NCBI GenBank assembly: GCA_047602405.1
Contig: JASGHJ010000002.1
Location: 512,001 to 576,000, forward strand
Length of the DNA: 64,000 nt
Source: Anaeromyxobacteraceae bacterium
Lineage (GTDB): Bacteria; Myxococcota; Myxococcia; Myxococcales; Anaeromyxobacteraceae
Direction of reading: 5' to 3'
In this document: one piece after another, positions 1 to 64,000 of the stretch
How the letters are laid out: each line of letters begins with the position of its first letter
Numbering within the stretch: position 1 is the stretch's first letter
Made by a program: the position numbers and the translations under genes
Notes under the pieces: generated by a model
Seen by the model: only the letters and a program-made list of their open reading frames with translations
What the model was told of the DNA's origin: nothing
Database searches by the model: none

Positions 1-612
1 GGCACCCCGGTCACCGACAAGGGTGAGTCGGCCGGCGAGTGGGTCTACGACCTCGCGCCGTACCCGACCGCCCCGTCGAACATGAACATGGCCCGCGCCT
101 CGTTCATCGCCCAGTGCATCATCTCCTACGAGCTGCAGAACTCCCTGACCGAGTGCAACTACACGCTCCCGGTCTGGGCGTCCCCGCTGAAGAGCCGTGA
201 CGGCGCCATCGCCACGGTCGGCGGGAAGCCCGTGAAGGGCTACCGCGGTGACCCGGAGCTCGACGTGAAGGTCTACAACGCCGTCACGGGCGAGAACCTC
301 ACCCAGGCCGACTACGAGAAGATGGGCCTGCGCCTCTTCACGCTCTGGCGCGTGTACATGGCGCGCGTCATGTCGGCCCGCACGGCCGGCAAGGGCGCGG
401 ACCTCTCGGTCGCCTTCGACCTCGCCCCCGAGTGGGCGTTCGAGGCGAGCCACGCGGGCGCCTGGACGAGCGAGGCGGAGTTCGAGGCCGGCCGGAAGAT
501 GATCTACGACCTGTTCGGCTACACGGCGAAGGGCCTGCCCACCGCGGCGACCCTCGGCGCCATCGGGCTCGGTGACACGGTCGCGACGCTGCAGGCGGAA
601 GGCATCATCTAG
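1..612 (+). CDS. ydhV: Aldehyde:ferredoxin oxidoreductase family (YdhV-type Mo/W oxidoreductase), C-terminal part; 5' end lies outside the window
   Basis: Frame open from base 1. 'LQNSLTECNYTLPVWASPLKSR...YRGD...NAVTGE...G.PT..TL..IGL' resembles the E. coli YdhV C-terminus. Followed by a YdhW-like gene. Confidence 0.8.
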   Translation, partial: GTPVTDKGESAGEWVYDLAPYPTAPSNMNMARASFIAQCIISYELQNSLTECNYTLPVWASPLKSRDGAIATVGGKPVKGYRGDPELDVKVYNAVTGENLTQADYEKMGLRLFTLWRVYMARVMSARTAGKGADLSVAFDLAPEWAFEASHAGAWTSEAEFEAGRKMIYDLFGYTAKGLPTAATLGAIGLGDTVATLQAEGII

Positions 613-639
613 GCCGTACCGTCCGTGGACGGCTGAACG

Positions 640-671
640 CGGCCCCCGGACCGAAGCTGGTCCGGGGGCCG
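640..671 (+). terminator. Strong GC hairpin between ydhV and ydhW (terminator or processing/stability element)
   Basis: CGGCCCCCGGACC-gaagct-GGTCCGGGGGCCG, a perfect 13-bp stem with no U-tract. Confidence 0.5.
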
Positions 672-688
672 TCCTCTCGGAGGAGCGC

Positions 689-1579
689 ATGAACGCGATC
701 ACGAACGTCGAGCACCTCTTCGATCCCACGCGCCCGGCGCCGCCCGAGAAGCTGCAGGCCGTCCCGCAGGACGTCCCGGACGCCCGGCCGGCGGCGCTCA
801 AGGCCACCATCGCCGCGCACGTCCGGGAGGCCTCCAGGGCGGGGCGGATCGCGACCGAGCAGTCGGTCCGCGCGCTCGCGCCGGAGCTCTCCCAGCAGCG
901 CCTCTCCGAGCTCCTGGCCGAGATGGCGGGGGAGGGCGCCTACGGCGACGTGAAGGCGGTGGTCGCGCCGTCCGGGCGGGTCTACCTCTTCTCCGAGACG
1001 ACGCTCATCGCCGTCGAGGCGCAGCAGAAGGCGGGCGTCGAGGAGGCGAAGATCGCCATCGCCGAGAAGATCCGGGCCGACTCCCGGATGCTCCTGCTCA
1101 CCCCGGCCGCCGCGCTCGAGCCCCTGTTCCCGTTCGAGGGCGAGGCCCAGCGCGCGGGGCTGCTCGAGGAGGTGAAGGCGGACCCCCGCTTCAAGGACCT
1201 CCAGGCCGTCACCGGCCCGAAGGGCGAGGTCTACTGGCACTCCGACGCCTACATCAGCGGCAACTACGGCAAGATCATGATGCGCTCCAGGACCGCCGAC
1301 TTCGGGTGGGCGATCGCGGAGTTCGTGCGCGACCGGTCGATGATCCAGCCCGCGCCGACGCGCATCTCGGTCTTCAAGGAGTCGGTGTTCGGCATCGACT
1401 TCCGGAAGATCGAGGACCTCGTGCTCGAGCTCCTCGCGAAGCCCGAGTACGCCGACGTGAAGAAGCTCGTCCAGCGCGAGACGGGCGCGGTCTACCTCTA
1501 CTCGGAGCGGCACCTCACCGAGCAGCAGGCCACCCACCTCATGGACTGGGAAGAGGTCGAGAAGGCGCGGAACCCGTAG
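689..1579 (+). CDS. ydhW: YdhW-family oxidoreductase accessory protein with three internal repeats
   Basis: GGAGGAG RBS before ATG 689. C-terminus 'PEYADVKK...VYLYSERHLT...WEEVEKARNP' resembles YdhW. Lies directly downstream of ydhV. Confidence 0.75.
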   Translation: MNAITNVEHLFDPTRPAPPEKLQAVPQDVPDARPAALKATIAAHVREASRAGRIATEQSVRALAPELSQQRLSELLAEMAGEGAYGDVKAVVAPSGRVYLFSETTLIAVEAQQKAGVEEAKIAIAEKIRADSRMLLLTPAAALEPLFPFEGEAQRAGLLEEVKADPRFKDLQAVTGPKGEVYWHSDAYISGNYGKIMMRSRTADFGWAIAEFVRDRSMIQPAPTRISVFKESVFGIDFRKIEDLVLELLAKPEYADVKKLVQRETGAVYLYSERHLTEQQATHLMDWEEVEKARNP

Positions 1580-1584
1580 GGCCG

Positions 1585-3000
1585 CTACCCGGCGCTCTCG
1601 AGGCCCAGCTTCCGGATCTGGTAGCGCAGCGAGTCGTAGGTGATGCCCAGGAGCTTCGCGGCCTGGGCCTTGTTCCCGTGCGCCCGGGCGAAGGCCTGCT
1701 CGATGAGGCTCTTCTCGAGCTCGTCGAGCGAGAGCCCCTCGGGCGGCAGCTGCAGCCCGGAGCCCGCCGCCGGCGCGCCGTGCGCGTGTGCGTGCGCGGG
1801 CGCGAGCCGCAGGAGCTCCTTGGGGAGGTGCTCGGCGCGGACGATCGGGCCGGCCTCCAGCACCACGATGCGCTCGAAGACGTTCCGGAGCTCCCGGACG
1901 TTGCCCGGCCAGGCGTAGGCGGTGAGGAGCCGCTCGGCCTCGGGGGTGAACTCGGTCATCGGCGTGCGGCCGTACTTCGTCGCGAAGTTCCCGAGGAAGT
2001 GGCGCGCGAGGGGCAGCACGTCCTCGGGCCGCTCGCGCAGCGCCGGGATGTGGATTGAGAAGGTGGCGAGCCGGTAGAAGAGGTCCATCCGGAACTCGCC
2101 GTTCCGGACCGCCTCGTCGAGGTCGCGGTTGGTGGTCGCGAAGACCGTGGCGTCGATAGGGAGATCGTGGCGCCCGCCGATGCGCCGCACGGTCCGCTCC
2201 TCCAGCACGCGCAGGAGCTTCGCCTGCAGGTTCCACTTCATCTCCCCGATCTCGTCGAGGAGGATGGTGCCGCCGGAGGCGAGCTCGAAGATGCCCTTCT
2301 TCTCGGAGCGGGCGTCGGTGAAGGAGCCCTTCTCGTGCCCGAAGAGCTCGCTCTCGATGAGCTGCTCGGGCAGCGCGGCGCAGTTGATCCCGATGAAGGG
2401 CCGCAGGCGCCCGCCGTTCGCGGCGTGCATGAGGTCGTGGATGTAGCGGGACATCAGCTCCTTGCCGGTCCCGCTCTCGCCGGTGACGAGCACCATCGGC
2501 ACCGCGGCGCGGGCGAGCTTCTCGGCGGCGGCGCGCAGCTCGCGCACGACCGCGGAGCCGCCCACCGGCTCGCGGCGCGCGAGCGCGGGCCCGCTGATGC
2601 GGCGGAGGTACTCGACCTCCTGGCGGAGCTGGCCCTTCTCCAGGATCGACGCCAGGACGAGCTTCACCTCGTCGAGGTCGAAGGGCTTCGTCAGGTAGTC
2701 GACCGCCCCCATCTTCATCGCCCGCACCGCGCTCTCCGCGCTGCCGTCGGAGGAGAGCATCACCACCTGCCCCGGGATGGCCCGCTCGGTGAGCTCGCCG
2801 AGCACGTCGAGCCCGGTGGTGCCCGGGAGCTTCAGATCCAGGAGGACGAGGTCGGGCGCGAAGGTCCGGAGCTCCTCGACCGCGCCGGCGGGGTCGGTGC
2901 GGGCGAGGACCTCGTAGCCCTCGCCCCGGAGCGCCCGGGCGAGCATGGTGACCACGAGCTCGTCGTCGTCGAGCAGGAAGATGCGGGCCCTGACGCTCAT
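1585..3000 (-). CDS. Sigma54-dependent response regulator (REC-AAA+-Fis HTH, NtrC/AtoC family)
   Basis: REC (LLDDDE, LLDLKLP), Walker A GESGTGKE, GSFTDA loop, Walker B LLDEIGE, WPGNVREL, HTH GNKAQAAKLLGI. Start overlaps the kinase stop. Confidence 0.95.
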   Translation of the reverse strand: MSVRARIFLLDDDELVVTMLARALRGEGYEVLARTDPAGAVEELRTFAPDLVLLDLKLPGTTGLDVLGELTERAIPGQVVMLSSDGSAESAVRAMKMGAVDYLTKPFDLDEVKLVLASILEKGQLRQEVEYLRRISGPALARREPVGGSAVVRELRAAAEKLARAAVPMVLVTGESGTGKELMSRYIHDLMHAANGGRLRPFIGINCAALPEQLIESELFGHEKGSFTDARSEKKGIFELASGGTILLDEIGEMKWNLQAKLLRVLEERTVRRIGGRHDLPIDATVFATTNRDLDEAVRNGEFRMDLFYRLATFSIHIPALRERPEDVLPLARHFLGNFATKYGRTPMTEFTPEAERLLTAYAWPGNVRELRNVFERIVVLEAGPIVRAEHLPKELLRLAPAHAHAHGAPAAGSGLQLPPEGLSLDELEKSLIEQAFARAHGNKAQAAKLLGITYDSLRYQIRKLGLESAG

Positions 3001-4439
3001 GCGGATCTCCGGGCGGGCGGGGCGTCCGCCGGCAGGTGGAGCTGGAAGACGGTGCCGCCCGCGGCCCCCGGCGCGAACGAGAGCGAGCCGCCCTGCTGCT
3101 CGGCGAGCCGCTTCGAGACGGCGAGCCCGAGCCCGGTGCCCCCGGGCTTGGTGGTGAAGAAGGGCTGGAAGACGTGCGGGGCGTGCTCGGGGCTGATGCC
3201 CCGGCCGCCGTCGACGATCGCCACCTGCACCTCGCCGCGGGTGGCGTCGTAGGAGGTGCGCACCTCCACCTGCCCGCCGTCGGGCATCGCGTCCGCGGCG
3301 TTGAGGAGGAGGTTGAGCAGGATCTGCTGGAGCTGGCGCGGGTCGGCCCGGATCGCCGGGACCTGCCCGAGCGTCCGCGCCAGCCGCAGCGGGCGCTCGG
3401 CGCGATCCACGTGGCTCCTGAGGTAGAAGGAGGCCACGGTCTCGACGAAGGTGTTCACGTCGACCGAGGCGAGCTGGGGCCGCGCCGGGCGGGCGAAGTC
3501 GAGGAAGGCGCGGAGCATGCCCTCGAGCCCCACCACCTCGCGGGCGACCTTCTCGAGCACCGCCCGGTCCTCCCCCGAGAGCTTCGCTTCGTGGACGAGG
3601 ACCTGCATCGCCGCCTTGATGCCGGCGAGCGGGTTCTTGATCTCGTGCACGAGCCCCGCGGCGAGCTCGCCGACGACCACGAGCTGCTCGGTGCGCTGCA
3701 TGAGCTGCATCTGCTCCTGGAGCGAGCCGGCCATGTCGTTGAAGGACTGGGCGAGCTCGGCGAACTCGTCGCGCAGCCCCAGCACCCGGTGATCGAGGTC
3801 GCCGTGCTTGAGCCGCCGGGTCGCCTCGAGGAGCGCGTCGAGCGGGTTCGTGAGCCCGGTCACCGCGACGAGCCCCACCAGCACCGAGAGGAGCGGGCCG
3901 AAGACGACGAGCGCGTAGACCACGTACTTCGTGCGCGCGATGTCGTCGAGCGCGCGCAGCGTGTGCTCGGTGAGGAGCGCCTGGGTCGTGTCGACCATGG
4001 TGCGGACCTGCAGGACGAGGTGATCCCCAATCTCGTAGGCCTGCAGGCGCGCCGGGCCCACGTCCTCGCCGGCGTCGGCCGGCACCGCCGCGAGCGCGGC
4101 CCGGTAGCTCACCGTCTGCTGCCGCAGGGAGGCGAGCTGCTCCGTCACCCGCGGTGCGTGGTGGCAGCCGAAGCACCCGTCGATGGCGTCCTGCAGCCGG
4201 GTCACGTCCCCCGCGTCCGCGGGCACCGGCCGGGCGGGCGGCGAGCCGCGGAGGAGGAGATCGGCCTGGGTCTGCTTGAGCCTGAGGAGGAACCCCTCGC
4301 GCAGGAGCTCCACCTGGTGCTGGCGGATGACGCGATCGACGTCCTCGGTCGCGATCCGGATCTTGCTGGCGAGGTAGAGCCCCGCCACCAGGAACACGAG
4401 CGTGTGGAGCACCAGCCCCAGGATGATCTTCCGCCGCAT
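2997..4439 (-). CDS. Membrane sensor histidine kinase (periplasmic CxxCH motif, HAMP, HisKA, HATPase)
   Basis: Two TM segments flanking CFGCHH; H-box LVHEIKNPL; N-box LNLLLNA; G-boxes DGGRGI and FFTTKPGGTGLGL. Confidence 0.93.
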   Translation of the reverse strand: MRRKIILGLVLHTLVFLVAGLYLASKIRIATEDVDRVIRQHQVELLREGFLLRLKQTQADLLLRGSPPARPVPADAGDVTRLQDAIDGCFGCHHAPRVTEQLASLRQQTVSYRAALAAVPADAGEDVGPARLQAYEIGDHLVLQVRTMVDTTQALLTEHTLRALDDIARTKYVVYALVVFGPLLSVLVGLVAVTGLTNPLDALLEATRRLKHGDLDHRVLGLRDEFAELAQSFNDMAGSLQEQMQLMQRTEQLVVVGELAAGLVHEIKNPLAGIKAAMQVLVHEAKLSGEDRAVLEKVAREVVGLEGMLRAFLDFARPARPQLASVDVNTFVETVASFYLRSHVDRAERPLRLARTLGQVPAIRADPRQLQQILLNLLLNAADAMPDGGQVEVRTSYDATRGEVQVAIVDGGRGISPEHAPHVFQPFFTTKPGGTGLGLAVSKRLAEQQGGSLSFAPGAAGGTVFQLHLPADAPPARRSA

Positions 4440-4720
4440 CTCGAGGCCTCATTACGCCACGCCGCCGCCCTCCGCGTCCCCCTCAGGAGGTGCGGCATGA
4501 CGCCCGGGGTGTCAACGATCACTTCACCGTCAGTACGCTCACCCGCGCGCCGATCCGCCTGCTGGATCGCGAGCGGATGGCGGGCCAGCGGCACGAAGCC
4601 GCACCCGCGCCGGTGGACCCGACCCGCCCCGTCGGGCCAGGATCCGCGCCGTCCGGGGAGGGGCTCGCGGCGCTCGGCGTCCGTCCAGCCGTCAAAGCTC
4701 CCGGGCGGACGGAGGACGGG

Positions 4721-5257
4721 ATGGCCAAGGTGAAGGTCGGCGACAGGGTGAAGCTCCACTACACGGGCCGGCTCTCGGACGGCTCGGTGTTCGACTCCTC
4801 GCAGGACGCGGGCGACGAGGTGTACCGGAACTTCAGGGGCGGCGGGGTCGCGTTCGCGCCCATGGAGCTCGTGGTCGGGAGCGGGGAGATGCTGCCCGCC
4901 TTCGAGGAGGCGCTGGTCGGCCTCGAGCCCGGCGCGGAGGTGAGCATCACGCTGCCGCCCGCCCGGGCGTTCGGGCCGCGGCACGAGGACCGCGTGCTGA
5001 CGGTCGCCCGGGACGAGATCGTCCCGCGCGAGTCGGGCATCGAGTCCTTCCGCGTGGCGGAGGGCCGGCACCGCCCCAACAACTTCGACCCCGGCGTGGG
5101 CGACGTCCTCGAGGTGACGACGCTCGACGGCTCGCTCGCCCCCGCGAAGGTCATCGCGATGACCGAGGAGTCCGTGACGCTCGACTGGAACCACCCGCTG
5201 GCCGGCCGGGAGCTCACCTTCGAGATCCGGCTCGTGGAGATCGCGCCGGGCGCCTAG
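4721..5257 (+). CDS. FKBP-type peptidyl-prolyl isomerase (SlyD/FkpB-like)
   Basis: GGAGG RBS; VKLHYTGRLSDGSVFDSS, FEEALVGL, PPARAFG, VTLDWNHPLAGRELTFEI. Confidence 0.92.
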   Translation: MAKVKVGDRVKLHYTGRLSDGSVFDSSQDAGDEVYRNFRGGGVAFAPMELVVGSGEMLPAFEEALVGLEPGAEVSITLPPARAFGPRHEDRVLTVARDEIVPRESGIESFRVAEGRHRPNNFDPGVGDVLEVTTLDGSLAPAKVIAMTEESVTLDWNHPLAGRELTFEIRLVEIAPGA

Positions 5258-5523
5258 GCCCCGGCGAGCTCTCGCATGCGCTGCCGCAGGGCGAGGCGCT
5301 TCTTCGTGGCCGCGGCGTCGAACGGGGCCGCCTCGCGGCGCTCCAGCGAGGCCGCCCCGTGCCGGCAGACCTCCACGCACAGGCCGCAGCCCTCGCAGAA
5401 CGCCTCGCCCGCGAGCCGCGATCTTCCGTTGACCGTGTGGAGGGCCTCGTTGGGGCACTCGGTGATGCACAGGCCACACCCCGTACAGTCCGCCCCGACG
5501 AACCCGACGATCTCCCGCAGCAT
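5254..5523 (-). CDS. 2x[4Fe-4S] ferredoxin-like protein
   Basis: CTGCGLCITECP and CEGCGLCVEVCR. Confidence 0.88.
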   Translation of the reverse strand: MLREIVGFVGADCTGCGLCITECPNEALHTVNGRSRLAGEAFCEGCGLCVEVCRHGAASLERREAAPFDAAATKKRLALRQRMRELAGA

Positions 5524-5594
5524 GGCTCACCACCCTAGCCGACCCGCCCGCGCCGGGACCATCACCCGGGGCGCGGCGTAAGGACGCGCAGTCC

Positions 5595-6767
5595 ATGATC
5601 CCCGATCCCGACAGGTTCCTCGCCGCGGCCGCCGGTGGCGCCGCCGGCGCCGTCCGCGACCTCCTCGCCTCCGCGCCCGAGCTCGTCCGCCACCGCGACC
5701 GGCCGCAGGGCACGACCGCCCTCCACCTCGCCGCCCGCCACGGCCACCGGGAGGTGGTGCAGGCGCTGCTCGACGCGGGGGCCGAGGTCGACGCCCTCGA
5801 GACGGCGAGCGGCACGACCGCGCTGCACTGGGCCGCCGAGGTGGGCCACCCGTCCGTCGTCGAGGCGCTCGTGGCGCGCGGGGCCTCGCTCGAGCTGCGC
5901 GACGCCTGGTACGGTTACACGCCGCTCGGCTGGGCGACGGCCGTGGCGATCGTCTCGAAGGCGCACCGCGATCGCGCCGGCGCCGCCGACGCGCTCCGGC
6001 GCGCGGGCGCGCAGGAGGACGTCTTCACGGCGCTCGGCGCCCGGGACGCGGCGGCGCTCCGCCGGCTCGTCGCCGCCGACCCGGCCCGCCTCGAGCAGCG
6101 GAACGGCTTCGCCGACGACGCGCTCACCCCGCTCCTCTGGGCCGCCGGCCACGGGTGGGACGAGGGCGTCGAGGCGCTGCTCGCGCTGGGCGCCGACACC
6201 GGCGCGCGCTGCGCGCTCGGCCTGACCCCGCTCGGGATCGCGCTGCACCGCTCGCACGACGGCTCGGCGCGGGTGCTCGTCGGGCACGGCGCGCTCCAGG
6301 ACGTCTCCACCGCGGTCGTCGGCGGCAGCGCCGCCACGCTCACGCCGGAGGTGGCCCCCGAGCTCACCCCCGCGCTCGCGACCCGGCTCCTCTTCGTCGC
6401 GGCGATGGAGGGCTGGGGCGACGTCGTCGAGGCGCTGGTGCGCCGCGGCGCCGAGCCCGCCCACCGGATGAAGCGGCTCCTGCGCGAGTCGCCGCTCGTG
6501 GCGACCCCGCTCCACCTCGCCGCGCGCTTCGACAAGCCGAAGGCCGTGAAGGCCCTCGCCGCCGCGGGGGCCCCGCTCGACGCGGGCCCGGAGGACGGCG
6601 CCCCCACCGCCCTCCACGTCGCCGCCGGCGAGGGCCACCACCGCACCGTCGAGGCCCTCCTCGCGGCCGGCGCGCGACGGGACGTCCTCGATCCCTGGTT
6701 CAACGCCACCGCGTCCCAGTGGGCCGGGTCCAGCGGCGATTCCCAGACGATCCTCCTCCTCCGCTGA
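5595..6767 (+). CDS. Ankyrin repeat protein
   Basis: Repeated TALHLAA/TALHWAA/TPLLWAA/TPLHLAA...V..LL..GA motifs. Confidence 0.92.
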   Translation: MIPDPDRFLAAAAGGAAGAVRDLLASAPELVRHRDRPQGTTALHLAARHGHREVVQALLDAGAEVDALETASGTTALHWAAEVGHPSVVEALVARGASLELRDAWYGYTPLGWATAVAIVSKAHRDRAGAADALRRAGAQEDVFTALGARDAAALRRLVAADPARLEQRNGFADDALTPLLWAAGHGWDEGVEALLALGADTGARCALGLTPLGIALHRSHDGSARVLVGHGALQDVSTAVVGGSAATLTPEVAPELTPALATRLLFVAAMEGWGDVVEALVRRGAEPAHRMKRLLRESPLVATPLHLAARFDKPKAVKALAAAGAPLDAGPEDGAPTALHVAAGEGHHRTVEALLAAGARRDVLDPWFNATASQWAGSSGDSQTILLLR

Positions 6768-6774
6768 GCGCCCT

Positions 6775-6797
6775 CGTTCGACGTTCGACGTTCGACG
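6775..6797. repeat. Heptamer tandem repeat (CGTTCGA)x3
   Basis: cgttcga-cgttcga-cgttcga-cg just after the ankyrin stop. Confidence 0.85.
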
Positions 6798-6810
6798 GAG
6801 GTACGGTGCC

Positions 6811-7515
6811 GTGGGGGCGAAACGCGCCTCCGCGACGCCGGCCGGCTGCGTCGGACTGACGTCACCACATCTCCCGCTCATGGTGAGCGTAGCCGCGCGA
6901 AGCGCGGCGGAGTCGAACCAGGCAGGCCTGCGGTTGAGTTGCGTGTGACGGCACGGCGCGCTGCGCGCGCCATGCCGTCACGCGCACACATCCCTTGGCC
7001 TGCAATCGCTAGGATCCTGGTGGCGTGGAGAGCCCGACCTCCGCCGGCCGGCGCTGCGGAGGCGCGTTTCGCCCTCGGGGGTGGAGACCTGAGGTCGGCC
7101 GATACTGCTGGGTGGTGAGTGATGAACTCATGGTGAGTGACGGCGACGACGGCGATGACGGTGATGCGGGACGGATCGCCGCCCCGCCGCTGGCCGTTCA
7201 TCAGCACCCGTTAGTCGCCCATCAGCACCCAGCAGTCTCGGCCGGCCTTCATCCGCTACCCCCGAGAGCCAAACGGGCCTCCGCAGCAGCGCGCAGCGAG
7301 CGACGGGCGAGGTACCGTCACCACATCTCGCATTGCAGGCCAAGGAACCATCGCGCGAGGACGGCGCCGTGCGCGCAGCGCACGACGCCGTCACGCGCAC
7401 ATGGTCCGCAGGCGTGCTGCACGATCACCGCCGTGGAACGGCACGGTTCCGGCGATCTCTTCCGTCTCAAACCCGTCCGAGCAAGCGCTGTCGCGGAGGC
7501 CCGTTTGGCTCCCAA
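6811..7515. repeat. Non-coding nested inverted-repeat element: two diverged ~270-300 bp REPIN/MITE-like cassettes in inverted orientation
   Basis: Four copies of GRGCSAAACGSGCCTCCGC at ~6815(+), ~7056(-), ~7266(+), ~7493(-). Mirror pairs 6926/7406 (GCCTGCGG), 6993/7332 (CCTTGGCCTGCAAT) and 7097/7221, all centred near 7170. Confidence 0.8.
6873..6920. repeat. REP-like double hairpin of the GCTCA...TGAGC...GTCGAA type
   Basis: CGCTCA-tgg-TGAGCG, then GCCGCGC-gaa-GCGCGGC, then AGTCGAACC. Confidence 0.6.
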
Positions 7516-7571
7516 GGACACGCATGCCCACGGGACTGCCCCGGACCACCAGCATCGGCAGCGGGACGGGA

Positions 7572-8783
7572 TCAACGCACGACGAAATCCGGGCGGAGCA
7601 GCTGGACGTCGATGGGGGATCCCGGCTCGAGCTCGGCGCCGGTGTCCGGGAGGATGGCGAGGCCGTCTGCGCGGAGGGAAGGGTGGATGAGCCCCGCCTC
7701 CTGCTTGCCCGCGCTGAAGGCGTGGACGGCGCCGTTCACGAGCGCGAGGCGGACCCGGAGGACCAGGGCGCGGCCCGGCTTCGCGACGAGGCGCTCCTGG
7801 TAGAGGGCGCGCACCACCGGCCGGTCCACGTGGCGGTGGCCGCCCATGCGGAGGAGGGCGGGGCGGACGAAGGTCTCGAAGGTGAGGAGCGCCGCGACCG
7901 GGTTGCCGGGGAGGGTGAAGGCGGGGCGGTCGCCGCGCCGCCAGAAGGCGACCGGGCGGCCCGGCTTCATCTCGACCTTCCAGAAGACCTGGGTGGCGCC
8001 GACCGCCTCGAGCGAGGCGCGCACGTGGTCGCGGTCGCCCATCCAGACGCCGGCGGAGGTGACGAGGGCGTCGGAGGTGAAGCCCGCCGCCACGAGGGCC
8101 TCGGTCGCGGCGCGGTCGTCGCGGGCGACGCCGAGCGGGACCGGGACGCCGCCCGCCTCGGCCACCGCGGCGGCGAGGGCGGAGGAGTTCATGTCGTAGA
8201 GGCGGCCGGGCGCGCGCGGCTCACCCGGCGCGAGCAACTCGTCGCCGGTGGAGAGCACGGCGACGTGGGGGCGGCGCACGACCTCGACCTCGGTCCGCGA
8301 GAAGGCCGCGAGGACCGCGACGTCGGCGGGGGTCAGCACCGTGCCGGCCGCGAGCGCGAGGCCGCCCGCGCGGAGGTCCTCGCCCGCGCGGCGCACGTGG
8401 GCGCCCGGGCGGACCGGCGCGCGCACGAGCACGAAGTCCCCCTGGGCCTCGGCCTCCTCGAGCGGCACGATTGTGTCGGCGCCCTCGGGGACCGGGGCGC
8501 CGGTCATGATGCGGGCGGCGGCGCCGCGGGCGAGCGGCCCCGCCGGCACCCGCCCCGCGGGGACGAAGCCGCGGACGGCGAGCGTCGCGGGGAGCGCGGC
8601 GAGGTCGGCGGCGCGCACCGCGAAGCCGTCCATCGCGGAGTTGTCCCAGGCCGGGTGGTCCCAGGGCGCGAGGAGGTCGGCGGCGAGCACGCGCCCGACG
8701 CCGGCGGCGAGGGGGACGGCCTCGGCGGCGAGCGGTCGGACGTTCTCGAGGACGAGGGCCCTCGCCAGGGGAAGGCTCGGCAT
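7572..8783 (-). CDS. moeA: Molybdopterin molybdotransferase MoeA
   Basis: DNSAMDGFAV, IMTGAPVPEGAD, STGDEL, MKPGRP, LPGNPVAA. Confidence 0.95.
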   Translation of the reverse strand: MPSLPLARALVLENVRPLAAEAVPLAAGVGRVLAADLLAPWDHPAWDNSAMDGFAVRAADLAALPATLAVRGFVPAGRVPAGPLARGAAARIMTGAPVPEGADTIVPLEEAEAQGDFVLVRAPVRPGAHVRRAGEDLRAGGLALAAGTVLTPADVAVLAAFSRTEVEVVRRPHVAVLSTGDELLAPGEPRAPGRLYDMNSSALAAAVAEAGGVPVPLGVARDDRAATEALVAAGFTSDALVTSAGVWMGDRDHVRASLEAVGATQVFWKVEMKPGRPVAFWRRGDRPAFTLPGNPVAALLTFETFVRPALLRMGGHRHVDRPVVRALYQERLVAKPGRALVLRVRLALVNGAVHAFSAGKQEAGLIHPSLRADGLAILPDTGAELEPGSPIDVQLLRPDFVVR

Positions 8784-8808
8784 GGGCGAGAGGATACGCC
8801 GGAACGGC

Positions 8809-9723
8809 TCAGCCCGCGGCGGACGCGAGGTACGGGTTGCGTCCGATGCGCAGGAGCCCCCGCTCGGCGACCAGGAGGTCGAGCGCGATCGAGGCGAGGT
8901 CGTCCGCGAGCGGCTCGAGGCCCGGGGCCTTCTCCCGGTAGAGCAGCTTCAGGTACGCCTCGCACGGCTCGCAGGCCTCCGCGCGGGCCGGATCCTCCCC
9001 GTCGGGCGCGGGCTCCGGGGAGCCTTCCTCCGCGGGCCGGAGGCCGAGGTACGTCACCTTCGCGCCGGAGGCGCACAGCACGCACTGCAGCCGGGTCTTG
9101 TGCCACTCGGTGCCGCAGACGCCACAGAGGAGGTGGCGGAGCTTGTCGTCGGCCTGCACGACGCCCACCGCGGGCGGCTGGCCGCAGACGGGGCACGAGG
9201 CGTCCGGGCGGCGCGGCACGCTCGCCGGATCGATCCGCGCGGCGTGCGCCGAGAAGGCGACCTGCAGCGCGGCGCCCACGAAGGGCGCCGCGGCGAGGTC
9301 GGCCTGGGTGAGCTCGCCCGCGAGGACGCGGAGCGCGAGCCCGTCCAGCTCGGCGGCGTGGCGGCGGGGCAGGCCGGAGACGGCGTCCCGCGCCGCCTGC
9401 GGCATCGGCACGCCCGCGAGCGCGCCCGCGATGGACGCGAGCGCGTCGCGCCAGCCGTCCGGCGGGCGCGACCCGTCGAGCGGGCGATCCTCGCCGGCCG
9501 GCGTCGGCCCGGGGCGGAAGCTCGCCGCGGCCGAGACCTGGGCCGCGGCGATGCGGCCCGCGAGCGCGAGGAACTCGCCGGCCGCGTGGCCGGGGGCGAG
9601 CTCCGCCAGCCGCTCGGCGCGACGGCGGAAGGCCGCCGCGCCGGGGTGGGCCACGAGGTGCGGGATCTCGCCGAGATCGCCCTTCGACGGGGTCCCGACC
9701 CACGCGCTCGCGGTGTCGCTCAT
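8809..9723 (-). CDS. fdhE: Formate dehydrogenase maturation protein FdhE
   Basis: CPVCG, CGVC.TEW, CVLC, CEPC..YLK, ADDLASIALD, RIGRNPY; downstream of fdnI with overlapping stop/start. Confidence 0.92.
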   Translation of the reverse strand: MSDTASAWVGTPSKGDLGEIPHLVAHPGAAAFRRRAERLAELAPGHAAGEFLALAGRIAAAQVSAAASFRPGPTPAGEDRPLDGSRPPDGWRDALASIAGALAGVPMPQAARDAVSGLPRRHAAELDGLALRVLAGELTQADLAAAPFVGAALQVAFSAHAARIDPASVPRRPDASCPVCGQPPAVGVVQADDKLRHLLCGVCGTEWHKTRLQCVLCASGAKVTYLGLRPAEEGSPEPAPDGEDPARAEACEPCEAYLKLLYREKAPGLEPLADDLASIALDLLVAERGLLRIGRNPYLASAAG

Positions 9724-10397
9724 CGACCGCCCTGGGCGCGCACGCGATCCGGCTCCTCGGGGCCGCCGGACACCTCCCGGTACCAGGCCGGGTGGTGGAA
9801 GCGGGCCCAGGCGGCGCTCACGGTGCCGCGGACCATGGACCGGATGCTGCCCTTCGTCCAGAAGGCCGCGTACACGTGCACGCCGATGCCGATGAACATC
9901 ACGAACGCGCACACCGCGTGGGTGAGGCCGGCGGCCCGGCGGAGCGTCGCGCCGAAGGTCGCGCGGGAGGCGGCGTCGAACGCGAACGCCGGCTGCCAGA
10001 GCACGATGCCGGTGAGGAGGAGGAGCGCGATGATCGGCACCATCGACCAGTACATCATCTTCTGGCCGGCGTTGTACTTGTGCGTGTCGGCCGGCTCGTG
10101 CTCCTTGCGCATGTAGCGCCACATGTGCTCGACCCAGGCCGAGTCCGCGGGCAGCCACCGGTTGTCGCGGACGAGCTTCGCCGCGTACCAGGCGAAGGCG
10201 GCCGCGAGGATCACCCCGGCGACGGGGTGCAGCCAGCGCATGAACGGCCCGCCGCCGAAGAACCCGGCCAGCCAGAAGAACACCGGGTGGAAGAGGGCGA
10301 GGCCGGAGAGGAAGAGGAAGGTGAAGACGATCGCGATGACCCAGTGGACCATGCGCTCGGCGACGCCGTGACGGAGGATGGGGGCTTCGCTCTTCAT
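9720..10397 (-). CDS. fdnI: Formate dehydrogenase gamma subunit (cytochrome b556)
   Basis: ERMVHW, LHPVAG, KYNAGQK, HVYAAFW, SMVRGTVSAAWARFHHPAWY. Confidence 0.95.
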   Translation of the reverse strand: MKSEAPILRHGVAERMVHWVIAIVFTFLFLSGLALFHPVFFWLAGFFGGGPFMRWLHPVAGVILAAAFAWYAAKLVRDNRWLPADSAWVEHMWRYMRKEHEPADTHKYNAGQKMMYWSMVPIIALLLLTGIVLWQPAFAFDAASRATFGATLRRAAGLTHAVCAFVMFIGIGVHVYAAFWTKGSIRSMVRGTVSAAWARFHHPAWYREVSGGPEEPDRVRAQGGR

Positions 10398-10402
10398 GGC
10401 GC

Positions 10403-11269
10403 TCAGGCCTCCTTCTTCTCTTCGGGGACCTCGAGCGGTCCGTGGCGCATGTAGTGGAGGATGCCGGCGACGAGCACGCCGAACATGGTGACGACGCCGA
10501 CCGTGCGGGCGACGCCGCTCCGCCAGAGGGCCACGAGCGGGCTCACCCTCGGATCCTTCGGCAGCCCGTACGCCTCCGGCTCGTCGCCGTGCGGGAGCAC
10601 CATGACGACGTGCGTGCCGCCCACGCCCTTCGGGTCGTAGACCGCCGCCTTCGCGAAGCCGCGGGACACGAGGTCGACGAGGCGGTGCTCGGCCTGGAAG
10701 AGCATCTCCTCCTTCGAGCCGAACTGGATCGCGCCGGTCGGGCAGGACTTCACGCAGGCCGGCTCGAGCCCGACCGAGACGCGGTCGGAGCAGAGCGTGC
10801 ACTTGTAGACCTTGGAGTCCTCCTTGCGCATGCGGGGGATGTTGAACGGGCAGCCGGAGATGCAGTACCCGCAGCCGATGCAGGCCTCCTGGTGGAAGTC
10901 CACGATGCCGTTCGAGTACTGGATGATCGCACCCGGCGAGGGGCAGGCCTTGAGGCAGCCCGGGTCGGCGCAGTGGAAGCAGCCGTCCTTGAGGATCAGC
11001 CACTGCAGCGCGTCCCCCACCTGGCGCTCGTTGAAGCGCATGAGCGTCCAGGTCTGATCGCCGAGGTCGGCGGGGTTCGTGTACGCGCCGTCGTTCTGGC
11101 CGACCTCCGCCCTCAGGTCGTTCCACTCCATGCAGGCGGACTGGCAGGCCTTGCACCCGATGCAGCGCGAGACGTCGACGAGCTTCGCGAGCTCGAGGGT
11201 CTGGCGCGCCGAGGGCGGGGAGGAGGTCGAGGCGGAGCGGGCCTTCACGTCGAGGGACTGGAGTGCCAT
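10403..11269 (-). CDS. fdnH: Formate dehydrogenase beta (4x[4Fe-4S]) subunit
   Basis: CIGCKACQSAC, CFHCADPGCLKACP, CIGCGYCISGCP, CTLCSDR...CVKSCP; C-terminal TM anchor. Confidence 0.96.
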   Translation of the reverse strand: MALQSLDVKARSASTSSPPSARQTLELAKLVDVSRCIGCKACQSACMEWNDLRAEVGQNDGAYTNPADLGDQTWTLMRFNERQVGDALQWLILKDGCFHCADPGCLKACPSPGAIIQYSNGIVDFHQEACIGCGYCISGCPFNIPRMRKEDSKVYKCTLCSDRVSVGLEPACVKSCPTGAIQFGSKEEMLFQAEHRLVDLVSRGFAKAAVYDPKGVGGTHVVMVLPHGDEPEAYGLPKDPRVSPLVALWRSGVARTVGVVTMFGVLVAGILHYMRHGPLEVPEEKKEA

Positions 11270-11281
11270 GGTCTCGCTCTC

Positions 11282-14200
11282 CTAGGCCTTCTCGATGTCG
11301 ACCAGGAACGCCTTGTACTCGGGCGTCTGGATGTTCGCGTCGCCCACGCTCGGGGTGAGCGTGTTCGCCATGTGGCCCTTCTTCGCCACGCCCATGAAGC
11401 CCCAGTGGATCGGGATGCCGACGGTCTCGACCTCCTTGCCCTGGATCTTCAGGGTCGCCATGCGCTTCGTCACCACCGCCTTCGCGGTGATCCGCCCGCG
11501 CTTCGACCTCACCGCGATCCGGTCGCCGTTCTTGATCCCCTTCTTCGAGGCGAGGCTCTCGGAGATCTCGACGAAGCCCTCCGGCTGGAGCGCGGCGGCG
11601 GTGCGCGTGTGCTTCGTCCAGAAGTGGAAGTGCTCGGTGACGCGGTAGGTGGTCGCGACGTACGGGAACTCGGAGGCCTTCCCGAACTTCTCCCGGTCGC
11701 CGGGGAACACCCGCGCCGCCGGGTTCGAGAGCGCCCTGCCGCCCATCGGGTTCTTCTCGAGCGGGGTCTCGAACGGCTCGTAGTGCTCGGGGAAGGGCCC
11801 CTCGACCATGGCCGGCGCCCACAGGCGGGCGACGCCCTCGGCGTTCATGATGAACGGGCCGACGCCCTCCTCGGGCGCCGCGTCGGCGCGCATGTCGGGC
11901 ACGTCCGGGCCCGCCCACGCCTTGCCGTTCCAGGCGACGTACTTGCGATCCGGGTTCCACGGCTTGCCGGACGGATCGGCCGAGGCGCGGTTGTAGAGGA
12001 TGCGCCGGTTGGCCGGCCACGACCACGCCCAGGAGCCGGTGGCCCCGAGGCCCGTCGGATCGGCGGCGTCGCGCCGGGCCATCTGGTTGCCGGCCTGGGT
12101 CCAGGAGCCCGTGAAGATCCAGCAGCCCGAGGTGGTGGTGCCGTCGTCGCGCAGGTGCGCGAACGTGCCGAGCTGCTCGCCGGCCTTGGCGAGGACCTTG
12201 GTGGGATCCTTCGGGTCGGTGACGTCGGCGAGCGCCGTGCCGTTGAACTCCATCGCGAGCTCCTGCGGGGAGGGCGCGCGCGGCTTCTTGTACGGCCAGG
12301 TCAGGTTGAGGATCGGGTCCGCGAAGGTCCCGCCCTCCTTCTTGTAGAGCGCGCGGATGCGGGTGAAGAGGTCCGCGACAATCTCGATGTCGTTGCGCGC
12401 GTCACCGGGCGGCTCGGCGGCCTTCCAGTGCCACTGCAGCCACCGGCCGGAGTTGACGAGCGAGCCGTCCTCCTCGGCGAAGCAGGACGAGGGCAGGCGG
12501 AACACCTCGGTCTGGATCTTCGTCGGGTCGACGTCGTTGAACTCGCCGTGGTTCTCCCAGAAGCTCGCCGTCTCGGTCGCGAGGGGATCGATCGAGACGA
12601 GGAACTTGAGGCTCGAGAGGCCCTTCAGGAGCTTCGCCTTGTCCGGGAAGGAGGCGAGCGGGTTGAACCCCTGGCACAGGTACCCGTTCACCTTGCCCGC
12701 GGCCATCATGTCGAAGTAGCGGAGGATGTCGTAGGGAGCGTCGATCTTCGGCAGGTAGGCGTACGCCCAGTCGTTCTCCTTGGCCGCGGCGGCGCCGAAC
12801 CAGGACTTCTGCAGCGACACGAAGAACTTCGTGTAGTTCGCCGAGAGGTAGTTCATCTGCCCGGGCCTGAGCGGCTTCGGCGTGCGCTTGTCGACGTAGG
12901 TGGCGTAGTCGGCGTCGGCCTCGGTCGGCAGCGTCAGGTAGCCCGGCAGCGTGTGGCTGAGGAGGCCGAGGTCCGTGAGCCCCTGGATGTTGGAGTGGCC
13001 GCGCAGCGCGTTCATCCCGCCGCCCGGCATGCCCATGTTGCCGAGGAGCAGCTGGATCATCGCCATGGTCCGGATCATCTGGGAACCCTGGCTGTGCTGC
13101 GTCCAGCCGAGCGCGTACAGGTGCGTCATCACGCGCTCCGGCGCCGCGGTGGAGCCGACGAGCTCGCAGATCTGCTTGAACTTCTCCTTCGGCGTCCCGC
13201 AGATCTCCTCGACCTTCTCGGGCGTGTAGCGCGAGAAGTGCTTCTTCATGAGCTGGTAGACCGAGCGCGGGTCCTGGAGCGTCATGTCGACCTTCGCGTA
13301 GCCGTCCTTGTCGACGTCGTACGCCCAGGTCGCCTTGTCGTACTTGCGCTTCGCCTCGTCGTAGCCGGTGAAGAGGCCGTCGGCGAAGCCGAACTCCTCC
13401 TTCACGAGGAAGGGCGCGTTCGTGTACGCCCGCACGTACTCCGTCTGGATCTTGTCGTTCTGGAGGAGGTAGTTCGCGAGGCCGCCCAGGAACGCGATGT
13501 CCGAGCCCGCGCGCACCGGCGCGTAGACGTCGGCCATCGCCGCGGTCCGCGTGAAGCGCGGGTCGACGACGATCAGCTTCGCCTTGTTCTTGACCTTCGC
13601 CTCGACCACCCACTTGAAGCCGCAGGGGTGAGCCTCGGCGGGGTTCCCTCCCATGACCATCACGACGTCGGCGTTCTTGATGTCGACCCAGTGATTCGTC
13701 ATCGCACCGCGACCGAACGTGGGGGCCAGACCGGCCACCGTGGGTCCGTGTCAAACGCGTGCTTGGTTGTCGAAGGCCACACCTCCCATCGACCGGAAGA
13801 CCTTGTGCGTGATGTAGCCGGTCTCGTTCGAGGAGGCGGACGCGGCGAGCATGCCCACCGTGGTCCAGCGGTTGACCGCGACGCCCGCCGCGTTCTGCGC
13901 GACGAAGTTCTTGTCGCGGTCGTCCTTCATCAGCCGGGCGATGCGGTCGAGCGCCCAGTCCCAGGTGACCTTCTCCCACTTCGTCGCGCCCGGCGCGCGG
14001 TACTCGACCGCCTTCAGGCGGTTCGGCGAGCGGACGAAGTCGACGAGCGAGGCGCCCTTCGGGCAGAGCGTGCCGCGGTTCACCGGGTGGTCGGGATCGC
14101 CCTCGATGTGGAACACCTCGGAGCGCGCGTTCTTGGAGCGGTCGCCGAGCGTGTAGAGGATGACCCCGCAGCCGACGGAGCAGTAGGGGCACGTGTTCCG

Positions 14201-14338
14201 CGTCTCGCTCGCCTGCGAGAGCTTGAACGTGCGGACCTCGGCGAGCGTGCGCGCCGGCGAGAAGCCGAGCGCGCCGAGGCTCGTGGCGCCGAGGCCACCA
14301 GCCGCGATCTTGACGAATTGCCTACGGGTGACGGGCAT
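11282..14338 (-). CDS. fdnG: Formate dehydrogenase-N alpha subunit, selenoprotein (in-frame TGA at 13753-13751 read as Sec)
   Basis: Tat signal TRRQFVK; CPYCSVGC...C cluster. ORFs 13751-14338 and 11282-13738 are in the same frame and join as NQARV-U-HGPTVAGLAPTFGRGAMTNHW, the known FdnG active-site motif. Confidence 0.96.
13711..13750 (-). promoter_or_regulatory. Bacterial SECIS stem-loop
   Basis: Immediately 3' of the TGA: CACGGACCCACGGTGGCCGGTCTGGCCCCCACGTTCGGTC. GACC/GGTC and ACG/CGT lower stem; GGCC/GGCC apical stem with a GT-containing loop. Confidence 0.85.
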
Positions 14339-14512
14339 CCGGATCCTCCGGGGGTGAGCGATCGGGGTGAGGCCGAATCCGTACGGTGCGCCGGTCGGGG
14401 TGCACTTTGCTCGTCCGTGTTGGGGCGTGTGCGCGGTTGCTCACCAGCTGCGGCGCAGCGCGCCATCATCGACTTCTTTCGTCGACTTCACGGACGGTGG
14501 GGTCGCGCCCGC

Positions 14513-14526
14513 TGTGACATGTCACA
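14513..14526. promoter_or_regulatory. Perfect 14-bp palindrome TGTGACATGTCACA, candidate transcription-factor operator
   Basis: AT-richer palindrome in the divergent fdnG/sulP intergenic region. Confidence 0.5.
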
Positions 14527-14760
14527 CGGCGCGGGCCGATCGGATCGGCGGGGACGGCGCCGGTCCGCGCCGCGCGCGCGGTCGCGAGGCGCGCGCCGGG
14601 GCCAGCGCACGCCGGGTCGCATCGAACGCGGGCGCGGCGGCGGCGCCCGGCGGCCTGAGCCTACCCCTCGCGGGACTTCCGCCGTACACTGCCGCGCCAA
14701 GAGGTGGCCGCCGGCGCCCGCGCTCTCGCGGGCCCGCGCCACGCGAACCGCACCTCAACC

Positions 14761-17493
14761 ATGTCAAAGCTCCCGTATCCGTCCTCGCAGGAGGACGCTC
14801 CGCTCTCCACGCTGCCCGCCGCCGCCCTCCGCGCCGTCTTCCGCGAGGGCTACGGCGCGGGCTCCCTGCGCGCCAATCTCATGGCGGGCCTCGTGGTCGG
14901 CGTCGTCGCGCTCCCGCTCGCGATGGCGCTCGCGATCGCGGTGGGCGTCCCCCCGCAGTTCGGCCTCTACACCTCCATCGTCGCCGGCCTCGTCATCGCG
15001 ATCCTGGGCGGCTCGCGGACGCAGGTGAGCGGCCCCACCGCCGCCTTCATCGTCATCCTCGCCCCATCTACGCGCGCTTCGGCCACTCCGGCCTGCTCGT
15101 GGCCGGCCTCATGGCCGGGGTCCTGCTCATCGGGATGGGCCTCCTGCGGATGGGGAAGCTCATCGAGTTCATCCCGCACCCGGTCACCACCGGCTTCACC
15201 GCCGGCATCGCGACCGTCATCGCGGTGCTGCAGGTGAAGGACCTCCTCGGCCTGCGGCTCGAGCACACCCCGGAGCACTTCGCGGAGCGGGTGGTGGCCT
15301 TCGTGCGGGCCGCGCCCACCGCCTCGGGCCACGAGCTCCTCGTCGGCGCGATCACGCTCTACCTGCTCCTCATGGTGCCGCGGATCACGAAGCGCGTCCC
15401 GGCGCCGCTCGTGGCCCTGCCGTTCGCCGCGCTCGTCGCGATCGCGCTCAGGACCTGGGCCGGCGCCGACGTCGCGACCATCGCGAGCCGGTTCCACTCC
15501 GTCGTGAACGGGGTGGAGGTGCGCGGCATCCCGCAGCTCCCCCCGCTCCCGATGCTGCCCTGGCTCGCGGCCGGCCCCGCGGGCGAGGCGCTCACCTGGG
15601 ACCTCGCGACGTTCCGCGCCCTCCTCGGCAGCGCCTTCGCCATCGCGATGCTCGGCGCGATCGAGTCGCTCCTCTCGGCCGTCGTCGCCGACGGCATGGC
15701 CCGCACCCGGCACGACCCCGACGCGGAGCTGCTCGCCCAGGGCGTCGGCAACGTGATCGCGCCGTTCTTCGGCGGCATCCCGGCGACCGGCGCCATCGCC
15801 CGCACCGCCACCAACATCCGCTCGGGCGGGCGCAGCCCGGTCTCCGCGGCGGTGCACGCCCTCGTGGTGCTCGCCGCGGTGCTGGTGCTCGCGCCCTTGC
15901 TCGGGTACCTGCCCATGAGCGCGCTCGCCGCGCTCCTCCTGCTCGTCGCCTGGAACATGTCCGAGGCGAAGCACTTCGTGCACACGGTGCGGGTCGCGCC
16001 GCGCAGCGACGTGGCGGTGCTGTTCACCTGCTACGGGCTCACGGTCTTCGTCGACATGGTGATCGGCGTCTCGGTGGGCATGGTGCTCGCCGCGATGCCT
16101 CTTCATGCGGCGGATGGCCCTCGTCACCGAGGCCGGCCCGGTCGACTCGGGCGAGCACGGCCTCCCCGGGCCCGTGCCGGCCGGCGTGGTGGTCTACCGC
16201 GTGTCCGGCCCGCTCTTCTTCGGCGCGGCCCAGAAGGCCATGCGCGCGCTCTCGGTCATCGCCGACCAGACGAGCGTGGTGGTCCTGCGGCTCGAGGACG
16301 TCCCGGTCATCGACGCGACCGGCCTCGTGGCCCTCGAGAGCGCGCTCGGGCAGCTCCACTCCCGCGGCGCGACCGCCATCCTGCTGGGCCTGCAGGCCCA
16401 GCCCCGGGAGTTCCTCGCGCGCACGCACCTCCTCCAGGCCTCCCACGTCATCGTCCTCGACACGCCCGAGGAGGCCCTCCGGGCCGCGGGCGAGATCGCC
16501 TCGACGCGGCGCCGGGACGCGCTCGGCGCCATCCCGCGCGACGTCTCCGTGCAGGACGTCATGCGCCGCGACGTGGCGTCGGTCCCGCCGGCGGCCACGG
16601 TCCGCGACGTCGTGGAGCTCATGCTCGCGCGCGGCCGGCGCTCCCTCCCGGTCGTGGACGGCGGCCGCCTCGTCGGCATCGTCACGAACGGTGACCTCGT
16701 GCAGCGCGGCGGGCTGGGCCTCCGGCTCGACTTCCTCTCCGAGCTGGGCTCGCCCGAGGTGCGGGCCGAGCTCGACCGCCTCGCCGGAGCGAGGACCGCC
16801 CGCGACGTGATGACCCCGTCGCCGGTGACCGTCGAGCCCGGGCTCGCGCTCCGGCGCGCGGCGGCGCTCATGACGAGGAAGCGCCTGAAGCGCCTCCCCG
16901 TCGTGGACGGGCAGGGCGCGCTCGTGGGCTGGCTCTCCCGCGTGGACGTGCTCCGCGCGATGGCCGGCGCCGGCGGCCCGGGCCTCGAGGCCCGGCCGGC
17001 CGCGTTCCCGCTCGAGACCACGCTCGCCGGCGTCATGCGCCGCGACGTCCCGGCCGTCCTGGCCGACGCGCCGCTCGCCGAGGTGCTCCAGGCGGTGGTC
17101 TCGACGCGCCTCAACAAGGCCCTCGTGCTCGACGCCGACCGCCGGGTGATCGGCCTCGTCACCGACGCGGAGCTCATCGACCGCATGACCGCCGCCGCGC
17201 GCCCCGGGATCCTCCGCTCGCTCATGCGCCGCGGCGCGCCCGAGGGGCTCACCGAGCAGCAGGCGAAGGCCCGCCGTGCGGCCGACCTGATGGTGGGCGG
17301 CGTGCCGATGGCCCGGGTCGACACGCCGCTCGGCGAGGCGATCGCGATCATGCTGAAGGCGGACCGGAAGATCCTCGCCGTGACCGACGCCGACGGCCGG
17401 CTCGCCGGCATCGTCGACCGCGCCGACCTCCTGCGCGGCGTCGCCCAGCACGGCGACGCCGACGGGACCCCGGCGCCCATCGCGAGCACCTGA
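14761..17493 (+). CDS. dauA: SulP/DauA-type anion (C4-dicarboxylate) transporter fused to STAS and four CBS domains; two apparent frameshifts (~15066, ~16097), probably sequencing errors
   Basis: [75 protein letters not shown]...DVPVIDATG, then CBS repeats. One missing and one extra base at GATC sites restore a single ~910-aa ORF. Confidence 0.85.
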
Positions 17494-17508
17494 GCGTCCG
17501 GGGTCGGG

Positions 17509-18768
17509 TCAGGGCCGCGCCGCCCGGGCCGCCCGGTCGAGGAGGGCCGCCCGCTCGCGGGCGTTGCGGGTGAGCGCGGCGGCGAGCGCGAACGCCTCGG
17601 CGGCCTCGGGGCGCCGGCCGAGCCGCTCGAGGAGCTCGCCGCGGGCGGCGGGGAGCGGGGGGTAGCCCTCGAGCGCCGCCTCGTCCCGCAGCGCCTCGAC
17701 GAGCGCGAGGCCGTCGGCCGGGCCGTACGCGAGGCCGATCGCCATCGCGCGGTTGAGCTCGACGACCGGGGACGGCGAGACCTCCGCGAGGGCGTCGTAG
17801 AGCGCGGCGATGCGCGGCCAGTCGGTGGCCGCGGCGGTCGGGGCCCGCGCGTGCTCGGCCGCGATCGCCGCCTGCAGCGCGTACGGGCCGCGCGCCCCGC
17901 CGAGCGCACGGGCGCGCTCGAGCGCCGCGCGGCCGCGCCCGGCGAGCAGCCGGTCCCAGCGCCCGCGGTCCTGCTCGAGGAGGGACACGGCCGCGCCGTC
18001 CGGGCCGGTGCGGGCGCGGGCGCGGGCCGCGGTGAGCTCCATGAGCGCGACGAGGCCGTGCACCTCGGGCTCGTCCGGGGCGAGCCCCGCGAGCACGCGC
18101 CCGAGCCGGAGCGCCTCGTCGCACAGCGCCGGACGCATGAGATCCTCGCCCGCGGTCGCCGCGTGCCCCTCGTTGAAGACGAGGTAGACCACCTGCAGCG
18201 CCGCGGGCAGCCGCTCGGCGAGCGCGGCCCCCCGGGGCACCTCGAACGGCACCCGGGCCTCCGCGAGCGTCCGCTTCGCGCGCACGATGCGCTGGGCGAC
18301 GGTGGCGGGCGGCACGAGGAACGCGCGCGCGATCTCGTCCGTCTCGAGCCCGCACAGGAGCCGCAGCGTCAGCGCCACGCGGGCCTCGAGCGACAGCACC
18401 GGGTGGCAGGCGACGAGCACGAGCCCGAGGAGCGCGTCGCCCGCGGCGCGGGGGTCCTCCTCGTGCGCAACCGGCGCGGGGCCGTCCGCCGCCTCGAGCG
18501 CGAGCGCCCCGTGCCTCGCGTCGGCGAGGGCGCGGTGCCGGAGCGCGTCGAGCCCGCGGCGCCGCGCGGCGGCGAGGAGCCACGCCCCCGGCCGCTCCGG
18601 CACGCCGTCGCGGGGCCACTGCTCGAGCGCCGCGACGAGCGCGTCCTGCGCGAGCTCCTCGGCGGCGCCCACGTCGCGGACGAGGCGGGTGAGGCTCGCG
18701 ACGAGCCTCGCCCGCTCGAGCCGGAAGACCGCCTGGACGGCCCGGCGCGCCCCGTCCGCGTCCGGCAC
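17509..18768 (-). CDS. ECF sigma factor with C-terminal TPR-like extension (ECF42 group)
   Basis: AEELAQDALVAALEQWP, ACHPVL, IARAFLVP..TVAQRIVRAK, YLVFNEG, GPYALQAAIAA.H, SPVVELNRA; cotranscribed with a DGPF gene. Confidence 0.92.
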   Translation of the reverse strand: MPDADGARRAVQAVFRLERARLVASLTRLVRDVGAAEELAQDALVAALEQWPRDGVPERPGAWLLAAARRRGLDALRHRALADARHGALALEAADGPAPVAHEEDPRAAGDALLGLVLVACHPVLSLEARVALTLRLLCGLETDEIARAFLVPPATVAQRIVRAKRTLAEARVPFEVPRGAALAERLPAALQVVYLVFNEGHAATAGEDLMRPALCDEALRLGRVLAGLAPDEPEVHGLVALMELTAARARARTGPDGAAVSLLEQDRGRWDRLLAGRGRAALERARALGGARGPYALQAAIAAEHARAPTAAATDWPRIAALYDALAEVSPSPVVELNRAMAIGLAYGPADGLALVEALRDEAALEGYPPLPAARGELLERLGRRPEAAEAFALAAALTRNARERAALLDRAARAARP

Positions 18769-18772
18769 CCGC

Positions 18773-19204
18773 CTAGCCTCGCTCCTGGAGCGTCGTGCGC
18801 AGGCGCGCCTCGCGCGCCTTCTCCTCCGGGGGCACCGCGTCGCCGAAGTCCTCCACCTCGAACAACGGCCGGAGCTCCAGGATCCCTTCCTCCCCGGGCA
18901 TCGGGTCGGGGCAGCGCCGCGCCCACTCGAGCGCCTCGTCCATCGAGCGCACCTGCCAGATCCAGAAGCCCGCCACGAGCTCCTTCGTCTCCGCGAACGG
19001 GCCGTCGAGCACCGTCTTCGGGGCGCCCGGCCGCATGACCACCCGCTTGCCGCGGACGGAGGGGTGCAGCCCGTCCCCGGCGAGCATCACGCCCGCCTTC
19101 ACGAGCTCCTCGTTGTACTTCCCCATCGCCTCGAAGAGCTCGGGCGCCGGCATCTTCCCCGCCTCGGAGTTCCGGGTTGCCTTCACGATGACCATCACGC
19201 GCAT
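18773..19204 (-). CDS. YciI/DGPF-family protein
   Basis: DGPFAETKELVAGFW motif. Confidence 0.93.
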   Translation of the reverse strand: MRVMVIVKATRNSEAGKMPAPELFEAMGKYNEELVKAGVMLAGDGLHPSVRGKRVVMRPGAPKTVLDGPFAETKELVAGFWIWQVRSMDEALEWARRCPDPMPGEEGILELRPLFEVEDFGDAVPPEEKAREARLRTTLQERG

Positions 19205-19285
19205 GTCGTTCGCCTCTCGTCCTTGGGTTGTCGGCCCGGGTTCCCGGCCCGCAGCGGCCGGTGTGCCACCTGGCTCTACACCGAC

Positions 19286-19312
19286 GTCGGGCGGGCGGCC
19301 CGATCATCGACA
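19286..19312 (-). promoter_or_regulatory. Candidate ECF42 autoregulatory promoter TGTCGA-N17-CGAC
   Basis: Minus strand reads TGTCGA tgatcgggccgcccgcc CGAC about 80 nt upstream of the DGPF ATG; matches the recalled ECF42 -35/-10 motif. Confidence 0.65.
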
Positions 19313-19479
19313 CGCGCCCCATCGGAGGCGGTCACCGCTGACCCTGCGTCCGTGCGCTCGCCCCGGCGTTCCGGAGGCGCGCGAGCACCAGAGCCGGGGG
19401 ACAGCACCGAGGCCGGAGGCGGGCGCCGTCCCCCGAACCGCGGGCTTGCTCGCGCGTCCGCATCGGCCAGAATGCGCCC

Positions 19480-21387
19480 ATGGCCCAGCGCCGCATCGGG
19501 GACGTGCTCGTCTCGCGCCGCGTGGTCTCCGGCGCCATGGTGACGGCCGCCCTCGGGGAGGCCAAGCGCAAGAACGAGAAGCTCTGCTCGGTCCTGCTCC
19601 GGCACGGCGTCGAGGAGGGGCGGCTCGCGGGCGCGCTCGCCGAGCTGTTCGGCACGCCCGGCGTCGACCTCTCGCGCTCGGTGATCCCGCTCGACGTGCT
19701 GGCGCTCGTCCCGGCGGAGGTCGCCCGCGCCGACCTCGTCCTTCCGCTCTCCCGGGAGGGCGGCCGCCTCCACCTCGCCGTCGCGAGCCCCGAGAGCGCC
19801 ACCGCCCAGGTGGACGAGGTGCGCGTCTCGAGCGGCCTCGAGGTCTCGGTCTACGTCGCCGTCCACGCCTCCCTGAAGGACGTGATCGAGCAGGCCTACA
19901 CCGCCTCCACCCGCGGGCACCTCGTGTGGCGTGGGAAGGGCGCCAGCGCGTCGGGCCCGTGGGTCGAGCGCGTGCAGGCCGTCGCCTTCGCGCGGCCGCC
20001 GCAGCCGGCCCCTGCCACCCGCGCGGCGATGCCGCCCCCGCCGCCCGGCAGCCAGGCGACGCTCGGACGGCTCAAGCTCGACAGGGGACCCACAAACACG
20101 CAGCCCGCCGTGCAGGCCGCGCCCGTCCCGCGCCCGCCGCCCGCCCCCGCGCGCGCGACCGCGCCCGCGATCGTCCCGCCGCCGCCCGCCGCCCTCGTCC
20201 CGCCTCCCCCGCCGGCGCTCACGCCGCCCCCGCTGCCGCAGGCGCGGGCCCAGGCCGCCCCGGCGCCCGCGCCGGACCCGGTCGAGATCCTCCACGGCGT
20301 GCCCGCGCTCGACCTCGACGCGCTCGGCGGCGTGGAGGTCGAGCCCATCGAGGTGGAGACCGACGCGGTCGTGGTCGCCGCCCCCCAGGTGCCGGTCACC
20401 GAGCGCGAGATCGTCGTCTCCGGGGACGAGCCGGCGGCGGCGCCCGCCTCGCCGGCGCTCGACCTCGACGCCGAGGACGTCGTCGTGCTGGGCGACGAGC
20501 CCGCCCCGGCGCTGCCCCCCGCGGCCGAGCGCGCCGCCGCCGCCGCGGAGCCGCCGGCGCTCGACGTCGAGATGCTGGCGCTCACGCCGCCGCCGCGCCC
20601 GGGCGGGAAGCGGATCGTGCTCGTCGTGGACGACGAGCCCGAGGTCGCGCTCCTCGCGAAGAGGACCCTCGAGCACGCGGGCCACGCGGTCGCGACGGTC
20701 GGTGACGGCGAGGCCGCCCTCTCCGAGTCGGCGCGCCTGCAGCCGGATCTCGTGCTCCTCGACGCGATGCTCCCGAAGCTGCACGGCTTCGAGGTCTGCA
20801 TGCGCCTGCGGGCCGACCCGCGCACCTCGCGCATCCCGGTCGTCATCATGACCGCCGTGTACCGGGGCTGGCGGTTCGCCGACGACGCCCGCGAGGCCTA
20901 CGGCGCCGAGGACTACATCGAGAAGCCCTTCTCGCTCGACGACCTGCGGCGGCGCGTCGACGCGGCCCTCGACCGCGGCCGCCCCCGCCGCAAGCCGCCG
21001 CCGGGCTTCGCCGACGCCTACCGCCGCGGCCGCGAGGCCTTCCGCGCCGGCGACCACGCCGCCGCCGCGAAGGCCTTCGAGGAGGCGCTCGCGATCGACG
21101 CGTTCTCGCCGGAGGCGCACGCCGCGCTGGGCGTCACGCTGCGCGCGACGGGCGACCGCTTCCGCGCCATGACGATGCTCGAGCGCGCCGTGGAGCTCCG
21201 CCCCCAGGACCTCACCTCCCTGCAGGCGCTCGCGAACGTCTACGACCGCAACGGCTTCTTCCGCAAGGCCATCGAGGCCCTGGAGCGCGCCCTCGCCGCC
21301 GCGAAGGACGACGACGTGCGCGAGGCGCTCCGGAGCGACCTCATGGGCCGCCTCGACCTCGACGGCGCCACGTTCGCGGGGAACTAG
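19480..21387 (+). CDS. GspE-N/MshEN-like domain, Pro-rich linker, receiver domain and TPR protein
   Basis: RRIGDVLV...ALAELFGTPGVDL N-terminus; VLVVDDE...LVLLDAMLPKLHG...YIEKP receiver; C-terminal TPR helices. Confidence 0.85.
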   Translation: MAQRRIGDVLVSRRVVSGAMVTAALGEAKRKNEKLCSVLLRHGVEEGRLAGALAELFGTPGVDLSRSVIPLDVLALVPAEVARADLVLPLSREGGRLHLAVASPESATAQVDEVRVSSGLEVSVYVAVHASLKDVIEQAYTASTRGHLVWRGKGASASGPWVERVQAVAFARPPQPAPATRAAMPPPPPGSQATLGRLKLDRGPTNTQPAVQAAPVPRPPPAPARATAPAIVPPPPAALVPPPPPALTPPPLPQARAQAAPAPAPDPVEILHGVPALDLDALGGVEVEPIEVETDAVVVAAPQVPVTEREIVVSGDEPAAAPASPALDLDAEDVVVLGDEPAPALPPAAERAAAAAEPPALDVEMLALTPPPRPGGKRIVLVVDDEPEVALLAKRTLEHAGHAVATVGDGEAALSESARLQPDLVLLDAMLPKLHGFEVCMRLRADPRTSRIPVVIMTAVYRGWRFADDAREAYGAEDYIEKPFSLDDLRRRVDAALDRGRPRRKPPPGFADAYRRGREAFRAGDHAAAAKAFEEALAIDAFSPEAHAALGVTLRATGDRFRAMTMLERAVELRPQDLTSLQALANVYDRNGFFRKAIEALERALAAAKDDDVREALRSDLMGRLDLDGATFAGN

Positions 21388-23681
21388 AAGGAGAACTGGG
21401 CCCCGAGCGCCGGGGTGACCGCCCAGTTCGCGCTCGGGCGGTGCCTCGTGCGCGGGTGGAGCTCGTAGCCGAGCTGGGCCCGGATGCGCTCGAGGACCGT
21501 GAACGCCAGGGCCGCCTGGACCACGGGCCCCGAGCAGGCGGCGATGCGGCCCGGATCGAGGCAGGGCTTCTGGCCGCCCTCGTCGGCGGCGGTGAGGAGC
21601 CAGCCGCCGCGCAGGAGGAGGGCGGTCTGGGTGCGGTAGTCGGCCAGGAAGCCCGGCTGGATCTCGAGGCCGGCCAGGGCCGAGAAGGCCGGGCGCACCG
21701 GATCGCTCGAGATGAGCTGGGTGACCTTGTCGATCTGGAAGGCCGCGTGGAGGCGGGCGTGGGTGCGGCGCTTCGAGGGGAGCTCGCGGGCGTAGCCGAG
21801 CTCGAGGTCGCGCCCGAGCAGGCCCCAGGCCGTGTGGCGCGGCGGGACCCACGCGACCGCGTTGAGCGCGAGGGTGGACGCGAGCGAGAACGCGGCGCGC
21901 TCGGCCGCGGGCTGGTCGGAGGCGAGCCGCGCGACGACGTCGCCGACCCTGCGGCGGAAGGCGGCCATCGCCTCGTCGGCCTGGTCGCGCGCCAGCCCGA
22001 GATCGCGGAAGAAGAAGCGGTGCGCGGACAGGAGGCGGAGCGCGTGCCCGGCCTCGCCCTCGCCCACGCGCTCCTGCCACTCGAGGCCGTCCGGCCAGTG
22101 GACGCCGTTCACGGCCGGCGGGGGGACGCCGCCCATCGCGGCGCGGCAGTGGTCGTGGCGCACGCCCACCGCCTCGGCCGCGGTGCGCTTCGCGCAGTCG
22201 GAGTAGAGCCGGTCGAGGGAGACCTGCAGGAGGATGCGGAAGTCCTCGAGCGACGGCTCCTCGCAGGCCGGGGCGAGCTCGGGGTCGTGCTCGACCGCCG
22301 CCCGCATGCACGCGAGCGGGCGCCAGCCGCCGATCACCTTCGCCTCGCCGCGCTCGCCCTCCCAGGGCAGCTCCGGGAAGTGGAGCGGGGGCGCGTCCTC
22401 GCCCCGGCGCCGCGCGTCGCCGACCACGTCCTCGAGCATCCGCCGGGCGTCGTACATGCCGAGGTAGAAGTCGAAGACGCGGAACTGCGTCTCGACGAAG
22501 CCCAGGAACGCCGAGAGCGGCCGGCTGGCGGTGGGGAAGTGGCGGCGGGGGACGAGGGTGCGCCCGCCGATCTCCGGGTGCTCCTCCACGAGGGTGAGGA
22601 GCTCCTTGCCGCGGGAGGTGGAGATGAAGCCGTCGAGGATCCGCCCGAGCAGCGGGGTGAGCGAGGCGGGCGGGCCCTCGGAGGCGACCGGCCGCTCGCC
22701 GGGCCAGGCCGGCACCTCCGGCGAGACGTAGACGAACAGCACGTCGTCCGGCAGCGCGAAGCGCGAGAAGTCCGGGTGCGGCGCCCAGCGGCGGCCGCTG
22801 CCCTCGGGCACGAGCCCCGCGCCGGCGAGGCGTGCGGCGAGGCGCAGGGGCGCGTTGTCGAGGATGCCGCCGTCGACGAAGAGATCCGAGCGCGCCCGCG
22901 CGGCGGTGCAGGGGCCGGCGTCCGCGCCGGCCGGGTCGTAGACGCAGTGGGCGAGCGGCTGCGGCTGGAAGGCGACGGGGAACGCCGCGGAGGCGAGCAG
23001 CAGCTCGCGCAGCGAGCGGAACGGGACCTCGCCGTCGGGGAGCTCCGGCAGCAGGAGCTGGGCCACCGGGAAGTCCGGGTCCACGTAGTTCCGGATGCTG
23101 GGCGCCGTCCCGGGGCCGCGGCCCCGGATGCGCACCACGAACTTCTCCTCGATGCGCGGGACGGTGATGAGGCCCCCCGCCGACCGCACCTCGCGCGGCG
23201 TGACCCGGGTGACCGAGACGCCGAGCACGACGTCGCAGCCGGAGTCGAGCCCGAGGGCGAACGCCGCCTCGATGGCGTCCGCGGAGCGCTCGAGCGCCCC
23301 GCGCGAGAACGCCGCGAGCGCGCCCGGGCTCCCGGCGGTGAGGCCGTTCAGGCCGAGCGGGATCCACGACTGCCAGAAGAGCCCGTCGGCGGGCCGGGTG
23401 CCCTCGACCCCGCAGGCGGTGATGACCGAGATGAGCCCGTTCACCGCGCCCGCCGAGGCGCCGGTGATTGCGCGCACGCGGGCGAAGCCCGGGTTGGCGC
23501 GCGTGACGAGGAGGCCGTAGTGGAGGACGCCCGCCTCGTAGGCGCCGAGCGAGACGCCGCCGGCGATCGCGAACACGAGGCTCGCGCCCTCGGCGTGCCG
23601 GCGGGCCGGGGCGGGCGGATCGGCGCGGGCCGCGCCCGGGGCGAGCGCCGCGGCGAGGACGAGCGCCGCCGCGCGCCGCAT
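21384..23681 (-). CDS. Exported patatin-like phospholipase with probable C-terminal outer-membrane beta domain
   Basis: Signal peptide; GGVSLGAYEAG, GASAG (GxSxG), DGG; ends in GAQFSF. ATG overlaps the GGDEF gene stop (TGATG). Confidence 0.85.
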   Translation of the reverse strand: MRRAAALVLAAALAPGAARADPPAPARRHAEGASLVFAIAGGVSLGAYEAGVLHYGLLVTRANPGFARVRAITGASAGAVNGLISVITACGVEGTRPADGLFWQSWIPLGLNGLTAGSPGALAAFSRGALERSADAIEAAFALGLDSGCDVVLGVSVTRVTPREVRSAGGLITVPRIEEKFVVRIRGRGPGTAPSIRNYVDPDFPVAQLLLPELPDGEVPFRSLRELLLASAAFPVAFQPQPLAHCVYDPAGADAGPCTAARARSDLFVDGGILDNAPLRLAARLAGAGLVPEGSGRRWAPHPDFSRFALPDDVLFVYVSPEVPAWPGERPVASEGPPASLTPLLGRILDGFISTSRGKELLTLVEEHPEIGGRTLVPRRHFPTASRPLSAFLGFVETQFRVFDFYLGMYDARRMLEDVVGDARRRGEDAPPLHFPELPWEGERGEAKVIGGWRPLACMRAAVEHDPELAPACEEPSLEDFRILLQVSLDRLYSDCAKRTAAEAVGVRHDHCRAAMGGVPPPAVNGVHWPDGLEWQERVGEGEAGHALRLLSAHRFFFRDLGLARDQADEAMAAFRRRVGDVVARLASDQPAAERAAFSLASTLALNAVAWVPPRHTAWGLLGRDLELGYARELPSKRRTHARLHAAFQIDKVTQLISSDPVRPAFSALAGLEIQPGFLADYRTQTALLLRGGWLLTAADEGGQKPCLDPGRIAACSGPVVQAALAFTVLERIRAQLGYELHPRTRHRPSANWAVTPALGAQFSF

Positions 23682-24790
23682 CAGCGGACCTTGCCCCGCG
23701 GCGCGCGGGGGGCGGCGGCCTTCCGGGGCGCCCGGGCCGGCGCGGGGACCCCCGCCGCGACGTCGCCCGACGCCACGACCCGGTTCCGCCCGGTGCGCTT
23801 CGCCTCGTAGAGGGCCGCGTCGGCGCGGTCGAGCACGGCGTCGACGCTCTCGCCGCTGCGCCAGGCGACGACGCCGGCCGAGACCGTGATGCGCACCGGC
23901 TCCCCGCGGGCCTCGAACCGGAGCCCCTCGACCGAGGCGCGGATGCGCTCGAGCGCGCCCCGCGCGGTGGCGAGGGGCGTCTCGGGCAGCATGACCACGA
24001 ACTCCTCGCCGCCGTGGCGCGCGAGGCGGTCGGTGGCCCGCAGCGACCGGCGGATGGCCCCGGCGACCGCCTTGAGCGCGTCGTCGCCCACCGCGTGGCC
24101 GAAGCGGTCGTTCACCAGCTTGAAGTGGTCGAGGTCGAGCATCGCGAAGCAGAGGGGGCGCCAGTAGCGCTCGGCGCGGCGCACCTCCTCCTCGGCGAGC
24201 TCGTAGAGCTGGCGCCGGTTGAGGGCGCCGGTGAGCGGGTCGGTGGTGGCGAGCTCGCGCAGCCGCTCCTCGGTGCGCTTCTGCTCGGTGACGTCGGCGA
24301 TCCCGAGCATCCAGCGCGTGCCGCCGTCCTGGTCGAGCGCGCGTGCGTCGAGGAGCGCCCAGAACAGCCGGCCGGTGGCGGTCTCCACCTGCGCGATGAC
24401 GCCGTCGACGGCGGCCTCGCGGCGGAGCCGGTCGAAGAAGCTCTCCACGCCGATCGCCATGTGGATGGCGGGCGCGGTGCGGCCCACGAGCTCACGCTCG
24501 GTGGACTCGAGGATCTGCGCGGCGCGCTGGTTCGCGAGCAGGACGCGGCGGTCGGCGGGGTCGATGAGGAGCAGGGCGACCGGGGCGGCGTCGAGCAGGC
24601 GGCGGAGGTTCTCCTCGCCCGCCTCGAGCCGCCGGGTGCGCTCCTCGACCAGCCCGGCGACGTCGTTGAAGGTGCGCGCGACGAGGTCGGCGTCGGGATC
24701 GGTCCCACCCCGCGGCAGGCGGTGGGAGAGCTCGCCACGTGCGAGCCGCATCAGCCCCTCTGCGAGCTCTGCGGGGATCCTCGAGGACAT
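23681..24790 (-). CDS. Diguanylate cyclase (HAMP-like, PAS, GGDEF)
   Basis: TDPLTGALNRR, DLDHFKLVNDRFGHAVGD, RATD I-site, RHGGEEF, ADAALYEAK. Confidence 0.93.
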   Translation of the reverse strand: MSSRIPAELAEGLMRLARGELSHRLPRGGTDPDADLVARTFNDVAGLVEERTRRLEAGEENLRRLLDAAPVALLLIDPADRRVLLANQRAAQILESTERELVGRTAPAIHMAIGVESFFDRLRREAAVDGVIAQVETATGRLFWALLDARALDQDGGTRWMLGIADVTEQKRTEERLRELATTDPLTGALNRRQLYELAEEEVRRAERYWRPLCFAMLDLDHFKLVNDRFGHAVGDDALKAVAGAIRRSLRATDRLARHGGEEFVVMLPETPLATARGALERIRASVEGLRFEARGEPVRITVSAGVVAWRSGESVDAVLDRADAALYEAKRTGRNRVVASGDVAAGVPAPARAPRKAAAPRAPRGKVR

Positions 24791-24935
24791 CGCGCGTGGG
24801 TGAACCGTACCACGCCCGCCCCGCGCCGGCCCGCGCCCGGGTCGCGGCGGGCGTCCCGCGAAGGCGGGGGTGCGCGCCCGTGGCGCCGGGCAGGGCGTTC
24901 GATCCATCATCCGGAGCGGGGGGAGGGAGCACCTC

Positions 24936-25289
24936 ATGGGAACGCCTACACCGGCCGAGCGCCGGCACTACCGGCGCGTGCGCGCGCCCATCCTCGTGCG
25001 GCCCGCCGGGCGCGTGGCCTCGGGCAAGCTGCTCCGCCCGGTGGGCGACATCGGCCGCGGCGGCGTGCGCGCGTACGCGGACGAGGACCAGCCCGTCGGG
25101 ACGCGCGTGGAGATCGAGCTGCTCTTCCCGGGCGGCGCGCCCGCGCACGTGGTCGCCGAGGTGGCCTGGGTGCAGCGCCTGCCGCCGGGTGCGCCCGCGC
25201 GCTTCGAGGTCGGCATGCGCTTCCTCCAGATCCACGCGGACGACGTCGCGCGGATCGACGCGGCGTCGGAGCTCGTGAACGACGGGTAG
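24936..25289 (+). CDS. Stand-alone PilZ domain protein
   Basis: GGAGGGAG RBS; ERRHYRR (RxxxR), DIGRGG, AEVAWV, GMRF. Confidence 0.85.
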   Translation: MGTPTPAERRHYRRVRAPILVRPAGRVASGKLLRPVGDIGRGGVRAYADEDQPVGTRVEIELLFPGGAPAHVVAEVAWVQRLPPGAPARFEVGMRFLQIHADDVARIDAASELVNDG

Positions 25290-25373
25290 CAGGGGGCCGT
25301 CCGGCCGGCGGTTCCCGATCGACAGGCGCGGCGGCGCGTGGTTTCTTCGCGGTCTCTCGACAGGAGCGCCCGC

Positions 25374-27005
25374 ATGCCCACGCCCGCCTTCCACTACCAG
25401 GACCCGTTCCCCGTCGCGAAGGACGCGACCCGCTACCGGCACCTCGGCAAGGACGGGGTGCGCACGGCCACCTTCGAGGGGAAGGACGTCGTGGTCGTGG
25501 AGCCGGTGGTGCTCGAGCGGCTCGCCCGGGCCGCGCTCCACGACGTGTCGTTCTTCCTGCGCCCCGAGCACAACGAGCTGGTCGCGAAGATCCTGGGCGA
25601 CCCGGCCGCCTCGCCCAACGACAAGGGCGTCGCGCTCGCCTTCCTGCGCAACGCCGAGATCGCCGCCCGCGGCGAGCTGCCCATCTGCCAGGACACCGGC
25701 ACCGCCACCATCGTCGCGAAGAAGGGCCAGCAGGTCTGGACCGGCGCCGACGACGCGGAGTGGCTGTCGCGCGGCGTCTACGCGACCTACACCGAGGACA
25801 ACCTGCGCTACTCGCAGACCGTCGCCCTCGACATGTACCGGGAGGTCAACACCGGCACGAACCTGCCGGCGCAGATCGACATCCTCGCGACCCCGGGCAA
25901 GAAGTACGACTTCCTCTTCGTCGCGAAGGGCGGCGGCTCCGCCAACAAGAGCCTGCTCTTCCAGGAGACGAAGGCGCTCCTCAACCCCGAGCGGCTCGAG
26001 AAGTTCCTCGGCGACAAGTTCCGCCACCTCGGGACCGCCGCCTGCCCGCCGTACCACCTCGCGGTGGTCATCGGCGGCACCTCGGCCGAGCAGACCATGA
26101 AGACGGTGAAGCTCGCGTCGGCGAAGTGGCTCGACGGCCTGCCCACCGAGGGCAACGCGCACGGCCAGGCGTTCCGCGACGTCGCCCTGGAGGCGAAGCT
26201 CCTCGAGCTCGCGCACGGGCTCGGCATCGGCGCCCAGTTCGGCGGCAAGTACTTCGCCCACGACGTGCGGGTCATCCGGCTGCCGCGCCACGGCGCCTCC
26301 TGCCCGGTGGGCATCGGCCTCTCCTGCTCGGCCGATCGCAACGTCCGCGCCCGCATCGACGCCGACGGCGTGTGGCTCGAGGAGCTCGACCGCGACCCCG
26401 GCCGCCTCCTCCCGGTCCAGCTCCGCGGCCCCGGCGCGAAGAAGCACGAGCACGGCGTGAAGATCGACCTCGGCCGCCCGATGAAGGAGATCCAGGCCGA
26501 GCTCTCGAAGCACCCGGTCTCGACGCCGCTCCTGCTCTCCGGCACGCTCGTCGTGGCCCGCGACATCGCCCACGCGAAGTTCAAGGAGCGCCTCGACGCC
26601 GGCGAGGGCGTGCCCCAGTACCTGAAGGACCACCCGGTCTACTACGCGGGCCCGGCGAAGACGCCGAAGGGCAAGCCCTCCGGCTCGTTCGGCCCGACCA
26701 CCGCCGGCCGGATGGACTCGTACGTCGACCTCCTCCAGGCCCACGGCGCCTCCCTCGTCATGATCGCGAAGGGCAACCGCTCGAAGCAGGTCACCGACGC
26801 GTGCAGGAAGCACGGCGGCTTCTACCTCGGCTCGATCGGCGGCCCCGCCGCGGTGCTCGCCGAGGAGAACATCAAGAAGGTGGAGTGCATCGACTACGCC
26901 GAGCTCGGCATGGAGGCGGTCTGGAGGATCGAGGTCGAGGACTTCCCCGCCTTCATCCTCGTGGACGACAAGGGCAACGACTTCTTCGAGCGGCTGGGGT
27001 GCTGA
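25374..27005 (+). CDS. Class I (Fe-S) fumarate hydratase
   Basis: [47 protein letters not shown]. Confidence 0.97.
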
Positions 27006-27025
27006 GCCCGCGTTAGGAGCCCGGG

Positions 27026-27442
27026 ATGGCCCGCTACTCGACCCCCATCCCGGCCCTCGCGCTGGGGTTCATGAACGACGATCACGCCGAGGAGCTCCAG
27101 CTCCTCGAGGCCGCGGCCCTGGCGGCCGCGGCGACCCCGCCGCTCGACCGCGCCGCCGTCATGGCGCGCCTCGGCGCGCTCGCCGCGCACACGCAGGCGC
27201 ACTTCGAGCGCGAGGAGGCCGTCATGCGCGAGGTGGGCTTCCCTCCGTACCCGGTGCACAAGGCCGAGCACGACCGCGTGCTCGCCGAGTTCGGCGGCGA
27301 GGTCGCGGCGTACGAGGCGGGCGGCGACGCCGCGCGGCTCCTCGCCTACCTCGACGCGGTGGTCTCGGGCTGGTTCCCGTCGCACATGGCCTCGATGGAC
27401 ACCATCACGGCGCAGTTCGCCGCGATGCGGGGGAAGCGGTGA
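27026..27442 (+). CDS. Bacteriohemerythrin
   Basis: DDH, HFERE, HKAEH, HMASMD di-iron ligands. Confidence 0.9.
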   Translation: MARYSTPIPALALGFMNDDHAEELQLLEAAALAAAATPPLDRAAVMARLGALAAHTQAHFEREEAVMREVGFPPYPVHKAEHDRVLAEFGGEVAAYEAGGDAARLLAYLDAVVSGWFPSHMASMDTITAQFAAMRGKR

Positions 27443-28746
27443 GCGCCGCCGCCGCGCTCCTCGCCGTCGCCCTCGTCGCGCCGTCCTTCCCGCCCGTCCG
27501 CACCGCCGCCGAGCAGGGCGCGCTGCGCGACCGCGTCGTGCGCGCGCGGGCCGACCGGCTCGTCGGCCCGGCCATGAAGGCGAACGGGATCGGGATTTGG
27601 ATCACGCTCACCCGCGAGGACGCGCCCGATCCGCTGCTCCGGCTCCTCACGCCCGACGGCACCTACCCGGGCGGCCGGAACGCCTACGTCTTCCTCGAGG
27701 AGGGCAAGGCGCGCGCGACCCGCGTCGCCGTCGGCAGCCACCAGCCGCCCGAGGCGGCCGGCTTCTGGGACGAGGCGGTCGAGGCGCGCGGCGACGAGGT
27801 CGGGGCGCGGCTGCGCGCGCTCGCCGAGCGGGTGCCGGGCCCCATCGCGGTGAACCAGGCCGAGGCCACGCCGCTCGCCGACGGCCTCTCCGCCTCCGCG
27901 CGCGCCTGGCTGGAGGGCGTGCTCGGCCCGCACGCCGCGCGCCTCGTCTCCTCGGAGCGCCTCGTCGTGGACGTCCTCGAGCCGCGGCTCCCCGAGGAAC
28001 TCCCGGCGTGGGAGGAGGCGGCCGCGATCACCCGCGCGCTCTGGGAGACGGCGTTCGACCCGCGCGTGCTCGTGCCGGGCAAGACGAGGGTGGGAGACCT
28101 CGTCGCCCTCCTGCGCGAGCGCGCCGCCGCGCAGCGCGTGGACCTCTGGTTCCGGCCGGACTTCCGCGTGCAGCGCCGCGGCCGGCCCTTCGACCCCGGC
28201 ACGCCCACCGGCCTCGAGGTCGTGATCGAGCCCGGCGACCTCGTCCACATCGACGTCGGCGTCGTGTACGCGGGCCTGCTCTCGACCGACTACCAGCGCA
28301 TGGCCTACGTGCCGCGCCCCGGGGAGCGCGCGCCGCCGGCCGGGCTCGCCGCGGCCCTCGCCGGGACGAACCGCCTGCAGGACCTGCTCGCCGCCGAGAT
28401 GCGCCCCGGGCGCACCGGCCCCGAGGTCCACGAGGCCGCGACGAAGGCGGCCGGCGCGGCCGGGCTCGCCGCGCAGATCTACTCGCACTCCATCGGCACG
28501 AGCGGCCACTTCGTGGGCGCGGCGATCGGCAGCTTCCGGCCCGGCCCCGGCGCGAGGCCCTCGCTGCGCGCGACCTTGCCGCTCCGGCTCGGGGCGGGCA
28601 CCGCCATGGAGCTCAACACGAGGGCGGCCGTGCCGGAGTGGGGCGGGCAGGAGGTCTACGCGATGGAGGAAGACACGACCGTGCTCGAGCCGTCCGGCCC
28701 GCGCTTCCTGGTCCCGCGCCAGACGGCGCTCGTGCTCGTGCGCTGA
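27439..28746 (+). CDS. Exported M24 (Xaa-Pro aminopeptidase-like) metallopeptidase
   Basis: Signal peptide; HIDVG..STDYQR, YSHSIG..GH, MELN, MEED metal ligands. Confidence 0.88.
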   Translation: MSAAAALLAVALVAPSFPPVRTAAEQGALRDRVVRARADRLVGPAMKANGIGIWITLTREDAPDPLLRLLTPDGTYPGGRNAYVFLEEGKARATRVAVGSHQPPEAAGFWDEAVEARGDEVGARLRALAERVPGPIAVNQAEATPLADGLSASARAWLEGVLGPHAARLVSSERLVVDVLEPRLPEELPAWEEAAAITRALWETAFDPRVLVPGKTRVGDLVALLRERAAAQRVDLWFRPDFRVQRRGRPFDPGTPTGLEVVIEPGDLVHIDVGVVYAGLLSTDYQRMAYVPRPGERAPPAGLAAALAGTNRLQDLLAAEMRPGRTGPEVHEAATKAAGAAGLAAQIYSHSIGTSGHFVGAAIGSFRPGPGARPSLRATLPLRLGAGTAMELNTRAAVPEWGGQEVYAMEEDTTVLEPSGPRFLVPRQTALVLVR

Positions 28747-28776
28747 CCGCCGCCGCCCGCGGCGGCGGCGGTCAGC
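28742..28776. terminator. Hairpin between convergent genes (probable bidirectional terminator)
   Basis: GCTGACCGCCGCCGCC-cgc-GGCGGCGGCGGTCAGC. Confidence 0.65.
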
Positions 28777-28782
28777 CGGTCC

Positions 28783-29664
28783 TCACCGCGAGGCCGGCAC
28801 GACCAGCACCGGCAGCGTCGAGGTCGCGGCGAGCTCGCTCGCGATGCTCGGCGACACGAGCCGCTCGAGGCCGCCGCGGACGTGCACGCCCACCACGAGG
28901 AACGGCGCCCGGGCCTGCCCGGCGTGCAACACGGCCGCGTCGAAGAGGTCGCCCCGGAGCACGTGGGTGCGCGAGGGGTGGAGCCCGCGCGCGCGGACCC
29001 AGGCGGCGAGGTCCTTCTCGCCCTGCGCGACGAGCACCGCGGTCTCCTCGGCGAGCAGCGCGGCCGGGACGAACTCCGGGCTCGAGGCGGCGAGGTGCGG
29101 CACGACGTGCACGAGGTCGAGCGGCCGCCCGAGCCGCGCGGCGAGCGCGGCCGCGAGGTCGCAGGCGGCCTCGGCGTCCGCGTCGAGGCTGGTCAGGGCG
29201 ACCACGGGCCCCTCGCCGATCGCGCCGCGGCGGAGGTCGGGCGGGACGACGAACGTCGGGCCGGGGGGGTCGCGCAGGAGCCGCCGCGCGACGCGGCCGA
29301 GCCGGACGATCCGGCGCTCGTCGGAGCCGGCGAGGCGGCCGATGATGGCGCCGTCGGCCTTGCGGGAGGCACGCTCGGCGCGCAGCCCCTCGTCGGCGCG
29401 GGTGGCCTGCACCACCTCCAGCTCCACGATCCGGCCCTCGGGATCCTCCTCGTCGAGGACCCGCCGCGCCTGGCCGCGGGCCGCGGCCTCCACCTCCGGG
29501 AGGTGCTGCGTGCGCAGCGCCGCCCGGAGGTGATCCTCCTCGAGCACGTGCACCGCGACGAAGCGCTCGGGTTCCCTGGGCGCGGTCGTGGCGCCGAGCC
29601 AGCTCGCGAACCGCAGCGCGCCCACCGACCGGGGGCGCAGATCGAGGCCGATGATCGACCGCAT
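28783..29664 (-). CDS. Universal stress protein (tandem USP domains)
   Basis: GAGGAGG RBS; IIGLDL, LGRVARRLL..P.PTFVV, LVHVVP, SPSIASELA..STLPVLVVP. Confidence 0.85.
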   Translation of the reverse strand: MRSIIGLDLRPRSVGALRFASWLGATTAPREPERFVAVHVLEEDHLRAALRTQHLPEVEAAARGQARRVLDEEDPEGRIVELEVVQATRADEGLRAERASRKADGAIIGRLAGSDERRIVRLGRVARRLLRDPPGPTFVVPPDLRRGAIGEGPVVALTSLDADAEAACDLAAALAARLGRPLDLVHVVPHLAASSPEFVPAALLAEETAVLVAQGEKDLAAWVRARGLHPSRTHVLRGDLFDAAVLHAGQARAPFLVVGVHVRGGLERLVSPSIASELAATSTLPVLVVPASR

Positions 29665-29763
29665 GGCGGGCCTCCTCGTGAGCCCATGGTCCGCCTCGCA
29701 GGGCCCGGCGTCGAGCCCCCGCGGTGGGGCCGTGCGGGACTGCCGCACCGCGGGAGGTCGTGC

Positions 29764-31005
29764 TCAGGGGGCGCCGCGCTGGAGGGCCGGCGGCGGGGTG
29801 AGCGCGGAGGCGCGCTCCGGGACGGCCGCCCAGGTGACCCCGAGGAAGGCGCCGACCTCGCGGAAGCTCCCCTGGATGCTCCGGTGGTCCTGGTTCCAGC
29901 GCCAGCGGAGCCCGCCCTCGAGGTCGATGCCGTCCTCCAGGCGCCGCGTCACGCGGAGCTCGGTGCCCACGGCGAGCGGCTCCCAGACCCTCCGCGAGAC
30001 GCCGTCGAAGCCGAGGACCGGCTCGTCGGGCGGCGAGGAGGCGGCCGCGTTCAGGCCGGCGCCGAGCCCCCAGTCCGGGCCGAGGCGCCAGCCGACCGCG
30101 GTCGTGGCGGTGAACGCCTTGCGGACCGCGCCGGTGACCCGGTCGATGTCCGGGGCGAAGCGCAGCCCGCCGCTGACCGTGATGCCGCTGCGGTCGGGGT
30201 CGCGCACGAAGGTGAGCTCGCCCGAGGGCGCCAGGCCGGTGACGGCCGGCTCGCCGTCGGTGCCCTCCCGGATCCCGTAGACGCCGGCCGAGGCGATCCC
30301 GCGCCAGAGCGGGGCCAGGCGGCGCTCCCAGCGCAGCCCCGCGAGCGCGAAGTCGGCGTCGCGCGCCGGGCCGTTCACCGGCCAGGTGCGCGCCGTGCGG
30401 ACCTCGGTGGTGACGGAGAGCTGATCGCGGACGGTGACGCCCTGGTCGACGAAGAGGGAGAGCCCGCGGTCCCGCTGCGGCGGGAGGACGAGGCGGCTCT
30501 GCGCGTCGAGCCCCTTCGCGTCCCCGATGAAGCCGCGGAGGGTCGCGACGGTCCGCGGCCCGAAGCGCAGCGCGACGTCGGCCTGCGCGCGCGCGTCGAG
30601 GATGTGCTGGACCTCGGAGGTCGGCGGCAGCGCGTAGGGCGAGAAGTCGGTCCAGGCGTCGGCCAGCGGGTCGAGCACCGAGCGGACGAGGCCGCCGACG
30701 AGGGTGAGGTGGAGGTCGGGGTGGGGCGCCGCGTCCCCACGGAGGAGGAGGCGGTGGTCGAGGTTGGCGTGCTTCGAGATCTCGGGCGACCAGAGCCGGG
30801 GCGCGTAGGTGGTGCGCAGCCGGAACGCGTGGCCCTCGAGCGTCGCGCCGACGGTCGGCGTGAGCTCCCCCGCCTGCCGGGTCTGTGGCGAGAGCGACTC
30901 GAGGAGGGGGGAGAGGCGGGTGCTGCGCGCCTCGGCCCGCACCGAGAGATCGAGGGCCAGGCTCGGCGCCCCGAGCGCCAGCGCGAGTGCCGCGGCCGCG
31001 ATCAT
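29764..31005 (-). CDS. Probable outer-membrane beta-barrel partner of the short OPX (EpsX/ExoB-like)
   Basis: Signal peptide, alternating amphipathic strands, aromatic C-terminal strand (AFLGVTW); 3 nt downstream of the OPX gene. Confidence 0.65.
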   Translation of the reverse strand: MIAAAALALALGAPSLALDLSVRAEARSTRLSPLLESLSPQTRQAGELTPTVGATLEGHAFRLRTTYAPRLWSPEISKHANLDHRLLLRGDAAPHPDLHLTLVGGLVRSVLDPLADAWTDFSPYALPPTSEVQHILDARAQADVALRFGPRTVATLRGFIGDAKGLDAQSRLVLPPQRDRGLSLFVDQGVTVRDQLSVTTEVRTARTWPVNGPARDADFALAGLRWERRLAPLWRGIASAGVYGIREGTDGEPAVTGLAPSGELTFVRDPDRSGITVSGGLRFAPDIDRVTGAVRKAFTATTAVGWRLGPDWGLGAGLNAAASSPPDEPVLGFDGVSRRVWEPLAVGTELRVTRRLEDGIDLEGGLRWRWNQDHRSIQGSFREVGAFLGVTWAAVPERASALTPPPALQRGAP

Positions 31006-31008
31006 CGG

Positions 31009-31638
31009 CTACTCGACCACGATGACGTCGCCGTGGCGCATCCGGAAGGTCGAGGCCGGGCGCTTGCCGGCGGCGAGGTCCCCCCAGCGGAAGCGGATCC
31101 GCACCGGGTCCGCCTTGCTCGAGAGGTCCTGGCGCAGCACGAAGATGCGGTCGTCGGCCGCGTACTGCGTGCGGCCGCCCGCGGCCGCCAGCGCGTGGAG
31201 GAGGGCGGCGCCACGCTCGAGGTCGTACGCGCCGGGGCGGGCGACCTCGCCGAGCACCGACACCTTCACCGGCCGCGCCTCCTCGACGGTGACCGTGACG
31301 ATCGGCTCCTTCACGTAGGTCTTGAACCGGCCCTCGAGGTTCTTCGCGAGCTCGGCGGGCGTGAGGTTCGCGGCCTCGACGTCCTGGAGGAACGGCATCG
31401 TCACGCGCCCGTCCTCGCGGACGCGCAGCCGGGGCGCGCTCATCGCGTCCTGGCCCCACACGCGGATGCCGATGAGATCGCCGGGCGCGACGCGGTAGGC
31501 GCCATCCTCCGCCCTGTCGGCGGAGAGCTGATCCACCCAGATGTACTTCCCGGTGGTGCCGCACGCGAAGAGTGCGGCGACGGCGAGCGCGAGCGCGGCG
31601 CGGCGCGGGAGAGCAGTGGAGGTCATGGTTGGCGGCAT
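31009..31638 (-). CDS. Short polysaccharide export lipoprotein (OPX/Wza-like, Poly_export plus SLBB, no C-terminal OM helix)
   Basis: Lipobox LFAC; YRVAPGDLIGIRVW, VREDGRVTMPF, VLGEVARPG, ALAAAGG, GDVIVVE. Start may be 31626. Confidence 0.9.
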   Translation of the reverse strand: MPPTMTSTALPRRAALALAVAALFACGTTGKYIWVDQLSADRAEDGAYRVAPGDLIGIRVWGQDAMSAPRLRVREDGRVTMPFLQDVEAANLTPAELAKNLEGRFKTYVKEPIVTVTVEEARPVKVSVLGEVARPGAYDLERGAALLHALAAAGGRTQYAADDRIFVLRQDLSSKADPVRIRFRWGDLAAGKRPASTFRMRHGDVIVVE

Positions 31639-31783
31639 CGTAGCGCGCGCGGCGCCCGGGTCACAGGGGAATGGGTCCCGGCCGGGGCGCGATCACCGTG
31701 CCGAGAGCGTGGGTCCCTCGAACGCGGCGCAGTCCGGAGGGCGGCCGCGGTGCGATACAGTCGCGCCTCCTGGAGGGGACCTC

Positions 31784-32438
31784 ATGCAGCGGATCTCGCT
31801 CTTCACGCCGGGCTCGAGCCCGAAGCACGTGCTCGCCGTCGGCGCCCACGCCGACGACATCGAGATCGGCTGCGGCGGCACGCTGCTGCGGCTCGCCGCG
31901 GAGCACCCCGACCTGCAGGTGAGCTGGGTCGTGCTCTGCTCCACCCCCGAGCGCCGGCGCGAGGCCGAGGCCTCGGCGGAGCTGTTCCTCGCGGGCGTGA
32001 AGCACCGGAACGTGGTGGTGAAGTCGCACCGCGACGGCTACCTCCCCCACGCGGGCGCGGCGGTGAAGGACGACTTCGAGTCCCTGAAGGCCCTCGGCTC
32101 GCCCGACCTCGTGCTCACCCATTACCGGGAGGACCGGCACCAGGATCACCGCGTCGTCTCCGACCTCACCTGGAACACGTGGCGGAACCACCTCGTGCTC
32201 GAGTACGAGATCCCGAAGTGGGACGGCGACCTCGGCTCGCCGAGCGTCTTCGCCGCGCTGCCGGCGGCGGTGCTCGAGCGGAAGATCGAGCTCCTCATGA
32301 AGGCGTTCCCGTCGCAGGCGACGAAGCCGTGGTTCACGCCCGATTCTGTTCCGCGCGCTGCCCCGCATCCGCGGCATGGAGTGCGTCGCGCCGGAGCGGC
32401 TCGCCGAGGCGTTCTACTGCCGCAAGGCGATGTTCTAG
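31784..32438 (+). CDS. PIG-L/LmbE family de-N-acetylase; apparent frameshift at 32342-32346 (GATTC for GATC)
   Basis: GAHADDIEIGCGG, DRHQDHR, YEIPKWDGD. Removing one T restores FTPDLFRALPRIRGMEC...AEAFYCRK*. Confidence 0.85.
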
Positions 32439-32565
32439 GCCGTCGCCGCCGACCGCGGCGCGCCCCGCGCCCCCGTTCGGGGCGTCGCGGATGTAGTACC
32501 CTCAGTGGAAACCTGCGACCCCCCCAGAACGAACGACGTGCGCCCGCCGGCCTCGCCGGGTCATC

Positions 32566-33024
32566 ATGCGCTCCTCCATGCTCCAGCGATTGCTCCCAGC
32601 GCTCGACGTCGGCCCGGCCGGCGCCGCGCTCCGCATCCTCCTCGGCCTCTCCTTCGCGGTCGTGTTGCCGCGGTTCGCACCCGGGCTCGGCGTCGCGGGC
32701 GCCGCGCTCGCCCTCGCCGCGCTGCTCTTCGGCGTGAAGGTGTTCACCGCGGTCGCGCGCCGGTTCGTGGGCGCGGGCCCCGCCGTGAAGGCGGTGTGGG
32801 AGCGGCGCCGGATGCTCGCGCGCTACCACGACTCCTACCAGTGGCGGAAGCTGACCTGGCTCGGCGCCGGCATCCTCGCGTCGCTCGCGACCGGGCCCGA
32901 GGCCGGGTGGCACGCGCCGCTCGGGGGCGCGTGCCTCGTGGCCGGGGTCGCGGCCGAGGTGGCGTGGCGCATGCTCGGCGTGGCGATGCCCACGCCGCCG
33001 GCCTCGACCGGAGGGTCTCGATGA
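32566..33024 (+). CDS. Hypothetical membrane protein
   Basis: About four hydrophobic segments; ATGA overlap with the next gene. Confidence 0.65.
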   Translation: MRSSMLQRLLPALDVGPAGAALRILLGLSFAVVLPRFAPGLGVAGAALALAALLFGVKVFTAVARRFVGAGPAVKAVWERRRMLARYHDSYQWRKLTWLGAGILASLATGPEAGWHAPLGGACLVAGVAAEVAWRMLGVAMPTPPASTGGSR

Positions 33025-34098
33025 GAGCGTCGGCGACGTTGAAGGCGGGCGACTGGGTCGAGGTGAAGAGCGCGGAGGCGATCCGCGCGACCCTCGACGC
33101 GCACGCGCAGCTCGAGGGCATGCCGTTCATGCCCGAGATGGCGCGCTTCTGCGGGCGGCGCTTCCAGGTGGCGTCGCGCGCGCACAAGAGCTGCGACACG
33201 GTCGACTACGTCGGCGGACGCCGGCTCTGGGGCGCGGTCCACCTCGAGGGCCTGCGCTGCGACGGCGAGGCGCACGGTGGCTGCCAGGCGCTCTGCCTCC
33301 TGTTCTGGAAGGAGGGCTGGCTCACGAAGGTGGACGGCCCCGGCGCCGACGCCGCCCGCGGCTTCGACGGCGCCGCGGCGCCGCTCCCGCCGGAGACGGC
33401 GCGGCTCGTCCAGCTCGGCACGCGCAAGGCCGGCGAGCCGGCCGACGCGCCGGACCCGACCTACGTCTGCCAGGCCACGCAGCTGCTCGTCGCCTCGGTG
33501 CCGCTGAAGCGGACCGACGTCCTGCAGTACGTCGAGGACTTCACCTCCGGCAACGTGGGCGTGTGGCGGATGGTCCGCGCCTTCACCTTCCTCGTCTACG
33601 AGACGCTGATCGGCGGCCGCTACGGCCTCGGCGCCCCGCTGCGCGCCCTGTACGAGCTCTGGGCGAAGCTCGTGGGGGCGCCGCCGTACCCGAGCCGCCG
33701 CGGCCTCATCCCGGCGGGGCAGAAGACCCCGCAGCGCAAGCTCGACCTCCAGGCGGGCGAGCTCGTCCGGGTGAAGCGGCTCCCGGACATCCTCGAGACC
33801 GTCGACGAGAACCTCCGCAACCGCGGCATGGGGTTCCACTCCGAGATGGTGCCCTTCACCGGGGCGACCTTCCGGGTCCTCCGGCGCATCGAGAAGCTCG
33901 TCAACGAGAAGACGGGCAAGATGATCGTGATGAAGAACGACGCGGTCATCCTGGAGGGCGCGACCTGCCAGTCGCGGTACATCAACAACTGCCGCCGGTT
34001 CTGCCCGCGCGCGGTCTACCTCTACTTCCGCGAGATTCTGGCTCGAGCGCGTCGAGGAGCCGGCCCGGGACGCCCGCGGCACGGACGCGGCGGCGTAG
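33021..34098 (+). CDS. Hypothetical protein with two tandem Cys-containing domains; apparent frameshift at 34034-34038
   Basis: GGAGG RBS; repeat 1 ends LFWKEGWLTKV and repeat 2 ends LYFREIWLERV once the extra T is removed. Confidence 0.75.
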
Positions 34099-34114
34099 GC
34101 GCGTGGAGGGACCG

Positions 34115-35260
34115 ATGAAGCACGGGGCGGCGAGCGGGGTGGGGGAGCGGGCCGGGAGGCGGGTCCTCCTGGTGTCGATCCGCAAGCTCAACTCGCACGC
34201 GGCGTGGTGCTCGAACTACGAGTTCGAGGACGTGATCGCCGGCGTGGACGACGTGGACGTGCTCGAGCTCGAGCCGGGCGGCTTCCGGCCGCAGCGGCAG
34301 CGCCTCGCCCGCAGCCTGGCCTTCCGCCGGCTCGGGAGCGGGCTGAACCCGGGCGTCGCCCAGGTCGAGGTCGCGCGCGACTACGACCTCATGATCTTCG
34401 TCTGCATGAACGTGTGGGACCTCCTCTACCTGAACGCGCTCCGCGGCTGGCGGGAGCGCTGCCGGGTGAAGGTCTGCTACATGGTCGAGTTCTACACCGG
34501 CCAGGAGACCGAGCTCGCCGGGCTGTTCGGGCTGCTCGAGGGGTTCGACCACGTCACGCAGTCGTTCGCGACGAGCGCGCTCACGGTCGCCCGGGCCTCC
34601 GGCCGGCCCTGCTCGCACGTGGCGCTCGCGGTGGACGCGCTCCGCTTCACGCCCTTCCCGTCGCCCCCGGCGCGGGTGATCGACGTGCTCAGCATCGGCC
34701 GCCGCTCCGAGCCCGCCCACCGCGCGCTGCGCGCGGACGCCCGCGAGCACGGGATTCTCTACCTGCACGACACCATCGCGGGCGCCCACGTGCACCCCAC
34801 GAACCCGGCCGAGCACCGCGAGAACTACGCGAGCCAGGCCCGCCGCGCGCGGCTGTTCGTGACCTACCCGGCGAAGTTCGCCGCCGACGAGAACCGGGGC
34901 CTCTCCGAGGTCGGCGCCCGCTACTACGAGGGGCTCGCCGCGGGCGCGGTCCTCCTCGGCAACGCGCCCGGCTCCCCGGGGTTCCGCGAGGACTTCCCCT
35001 GGGACGACGCGGTCGCCGAGCTCCGGGCCGACGGCTCCGACGCGGCCGCCACGGTGAGCGGCCTCCTCGCGCGTCCGCGGGAGCTCGACCGGCTCGCCCG
35101 GCGGAACGCGATCCACGCGCTCCGCCACCACGACTGGGCCCACCGCTGGAGGGCGATCCTGGCGCTCGCGGGGCTGCCCGTCCGGCCGGCGCTCGAGGCG
35201 CGGCTCGCGCGGCTGGAGGCGCTCGCCCGCGCGGCGGAGGCCAAGGAGGAGGCGGCATGA
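34115..35260 (+). CDS. Glycosyltransferase (CgeB/YkvP-like GT-B)
   Basis: GGAGG RBS; ARYYEGLAAGAVLLG and HDWAHRW C-terminal motifs. Confidence 0.75.
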   Translation: MKHGAASGVGERAGRRVLLVSIRKLNSHAAWCSNYEFEDVIAGVDDVDVLELEPGGFRPQRQRLARSLAFRRLGSGLNPGVAQVEVARDYDLMIFVCMNVWDLLYLNALRGWRERCRVKVCYMVEFYTGQETELAGLFGLLEGFDHVTQSFATSALTVARASGRPCSHVALAVDALRFTPFPSPPARVIDVLSIGRRSEPAHRALRADAREHGILYLHDTIAGAHVHPTNPAEHRENYASQARRARLFVTYPAKFAADENRGLSEVGARYYEGLAAGAVLLGNAPGSPGFREDFPWDDAVAELRADGSDAAATVSGLLARPRELDRLARRNAIHALRHHDWAHRWRAILALAGLPVRPALEARLARLEALARAAEAKEEAA

Positions 35261-36156
35261 AGCGGGTCCTCGTCACCGGCGCGAGCGGGTTCATCGGCCG
35301 CCATACCCTCGCGCCGCTCGTCGCGCGCGGCTTCGACGTCCACGCGGTCGGGCGCACCCGGCCGGCCGGCGCGCCGGCCGGGGTGACCTGGCACGCGGCC
35401 GACCTGCTCGCGCCCGGCGCGGCGGCGGCGCTCGTCGGCGAGGTGAAGCCGACGCACCTGCTCCACCTCGCCTGGTTCGTCGTGCCGGGCAAGCTCATCA
35501 CCGCCCCGGAGAACTTCGAGTGGGTGACCGCGAGCTTCGAGCTCGTGCGGCGCTTCCACGAGGCGGGCGGCACCCGGGTGGCGGTCTGCGGCTCCGGGTA
35601 CGAGTACGACTGGAGCTACGGCTACTGCACCGAGGGGCTGACCCCCTGCGTCCCGGACACCGTCTACGGCGCCTGCAAGCACGCGCTGCACGAGCTCGTG
35701 CGGAGCTACGCGATCGGCAAGTCGCTCAGCTGGGCCTGGCCGCGGGTCTTCTTCCTCTACGGCCCGGGCGAGCACCCGCAGCGGCTGGTCTCGTCGGTGG
35801 CCCGCGCCCTCCTCGCGGGCGAGCCCGCGAAGTCCTCCCACGGCCGCCAGATCCGCGACTACATGCACGTGCAGGACGTGGCCGACGGCCTCGCCGCGGT
35901 CCTCGACGCCGACGTGCAGGGCGCCGTGAACGTCTCGAGCGGCCAGGCCACCACCCTGCGCGAGATCGTCCTCGGCCTCGGCCGCATCACCGGCCGCCCC
36001 GAGCTCGTGCAGCTCGGCGCGCTGCCGGCCCGCGCGAACGACGTCCCGCTCGTCGTCGGCGCGAACGCGAAGGCGGCGGCGCTCGGCTGGGCGCCCCGCT
36101 ACGATCTCGAGGCGGGCCTCGCGCACACCGTCGACTGGTGGCGCGGCCAGGCCTGA
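35257..36156 (+). CDS. NAD-dependent sugar epimerase/dehydratase/reductase
   Basis: VTGASGFIG, YGACK, RDYMHVQD. Confidence 0.92.
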   Translation: MKRVLVTGASGFIGRHTLAPLVARGFDVHAVGRTRPAGAPAGVTWHAADLLAPGAAAALVGEVKPTHLLHLAWFVVPGKLITAPENFEWVTASFELVRRFHEAGGTRVAVCGSGYEYDWSYGYCTEGLTPCVPDTVYGACKHALHELVRSYAIGKSLSWAWPRVFFLYGPGEHPQRLVSSVARALLAGEPAKSSHGRQIRDYMHVQDVADGLAAVLDADVQGAVNVSSGQATTLREIVLGLGRITGRPELVQLGALPARANDVPLVVGANAKAAALGWAPRYDLEAGLAHTVDWWRGQA

Positions 36157-36184
36157 CCCGCACCTCCCCGGAGACCAAGATCCC

Positions 36185-37489
36185 ATGAGCGACATCTGCA
36201 TCCTCGGCACCGGCATGGCCGGCTTCGGCGCGGCCCACGCGCTGCGCGAGGCCGGCAAGGGCGCGCTGCTCTTCGACAAGAAGGCCCACATCGGCGGCCA
36301 CACCGCCTCGTACGTCTACGAGGGCGGCCGGTTCACCTTCGACGAGGGGCCGCACGTCTCGTTCACGAAGGACGAGCGGGTGAAGAAGATCCTCGCGGAC
36401 GCCGTGAACGGCGACTACGAGGGCTACGCCACGAAGGTGAACAACCACTGGAAGGGCCACTGGATCAAGCACCCGGCCCAGATCAACCTCCACGGCCTGC
36501 CCCCCGACCTCGTCTCGAAGATCATCGTCGACTACGTGGAGGCGAAGGCGAAGCCGCCCGCGCGGATCGACAACTACGAGCAGTGGCTGCGCGCCTCGTT
36601 CGGGAACACCTTCGCCGAGACGTTCCCGATGGAGTACACGGTCAAGTACCACACGACCACCGCCGCCAACATGTCGACCGACTGGATCGGCCCGCGGCTC
36701 TACCAGGCGAAGCTCGAGGAGATCCTGAAGGGCGCGCTCTCGCCCGCCTCGGCGGACGTCCACTACATCGAGGGCTTCCGCTACCCGCGGCGCGGCGGGT
36801 TCGTCTCCTACCTCCAGAAGTTCATGGATGCGTCCCAGGTGAAGCTGGGCCACGGGCTGAAGTCGATCCACCCGAAGGCGAAGGAGGTCCGGTTCCAGAA
36901 CGGCGCGGTGGTGCCGTACAGCCACCTCATCTCGTCGGTCCCGCTGCCCGACCTCGTGCCGACCATCGAGGGCGCCCCGAAGGACGTGCTCGACGCGGCG
37001 GCCCGCCTCGCCTGCTCGGAGGCGGTCATCGTCAACGTCGTGGTCGACCGCGCCGACCTCATCGACGCGCACTGGACCTACTTCTACGACCGCGACTTCT
37101 TCTTCACCCGCCTCTCGACCCCCCACCTCCAGTCGAAGAACAACGTCCCGCCGGGCTGCGGCTCGATCCAGGCCGAGTGCTACTACTCGCGGAAGTACCG
37201 CCCCCGCGACGTGACCCCCGAGCAGTGCATCGAGCCCGTGGTCCGGGACCTCAAGCGCTGCGGCATCATCCGGGAGACCGACAAGGTCATGTTCACGAAC
37301 GCGATGCACATCGAGTACGCGAACGTGATCTTCGACCTCGAGCGCGCGGCGGCGCTCGCGACCGTCCACGGCTTCCTCGCCGACGTCGGCATCGCCTGGT
37401 GCGGCCGCTACGGCGACTGGGAGTACATCTGGACGGACGAGTCGTTCCTGTCCGGGGAGCGGGCGGCCCGGACCGTGCTCGCCCGCTGA
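36185..37489 (+). CDS. FAD-dependent oxidoreductase, UDP-galactopyranose mutase/protoporphyrinogen oxidase-like
   Basis: ILGTGMAG, IGGH, FDEGPH, FRYPRRGG, CGRYGDWEY. Confidence 0.8.
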   Translation: MSDICILGTGMAGFGAAHALREAGKGALLFDKKAHIGGHTASYVYEGGRFTFDEGPHVSFTKDERVKKILADAVNGDYEGYATKVNNHWKGHWIKHPAQINLHGLPPDLVSKIIVDYVEAKAKPPARIDNYEQWLRASFGNTFAETFPMEYTVKYHTTTAANMSTDWIGPRLYQAKLEEILKGALSPASADVHYIEGFRYPRRGGFVSYLQKFMDASQVKLGHGLKSIHPKAKEVRFQNGAVVPYSHLISSVPLPDLVPTIEGAPKDVLDAAARLACSEAVIVNVVVDRADLIDAHWTYFYDRDFFFTRLSTPHLQSKNNVPPGCGSIQAECYYSRKYRPRDVTPEQCIEPVVRDLKRCGIIRETDKVMFTNAMHIEYANVIFDLERAAALATVHGFLADVGIAWCGRYGDWEYIWTDESFLSGERAARTVLAR

Positions 37490-37514
37490 GGGGGCGCGGC
37501 GCCGGCCCTGCCGG

Positions 37515-37541
37515 GAGGCGCCCGCGCCACGCGGGCGCCTC
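37515..37541. terminator. Hairpin between convergent genes
   Basis: GAGGCGCCCGCG-cca-CGCGGGCGCCTC. Confidence 0.6.
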
Positions 37542-37543
37542 GC

Positions 37544-39043
37544 TCAGGAGCGCTTCTTGCGGACCGTGGCGAGCAGGAGCGAGAGATTGCTCCTGCTCAT
37601 CAGGCCGACCACCATCGACGCGGCCGTGAAGAGGGCCACGAGGACCGGGATCCCGATCACGGCGTGCATGGCCGGCAGGTAGCGCCAGGCCACGCCGGAG
37701 AGGATGGCCGCGCCCGCGGCGCGGGCGACGTCCAGGAGCAGGATGGGCCCGAGCGAGCCGCGCGGCAGGAGGTAGACCACCGTCCCGAAGACGATGACCT
37801 CCGAGACCGCGAAGGCCACCACCACGCCGACGCCGCCGTTGCCCTGGTTCGCCTGGAACCAGGGGATCAGCCAGAGCTGCAGGGCCACCGCGGCGACGAC
37901 CGACACGATCTTGCCCATCGCGAACCCGAAGGACTTGCCGGCGGCGGTGATCACGTGGCCGAGGAGGACGTCGGCGAAGAGGAGGAAGAGGCCGACGCCG
38001 AAGACCTGCAGGACGTCCACGGCCGGGCCGAACTTCTGCAGGCCGTAGATGAGGCCGATGGCGAAGTCGGCGAACTCCCAGGTGCCGAGGCCGCCCAGGG
38101 CGCCGAGCCAGAGCATGGGGCGCACCGCGGCGCGCAGCTCGCGCTTGAAGGCGGGGAGGTCGTTGCTGACGCGGGACAGGCGCGGGTACCAGGCCGCGGC
38201 GATGATCATCGCGGGCGAGATGAGCGTGCCCATGATGTTCTTCGCGGCCCCGTACCAGCCGACCACCTCCCGCGGCGCGAGGTGCGAGAGCAGGATCACG
38301 TCCAGGTAGGGCTGCACCGAGACGGTGATCATCATGAGGACGATGGGGGCGCCGCCCACGAGGACCGCCTTCGCGGTGTCGCGGGAGACCTCCAGCTTGC
38401 CGGCGCCCAGGCGGGCGTAGAGCCTCAGCGCGAGGCCGGAGGCGACGAGGCCCGCCACCCCCTGGGCGATCATGACGCCGGGGACGCCCATGCCCGCGCC
38501 CAGCGCCGCGAGGGTGAGCGCGAGCACCACCGCCTTGTTCGCGACCGCGACCAGCGCGTCCTTGCCCATCTGCTCCTTGCCGCGGAAGGCCATGCCGAAG
38601 GCCTGCGCGAGCGAGAAGGGGAGGGAGGCGAGCACGAACAGGCCGGCGAGGACCCCGGTGCCGAGGCCGTAGCCCCAGGCCCAGGTGATGAGCGCGACGG
38701 GGACGACGGCGAGGGCGGCGCCGGCGGCGCGCAGCGCGAGCGAGGTGCCGAGGTAGCGGCCCACGGGCGCGCCGGCGTGGGACATCTCGCGCACGACGAA
38801 GAGGATTCGGCCCCACTCGACGACGATCAGCGTGAACTGCGACGTCGTGAGGAGCAGGAAGTAGAGGCCGAAGTCCGCGGGCCCGAGCTTGCGGCCCAGG
38901 GCCGCGGACAGGAGGACCGCGAGGACCGTCGTCGCCACCTGCCCCAGCACGAGGTTGAGGGCGTTCCTCGCGACCTTCACCCGGGAGTCGTGGTGCTCCT
39001 CGGAGAGCGCCGGGGCGCTCGCATCGGCAGGCGTGCTGGACAT
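37544..39043 (-). CDS. wzx: Wzx-type polysaccharide flippase
   Basis: About 14 TM; VARNAL..., LGPADFGLY, EVVGWYGAA, YPRLSR. Confidence 0.88.
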   Translation of the reverse strand: MSSTPADASAPALSEEHHDSRVKVARNALNLVLGQVATTVLAVLLSAALGRKLGPADFGLYFLLLTTSQFTLIVVEWGRILFVVREMSHAGAPVGRYLGTSLALRAAGAALAVVPVALITWAWGYGLGTGVLAGLFVLASLPFSLAQAFGMAFRGKEQMGKDALVAVANKAVVLALTLAALGAGMGVPGVMIAQGVAGLVASGLALRLYARLGAGKLEVSRDTAKAVLVGGAPIVLMMITVSVQPYLDVILLSHLAPREVVGWYGAAKNIMGTLISPAMIIAAAWYPRLSRVSNDLPAFKRELRAAVRPMLWLGALGGLGTWEFADFAIGLIYGLQKFGPAVDVLQVFGVGLFLLFADVLLGHVITAAGKSFGFAMGKIVSVVAAVALQLWLIPWFQANQGNGGVGVVVAFAVSEVIVFGTVVYLLPRGSLGPILLLDVARAAGAAILSGVAWRYLPAMHAVIGIPVLVALFTAASMVVGLMSRSNLSLLLATVRKKRS

Positions 39044-39302
39044 GGGCCGGGCAGGTGTACCACACGGCCCTCCGCCGGCCCCGTCCCTCGCCCCCACCAC
39101 GCGCAGGTCCCTCCTCACCCGAGGTGCGAGCCGTCCTGGCGGGCGGCGCGCATCCGTGGACCATGGTACGCGCAGGGCGACGCGCCCCGAACGGCACGCC
39201 TGTAGCCGGGCGGTGGGACGTGGGCCGGACGGGGTTTCCGGTATACCTGGGACCTCACGCAACGGGTCGGAGTGGCGCCGCGCGCGGCGGCAGGAGAAGC
39301 CG

Positions 39303-39866
39303 GTGATCTACCAGGAGACCAGCATCGCGGGCGTCTGGGTGGTCGAGCTCGACCGCAAGGCGGACGCGCGCGGCTACTTCGCGCGGGTCTTCTGCCAGGA
39401 CGAGTTCGCGAAGCGCGGCCTCGCGACCGCCGTCGACCAGGTGAACGTCGGCCACAACACGCGGCGGGGCACCCTCCGCGGGGTCCACTTCCAGTACCCG
39501 CCGCACGGCGAGGTGAAGCTCGTGCGCGCCACCCGCGGGGCCGCCCTCGACGTGGCCGTCGACCTCAGGCCCGAGAGCCCGACCTACCTCCGGCACGTCG
39601 CCGTCGAGCTCTCCGCCGAGAACGGCCGGGCGCTCTACATCCCCGAGCGCTGCGGGCACGCCTACCAGACCCTCGAGGACGGCACCGACCTCCTCTACTT
39701 CGCGAGCCGGCCGTGGGCCCCCGGATTCGACGACGGGCTCTCCCCGTTCGATCCGGCGCTCCGGATCGCCTGGCCGCTGCCGGTGACCGAGATCTCGACC
39801 AAGGACCGCGACGCGAGGCCGCTCGAGGAGAAGCGCGCGGAGCTCGAACGCAGGATGCGCAGCTGA
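39303..39866 (+). CDS. rfbC: dTDP-4-dehydrorhamnose 3,5-epimerase family (cupin)
   Basis: DARGYFAR, GTLRGVHFQ, DVAVDLRPESPTY, GHAYQTL; AGGAG RBS, GTG start. Confidence 0.92.
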   Translation: MIYQETSIAGVWVVELDRKADARGYFARVFCQDEFAKRGLATAVDQVNVGHNTRRGTLRGVHFQYPPHGEVKLVRATRGAALDVAVDLRPESPTYLRHVAVELSAENGRALYIPERCGHAYQTLEDGTDLLYFASRPWAPGFDDGLSPFDPALRIAWPLPVTEISTKDRDARPLEEKRAELERRMRS

Positions 39867-39919
39867 CCGGCGCCGGCCGCGGCCCCGGCGCGGCGGCGTC
39901 CACTCGAAGGAGCAACGGA

Positions 39920-40726
39920 ATGAAGGTCGTCATCTTCTGCGGTGGGCTGGGCATGCGGCTCCGGGAGTTCTCGGAGTCGATCCCGAAGCCGATGGTCCCG
40001 GTCGGCTACCGGCCGATCCTCTGGCACGTGATGCGCTACTACGCGCACTTCGGGCACAAGGACTTCATCCTGTGCCTCGGCTACAAGGCCGACACCATCA
40101 AGCAGTACTTCCTCGACTACGACGAGACGATCTCGAACGACTTCGTGCTCGCCGAGGGCGGGAAGAAGGTCGAGCTCCTCGGGAGCGACATCCACGACTG
40201 GAAGATCACCTTCGTGGACACGGGCCTGAACTCGAACATCGGCATGCGCCTCAAGGCGGTGCAGAAGTTCCTGGACGGGGAGGAGACGTTCCTCGCGAAC
40301 TACTCCGACGGCCTCACCGACCTCCACCTGCCGACGATGATCGACTACGCGAAGCAGCGGGACGCCACCGCCTGCTTCCTCGGCGTCGCGCCGAACTCGT
40401 CCTTCCACCTCGTGTCCTCGGCGCCCGACGGCACCGTGCAGAACATCCAGCACATCAAGGACATCGGGATGCGGGTGAACGGCGGGTTCTTCGTGCTCAA
40501 GCACGAGATCTTCGACGTCATGAAGGACGGCGAGGAGCTCGTGCAGGAGCCCTTCCAGCGGCTCGCCCACGACCAGAAGCTCGTCGCCTACCCCTACGAC
40601 GGCTTCTGGGCCTGCATGGACACCTTCAAGGAGAAGCAGAGCCTGGAGGACATGTACTCGCGCGGCCAGCCGCCCTGGGAGGTCTGGCGGACGAACGGCA
40701 AGGGCAAGAAGCTGCAGGCGGGCTGA
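39920..40726 (+). CDS. rfbF: Glucose-1-phosphate cytidylyltransferase
   Basis: FCGGLGMRLRE...PKPMV, FLANYSDG, NGGFF, GFWACMDT. Confidence 0.9.
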   Translation: MKVVIFCGGLGMRLREFSESIPKPMVPVGYRPILWHVMRYYAHFGHKDFILCLGYKADTIKQYFLDYDETISNDFVLAEGGKKVELLGSDIHDWKITFVDTGLNSNIGMRLKAVQKFLDGEETFLANYSDGLTDLHLPTMIDYAKQRDATACFLGVAPNSSFHLVSSAPDGTVQNIQHIKDIGMRVNGGFFVLKHEIFDVMKDGEELVQEPFQRLAHDQKLVAYPYDGFWACMDTFKEKQSLEDMYSRGQPPWEVWRTNGKGKKLQAG

Positions 40727-40759
40727 ACCCGCGGACCACGACGAGGGAACGACACCGGA

Positions 40760-41869
40760 ATGGAAACGCTTCAGGAGCTGCTCGAGAAGGACCTGTCGTA
40801 CCTCGCGGATTCGCTGCGCGAGGAGTTCAAGACGATGGAGGGCTCGAACCTCCTCATCACCGGGGGCGGCGGCTTCCTCGGCTACTACCTCGTCCAGTCG
40901 GTGCTGTACTGGAACGAGAAGCGGGCCGCGGCGCCCATCGACCTCACCGTGGTCGAGAACTACAAGCGCGGCGCGCCGGAGTGGCTCCTCGCGCTCCGCT
41001 CGAGGAGGCACTTCCGCATCGTCGAGCACGACGCCTCGAAGCCGCTGCCGGCCGACCTGCCGCCGTTCCAGTGGATCATCCACGCGGCCGGCATCGCCTC
41101 GCCGATCTACTACCGGCAGTTCCCCATCGAGACGATGGACGTGAACATCAACGGCCTGCGCCACCTGCTCGACGGCGCGCGGGCCCGCGCGGGCGGCCGC
41201 GACCCGGTGCGGGGCTTCATGTTCTACTCGTCGAGCGAGATCTACGGCGACCCCGCCCCGGAGATGATCCCGACGCCCGAGGACTACCGCGGCAACGTCT
41301 CCTGCACCGGCCCCCGCGCCTGCTACGACGAGTCGAAGCGCTACGGCGAGACGCTGTGCGTGAACTTCGCCCGCCAGTACGGGCTGCACGTCACCATGGC
41401 CCGGCCGTTCAACAACTACGGCCCCGGCCTCAAGATCACCGACCGGCGCGTGATCCCCGACTTCGCCGGGGACGTGCTCGCCGGGCGCGACATCGTGATG
41501 CTCTCCGACGGGTCGCCGAAGCGGACCTTCTGCTACTCGGCCGACGCCATCGCCGGCTACTACAAGGTCCTCGTGCGCGGCCGCGCCGGCGAGCCGTACA
41601 ACGTCGGCGTCGAGACCCCCGAGATCTCGATGCGCGAGCTCGCCGAGAAGGTGGTCGCGCACGCCCGCGACCTCTACGGCTACAAGGGCAAGGTCGTCCT
41701 GCAGCCGCCGAAGGAGGCGGACTACCTCGTCGACAACCCGCAGCGCCGCTGCCCGATCATCACGAAGGCCCGCACCGAGCTCGGGTACGACCCGCGGATC
41801 GGCATCGACGAGGGCCTGCGCCGCTCGATGGTCTGGTACGGCCACAACCGCGTCGCCCCGGAGGCCTGA
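40760..41869 (+). CDS. NAD-dependent epimerase/dehydratase, UDP-glucuronate decarboxylase-like
   Basis: TGGGGFLG, IASPIYY, SSSEIYGDP, GPRACYDESKRYGE, RTFCY. Confidence 0.88.
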   Translation: METLQELLEKDLSYLADSLREEFKTMEGSNLLITGGGGFLGYYLVQSVLYWNEKRAAAPIDLTVVENYKRGAPEWLLALRSRRHFRIVEHDASKPLPADLPPFQWIIHAAGIASPIYYRQFPIETMDVNINGLRHLLDGARARAGGRDPVRGFMFYSSSEIYGDPAPEMIPTPEDYRGNVSCTGPRACYDESKRYGETLCVNFARQYGLHVTMARPFNNYGPGLKITDRRVIPDFAGDVLAGRDIVMLSDGSPKRTFCYSADAIAGYYKVLVRGRAGEPYNVGVETPEISMRELAEKVVAHARDLYGYKGKVVLQPPKEADYLVDNPQRRCPIITKARTELGYDPRIGIDEGLRRSMVWYGHNRVAPEA

Positions 41870-41870
41870 C

Positions 41871-43208
41871 ATGAAGGTCTCGGTCATCGGCACGGGCTAC
41901 GTGGGCCTCGTCTCCGGCGTCTGCCTCGCCGAGGTCGGCCACGAGGTCACCTGCGTCGACGTGGACGCCTCGAAGGTCACCCGGATCATGAAGGGCGAGC
42001 CGCCCATCCACGAGAACGGCCTGCCCGAGCTGCTCGGGAAGGTCCTCGCGGCGAGGCGCTTCACCGCCACCCGCGACCTCAGGGCGGCGGTGCACGGCTC
42101 CGACCTCACCCTGATCGCGGTGGGCACGCCCTTCGACGGGCAGCGCATCGACCTCACCTTCGTGAAGGCGGTGGCGAAGGAGCTCGGCGAGGCCCTGAAG
42201 GACAAGCCGAGCTACCACGTGGTGGTCGTGAAGAGCACGGTGGTGCCCGGCACCACCGACTCGGTCGTGAAGCCGATCCTCGAGGAGGCCTCCGGCAAGC
42301 GGTGCGGTCCCGACTTCGGGGTCGGCATGAACCCCGAGTTCCTCACCGAGGGCCAGGCCATCGTCGACTTCATGAACCCCGACCGCATCGTGCTCGGGGC
42401 GATGGACGGCCGCGCGCTCGAGGTCCTCGACGGCCTGTACGCGCCGTTCCAGGGCGTGCCGCGCGTGCGCACGAACCCGCGCACCGCCGAGATGATCAAG
42501 TACGCCTCGAACGCGATGCTGGCCACCGCCATCTCGTTCTCGAACGAGCTCGGCAACCTCTGCGCCGCCCTCGGTGACGTGGACGTGGTCGACGTCATGG
42601 AGGGCCTGCACCTCGCCGAGTACCTCACCGTGAAGGGGGCCGACGGCCAGCGCAGGAAGGCCCCCATCGCCTCCTTCTTCTTCGCGGGCTGCGGCTTCGG
42701 CGGCTCCTGCCTGCCGAAGGACGTGAAGGCGCTCGCCGCGCACGGCGCCGCGAGCGGCGCGCCGATGCCGCTCCTCGAGTCGGTCATCACCGTGAACCGC
42801 GGGCAGCCCGGGCAGGTCCTGAAGCTCCTCGAGAAGGGGCTCGGCGACCTCGCCGGCAAGAAGGTCGGCGTCCTCGGCCTCGCGTTCAAGCCGGACACCG
42901 ACGACGTCCGCGAGTCGCCGGCCTTCCCCATCATCCGGCTCCTGCAGGAGCGGAAGGTGGCGGTGAAGGCCTACGATCCGGTCGCGACCGGCGAGGCGAG
43001 GAAGGTGCTCGGCGACAGCGTCGCCTACGCGCCGTCCGCGGCCGACTGCGTCGCGGGCGTGGACGCGGTGGTGCTCGTGACCCGCTGGAAGGAGTTCGAG
43101 GCGGTCCCCGCGCTCCTGCGTGCGATGCCGAACCCGCCGCTCCTCGTGGACGGGCGCCGGCAGCTCGACAAGCGGCAGGTGCCCCGGTACGCGGGCATCG
43201 GGTTGTAG
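41871..43208 (+). CDS. ugd: UDP-glucose/GDP-mannose 6-dehydrogenase
   Basis: IGTGYVGL, KSTVVPGT, NPEFL.EG, GFGGSCLPKD, FKPDTDDVRESP. Confidence 0.93.
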   Translation: MKVSVIGTGYVGLVSGVCLAEVGHEVTCVDVDASKVTRIMKGEPPIHENGLPELLGKVLAARRFTATRDLRAAVHGSDLTLIAVGTPFDGQRIDLTFVKAVAKELGEALKDKPSYHVVVVKSTVVPGTTDSVVKPILEEASGKRCGPDFGVGMNPEFLTEGQAIVDFMNPDRIVLGAMDGRALEVLDGLYAPFQGVPRVRTNPRTAEMIKYASNAMLATAISFSNELGNLCAALGDVDVVDVMEGLHLAEYLTVKGADGQRRKAPIASFFFAGCGFGGSCLPKDVKALAAHGAASGAPMPLLESVITVNRGQPGQVLKLLEKGLGDLAGKKVGVLGLAFKPDTDDVRESPAFPIIRLLQERKVAVKAYDPVATGEARKVLGDSVAYAPSAADCVAGVDAVVLVTRWKEFEAVPALLRAMPNPPLLVDGRRQLDKRQVPRYAGIGL

Positions 43209-43265
43209 CCCGCCGGGCTCGCGCTCCTCGAGCGGCCGCGCCGCCCGTGGAGCGCGCCCACGCCC

Positions 43266-45086
43266 TCAGCGGCCCTCGCGCGCGAGCCAGCGCGCGAGGT
43301 GGAGCGCGTAGAGCGACGACGCCTGCCAGTCGAGCGAGAGCTCGTTCGTCGACCAGCTGTCGTTGTCGGTGAACCGCCCGTCGGGCGGCGTGGCCGGGCC
43401 CCGCGGGAACGCGGGGTCGCCGAGGTACCCCCAGAACGGCACCGGGCGCTGGTGCGGCAGCGAGACGTCGAGCGGCTCGGGCGCCGAGTTCGGGCCGCCC
43501 GCGACCATGCCCGGGAAGTCGAACGGCTCGGCGCGCAGCGCCGCGAGCCACTGGTGGAAGCCGCGCACGCGGGCGCGGGTCACGCCGGGCAGCCCCGTCA
43601 CGTAGGCGAGGTGGAGGGAGTTGCGGCCGAGCACGTAGTGCACGTTCGCGAGCGCCTGCTCGCAGTCGGCGGCGTACCGGACGCGGTCCGCGAGGCAGAA
43701 GCGCGCGGACGAGGCGTTCGTCCAGACGAAGCCGGCGCCGTTCGACCCCCAGAACGTCGGCGCCGCGCGCTCGAACGGGTGGGCGGCGCCCTCGGCGAGC
43801 GCGGCGTCCGCGTTCCTGCGCATCCAGGCGCGGATGCCGGCCTTCACGGCGGGGTCGCCGGACGGGGCGCGCAGGTAGGTGAGGGCGGCGAAGCCCGCCG
43901 GGTGGATGAAGCTCGGGCGGCCCTCGAGCGGCGGCGCGGTGGCCGCGTAGGCGGCGAGGAAGCGCGGCTCGCCCGTCGCGAGCAGGAGCCCCGCCGCGGC
44001 CCAGGCGCGGACCTCGCGGCCGATGGCGCGGTCGCCGTCGAAGCGGTAGGCGGGGCAGGAGGGCCCATCGCTCGCGTCGTCGGGCCGCGCCTCCAGCCAG
44101 GCGAAGCCCCGGCGGGCCGCGGCGAGCAGCTGGTCCGCGAAGGCCGGGTCGTAGGGACGGTAGACGGGCGTCGCCGAGGCGAGCACGGCGGTGGCGCGGG
44201 CCGTGGCGAGGGCGCCCACCTCGCCGGCGCGGTAGGGCGGCACCGACTCGTAGCGGTTCGTGCCGTAGGGGCCGTAGCGGTCCTGGCAGGTGGTGCCGGC
44301 GAAGCCCCCCGCCCCGTCCTCGACCGAGAGCATCCACTCGAGCCCCCGGCGCGCCTCGTCGAGGAGGTCCGGGACCCCGTTGCCGGACTCCGGGAGCCCG
44401 AGGTCGTCGTCGGCCGGCGCGAGGTCGCGCCAGGTGTCGAGCATCCACTCGAGCGCGACCGCGGTGGAGGCGGAGTAGAGCGAGAAGTCCCCCGCGTCGT
44501 GCCACCCGCCGCGCACGCCCGGTGGCGCGAGGTGCGCGTCGCTCGCGTGGACCCACGGGCCGGCGGCGTGCGCGGGCTCGAGCGCGGTGAAGGCGCGCTG
44601 GTAGAGGAAGGCGCGCTGCACGGCGCGCGCCGCCGCGTCGAACACGCCGGGCCCGACGTCGAACGGCAGGCTCGCGAGGCCGGCGGCCTCGACGCGGTAG
44701 CGCCCCGGCGCCGTGAGCGCCGTGAGGTCGCCCACGAACGCCTCGCCCCCGGCGACCGCCGCGCTCTCGATCCGCCGCCCCGGCGCGTCCACGCGGAGCA
44801 CCTCGGCGCCGTCGGCGACCCGCACGACCCGGAAGCCCTGGAACGGCCGGGGCGCGCTGAACCGCTTCGCCATGCCCGGCGCGTACCCCACCTGAGAGGC
44901 CGCCAGGCGCGAGAAGGCGGGCTCCTCCGGGCCGAGGAGGGCCCGGCGCTGCCACCGCGCCGGCCAGCCGGCGGCCTCCTTCGCGAGCCCGCGGAGGGTG
45001 TCCCGGACCCCTGGGACAGCGAGCGCCGCGGCGGCCAGGATCGCGACGGCGAGGAGCGGGAGGCGGGCCGGGCGCGCGCGGGGCAC
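43266..45086 (-). CDS. Glycoside hydrolase family 9 (Ig-like N domain plus catalytic domain), exported or membrane-anchored
   Basis: GGWHDAGD, ESGNGVPDLLDEA, YVLGRN, FTDNDSWSTNE; hydrophobic N-terminus; GTG start inferred. Confidence 0.88.
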   Translation of the reverse strand: MPRARPARLPLLAVAILAAAALAVPGVRDTLRGLAKEAAGWPARWQRRALLGPEEPAFSRLAASQVGYAPGMAKRFSAPRPFQGFRVVRVADGAEVLRVDAPGRRIESAAVAGGEAFVGDLTALTAPGRYRVEAAGLASLPFDVGPGVFDAAARAVQRAFLYQRAFTALEPAHAAGPWVHASDAHLAPPGVRGGWHDAGDFSLYSASTAVALEWMLDTWRDLAPADDDLGLPESGNGVPDLLDEARRGLEWMLSVEDGAGGFAGTTCQDRYGPYGTNRYESVPPYRAGEVGALATARATAVLASATPVYRPYDPAFADQLLAAARRGFAWLEARPDDASDGPSCPAYRFDGDRAIGREVRAWAAAGLLLATGEPRFLAAYAATAPPLEGRPSFIHPAGFAALTYLRAPSGDPAVKAGIRAWMRRNADAALAEGAAHPFERAAPTFWGSNGAGFVWTNASSARFCLADRVRYAADCEQALANVHYVLGRNSLHLAYVTGLPGVTRARVRGFHQWLAALRAEPFDFPGMVAGGPNSAPEPLDVSLPHQRPVPFWGYLGDPAFPRGPATPPDGRFTDNDSWSTNELSLDWQASSLYALHLARWLAREGR

Positions 45087-45206
45087 GGCGCGAGCATCGC
45101 ACGTCCGGGCCGGCGGGGCGCGGGGGCGGGCGTCACCGCGTCGGGGGTGGCGGGCCTGCTTCACCGGGGGCCCGGTCTCCCGTACACTCCGGGCCCAAAA
45201 GGCGCC

Positions 45207-45380
45207 ATGCAGAAGCTCGTCCTCATGTCGGTGATCTTCATGTCGATCGTCCTGCCGGCCATCGCGGCGGGGGAGCGCGACGCGCGCCTCGCCGTCAAGA
45301 AGGCCGCGCTCTGGTACGTCGCCGGGGTCTGCGTCTACGCGTTCCTCGTGATGTTCGTCTACCCGCGGTTCGTGGGCTGA
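45207..45380 (+). CDS. Small (57 aa) two-TM membrane protein
   Basis: MQKLVLMSVIFMSIVLPAIAA...WYVAGVCVYAFLVMFVYPRFVG; typical GC3 codon bias; 10 nt upstream of the co-polymerase. Confidence 0.7.
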   Translation: MQKLVLMSVIFMSIVLPAIAAGERDARLAVKKAALWYVAGVCVYAFLVMFVYPRFVG

Positions 45381-45390
45381 GGGCCGGCGC

Positions 45391-46776
45391 GTGACGGGGA
45401 GCGCAGAGGTGCGGGCCTTCGCGGCCAGGGTCCCGGCCCCGGGCAGGGGCAAGCTGCGCCGCTCGGTCGGCTTCGTGCTGTCCTCGGTGCGGCGGCACCC
45501 GGTCCTCTTCCTCGCCACGTGGGCTGCCCTCGTCGGCGTGGTGCTCGGGCTCGTCGCGATCCTGCCCCCCGTGTACGAGGTGCGCTCGAAGCTGCTCTTC
45601 CGCCCGAGCGGCGTGCTCCGAGTGCGCGCCGACGGCAACCCCGAGCCGCCGACGCTCGCCACCGCCGAGAAGGTCATGCGCCGCGAGAACCTCACGCTGC
45701 TCGTCGAGAAGCTCGGCCTCGTCGAGGCGGCGGACCGCCACCGCGCGCCGGTCCAGCGGCTCCGGGACGCGATCCTGCGGCGGCTCCGCGAGCCCCCGAC
45801 GCACGAGGAGCGGGTCGAGATCTTCGTCGAGGTGGTGGAGAAGCGGCTCCGGGTCGACGCGTGGAAGGACGGCACGGTGAACTTCGTCGCGACCTGGGGC
45901 GACCCCGAGCTCGCGCACCAGCTCGTCGCCGGCATCCAGCAGGCGTTCCTCGACGATCGCCGGGCCATCGAGGTGGACGCCATCGAGAAGCTGATCGCGA
46001 TCCTGCGGGAGCACGAGGGGGTGCTGCAGGCCACCGTGGAGAAGGAGCTCGTGCAGCTCGAGAAGGCGGGGGCCCGCGACCCGGCGCTGACCTCGGTGGC
46101 GCTGCCGCAGCTGCGGGAGCTCCGCAGCGCCCGGGAGCGGCTCGCGAAGCTCACCGCCGCGAAGGAGCAGCTCGAGCTCGACCGCCGCCGGCGGACCGCG
46201 GGGCTGCGCTCGCAGCAGCAGGAGAAGCGCGGGATCTACTCCGAGGCCCACCCGGTCATGGTCGGGCTCCAGCAGCGGATCGACGCGCTCGACACGCCCG
46301 GCCCCGACGAGGTGCGCGTCGACCGCGAGCTGCGCGAGGCCCAGGCGATGGTCCAGGACCTCGAGGTCCGGCCCGGGCACCGCGACGAGCGGCGCGACGA
46401 GCGCCGCGAGGCGGGGCTCGAGCCGTTCCGCGGGGCGCGGTTCGCGGTGGCCGCCCCCGGCAAGCGCAAGGGGAGGGGCGAGGTGCGGGACCAGGCCGAG
46501 GGGACCCGCGCCCGCATCGAGCAGCTCGAGATCGAGCTCGACACCGCGCGGGCCGCCTTCCCATACCGCTACCTGGTGGTCGAGCCGCCGCGGGTCCCGG
46601 ACCGGCCGGTGCGGCCGCTCGAGGTCCCGGTGACCGTGGCCGCGGTGCTCTACGGCCTCCTCCTCGGCCTCTTCGCCGCGACCTTCTCCGAGCTGCGCAG
46701 CGGCTCGGTGCGGGAGGCCTGGCAGCTCGAGCGCGCCCTGGGCGGCGGCGTCCCGGTCGTCGAGGTGCGCCTGTGA
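45391..46776 (+). CDS. Polysaccharide co-polymerase (Wzz/Wzc N-type, no kinase domain), paralog 1
   Basis: TM1, PPVYEVRSKL, coiled coil, YSEAHP, RYLVVEPP..P..P..P, TM2. Confidence 0.85.
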   Translation: MTGSAEVRAFAARVPAPGRGKLRRSVGFVLSSVRRHPVLFLATWAALVGVVLGLVAILPPVYEVRSKLLFRPSGVLRVRADGNPEPPTLATAEKVMRRENLTLLVEKLGLVEAADRHRAPVQRLRDAILRRLREPPTHEERVEIFVEVVEKRLRVDAWKDGTVNFVATWGDPELAHQLVAGIQQAFLDDRRAIEVDAIEKLIAILREHEGVLQATVEKELVQLEKAGARDPALTSVALPQLRELRSARERLAKLTAAKEQLELDRRRRTAGLRSQQQEKRGIYSEAHPVMVGLQQRIDALDTPGPDEVRVDRELREAQAMVQDLEVRPGHRDERRDERREAGLEPFRGARFAVAAPGKRKGRGEVRDQAEGTRARIEQLEIELDTARAAFPYRYLVVEPPRVPDRPVRPLEVPVTVAAVLYGLLLGLFAATFSELRSGSVREAWQLERALGGGVPVVEVRL

Positions 46777-48294
46777 CCACCCTCACCGCCCGCGTCCCCC
46801 GCCTCGAATCTCGTGGCGCTCGCCTGGGTGTCCGGCCTCGGCCTCGCCGGGGCGCTCGCGATCGTCGTCGGCAACGGCAACCCGGCCCTCGCCTTCCTCC
46901 CGCTCGTGCTCGCCGGCGTGCTCGCGCTCGTGGCGTTCCAGCCGCTCCGGCGCACGCTCCTCGTGGTCGCGTTCCTGGCGCTCGTGCTCGAGAACCCGGC
47001 CGAGAGCTTCGGCAGCGGCCTCTGGAAGTCGCCCATCGCGACGCTGGGCGCCCTCTACCTCATGCAGCTGAAGCAGACGATCGGCGGCGGGCTGATCGTG
47101 ACCGGCCTCGACCTCGCGCTCGCGCTCGTGGCGTTCACCTGGCTCGTGCGGCGGATGCGGGGCTCCACCATCGACGCGGGCGGCCAGGTGGCCACCGCGT
47201 CGCCGATCGTCTGGGCCGCCGGCGTCTGCTACGCGACCATCGCGTTCATGGAGGTGTACGGGATCGCCCGCGGGGGGAGCTTCGCGAGCTCGCTCTGGCA
47301 GCTGTTCCGCGTCATCTACCTGCCCGGCGTCGTCCTGCTCTTCGCGGCGGCGCTGCGGGGCGGGCGCGACGCGCCGGCGCTCGGCCGCCTGATGGTCATC
47401 GCCGCGCTCTACCGCGCCGTCCTGGCCATCGTCATCCGCTGGCAGTTCCCGGATCTCGAGCAGATGCCGCACGCCACCACGCACGCGGACTCGATGCTCT
47501 TCGCGAACGCGTGCGTCCTCGTGGTGGCGAACCTGTACGAGCGCCCCGGCAAGCAGTCCGCCTGGACCGCCGTCGGCGTGCTGCCCGTCGTGCTGTGGGG
47601 CATGGTCGCGAACAACCGGCGGCTCGTGTGGGTCGAGCTCCTGATGGCCCTCGCGGTGCTCACGGTCCTCACCGGCTGGAGCCCCATCAAGCGGAGGATG
47701 TCGCAGGCCGCGATCCTGGCGCTGCCGTTCTTCCTCGTCTACGTGGCGGTCGGGTGGAGCCACCCCACCGGCCCGTTCGCGCCGGTGAAGACCATCCGCT
47801 CCGTCGTCGACTCCGACTCGGACAGCTCCACGAAGTGGCGCGACTGGGAGAACTACAACCTCTACGCGACGTTCGCGAAGAACCCGCTCGTGGGGAGCGG
47901 CTACGGGCACGAGTACGACGAGGTCGTGCACCTGCCGGACATCTCGGCGAACTACGAGCTCTACCGGCTCGCGCCGCACAACTCGGTGCTCGGGATCATG
48001 GCCTACGGCGGCGCCGTCGGGTTCGCGGGCCTGTTCCTCATGATCCCGATCGGCATGTTCTTCGCCGTCCGCTCGTACCGGCGCGCGATCGCCGCGCGCG
48101 ATCGCATCGCGTCCCTCACGGCGATCGGCGTGTTCGTCACGTACCTCAACCACTGCTACGGCGACATGGCGCTCGGCACGTACACCTCGGTCGTCTCGGT
48201 CGGCGCGGCCCTGGCGCTCGTGGGGAAGCTCGCGGTCTCGACCGGCGCCTGGCCGGTGGGGGCGCCCCGCTCCGCGGGGCCGGTCCCGCCGTGA
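46773..48294 (+). CDS. wzy: Wzy/O-antigen-ligase-like polymerase; apparent frameshift at 46806-46810
   Basis: More than 10 TM; NNRR, NPLVGSGYG, PHNSVLG...G.VG. GTGA-coupled start 46773 is in frame once one A is removed from GAATC. Confidence 0.8.
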
Positions 48295-48771
48295 CCGCGC
48301 CCGCGCGGACCCCCTTCGAGGGCGGGCGCTCCCCGCACCCGCTCGATTCTCGCCTGGCTGCGGCTCGGGCGGGACTGGGCGTGGCTCGCGATCGTCCCCG
48401 CCGAGCCCGGGCTCGACGTGTCGCTCCTCGCCCGCGCGCTCGCGCGGGTGGGCGAGGAGGTCTCGCAGGAGGCGGTCGAGTTCCGCGACGCCTCGCGGGT
48501 CGAGCCGGGGGGCGTGCCGGGGCTCGTGACCGACCTGCGCCGGGAGAAGCGCGGGGGGCGCGCGGTGGTGGCGCTCGCGTGCCCGCTCTCGAGCGCCGCC
48601 GCCCTCGAGGTCGCCCGCTCGGCGGACGGGGTCGTGCTCTGCACGCGCCGCGGCCAGACGCCGCTCGCCGGCGTGCGCGCCGCGGCGGCCGCGATCGGGC
48701 GCGCGAAGCTCGTGTGCTCGCTGCTCGTCGACGAGGGACCGCCGGCCCCGGCGCGCCGGCGGCGGGCCTAG
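48291..48771 (+). CDS. Short BY-kinase-like (pseudokinase) protein, paralog 1; apparent frameshift at 48345-48349
   Basis: WAWLAIVPA...; ARSADGVVLCTRRGQT...IGR..LVCSLL resembles the Wzc/CapB C-terminal fold; no Walker A; paralogous to 60279-60890. Confidence 0.65.
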
Positions 48772-49967
48772 CGACCCGCGTCGGCCGCGGCGGCGGGCGC
48801 GGGCGCGGGGGCAGGGCGCGCCGGCGCCGTCTCGAAGTGGCGCTTCAGCGAGAGGAACGGCTTCTCGAAGAGCTCGTAGCTCGCCACCGCCACCGCGAAC
48901 GAGGCCGCCGACGCGAGGAGCGCCTTCGCGAGCACGCCGGCGAGGTGGTTCCCGAGGAGCGCCGTCATCCGCGCGTCCGCGTCCCACAGGTAGAGCTGGT
49001 AGTTGAGGATCGCGTGGTAGACGTAGAGGCCGTACGCGTACTTCCCGATGGTCATCAGGCCGCGGTGCTCGAAGACCCGCGCGCGCCAGCCGGCGGGGGC
49101 CCCGGGGAGCCGTACCGCGAGCAGCGTGAACGCGCCGAAGAAGAGCGCGTAGAGCGTGTTCCGCACCTGGTGCAGCACCTCGAGCCCGAGCCCGGTCAGC
49201 GCGCACCAGGCCGAGACCGCGACGATCGCGCCGAGGAGGGCCGCCGCGGCGCGGCCGGCGCCCGCGAGCCAGGGGGCGGCGCCGGCGGGGCGGCGGATGA
49301 CGGCCGCGAGCCACGCCCCGACCACGAGCGTGTCCACGCGGGCCGGCGTGAGGACCGAGATCGACAGCTCGGAGACCCCCCAGAGCGCGAGCGCGACGCG
49401 GAGCCCGAGGCCCGCGACGACCACGCCCAGCGCGACCTTCTCGAGCGTCTCCCGGCGCAGGAGGAACACGACGAGCGGCCACACGAGGTAGAAGTGCTCC
49501 TCGATCGCGAGCGACCAGAAGTGGCTGAGGTAGCCGAGCGCCCAGGCGTTCTCGCGCGCGATGTAGAAGTTCGAGGTGTAGGTCCACAGCCACGCCTGCT
49601 CGCGGCGGGCGTGCTCGAGCGCCGGCGGGAGCGTCGTGACGAGGGGCAGGAGGAGGAAGGCGACGAGCAGCACCGCGTAGTAGAGCGGGAAGATGCGCAG
49701 CGTGCGGCGCGCGTAGAAGTTCCGGAAGTAGTGCGGCTTGCCCTTCGCCTCGAGCAACAGGCCGGTGATGAGGAAGCCGGACAGGACGAAGAAGAGGTCC
49801 ACGCCGAGCAGGCCGTAGCCGGCGGTCTTCACGACGAGCCGGTCGAGGAGGCCGGTGGGGTGGGCGTCGCCGACGAAGTGCAGCGCCATCACGGCGAGGA
49901 TGGCGAAGCCGCGCACGCCGTCCAGGCCGGGCTGGTGGCCGGTGAGCCTCGTCGAGTCGGGGTGCAT
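48768..49967 (-). CDS. Acyltransferase-3 (OafA-like) O-acyltransferase
   Basis: LDGVRGFA, GVDLFFVLSGFLIT, RRTLRIFP, HFWSLAIEEHFY, YGLYVYH, SYELFEKP. Confidence 0.93.
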   Translation of the reverse strand: MHPDSTRLTGHQPGLDGVRGFAILAVMALHFVGDAHPTGLLDRLVVKTAGYGLLGVDLFFVLSGFLITGLLLEAKGKPHYFRNFYARRTLRIFPLYYAVLLVAFLLLPLVTTLPPALEHARREQAWLWTYTSNFYIARENAWALGYLSHFWSLAIEEHFYLVWPLVVFLLRRETLEKVALGVVVAGLGLRVALALWGVSELSISVLTPARVDTLVVGAWLAAVIRRPAGAAPWLAGAGRAAAALLGAIVAVSAWCALTGLGLEVLHQVRNTLYALFFGAFTLLAVRLPGAPAGWRARVFEHRGLMTIGKYAYGLYVYHAILNYQLYLWDADARMTALLGNHLAGVLAKALLASAASFAVAVASYELFEKPFLSLKRHFETAPARPAPAPAPAAAADAGR

Positions 49968-50166
49968 CGCGCGAATGTATGCGGGCGACGCCCGCCGCTC
50001 AACGGCGCCCCCGCCCCCCCGGGGCGTGACCCCCGACCACGGGACCACCTCGCACGCTGGGTGTAGGTGCCTTCCGTGCCTCCCGGGAGGGGCGGGCCGG
50101 TGTGCGTGTTCCGTCGCCGGACCTGGGGAATGGACGGCCCGTCGAGGCGCGTACTAGGGTCCCCGC

Positions 50167-51165
50167 ATGCAAGAGGACGCCTCGCAAAGGCCCCCGGGGC
50201 GCCGCTACCTGCTCGTCTCGCCGTGCCGCGACGAGGCCGGGTACATCCGGCGCACCCTCGACAGCGTGGCCGCGCAGACCCTCACCCCGGCGCTCTGGAT
50301 CGTGGTGGACGACGGCTCCACCGACGAGACGCCGGCGATCCTCGCCGAGTACGCGGCCCGCCTCCCCTGGCTGAAGATCGTGCGCCGCGCCGACCGCGGC
50401 AAGCGCAAGGTCGGGCCGGGCGTCATCGAGGCCTTCTACGCCGGGCTCGAGGGCGTGCGGCTCGAGGACTACGACTACGTCTGCAAGCTCGACATGGACC
50501 TCGACCTGCCGAAGGGCTACTTCGAGGGGCTCGTCCTGCGCATGGAGGCCGAGCCGCGGCTCGGCACGACCTCCGGCAAGCCCTGGTTCGTGCACCCGAA
50601 GACGGGCGCGCTCGAGCCCGAGGTCGCCGGCGACGAGATGTCGGTCGGCATGACGAAGTTCTACCGGGTCCGGTGCTTCCAGGAGATCGGCGGCTTCGTC
50701 CGCCAGGTCATGTGGGACGGCATCGACTGCCACCGCTGCCGGATGCTCGGCTGGCTCGCCGAGAGCGTGAACGACGAGGCCCTGCGCTTCGTGCACCTGC
50801 GCCCGCAGGGCGCGAGCCACAAGGGCATCTGGACCGGCCGCCAGCGCGCCGGCTTCGGGCAGTGGTTCATGGGCACCTCGCCGCTCTACTACCTCGCGGT
50901 GGCCGTGTTCCGGCTCCCCAAGCACCCGGTCGTCATCGGCAGCCTCGCCCAGCTCTGGGGGTACGTGAAGAGCTGGCTCACGGGCGCGCCGCGCTACGAG
51001 GACGTCGAGTTCCGCAGGTTCGTGCGCCGCTACCAGCACCTCGCCCTCGTGATGGGCAAGGGCAAGGCGACGCGCAAGGTGGACGCCGAGCAGGCGGCGG
51101 TCTGGGAGGCGCGCCACGCGCCCGGGACCTTCTCGAAGCGCGCCGGAGGGGCGAGTGCAGCCTGA
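50167..51165 (+). CDS. Glycosyltransferase family 2
   Basis: SPCRDE, VVDDGSTD, KLDMD. Confidence 0.9.
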   Translation: MQEDASQRPPGRRYLLVSPCRDEAGYIRRTLDSVAAQTLTPALWIVVDDGSTDETPAILAEYAARLPWLKIVRRADRGKRKVGPGVIEAFYAGLEGVRLEDYDYVCKLDMDLDLPKGYFEGLVLRMEAEPRLGTTSGKPWFVHPKTGALEPEVAGDEMSVGMTKFYRVRCFQEIGGFVRQVMWDGIDCHRCRMLGWLAESVNDEALRFVHLRPQGASHKGIWTGRQRAGFGQWFMGTSPLYYLAVAVFRLPKHPVVIGSLAQLWGYVKSWLTGAPRYEDVEFRRFVRRYQHLALVMGKGKATRKVDAEQAAVWEARHAPGTFSKRAGGASAA

Positions 51166-51961
51166 CGTGACGAAGCGGGTCGAGCTCATGGGGCTCGGCT
51201 TCGATCCGGTCCGCATGGACGAGGCGGTGCGCACCTGCGTCGCGTGGTGCGAGGGGCCGCGGCAGCCGCGGTCGGTCATCACCGCGAACGCCAGCATCCT
51301 CTGCATGATGCGGCGCGATCCCGAGCTCGCCGCCGCCTGCCGGGCGGGGGATCTCAACCTCGCCGACGGCATGTCCGCGGTCTGGGCGCTCGGGGCGAAG
51401 GGCACCCCGGTGCCGGAGCGCGTCGCGGGCGTCGACCTCATGGCGCGGCTCCTCAAGGAGGCCGGGCGCCGGAGGCTCCGGGTCTTCTACCTCGGCGCGA
51501 AGGAGGAGATCGTCTCCACCCTCGCCCGCACCTCCGCCGAGAAGTACCCGGGGCTCGTCGTCGCCGGGTACCGCAACGGCTACTTCAAGCCGGAGGACCA
51601 CCCGGCCCTCGTGGAGGCCATCCGCGAGGCGCGGCCGCACATGCTCTTCGTGGGCATGCCGAGCCCGTTCAAGGAGAACTTCCTCGAGCGGCACCGGGCA
51701 CGCCTCGACGTGCCGGTGCTGATGGGCGTCGGCGGCAGCTTCGACGTGCTCGCGGGCCACATCTCCCGGGCCCCGGTCTTCATGCGGAAGATCGGGATGG
51801 AGTGGGCCTGGCGGCTCCTGATGGAGCCCCGCAAGATGTGGAAGCGGTACCTCACCACCAACAGCGAGTTCGTGTGGGTCGCCGGGCGCGAGGCCCTGGC
51901 GCACCGGCTCGGGCTCGGCGGGCGCTCGAAGCAGCCGCCCGCGGGAGCCCCCACGCCGTGA
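51155..51961 (+). CDS. WecG/TagA/CpsF family glycosyltransferase (GT26)
   Basis: ADGMS, ERVAGVDL, VGMPSPFKE, MGVGGSFD, GMEWAWRL.MEPR..KRY. Confidence 0.93.
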   Translation: MQPDVTKRVELMGLGFDPVRMDEAVRTCVAWCEGPRQPRSVITANASILCMMRRDPELAAACRAGDLNLADGMSAVWALGAKGTPVPERVAGVDLMARLLKEAGRRRLRVFYLGAKEEIVSTLARTSAEKYPGLVVAGYRNGYFKPEDHPALVEAIREARPHMLFVGMPSPFKENFLERHRARLDVPVLMGVGGSFDVLAGHISRAPVFMRKIGMEWAWRLLMEPRKMWKRYLTTNSEFVWVAGREALAHRLGLGGRSKQPPAGAPTP

Positions 51962-53115
51962 CGAACCCCAGGAACGTCGTCGTCTTCATGGGCACCCGCC
52001 CGGAGGCGATCAAGCTCGCCCCGGTCGTCGCCGCGCTGCGCGCCGCCCCGGACGTCCGCTGCACCGTGGTCGCCACGGGCCAGCACAAGGAGATGTTCCG
52101 GCAGGTCGCCGAGACCTTCGGGATGGGCGTCGACGCCGACCTCGACGTCATGCGCCCGAACCAGACCCTCGCCGGCCTCACCGCGCGGCTCATGGAGGGG
52201 ATCGACGGCTGGCTCGAGAAGGGCGGCTTCGACCTCGCCATCGTCCAGGGCGACACCACCACCGTCCTCGTCGCGGCGCTCGCCTGCTTCTACCGGCGGA
52301 TCCCCATCGGCCACGTCGAGGCGGGCCTGAGGACCGGCAACATCTGGTCGCCGTTCCCCGAGGAGGTCAACCGCAAGCTCGCGACGCCCATCGTCTCCCT
52401 GCACTGGGCGCCCACCACCTCCGCGCGCGACGCGCTCCTGCGCGAGGGCGTGGACCCGAAGACCATCACCGTCACCGGCAACACCGTGATCGACGCCCTC
52501 CTCATGGAGGTCGGCCGCCAGAAGGCGGAGCCGGCGCTGCGCGCCGGGATCGACGCCGAGCTCTCCGCGCTCCTCGGCCCGGGCTGGGACCGCGGCCCCT
52601 ACGTGCTCGTCACCGGCCACCGCCGCGAGAACTTCGGCGACGGCATCGCGCAGATCTGCGAGGCCATCGCCACGCTCGGCAAGCGCTTCCCGGATCACCG
52701 CTTCGTCTACCCGGTGCACCTCAACCCGAACGTGTCGGTGCACGTGAACCGGCTGCTCGGCGGCGTGCCGAACGTGAAGCTCATCCCGCCGCAGGGCTAC
52801 CGGAACTTCGTGGCGCTCCTCGCCCACTCCCGCCTCGTCCTCACCGACTCCGGCGGCGTGCAGGAGGAGGCCCCCTCGCTCGGGAAGCCCGTGCTCGTCA
52901 TGCGCGACACCACCGAGCGCCCCGAGGGCGTCGAGGCGGGCACCGCGCTCCTCACCGGCCCGAAGGCCGAGGCCATCGTCTCGCACGCGACCCGGCTCCT
53001 CTCGGATCCGGCCGCCCACGAGGCCATGGCGCGCGCGCGGAACCCGTACGGCGACGGCAAGGCCGCCGGGCGGATCCTCGAGTCCCTGCGGGCGTTCCTC
53101 GCGGCGCGCGGGTAG
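51958..53115 (+). CDS. wecB: UDP-N-acetylglucosamine 2-epimerase (non-hydrolysing)
   Basis: GTRPEAIK, TGQH, QGDTTT, HVEAGLR, HRREN, TDSGGVQEEAP, NPYGDG. Confidence 0.96.
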   Translation: MTNPRNVVVFMGTRPEAIKLAPVVAALRAAPDVRCTVVATGQHKEMFRQVAETFGMGVDADLDVMRPNQTLAGLTARLMEGIDGWLEKGGFDLAIVQGDTTTVLVAALACFYRRIPIGHVEAGLRTGNIWSPFPEEVNRKLATPIVSLHWAPTTSARDALLREGVDPKTITVTGNTVIDALLMEVGRQKAEPALRAGIDAELSALLGPGWDRGPYVLVTGHRRENFGDGIAQICEAIATLGKRFPDHRFVYPVHLNPNVSVHVNRLLGGVPNVKLIPPQGYRNFVALLAHSRLVLTDSGGVQEEAPSLGKPVLVMRDTTERPEGVEAGTALLTGPKAEAIVSHATRLLSDPAAHEAMARARNPYGDGKAAGRILESLRAFLAARG

Positions 53116-53145
53116 GCCGCCGCCGCGCCGCCGACGGGGCTCCGG

Positions 53146-55092
53146 CTACAGCCGGACCCCGTTGCGCTCGCACCAGCGCACGAGCACGTAGAGCGCCCAG
53201 ATGCGGCTCCAGTAGAGCCCGGCGCCGCCCTCGAGGAAGCCCTTCCAGAGCCTCCCCACGACGTCCGGCGAGAGGCCGGCGGCCTTCACGAGGGCGGGGT
53301 CGCGCAGCGTCGCGTCGACCGAGTCCCTCAGTCCGCGGCGGATCCACCGATCGAAGGGCAGCACGAAGCCGGACTTCGGGCGCTCGAAGATGGCGGGGTC
53401 GAGCCCCTTCAGGCCCACCCGCCGCAGGATCGACTTCTTGCCCACCGGGTCGTAGCGGAGGGCGTCCGGGAGCCGGTCCACCGCCTCGAAGAGCGCCTGG
53501 TCGACGAGCGGGACGCGCTGCTCGAGGGAGACCGCCATCGAGGCGACGTCGTTGTCGCGCAGCAGGCGCTCCGCGAGGAAGAGCCGCTGCTCGAGCACCG
53601 AGATGGTCGAGAGCGGGGAGCGGCCGCGGGTCTCCTGCGCGAGGCGCGCGTGCATCGCGCGCGGGAGCCCGTCCTCGAGCGCGCCCGCGAGGCCCGGGGC
53701 GAGGAGGTCCTGCTGGAACGAAGGGAGGTAGAGCGCGTAGGCGAACTGGTACAGGGCGGTGAGGTCGTCGCCGCGCTCGACCATGTCGGGCAGCTTCGCC
53801 CAGCGGGTCTGCGGAGGGATCCCACCCTGCGACGGCGAGCGCAGCGCCGCCGCGGCGACCGAGGCGCCCGCGGTGAGCACCTTGCGGGGCAACCAGCGGG
53901 TGGCGCGGGCGAAGCGGTGGAGCACCGGCAGGTCGCGAAACGACGAGTAGCCGCCGAAGAGCTCGTCGCCGCCCGTGCCCGCGACGGCGACGGTGAAGCC
54001 GGCGTGGCGGATGGCGCGCGAGAGCACGAAGGCGTTGATGGCGTCGAAGGTCGGCTGGTCGATGCCGTCGATGGCGGCGTCGAGCTCTCCGCGGAAGCCG
54101 TCCTCGGTGAGGACGATCTCCCGGTGCTCGGTGCCGATCGCGGCCGCGATCCGGCGCGCGATCGGGCCCTCGTTGAGCTCCTGCTCCTCGAAGGCGAGGG
54201 TGAAGGTGTGCACCGGCATCGGCGACACCTTCCTCGCGATGTTCGCGACGGCGGACGAGTCCACGCCGCCGGAGAGGAAGACCGCGAGCGGCACGTCGGA
54301 GGCGAGGTGCAGGCGCACGCTCTCCTCGACGAGCTCGCCGAGGCGCGCCTCGGTCATGTCGGCGGCGGGCGGGCGCTCCGGGATGCGCCAGAAGTCCTCC
54401 GCCCACACCTCCGCGCCCCGGGCGTCCACCTCGACCGCGCGGCCGGGCCAGAGCATCTCGACGCCCTCGACGGCGGTGCCCGGGCCGACCACGTAGCCGT
54501 TCCACACCACCGAGGCGACGGCCGCGGGCGAGAGGCGCGGCGTGCCGAGCAGGCCCGACGCGACGAGCGCGCGCACCTCGGAGGCGAACGCGAGGGACCA
54601 GCCGGCGGCCTCGGGGTCGGCGGGGCGCGCGACGTAGAGCGGCTTGATGCCGAGGGGGTCGCGGGCGAGGAGGAGCCGGCGGGTCTTCGGGTTCCAGCGG
54701 GCCACGGCGAACATCCCACGCAGCCAGCGGAGCGCGTCCGGACCGTGAAGGCCGAGCGCGCGCAGCATGACCTGGGAGTCGCCGCTCGACTCGAACCGCT
54801 GGCCGGCGGCGGTGAGGCGGTCGCGCAGCGCGACGTAGTTGTAGATCTCGCCGTTGAAGACCATCGTCTCGCCGGTGACCGCGTCGGTCATCGGCTGCGC
54901 GCCGGCGGGCGAGAGGTCGAGGATGGCGAGGCGGCGGTGGGCGAGGATGGCGCCCCAGCCCCGCGCGTCCGGCGTGGTCTCCCAGACCCCCTCGCCGTCG
55001 GGCCCGCGGTGCTTCAGGGCGCCGTGCATGCGCGCCAGCGCCTCACGGTTGCGCTGGTCGAGCCTGCCCACGATGCCGGAGATTCCACACAT
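53146..55092 (-). CDS. asnB: Asparagine synthase-like glutamine amidotransferase
   Basis: N-terminal MCGI, HRGPD, HRRLAILD, FNGEIYN, LSGGVDSS, GTGGDELFGGY. Confidence 0.93.
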   Translation of the reverse strand: MCGISGIVGRLDQRNREALARMHGALKHRGPDGEGVWETTPDARGWGAILAHRRLAILDLSPAGAQPMTDAVTGETMVFNGEIYNYVALRDRLTAAGQRFESSGDSQVMLRALGLHGPDALRWLRGMFAVARWNPKTRRLLLARDPLGIKPLYVARPADPEAAGWSLAFASEVRALVASGLLGTPRLSPAAVASVVWNGYVVGPGTAVEGVEMLWPGRAVEVDARGAEVWAEDFWRIPERPPAADMTEARLGELVEESVRLHLASDVPLAVFLSGGVDSSAVANIARKVSPMPVHTFTLAFEEQELNEGPIARRIAAAIGTEHREIVLTEDGFRGELDAAIDGIDQPTFDAINAFVLSRAIRHAGFTVAVAGTGGDELFGGYSSFRDLPVLHRFARATRWLPRKVLTAGASVAAAALRSPSQGGIPPQTRWAKLPDMVERGDDLTALYQFAYALYLPSFQQDLLAPGLAGALEDGLPRAMHARLAQETRGRSPLSTISVLEQRLFLAERLLRDNDVASMAVSLEQRVPLVDQALFEAVDRLPDALRYDPVGKKSILRRVGLKGLDPAIFERPKSGFVLPFDRWIRRGLRDSVDATLRDPALVKAAGLSPDVVGRLWKGFLEGGAGLYWSRIWALYVLVRWCERNGVRL

Positions 55093-55266
55093 CTCGCACC
55101 CGCCGTATTGGTGAGTGAAAACGGTAGCACGCAACGGTACACACCCGTTGTACCGCCCTCATGGACGGGCCCCCGGGCGGGCCTCCTCCCCTCACTCGCC
55201 GTGTCGCTTGCCCCCGGGATGGCCCCCGCGGGCCCCATACCGCAGGATGTGCGCCCCCAACCGACG

Positions 55267-56539
55267 ATGAACGACCGCCTCTCGATCCTGCACGTCTCGA
55301 TGATGCCCTCGAGCCCGCCGCGCTTCGGCGCCCAGGCGCGCATGCACGGGCTGCTCGTCGAGCTCGCGAAGCGCCACGACGTGACCGCGCTCGCCCTCCA
55401 CGACGACGGCTTCGACGTGGAGGAGGCCCGCCAGGCGATGGGCGCCTACTGCCGCGAGGTGGTGCTCGTCCCGAACCCGAACGGCCAGGCCGGCCTCGTG
55501 AAGCGCACCCTGCAGCTCCGCTCGATCGCCTCCCCGCGGAGCTACGAGCGGCTGCGGCACGAGATCCCGGGCCTGCAGGCGGTCATCGACCGGCTCATGA
55601 CGGCCACCCGGTTCGACGTCGTGAACCTCGAGTTCCCGTACCTCGCCCACTACGACTACCGCCGCGCGCCGCCGGGGGCGCCGTTCCCGCCGACCGTGGT
55701 GGACGCCCACGACATCGCCTGGGACATCGTCCGCCAGGTGTCGGTGAACCCGAAGGTGAGCCGGGGCCGGCGCCTGTACGCGCGGCTCAACTGGCCGAAG
55801 CTCAGGCGGGAGGAGACCGAGGTCTTCCGCGCCGCCGACGCGACGGCGGTCTGCAGCGACCTCGACGGCGCGCGGCTGCTCGCCGACGTGCCCGGGGCGC
55901 GCGTGAAGGTGATCCCCAACGCGGCGGACGTCGAGTTCTACCGGCCCCGGCCCGAGGACCCTCCACCCGACGGGCGGACGGTGCTCTTCTTCGGGCTCCT
56001 CTCCACGATGCCCAACATGGACGGCATCGCCCACTTCGTGCAGGACATCTGGCCGCACGTGCTCGCCCGCCGCCCCGACGCCCGCTTCAAGATCGTGGGC
56101 AAGAGCCCGCCGCCCCAGGTCGCGGCGCTCGCGGGGCCGTCCATCGAGCTCACCGGCTTCGTGGACGACCTGCGCCCGCACCTCTCCGCCGCGTCCGCCA
56201 TCGTGGTCCCGCTCCGCATGGGGAGCGGCACGCGGCTCAAGAATCCTCGAGGCGATGGCGCAGGGGAAGGGCATCGTCTCGACGCGCCTCGGGGCCGAGG
56301 GCATCGACGTCGAGCCGGGCCGCCACCTGCTCGTGGAGGACGCCCCCGAGGCGTTCGCGGGCGAGGTGGTGCGGCTCCTCGACGACCCCGCCCTCGGCGC
56401 GCGGCTCGGCGCGGCCGCCCGCACGCTCGCGGTCGAGCGGTACGCGTGGGGCGCCGCGGCGCAGGCGCTCGAGGGGCTCTACCGCGAGGTCATCCTCGCG
56501 CGGCGGGACGGCGTGAACGGAAAGGGTGGGAGATCGTGA
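55267..56539 (+). CDS. Glycosyltransferase family 4; apparent frameshift at 56241-56245
   Basis: VIPNAAD, TGFVDDLRP; removing one A restores GSGTRLKILEAMAQGKGIVST..GAEG. Confidence 0.88.
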
Positions 56540-57591
56540 AGGCAGCCCTCATCGGCGCGGGACAGATCGCGCGCCAGCACCTCGCGTGCCTGCAGACGCT
56601 CCCGGGCGTCGAGGTCGCGGGCGTGTGCGACCTCTCGCCGGCGGTGGCGGAGGCCGCGGCCGAGCGCTACGGCGTCGGCCGCTGGTTCACCGACCACCGC
56701 GAGATGCTCCGCGAGGTGAAGCCGGACGTCGTGCACGTCACGACGCCGCCCACCTCGCACGCGAAGCTCTCGCAGGACGCCATCGACGCCGGCGCGCACG
56801 TGGTCGTCGAGAAGCCGATCACCGCCTCCTGGGCCGAGTACGAGGCGCTCGCGGCGTACGCCGCCGCGAAGGGCCGGGCCCTCGTCGAGGACCACAACTA
56901 CGTCTTCAACTCCGCGCCGCAGGAGATCCTGCGCCGGGTCGAGTCCGGCGAGCTCGGCAAGGTCGTCCACGTGGACGTCCTCATCTGCCTCGACATCCTC
57001 GGGCCGGACGGCTTCGCCGACCCGAACGTGAAGAACCCGATCCTGGCCGTCCCGGGCGGCGCCATCGCGGACTTCCTGCCCCACCTCGCCTCGCTCGCGC
57101 ACGCCTTCATCGGCGGGCACACCGAGGCGCACGGCCTCTGGGGCAAGCGCCGCCCCGGCGTGCTGCCCTTCGACGAGTTCCACGGGGTGGTGCAGGGCGA
57201 GCGCGGCACCGCGACGCTGGGCTTCTCGTCCACCTCCCAGCCCGACGGCTTCTGGCTGCGCGTCTACGGCGAGAAGCAGCAGGCCACCGCGAACCTGTTC
57301 GAGACCCGGCTCACCTTCACGAAGGTCCGCCCCGGACCGAAGCCCCTCGTGCCGCTCAAGAACGGGCTCGAGGAGGGGAAGGAGACCCGGCGGGCCGCGA
57401 TGAACACGCTGCTCCGCAAGTTCAAGAAGACCCCGGGCGCCTACGAGGGGCTCTGGGAGCTGCTCCGCCGGACCTACGCGGCGCTCCAGGCCGGCGGGAA
57501 GCTGCCGGTGGGCCCCGGGGAGGTCCGGGCGGTGAACGCGCTGGTCGAGGCCTTGAAGCCGCGCCAGGCGGCGGGGGAGGTGCGGTCGTGA
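56536..57591 (+). CDS. Gfo/Idh/MocA family oxidoreductase
   Basis: IGAGQIA, HVTTPP..H, VVVEKP. Confidence 0.9.
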   Translation: MKAALIGAGQIARQHLACLQTLPGVEVAGVCDLSPAVAEAAAERYGVGRWFTDHREMLREVKPDVVHVTTPPTSHAKLSQDAIDAGAHVVVEKPITASWAEYEALAAYAAAKGRALVEDHNYVFNSAPQEILRRVESGELGKVVHVDVLICLDILGPDGFADPNVKNPILAVPGGAIADFLPHLASLAHAFIGGHTEAHGLWGKRRPGVLPFDEFHGVVQGERGTATLGFSSTSQPDGFWLRVYGEKQQATANLFETRLTFTKVRPGPKPLVPLKNGLEEGKETRRAAMNTLLRKFKKTPGAYEGLWELLRRTYAALQAGGKLPVGPGEVRAVNALVEALKPRQAAGEVRS

Positions 57592-58601
57592 GGGCGCTCG
57601 TCACGGGGGCGAACGGGTTCCTGGGCCGGCACGTGGTGGACGCGCTCGTCGCGCGGGGCCACCAGGTGCGCGCGCTCGTGCGCCCGGCGGCGAAGCTCGA
57701 GCCGCTCGGCTGGCCGGCGTCGGTCGAGGTGGTGCGCGCCGACCTGCGCGCCTCGCGCGACCTCGAGCAGGCCTTCGAGGGCGTGGACGTGCTCGTGCAC
57801 CTCGCCGCGGCGGTGACCGGCGGCGAGGACCTGCAGTTCGCGGCCACCGTGTCCGGCACCGAGAAGCTGCTCGCGGCCATGGCGCGGACGTCCTGCCGGC
57901 GCCTCGTGCTCGCGTCCTCGTTCTCGGTCTACGACTGGAGCAACATCCACGGGACGCTCGACGAGACCTCTCCCATCGAGCCCCCGCCCGACCTCTACGA
58001 GCGCGACGGCTACTCGATCGCGAAGTCGTGGCAGGAGCGGGTGACCCGGCGGGCGGCCGAGGCACACGGCTGGGAGCTCACCGTGCTCCGGCCGGGCTTC
58101 ATCTGGGGCCGCGACCACGCCTACCTCGCCGCGCTCGGCCAGCAAATCGGCAAGCTCCACGTGGTCATCGGGCCCACCTCGCACATCCCGATGACCCACG
58201 TCGAGAACTGCGCGGACCTCTTCGCGCTGTGCGCGGAGGACCCCCGCGCCCGCGGGAGGACGCTCAACGTCGTGGACGGCCCCGGCGAGCGGATCTGGAG
58301 CTTCCTCGGCGACTACCTCCGCGGCTCGAAGGAGCGCGGCTTCCGCATCCCGGTGCCGTACTTCCTCGTGTACGCGGTGGTGGCGCTCGCCTACGCCACG
58401 ATCTTCAAGCGCAACCCGAAGCTGCCGCACGTCCTCGTGCCGTGCCGCTTCCAGTCGCGGCTGAAGCCGCTGCGCTACACGAACCGGCTCGCCCAGGAGC
58501 TCCTGGGCTGGCGCCCGCCGCTCTCGCACGCGGAGTGCCTCGAGCGCACGTTCGGCCCCGAGCGGCCGAGGGCGATCGCCGCGCAGGCCCGGGCGGCCTG
58601 A
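57588..58601 (+). CDS. NAD-dependent epimerase/dehydratase
   Basis: VTGANGFLG, HLAA, SSFSVY, YSIAK, LRPG. Confidence 0.9.
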   Translation: MRALVTGANGFLGRHVVDALVARGHQVRALVRPAAKLEPLGWPASVEVVRADLRASRDLEQAFEGVDVLVHLAAAVTGGEDLQFAATVSGTEKLLAAMARTSCRRLVLASSFSVYDWSNIHGTLDETSPIEPPPDLYERDGYSIAKSWQERVTRRAAEAHGWELTVLRPGFIWGRDHAYLAALGQQIGKLHVVIGPTSHIPMTHVENCADLFALCAEDPRARGRTLNVVDGPGERIWSFLGDYLRGSKERGFRIPVPYFLVYAVVALAYATIFKRNPKLPHVLVPCRFQSRLKPLRYTNRLAQELLGWRPPLSHAECLERTFGPERPRAIAAQARAA

Positions 58602-58674
58602 ACCACGGTTCGCGACCCTCGATCAGCTGACGCTGCTCGAGGATCGCGCCGTGGTTCAGGGTCTTCTTCGTCTT
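58598..58674 (+). terminator. Long bulged hairpin with T-rich tail, probable intrinsic terminator
   Basis: CTGAACCACGG...CCGTGGTTCAG outer stem with inner stems, followed by GTCTTCTTCGTCTT. Confidence 0.55.
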
Positions 58675-58792
58675 GGGGGGCTTCGCCCCCCTCCCCGACG
58701 AGCGCGGCTCGTCGGGGCCCCTCCCGGTTCGTGGGGGCCCTGGCGCGCTTCGTCCCTCGCCTCCGGCTCGGGACTCGCGCGCCGCCCCACGG
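58675..58792. repeat. Multi-hairpin REP-like structured element between convergent genes
   Basis: GGGGGGC-ttc-GCCCCCC; CCCCGACGAGC-gcg-GCTCGTCGGGG; nested CGTGGGG/CCCCACG, GGCGCG/CGCGCC, GTCCC/GGGAC. Confidence 0.55.
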
Positions 58793-58829
58793 AGAGGACC
58801 TGTTTCCTCCGGGGCGGTCGCCCCGCGGC

Positions 58830-60267
58830 CTACTTGCGGGTCTCGGCGAGCACCGGCAGCCCGAGGTTGCGCTCGACCTGCCAGCGCTCCTCCACGCGGC
58901 CCCGGTAGACGTCGTAGACGGTGGCGGCGAAGACGGCGCACACCGCCCCGCCGACGATCCCGCCGAGGACCAGGATGAGCCCCATCGGCCGCAGGGGGCC
59001 CTTCGGCATCTGCGGCGGCGAGATCACGCTGTAGCGCTCGCGGAAGGACGCCTGGGCGGTGTCGAGCTCGAATCCGGGCGGCGTCGATGCGCTGCACCAG
59101 CCCGGCGCGGCGGCGCAGCAGCGCCTCGATCTGGCCCCGCTCGTAGTCGAGCCGCGGATCGTCCACCTCGAGGATCCGCGCGCGCGTGGCGTTGAGCTCC
59201 TCCTGGACGTTGCCGGGCGAGGGCAGCGGGGCCGCGCCGCCGGTGGCCGCGGCGCGCTGCGCGAGGAGGGCCTCGAGCTTCTTGATCTCGTCGCGGAGCT
59301 CGTGCACCTGCGGCGACGGCTGGGCGAGGCTCTCGATGGCCTGCCGCGTGCTGACCACGGTGGGGTGCCCCTCGGCGTACTCGCCGCGCTGCTGCTCGAG
59401 CTGGACCTGCAGCTCGCCGAGCCGGCGCTGCCGGAAGCCCTCGAGGTCGTCGAGGGCGCGCCGGCGGGCGACGAGGAGGCCCTCGAGCCGGACGCTCTCC
59501 TCGTCGCGGGCCACGGCGGCCCGGGGCTGGCCGGTGCGGCGCGCCGGGACGGCCGTGCGGCCGCGCAGGCTGCGCTCGCGCTCCTCGAACTGCTGCAGCG
59601 CGGTGGCAATCTCCTTCTCGAGGCGGGCGTCGTGCACCTGCAGGATCGTGATCGCCTCGCCCACGGCGCCGATGTCCGCGGCGTTGCGGGACTCGAGGAA
59701 GCTCTGCACCGCGGCCTGCACCACGTCGAAGGCGATCTGGGGATCGGCCCAGTCGAAGCCGATCGTGACCGTCCCCTCCTGCGTGACGTTCACCCACAGC
59801 CGCTTGTCGAGGGCGAGGGCGAGGTCCTCGGTGATCTGCTCGGTCGTCCGGGCCGTGCCGGAGAGGCGCTCGGAGAGCCAGTCGCGCAGGCGCGACGCCG
59901 GCGAGCGGGTCTCGAGGTAGCGCTCCACGAGGTGCGTCTGGTTCACGAGCGCGACGAGGTTGTCGTGCGCGACGATGACCTCGCGCGCGGCCCGGGTCGG
60001 GACATCGAGCTGCCGGTTCACCTCGGGGTTCGACAGCACCCCCATGATCGAGCCCTTCTGGGCGAGGATCGAGGCGCGGACCTCGTACTTCGCCGGCAGG
60101 ATCCGGGCGAGGACGAGGGCGATCGCGAGGACGCCGAGGTGCACCGCGATCGCCAGGCGGCGGTGGCGGCCGGGGGCGCGGAGCGCGAAGCCGACCCAGT
60201 CGGCGATCGGGCCGAAGACCTCGCCTTGATCGGGGGTGTAGCTGCCGGAGGGGCCGGGGTAGCTCAA
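58830..60267 (-). CDS. Polysaccharide co-polymerase (Wzz/Wzc N-type, no kinase domain), paralog 2; apparent frameshift at 59070-59074
   Basis: GAGGAG RBS with TTG start; PAKYEVRAS, YAEGHP, RYSVISPP..P..P..P, TM2, LGLPVL. Removing one base restores ARIELDTAQ. Confidence 0.82.
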
Positions 60268-60278
60268 GGCAGTGCTCC

Positions 60279-60890
60279 TCAGCGCACGATGAAGCAGCCG
60301 ACGATGCGGTCGCGGCCGATGAGCTCGATCGTGCGGCGGGCCTCGGAGAGGCGGGTCTTGCCGAGGTGGAAGGTGAGGACGACGGCGTCCGCGAACTGGG
60401 CGACGGCGAGGCCGAGCGGCTCGTTCACGACGGGCGGGATGGAGATGACGAGGCGGGCCGAGGGCGCGAGCGCAAGCGCCTGGTTGCCGGACGTCGCGCC
60501 GGCGTCGCCCGGGCGCCCGCCGACCTCCACGATGCCCGCGTCGCCGTTCGGGCCCCCCGGGTTTCGCTCCGCACCCTGGCGGGCCCGGTCGACGTACTGC
60601 TGCAGGTCGGAGAGGGCGCGCGCGGAGTCGTAGCCGAGGCGGGTCACCGAGATGGCGGTGACGGGCTCCTCGATGAGCTCCTTGCCGACGTCCGCGAGCT
60701 TCTTCGCGACGTCCGCGGCGGGGACCTCGGCGTCCGCGGGCACGACGACGAGCGACGTCCACCTGCGCTTGGCGAGCGCGAGCCAGAGCTCCTGGTACTC
60801 GGGGGCATGTCCCGGCTCGCCGGCCGGTGAGTTCGCAGAGGCCGCCGCGCCGTCATGCTGCGTCGCGTGGTCGTCGGGTTTGGTGCTCAA
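60279..60890 (-). CDS. Short BY-kinase-like (pseudokinase) protein, paralog 2
   Basis: WTSLVVVPAD; IPPVV..P....AQFADAVVL....GKT...ARRTIELIGR..IVG resembles the Wzc C-terminal fold; no Walker A. TTG start inferred. Confidence 0.7.
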   Translation of the reverse strand: MSTKPDDHATQHDGAAASANSPAGEPGHAPEYQELWLALAKRRWTSLVVVPADAEVPAADVAKKLADVGKELIEEPVTAISVTRLGYDSARALSDLQQYVDRARQGAERNPGGPNGDAGIVEVGGRPGDAGATSGNQALALAPSARLVISIPPVVNEPLGLAVAQFADAVVLTFHLGKTRLSEARRTIELIGRDRIVGCFIVR

Positions 60891-61288
60891 GGGACCTCGG
60901 AGAAGCGGTGGTATCCCCGCATGAAAAGCCTGAATTCCGCCGAGGGTCAAGCCGTGTGGACGAGGGGACGGCGCGGGCCTCCCGGGAGCGCCAGGACGTG
61001 GTGTCCGGCGGGGTCGCGGCCGGCGCTGCGTGGTCCCCCCCACCGGCCGACCGCTCGCGAGGTGCGCGCCGGGTGGGCCCGGGGGCGCCGCTCCGCGCGC
61101 TCCCGCGCGTCGTGTGCGCGTGGGGCAGCGAGGACGTCGCGCGCCGCTCTTTTTGGGTGGGGAGGAAGCGGGAGCGAGCGCGCGCGGAGGCGTACGGGAT
61201 GGTGCGCTCGCCTGGCGCGGCGCTCGGGCGTGTCCGCTCAGGGCCGAAACTCCCCGGGAAACGCTGCAGGCCGGAAAACCCGGCAAGA

Positions 61289-61304
61289 TGTGATCTGACT
61301 CACA
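61289..61304. promoter_or_regulatory. CRP/FNR-family binding box TGTGA-N6-TCACA
   Basis: TGTGA tctgac TCACA, a perfect CRP consensus about 110 nt upstream of the priming transferase. Confidence 0.7.
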
Positions 61305-61413
61305 GTGACGCCGACATGCCACGTTCCGGTGGGGTGTCCTGACACCACGGGACGGTATGTGCGCAACAAATCTATAGAATCCCGTCGTCACCCTGGTTCC
61401 ACGGAGTCGAACG

Positions 61414-62811
61414 ATGCACCGCCGCTTCACAGGCGTCGCGAGCGACGCCCTCCTCCAGATCGCCGACCTCGGCGCCCTCGTCCTCGCCCTGCCCGTCGCG
61501 TACCAGCTTCACGGTGCGTTGAGGAGCGAGCCGCTGCCGCCCCTCGACACCTACTGGCGCAGCCTGGTCATCGCGCTGCTCGTGTTCTTCACGAGCGCGT
61601 GGGCGCACCGGCTCTACGAGGAGCGGCCCCGCGCCGGCGCGCGCTCGATCCTCCGGCTCACCCAGTCCCTCGCGGTCGTGGCGCTCGTGCTCGGCGGCCT
61701 CGTCTTCCTGTTCGACCGGGCCGAGTCCAGCCGGCCGTTCGTCGTCTACTACTTCGCGACCGGCTGGCTCCTCCTCGTCGTCGCCCGCCTCGCGCTCCGC
61801 ACCGCGAGCCAGGTCGCGCGCCGCCGCGGCTACCACGCGCGCCGCTTCGCCGTCATCGGCGCGGACACCGGCGCCCGCGAGATCGCCGACGCGATCGCCT
61901 CGCACCCGGAGTGGGGCTACCACTTCGTCGGCTTCGTGCTGCCCGAGGACGGCGTCCGCTCCCGCGGCCCCATCCTCGGCAAGCTCGCCCGCCTCGAGGC
62001 CATCCTCCAGGAGCACGTGATCGACGAGGTGGTGTTCGCGGTGAGCCGCGAGCGGATGGACGACATCGAGCACGCGGTCCAGGTCTGCGAGGAGCTCGGC
62101 GTCGACTACCGGATCTCCCTCGACCTCCTCCGCTTCGGCCAGGCCCAGCTCCGCGTCGGCGAGCTGAACGGCATCCCGACCCTGACCTACGGCCGCGCGC
62201 CGTCCGACCAGCTCGCGCTCGGCCTCAAGCGCGCGATGGACGTCGTCGTCGCGACCACCGTCCTGTTCCTCCTGTCGCCGGTGCTCCTCGCGGTCGGCCT
62301 CGCCATCAAGCTCGACTCGCCGGGCCCGATCTTCTTCCGCCAGAAGCGGGTCGGCCTCAACGGCCGCCCCTTCACGATGTTCAAGTTCCGCTCGATGTAC
62401 ATCGACGCGGAGCAGCGGCTCGAGGCGCTCAAGGCGCACAACGAGATGGACGGCCCGGTCTTCAAGATGCGGAACGACCCCCGCATCACGAAGCTCGGGC
62501 GCTTCGTGCGCAAGACCTCGCTCGACGAGTTCCCGCAGTTCATCAACGTGCTGCTCGGCGAGATGAGCGTCGTCGGCCCCCGCCCGCCGATCCCGGCGGA
62601 GGTCCGCCAGTACAAGCCCTGGCAGCGCCGCCGCCTGTCGATGAAGCCCGGCATCACCTGCATCTGGCAGGTGTCCGGCCGCAACGACATCGACTTCGAT
62701 CACTGGATGGAGCTCGACCTCGAGTACATCGACCACTGGTCGCTCTGGCGCGACGTCGAGATCTGCCTGAAGACCATCCCGGCCGTGCTCCTCGCCCGCG
62801 GGGCGAGCTAG
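61414..62811 (+). CDS. Priming polyprenyl glycosylphosphotransferase (WcaJ/WbaP-like)
   Basis: N-terminal TMs; KRAMD, FKFRSM, DPRITKLGRFVRKTSLDEFPQF.NV..GEMSVVGPRP, KPGIT..WQV.GR. Confidence 0.95.
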   Translation: MHRRFTGVASDALLQIADLGALVLALPVAYQLHGALRSEPLPPLDTYWRSLVIALLVFFTSAWAHRLYEERPRAGARSILRLTQSLAVVALVLGGLVFLFDRAESSRPFVVYYFATGWLLLVVARLALRTASQVARRRGYHARRFAVIGADTGAREIADAIASHPEWGYHFVGFVLPEDGVRSRGPILGKLARLEAILQEHVIDEVVFAVSRERMDDIEHAVQVCEELGVDYRISLDLLRFGQAQLRVGELNGIPTLTYGRAPSDQLALGLKRAMDVVVATTVLFLLSPVLLAVGLAIKLDSPGPIFFRQKRVGLNGRPFTMFKFRSMYIDAEQRLEALKAHNEMDGPVFKMRNDPRITKLGRFVRKTSLDEFPQFINVLLGEMSVVGPRPPIPAEVRQYKPWQRRRLSMKPGITCIWQVSGRNDIDFDHWMELDLEYIDHWSLWRDVEICLKTIPAVLLARGAS

Positions 62812-62852
62812 CAGGGGCCCGGCGGGCCGCTCCCCCGGCTCCAGGCTGTCCC

Positions 62853-62884
62853 GAGGCCCCCTCTCCAGGGGGCCTCACCATTTT
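62853..62884 (+). terminator. Intrinsic terminator after the priming transferase
   Basis: GAGGCCCCCT-ctcc-AGGGGGCCTC followed by ACCATTTT. Confidence 0.6.
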
Positions 62885-62923
62885 CAGGGCCGGTGCGCAG
62901 CTTGCCGGCCGGAGGCCCCGGCC

Positions 62924-63139
62924 ATGACCCTCACGCTCGTGTTCCTCGCCATCGCCGCGCTCGCCGCGGCGGCCGCCTTCGCGCTGCCGCCCGCGCACCC
63001 GCGCCCCGCCGCACGCGCCCCCGCCGGGCGCCGCGCGCTGGGCGCGAAGCTCCGCGACCGGGGCCCCCCGCACCTCTCGGTGCCACGCCCACACCTGCAC
63101 GCCCCGCGCAGGTTGTCCGAGCTGCTCGCGTTCCGGTGA
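62924..63139 (+). CDS. Small hypothetical protein with hydrophobic N-terminus
   Basis: GGAGG upstream; signal/TM-like N-terminus; no recognisable family. Confidence 0.4.
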   Translation: MTLTLVFLAIAALAAAAAFALPPAHPRPAARAPAGRRALGAKLRDRGPPHLSVPRPHLHAPRRLSELLAFR

Positions 63140-63197
63140 GACCGGGCGCCCAGCCCGGGCCTGTCGTGGGACGGCGCGCCTCGCCTACACTGCGGGC

Positions 63198-64000
63198 GTG
63201 CGCTCCCGGCCCCGGACGCTGACGCTCCCCGCCCGGGATGGCGTTCCCCTGGAGGGCGACCTCTTCCTCCCGGAGGGCGCGCCCGCGGGCGCGGTGCTCG
63301 TCGCGGGCGCGATGGGCGTGGCGCGTCGCTACTACCGCCCGTTCGCGGCGCACCTCGCCGGGCGCGGCCTCGCGGCGCTCACGCTCGACCTGCGGGGCAT
63401 GGGCGGCTCCCGCCGCGGCTCGCTGCGCGGCCTCGACGTCACGCTGCACGGCTGGGGCGAGCTCGACCTCGGCGGCGGACTCGACGCGCTCGCGCGCGAG
63501 GTGCCCGGCGCGCCGCTCCTGTGGGTCGGCCACAGCGCCGGCGGCCAGCTCCTCGGCCTCCTCGACCCCAGCCCGGTGTGCGCGGCGCTGCTCGTCGGCG
63601 CGCAGAACGGCCACTGGCGCCACTGGCGCGGGTGGCGGCGCCTCGCGATGGCGGGCCTCTGGTGGGTGGGGGTGCCGGCGGCCGTCGCCGCGTTCGGACA
63701 CCTGCCGATGCGCCTCGCCGGGCAGGGCGAGGACGTGCCGGCGGGCGTCGCCCGCGAATGGGCGGCCTGGGGCCGGCGGCGCGAGTACATCGGCGCGTAC
63801 GCCGGGGCGCGCGGCGGGCTCGGCTTCGCGCGCTGGAGCGGGGCGCTCCGCTCGATCGCGGTGGCCGACGACCGCTACGCGCCGCCGGCGTCGGTCCACG
63901 CGCTCGCGGCGGCGTACCGCGCCGCGCGGGTCGAGGTCGTCGACGTGACGCCGGCCTCGATCGGCGTCCGCCGCGTCGGCCACTTCGGCTTCTTCCGCCC
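63198..64000 (+). CDS. Alpha/beta hydrolase; runs off the window end (not in the ORF track)
   Basis: Manual translation from GTG 63198: GAMGVARRYY, DLRGMGGS, WGELD, VGHSAGGQ nucleophile elbow, DDRYAP, VGHFGFF. Confidence 0.85.
   Translation, partial: MRSRPRTLTLPARDGVPLEGDLFLPEGAPAGAVLVAGAMGVARRYYRPFAAHLAGRGLAALTLDLRGMGGSRRGSLRGLDVTLHGWGELDLGGGLDALAREVPGAPLLWVGHSAGGQLLGLLDPSPVCAALLVGAQNGHWRHWRGWRRLAMAGLWWVGVPAAVAAFGHLPMRLAGQGEDVPAGVAREWAAWGRRREYIGAYAGARGGLGFARWSGALRSIAVADDRYAPPASVHALAAAYRAARVEVVDVTPASIGVRRVGHFGFFR

Follow-up and report, generated by a model that had tools for sequence, protein, structure and literature searches.

Single-base assembly errors at GATC and GCTCTTC in an Anaeromyxobacteraceae genome suggest two methylated motifs and a solitary DpnA-type methyltransferase in place of Dam

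Results and Discussion

Apparent frameshifts in the window

The eight apparent reading-frame breaks in the window (the whole 64,000-nucleotide stretch of Anaeromyxobacteraceae DNA analysed here) very probably arose through faulty sequencing of methylated words and not by mutation, with six falling at GATC, one at GCTCTTC, and one probably reflecting slippage in a run of C. The explanation that we hold with fairly high confidence is that the breaks are long-read consensus errors, that GATC is methylated by a solitary DpnA-type enzyme replacing Dam, and that GCTCTTC is methylated by a strain-specific double methyltransferase. The source genome (G000; completeness 98.4%) was compared with a 94%-identical relative (G010) in coding alignments totalling 1.45 Mb. 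Each of the eight breaks is an isolated single-base indel relative to G010, and the additional calls made in the window by a frameshift HMM correspond to no indel against this relative. The features are as follows.

15061..15066, plus strand: one base missing in a SulP/STAS/CBS gene, likeliest a loss from a run of five C and less likely a GATC error (G010 alignment, C5-run counts)
16097..16104, plus strand: extra C in GCTCTTC, the second error motif, in the same SulP gene (G010, short-read contigs of relatives)
32342..32346, plus strand: GATTC replacing GATC in a gene for a PIG-L deacetylase (about 31784-32435; G010 alignment)
34034..34038, plus strand: GATTC replacing GATC, close to the 3' end of a Pfam-unmatched gene of 343 aa (about 33063-34095)
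46806..46810, plus strand: GAATC, presumably for GATC, in a Wzy_C gene (about 46773-48291)
48345..48349, plus strand: GATTC replacing GATC in a Pfam-unmatched gene of ~156 aa (about 48294-48761)
56241..56245, plus strand: GAATC replacing GATC in a gene for a group 1 glycosyltransferase
59070..59074, minus strand: GAATC replacing GATC, as read on the plus strand, in a Pfam-unmatched gene (about 58833-60144)
2053..59611: nine sites that are GATC in G010 and read GATT or AATC in the window (ends near 2056, 4032, 8472, 12383, 23469, 27597, 37588, 58148, and 59611)

A preliminary description of this DNA reported the altered strings correctly, but its assignment of all eight breaks to GATC stands for six of them. 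GATC is in register in G010 at five breaks (32343, 34035, 48347, 56241, and 59071), and it is the presumed original word at 46808 because G010 carries a synonymous GAC there. At 16098, G010 reads ATG CTC TTC, and the extra base is a C within GCTCTTC. The claim that no homopolymer was needed fails at 15065, where five consecutive C stand in G010. Since G000 retains CCCATC at 665 such sites and CCGATC at 86, and runs of five C have lost a base at 3 of 1,820 sites (15065 among them), a homopolymer slip is favored over a GATC error at this position by about 20-fold. Within the window, 6 of 15 GAATC/GATTC sites lie at breaks, whereas equally wide windows drawn at random from coding DNA give 0.13%, so the coincidence is not due to chance. 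The nine substitutions, found among 360 aligned GATC sites and absent from the preliminary description, are mostly artefacts like the indels.

The proposal that the genes are intact is supported. The essential single-copy genes rpoB, rpoC, and nusG are likewise split at GATC, which marks such breaks as consensus errors, an artefact of a known class. Short-read contigs from sequencing runs of relatives (about 94-95% identity; the best run contains 0.23 of the words), which tell of the relatives and not of this strain, lack the extra base, among the breaks listed, at 56242, 59071, and 32344 (four of four runs each), 16098 (three of four), and 46805 (one of four).

Error motifs across the genome

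The alignment filter removed 580 of 801 gap clusters (non-coding or uncalled) as well as three of the eight window breaks, so the frameshift counts given here are lower bounds. The genome-wide enrichment of indels that the preliminary description suggested looking for was found, with frameshifts at 99 of 7,949 GATC sites versus 0 of 2,964 GTAC sites. Frameshifts occur at 92 of 3,254 AGATC/GATCT sites and at 41 of 886 GAAGAGC (= GCTCTTC) sites, and control words are largely free of them (CATG, 4/3,061; GAATC, 0/72; GACTC, 1/1,291; GGAGAGC, 0/714), in agreement with the idea that a modified motif underlies the errors. The GATC rate depends on the flanking bases (AGATCT, 12/194, versus TGATCA, 0/95), and the GCTCTTC signal is confined to the exact 7-mer (single-base variants, 0-0.3%; GAAGAGG, 2/436). 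In an unbiased word scan, GATCG, GATCT, and GCTCT rank first; the error motifs number two rather than one, and perhaps three. GANTC, the CcrM target, was ruled out, as no errors occur at GANTC words.

The frameshifts are strongly directional, with 190 clusters disrupting G000 versus 25 disrupting G010, and +1 insertions make up 163 of the 190. The frameshift HMM recovered 178 of these 190 alignment-supported clusters, and 34 of its 99 filtered calls in aligned regions had no match, mostly -1 calls; its use was restricted to +1 calls and site-level rates. In this reference-free approach, 244 of 707 coding GAATC/GATTC sites coincide with a frameshift call versus 24 of 4,352 GACTC/GAGTC sites. 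Substitutions of GATC to GATT stand at 162 to 14, and changes of A to G at the GATC adenine show no asymmetry (1,134 versus 1,085). The GATC-to-GATT changes are skewed towards synonymous positions (120/133 versus 79% possible, p = 4e-4), so part of them may be true mutations. Because the error pattern is strand-symmetric, it does not discriminate between 6mA and 4mC, and with a genome-wide GATC count ratio of 0.98, reflecting neither depletion nor enrichment, word counts are uninformative.

On a platform that was probably nanopore, a modified base would distort the read signal on one strand only. The G before the A would then be called as A, giving AATC/GATT, or alternatively both calls would be retained, giving GAATC/GATTC; the GATC mark itself would probably be 6mA rather than 4mC. 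In the accessible text of two reports on R10.4.1 methylation errors (PMC11610603; bioRxiv 10.64898/2026.01.14.699587), the likeness lies in errors at methylation motifs, GATC foremost, with G-to-A and C-to-T changes, including those at the G6mATC of K. pneumoniae (PMC11610603). The difference lies in the +1 insertions (GAATC/GATTC), which in G000 are about as common as substitutions, whereas the published work, as far as that text goes, covers substitutions and the preprint left indels out.

About 1 gene in 10 of this species-representative assembly seems broken but is not, and extrapolation from 190 clusters per 1.45 Mb gives ~700 false frameshifts, which makes pseudogene and gene-loss calls on the assembly unsafe. 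As a method, setting an assembly that has not been polished against a near relative reveals methylation motifs, down to a strain-specific 7-mer, with no need for raw signal.

A solitary DpnA-type methyltransferase

In line with the earlier expectation that the modifying enzyme lies outside the window, a candidate PF01555 gene is located at G000:C2:848176-849030. Its predicted product (hereafter, the orphan) has a DPPY motif before FxGxG, as in the beta-class. It is 46% identical to the second methyltransferase of pSRQ700, which encodes the GATC system LlaDCHI; both have DPPY, and the LSNGG and PNLxCRxFTHSTE blocks are common to the two. Overall identity to a CcrM-type protein is equal to this (45.5%), and the orphan is without CcrM-type blocks. 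Like CcrM, the orphan belongs to the beta-class family (nearest solved structure, 6PBD) and is solitary and lineage-wide; unlike CcrM, it scores 238 against an NF050803 cut-off of 830 and has no C-terminal extension. The deep branches of a tree of its relatives, from which three rows were left out, are open, and one long branch is CcrM-type. An LlaDCHI-type nuclease adjoins seven close relatives of the orphan outside the genus (eight loci matched, one weakly). DpnII-type neighbors, in contrast, gave no tblastn match (E 0.01) either in G000 or at any of 30 genus loci; the orphan thus differs from DpnII-type systems in having no DpnM-type partner or nuclease there, and in being vertically conserved rather than mobile. 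It is solitary and present in 34 of 36 other genus genomes, as expected of a conserved orphan methyltransferase, defined in PMC4752239 as one without a cognate nuclease in >50% of related species.

The orphan is likely the GATC enzyme, and 6mA is favored over 4mC as its predicted product. A second carrier, G001, shows the same GATC errors (7/21 versus 0/100), and three carriers whose sequencing platforms are unknown show little or no signal (G045, 0/16; G004, 1/10; G012, 2/17). Two breaks also interrupt the orphan gene in the G000 assembly, one per motif, and we take both to be errors. A literature search returned no paper on Anaeromyxobacter together with a GATC methyltransferase or methylation motif, and the papers that further searches listed do not concern this enzyme, to judge by their titles and opening abstract lines; REBASE may already list these genes or motifs.

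The second motif

GCTCTTC equals the site of SapI and BspQI (PMC3017599), and SapI is a type IIS enzyme of the HNH family (PMC2441816, Table 1). G000, alone among 37 genus genomes, encodes a double methyltransferase of 906 aa with SPPY and SPPF motifs. SPP motifs are typical of 4mC enzymes. Homologues of this protein adjoin an HNH nuclease at 27 of 70 loci, and G000 also encodes that nuclease (420 aa), which may resemble SapI in sequence and which has no match in Pfam, NCBIfam, PADLOC, or PDB. G000 combines an HNH nuclease with two strand-specific methyltransferase domains, as in SapI/BspQI-type systems, and differs from these in that its two genes are not adjacent: 14 kb of DNA parts them, owing to an inversion bounded by insertion sequences. 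In G001, which is without the double methyltransferase, there are no GCTCTTC errors (0/15). Around homologues of this methyltransferase, GCTCTTC is weakly avoided (35 versus 50.9). The strain-specific double methyltransferase is likely to methylate GCTCTTC.

Alternative explanations

Real mutations, whether in pseudogenes or through a mutator active at GATC, would account for the synonymous lean of the substitutions, but they are scarcely credible as the source of the breaks, given the splitting of rpoB, rpoC, and nusG, the 175 of 1,703 called G010 genes that are affected, and the dominance of +1 changes with no further sign of decay. A bias of the basecaller, assembler, or polisher, or the kinetics of another platform, such that the errors would reflect no modification in the organism, is also quite improbable. 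It would fit the strong flank effect, the unknown sequencing platform of the assembly, and the absence of insertions from the accessible text of the cited error papers; against it stand the exactness of the 7-mer, the presence of GCTCTTC errors in G000 together with a double methyltransferase unique to it, their absence from G001, which has no such enzyme, and the lack of either signal in G010 (1/44, 1/142).

Amongst chemical alternatives, the preliminary description had listed 4mC, 5mC, 6mA, phosphorothioate, or something novel. Methylation is retained from this list, whereas 5mC and phosphorothioate find no gene support: 5mC was rejected as the genome has no C5 methyltransferase gene, and PAPS-reductase (DndC/SspD), DndD, and DndB have no match in G000, despite its completeness. 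A phosphorothioate, deazaguanine, or novel modification at GATC is thus very improbable. The GATC insertion rate of 1.25% may be high for a mark that basecallers often meet, and the genome has two tgt-family genes, but both hits are full-length with scores (493 and 474 bits) like those of canonical TGT, and a fitting methyltransferase is present. To judge from gene content, the mark is most probably a conventional methyl group, added by an enzyme that can be identified. It is unlikely, though less so, that the artefact and the orphan are as described and yet the mark is GAT4mC or the work of another methyltransferase. A modified C would explain C read as T, and T inserted before C, as well as would modification of the A in the opposite strand; GCTCTTC shows the same pattern with a candidate bearing SPP motifs; and the genome has three further N6-type candidates. 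These last, however, comprise one fusion of PstI/BsuBI type plus two weak N6_Mtase matches, and the signature blocks of the orphan are those of the pSRQ700/DpnII-type second enzyme. MutH recognizes hemimethylated G6mATC, and its retention in Dam-less carriers of the orphan (above the equivalog cut-off in four of four tested) argues for 6mA, as do the G-to-A and C-to-T errors at G6mATC noted above.

Replacement of Dam

The search of the genome for GATC methyltransferases and dnd or ssp genes proposed earlier yielded the DpnA-type orphan, and Dam (PF02086/TIGR00571) was not found above cut-off in G000. In a single draw of 120 genomes from the order, all 70 genomes belonging to three families carry the orphan and none of the 50 others does, counts that are not independent because the three families probably represent one event. 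Dam is present in 4 of those 70 and in 41 of the 50. This complementary spread suggests a non-orthologous replacement, with Dam probably displaced by the orphan in three families. We lean slightly towards a fuller scenario, in which an ancestor of the three families (that of Anaeromyxobacter and, likely, Myxococcaceae among them) swapped Dam for a domesticated DpnA-type methyltransferase from a DpnII-like system, and in which this enzyme now writes housekeeping G6mATC, methylates the GATC sites clustered at dnaA, and, in one family, serves mismatch repair by MutH.

Under the preferred assignments, with the orphan acting on GATC and the double methyltransferase on GCTCTTC, the orphan would have a Dam-like housekeeping role in dnaA/origin control and, in one family, in strand marking for MutH. 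It resembles the Dam of Gammaproteobacteria in its probable target, its solitary, single-copy, and family-wide occurrence, the dnaA cluster, and MutH in one family; it differs in not being a homologue of Dam at the level of protein family, as a beta-class PF01555 protein with no D12/TIGR00571 match above cut-off, and in that MutH was found in none of 30 genomes of its family. If true, an unstudied Dam-like epigenetic system exists in the lineage of a model organism and is readable from assembly errors alone. The complementary spread of Dam and the orphan makes a role of GATC methylation in the replication, repair, and development of myxobacteria testable by one knockout in a laboratory strain.

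In a genome-wide ranking of intergenic GATC density, topped by short tandem repeats, dnaA lies outside the first eight. Upstream of dnaA, G000 has 7 GATC in 382 bp (Poisson p = 0.004), and family f3 has 7-14 per 400 bp. Amongst Dam-carrying families, the cluster is present in f8 (6-10) and weak in f4 and f5 (0-4).

Probable single-base errors at GATC

The source genome (6.16 Mb on two contigs, C1 and C2; 74% GC; 98.4% complete) shares about 94% identity with G010, its closest relative and the reference for indels. The window corresponds to C2:512001-576000. Aligned against G010, the eight frame breaks reported in seven window genes are all present, each as an isolated one-base indel. The preliminary description had put every one of them on GATC; five do have GATC in register in G010, but 16098 and 15065 are not GATC events. 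At 16098, G010 reads ATG CTC TTC and the additional C of the source genome sits within GCTCTTC. At 15065, G010 has a run of five C, and genome rates make a change in run length about 20 times as likely as the loss of a G (our own arithmetic). At 46808, G010 carries a synonymous GAC. Among the sites listed, the extra base is missing from short-read contigs of relatives in four of four runs each at 56242, 59071 and 32344, in three of four at 16098, and in one of four at 46805. Three of the seven broken genes have no Pfam match; the others are:

SulP-STAS-CBS transporter gene, two breaks
PIG-L deacetylase gene, broken in the window
Wzy_C protein gene, broken in the window
Glycosyltransferase gene, broken in the window

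At window 9390 and 9595 there are also single-base differences from G010, where the source frame is open and the G010 gene is the broken one.

For the genome-wide comparison, 2.0 Mb of the roughly 6.0 Mb of G010 were taken, of which 1.71 Mb aligned. Gap clusters of non-triplet length with good flanks numbered 801. Of these, 580 fell outside called genes and were excluded; in the remainder the source genome is broken in 190, G010 in 25, and 6 are ambiguous. The 190 simple events comprise 90 that disrupt a GATC present in G010, 41 that are restorable to GATC or adjoin one (a loose rule), 45 that involve GAAGAG, and 14 others; judged by eye, none of the 25 G010-breaking clusters is an A/T insertion in GATC. 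Genome-wide indel enrichment at GATC, proposed earlier as a check on the hidden modification, was found: frameshifts fall on 99 of 7,949 G010-aligned GATC sites (AGATC/GATCT, 92/3,254; GAAGAGC, 41/886), compared with 0/2,964 for GTAC, 4/3,061 for CATG, 0/72 for GAATC and 1/1,291 for GACTC. A reference-free HMM placed frameshifts at 244 of 707 coding GAATC/GATTC sites versus 24 of 4,352 GACTC/GAGTC sites, with both contigs affected. The single-copy genes rpoB, rpoC and nusG are split at such sites, as are dnaK and a GAPDH gene, and these splits cannot all be real.

The substitution data agree with the frameshifts, since GATC in G010 reads GATT in the source genome 162 times versus 14 in reverse, and five control words show no such asymmetry between the two genomes. 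An unbiased word scan ranked GATCG, GATCT and GCTCT at the top. Against a reading of pure error, the GATC-to-GATT substitutions are synonymous in 120 of 133 cases (79% expected), so a share of them may be real. The error pattern is strand-symmetric, G-to-A plus an extra A before a modified A being equivalent to C-to-T plus an extra T at a modified C, and the modified base therefore cannot be named from the consensus alone.

Artefacts of this kind are known. C2T/G2A errors are described as dominating R10.4.1 assemblies, disappearing after amplification and showing enrichment at GATC, which is G6mATC in K. pneumoniae (PMC11610603); a second study describes motif-linked A2G/G2A errors and skips indels (bioRxiv 10.64898/2026.01.14.699587). 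The +1 insertion seen here is not documented in the available portions of either source. The sequencing platform was probably nanopore, judging by the error signature and by how seldom homopolymers are miscalled (6 errors in 11,885 runs of 4-7). The GATC finding as first stated describes an artefact of known type and is essentially correct, with two of the eight sites misassigned; ordinary methylation most likely accounts for the hidden modification.

In stretches of two other genomes, G045 and G004, many +1 frameshift calls (22 and 31 in about 80 kb) had no GATC link, perhaps reflecting other motifs, noisier assemblies or poor model fit.

Further motifs and putative modification genes

C1:74422-77142, 906-aa protein with two methyltransferase halves (SPPY, SPPF)
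C1:90939-92198, 420-aa HNH-type protein
C2:2292359-2296147, PstI/BsuBI-type methyltransferase-nuclease fusion, 1,262 aa (L316)
C1:160k-161k and C2:3746k-3749k, two more N6-type methyltransferase candidates (L314, L315)
C2:2792157-2793314 and C2:1478705-1479760, a pair of full-length tgt-family genes that score almost equally

The double methyltransferase gene sits next to tRNA genes in an island of low GC content with many insertion sequences, and is confined to the source genome among 37 genus genomes. At 27 of 70 metagenome loci a conserved gene adjoins its homologues; the 420-aa protein is the version of this neighbour in the source genome. This protein presumably resembles SapI in sequence, and GCTCTTC is the probable target of a SapI/BspQI-like pair made up of the 906-aa methyltransferase and the HNH nuclease. 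GCTCTTC is the SapI/BspQI site (PMC3017599), and SapI is listed as an HNH type IIS enzyme (PMC2441816, Table 1).

The two genes are 14 kb apart (C1:71055-92198; L312, L313). Two identical 2,662-bp inverted repeats (C1:71055-73716 and 87774-90435), which we take to be IS21-like, lie within a split IS630-like element. An inversion between the repeats would place the pair tail to tail, the arrangement at other loci.

CTGCAG is enriched among 40 residual +1 calls (9 vs 1.3) and has no substitution support in the unbiased scan; with the PstI/BsuBI-type fusion it is a weak lead to a third motif. The N6-type candidate on C1 seems frameshifted.

A candidate GATC methyltransferase

In the source genome no Dam (D12-family GATC methyltransferase) match exceeded the cut-off, no C5 methyltransferase gene was found, and PAPS-reductase, DndD and DndB gave no match. 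A profile match identified a solitary DpnA-type candidate, hereafter the orphan:

C2:848176-849030, minus strand, beta-class PF01555 methyltransferase gene

The assembly breaks this gene too, at one GATC and at one GAAGAGC; in G010 and in all orthologues among those listed it is a single open frame. Its best plasmid matches include the second methyltransferase of pSRQ700, which carries the DpnII-related GATC system LlaDCHI (PMC6458302, PMC4190342). Overall identity is 46% to the pSRQ700 enzyme and 45.5% to a CcrM-type protein, but the LSNGG and PNLxCRxFTHSTE blocks are common to the orphan and the pSRQ700 enzyme, whereas the CcrM-type protein differs there. Deep nodes of the methyltransferase tree (38 rows, three loci left out) are open. 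A LlaDCHI-type nuclease adjoins the gene in 8 of 68 homologue loci (one weakly) and in none of 30 genus loci; neither this nuclease nor DpnM was found in the source genome. G001, another genome, has the orphan and the same errors (7/21 vs 0/100, in 157 kb); the same test gave 0/16 in G045, 1/10 in G004, 2/17 in G012 and 1/44 in G010.

A literature search over titles and abstract openings found no paper on this enzyme, which REBASE may already hold. Conserved orphan methyltransferases are defined in PMC4752239, in whose main text, as available, Myxococc-, Anaeromyxobacter and Deltaproteobacteria do not occur; the available parts of PMC10810934, PMC3973325 and the Nanomotif preprint contain nothing decisive.

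Distribution of the orphan, Dam and MutH

Of the 36 other genomes of the genus, 34 carry the orphan; the two without a match are 87% and 74% complete. Among 120 genomes drawn from the myxobacterial order it occurs throughout families f1 (30/30), f3 (9/9) and f6 (31/31) and in 0 of 50 genomes of six other families. Dam was scored with TIGR00571 (E 1e-40) in a draw that matched this one in family counts and genome handles; it shows 4/70 in f1, f3 and f6 together and 41/50 in the others. The f6 family is likely Myxococcaceae, as its members include genomes of 9-10 Mb with 55-64% identity, resembling titled Myxococcaceae records. The three families probably reflect one event, and their counts are then not independent.

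MutH reads hemimethylated G6mATC. By Pfam it occurs in f3 (5/9), f8 (10/30) and f2 (1/1) and in no f1 or f6 genome, and four f3 genomes without Dam pass its equivalog cut-off. Because MutH is kept in these Dam-less genomes, the orphan likely supplies G6mATC there, which favours 6mA as the GATC mark. Dam has likely been replaced by the DpnA-type orphan across the three families, and it is this likely replacement that merits follow-up.

GATC upstream of dnaA

Seven GATC lie in the 382 bp upstream of dnaA in the source genome (p 0.004). Across the order, counts per 400 bp upstream (full length in 26 of 31 loci) are 5-9 in f1, 7-14 in f3, 1-7 in f6, 6-10 in Dam-bearing f8, and 0-4 in f2, f4 and f5. 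This fits a role at dnaA, but unevenly across families. Three f6 loci (L332, L334, L335) have one GATC in about 1.3 kb of dnaA coding sequence versus 4-7 in the 400 bp upstream, a steeper difference than the other families show. The source genome also has arrays of GATC-bearing hexamers between genes:

C2:3644510-3644995, 23 GATC
C1:316249-316672, 17 GATC

A short array of GATC hexamers is present in G010 opposite window 7566.
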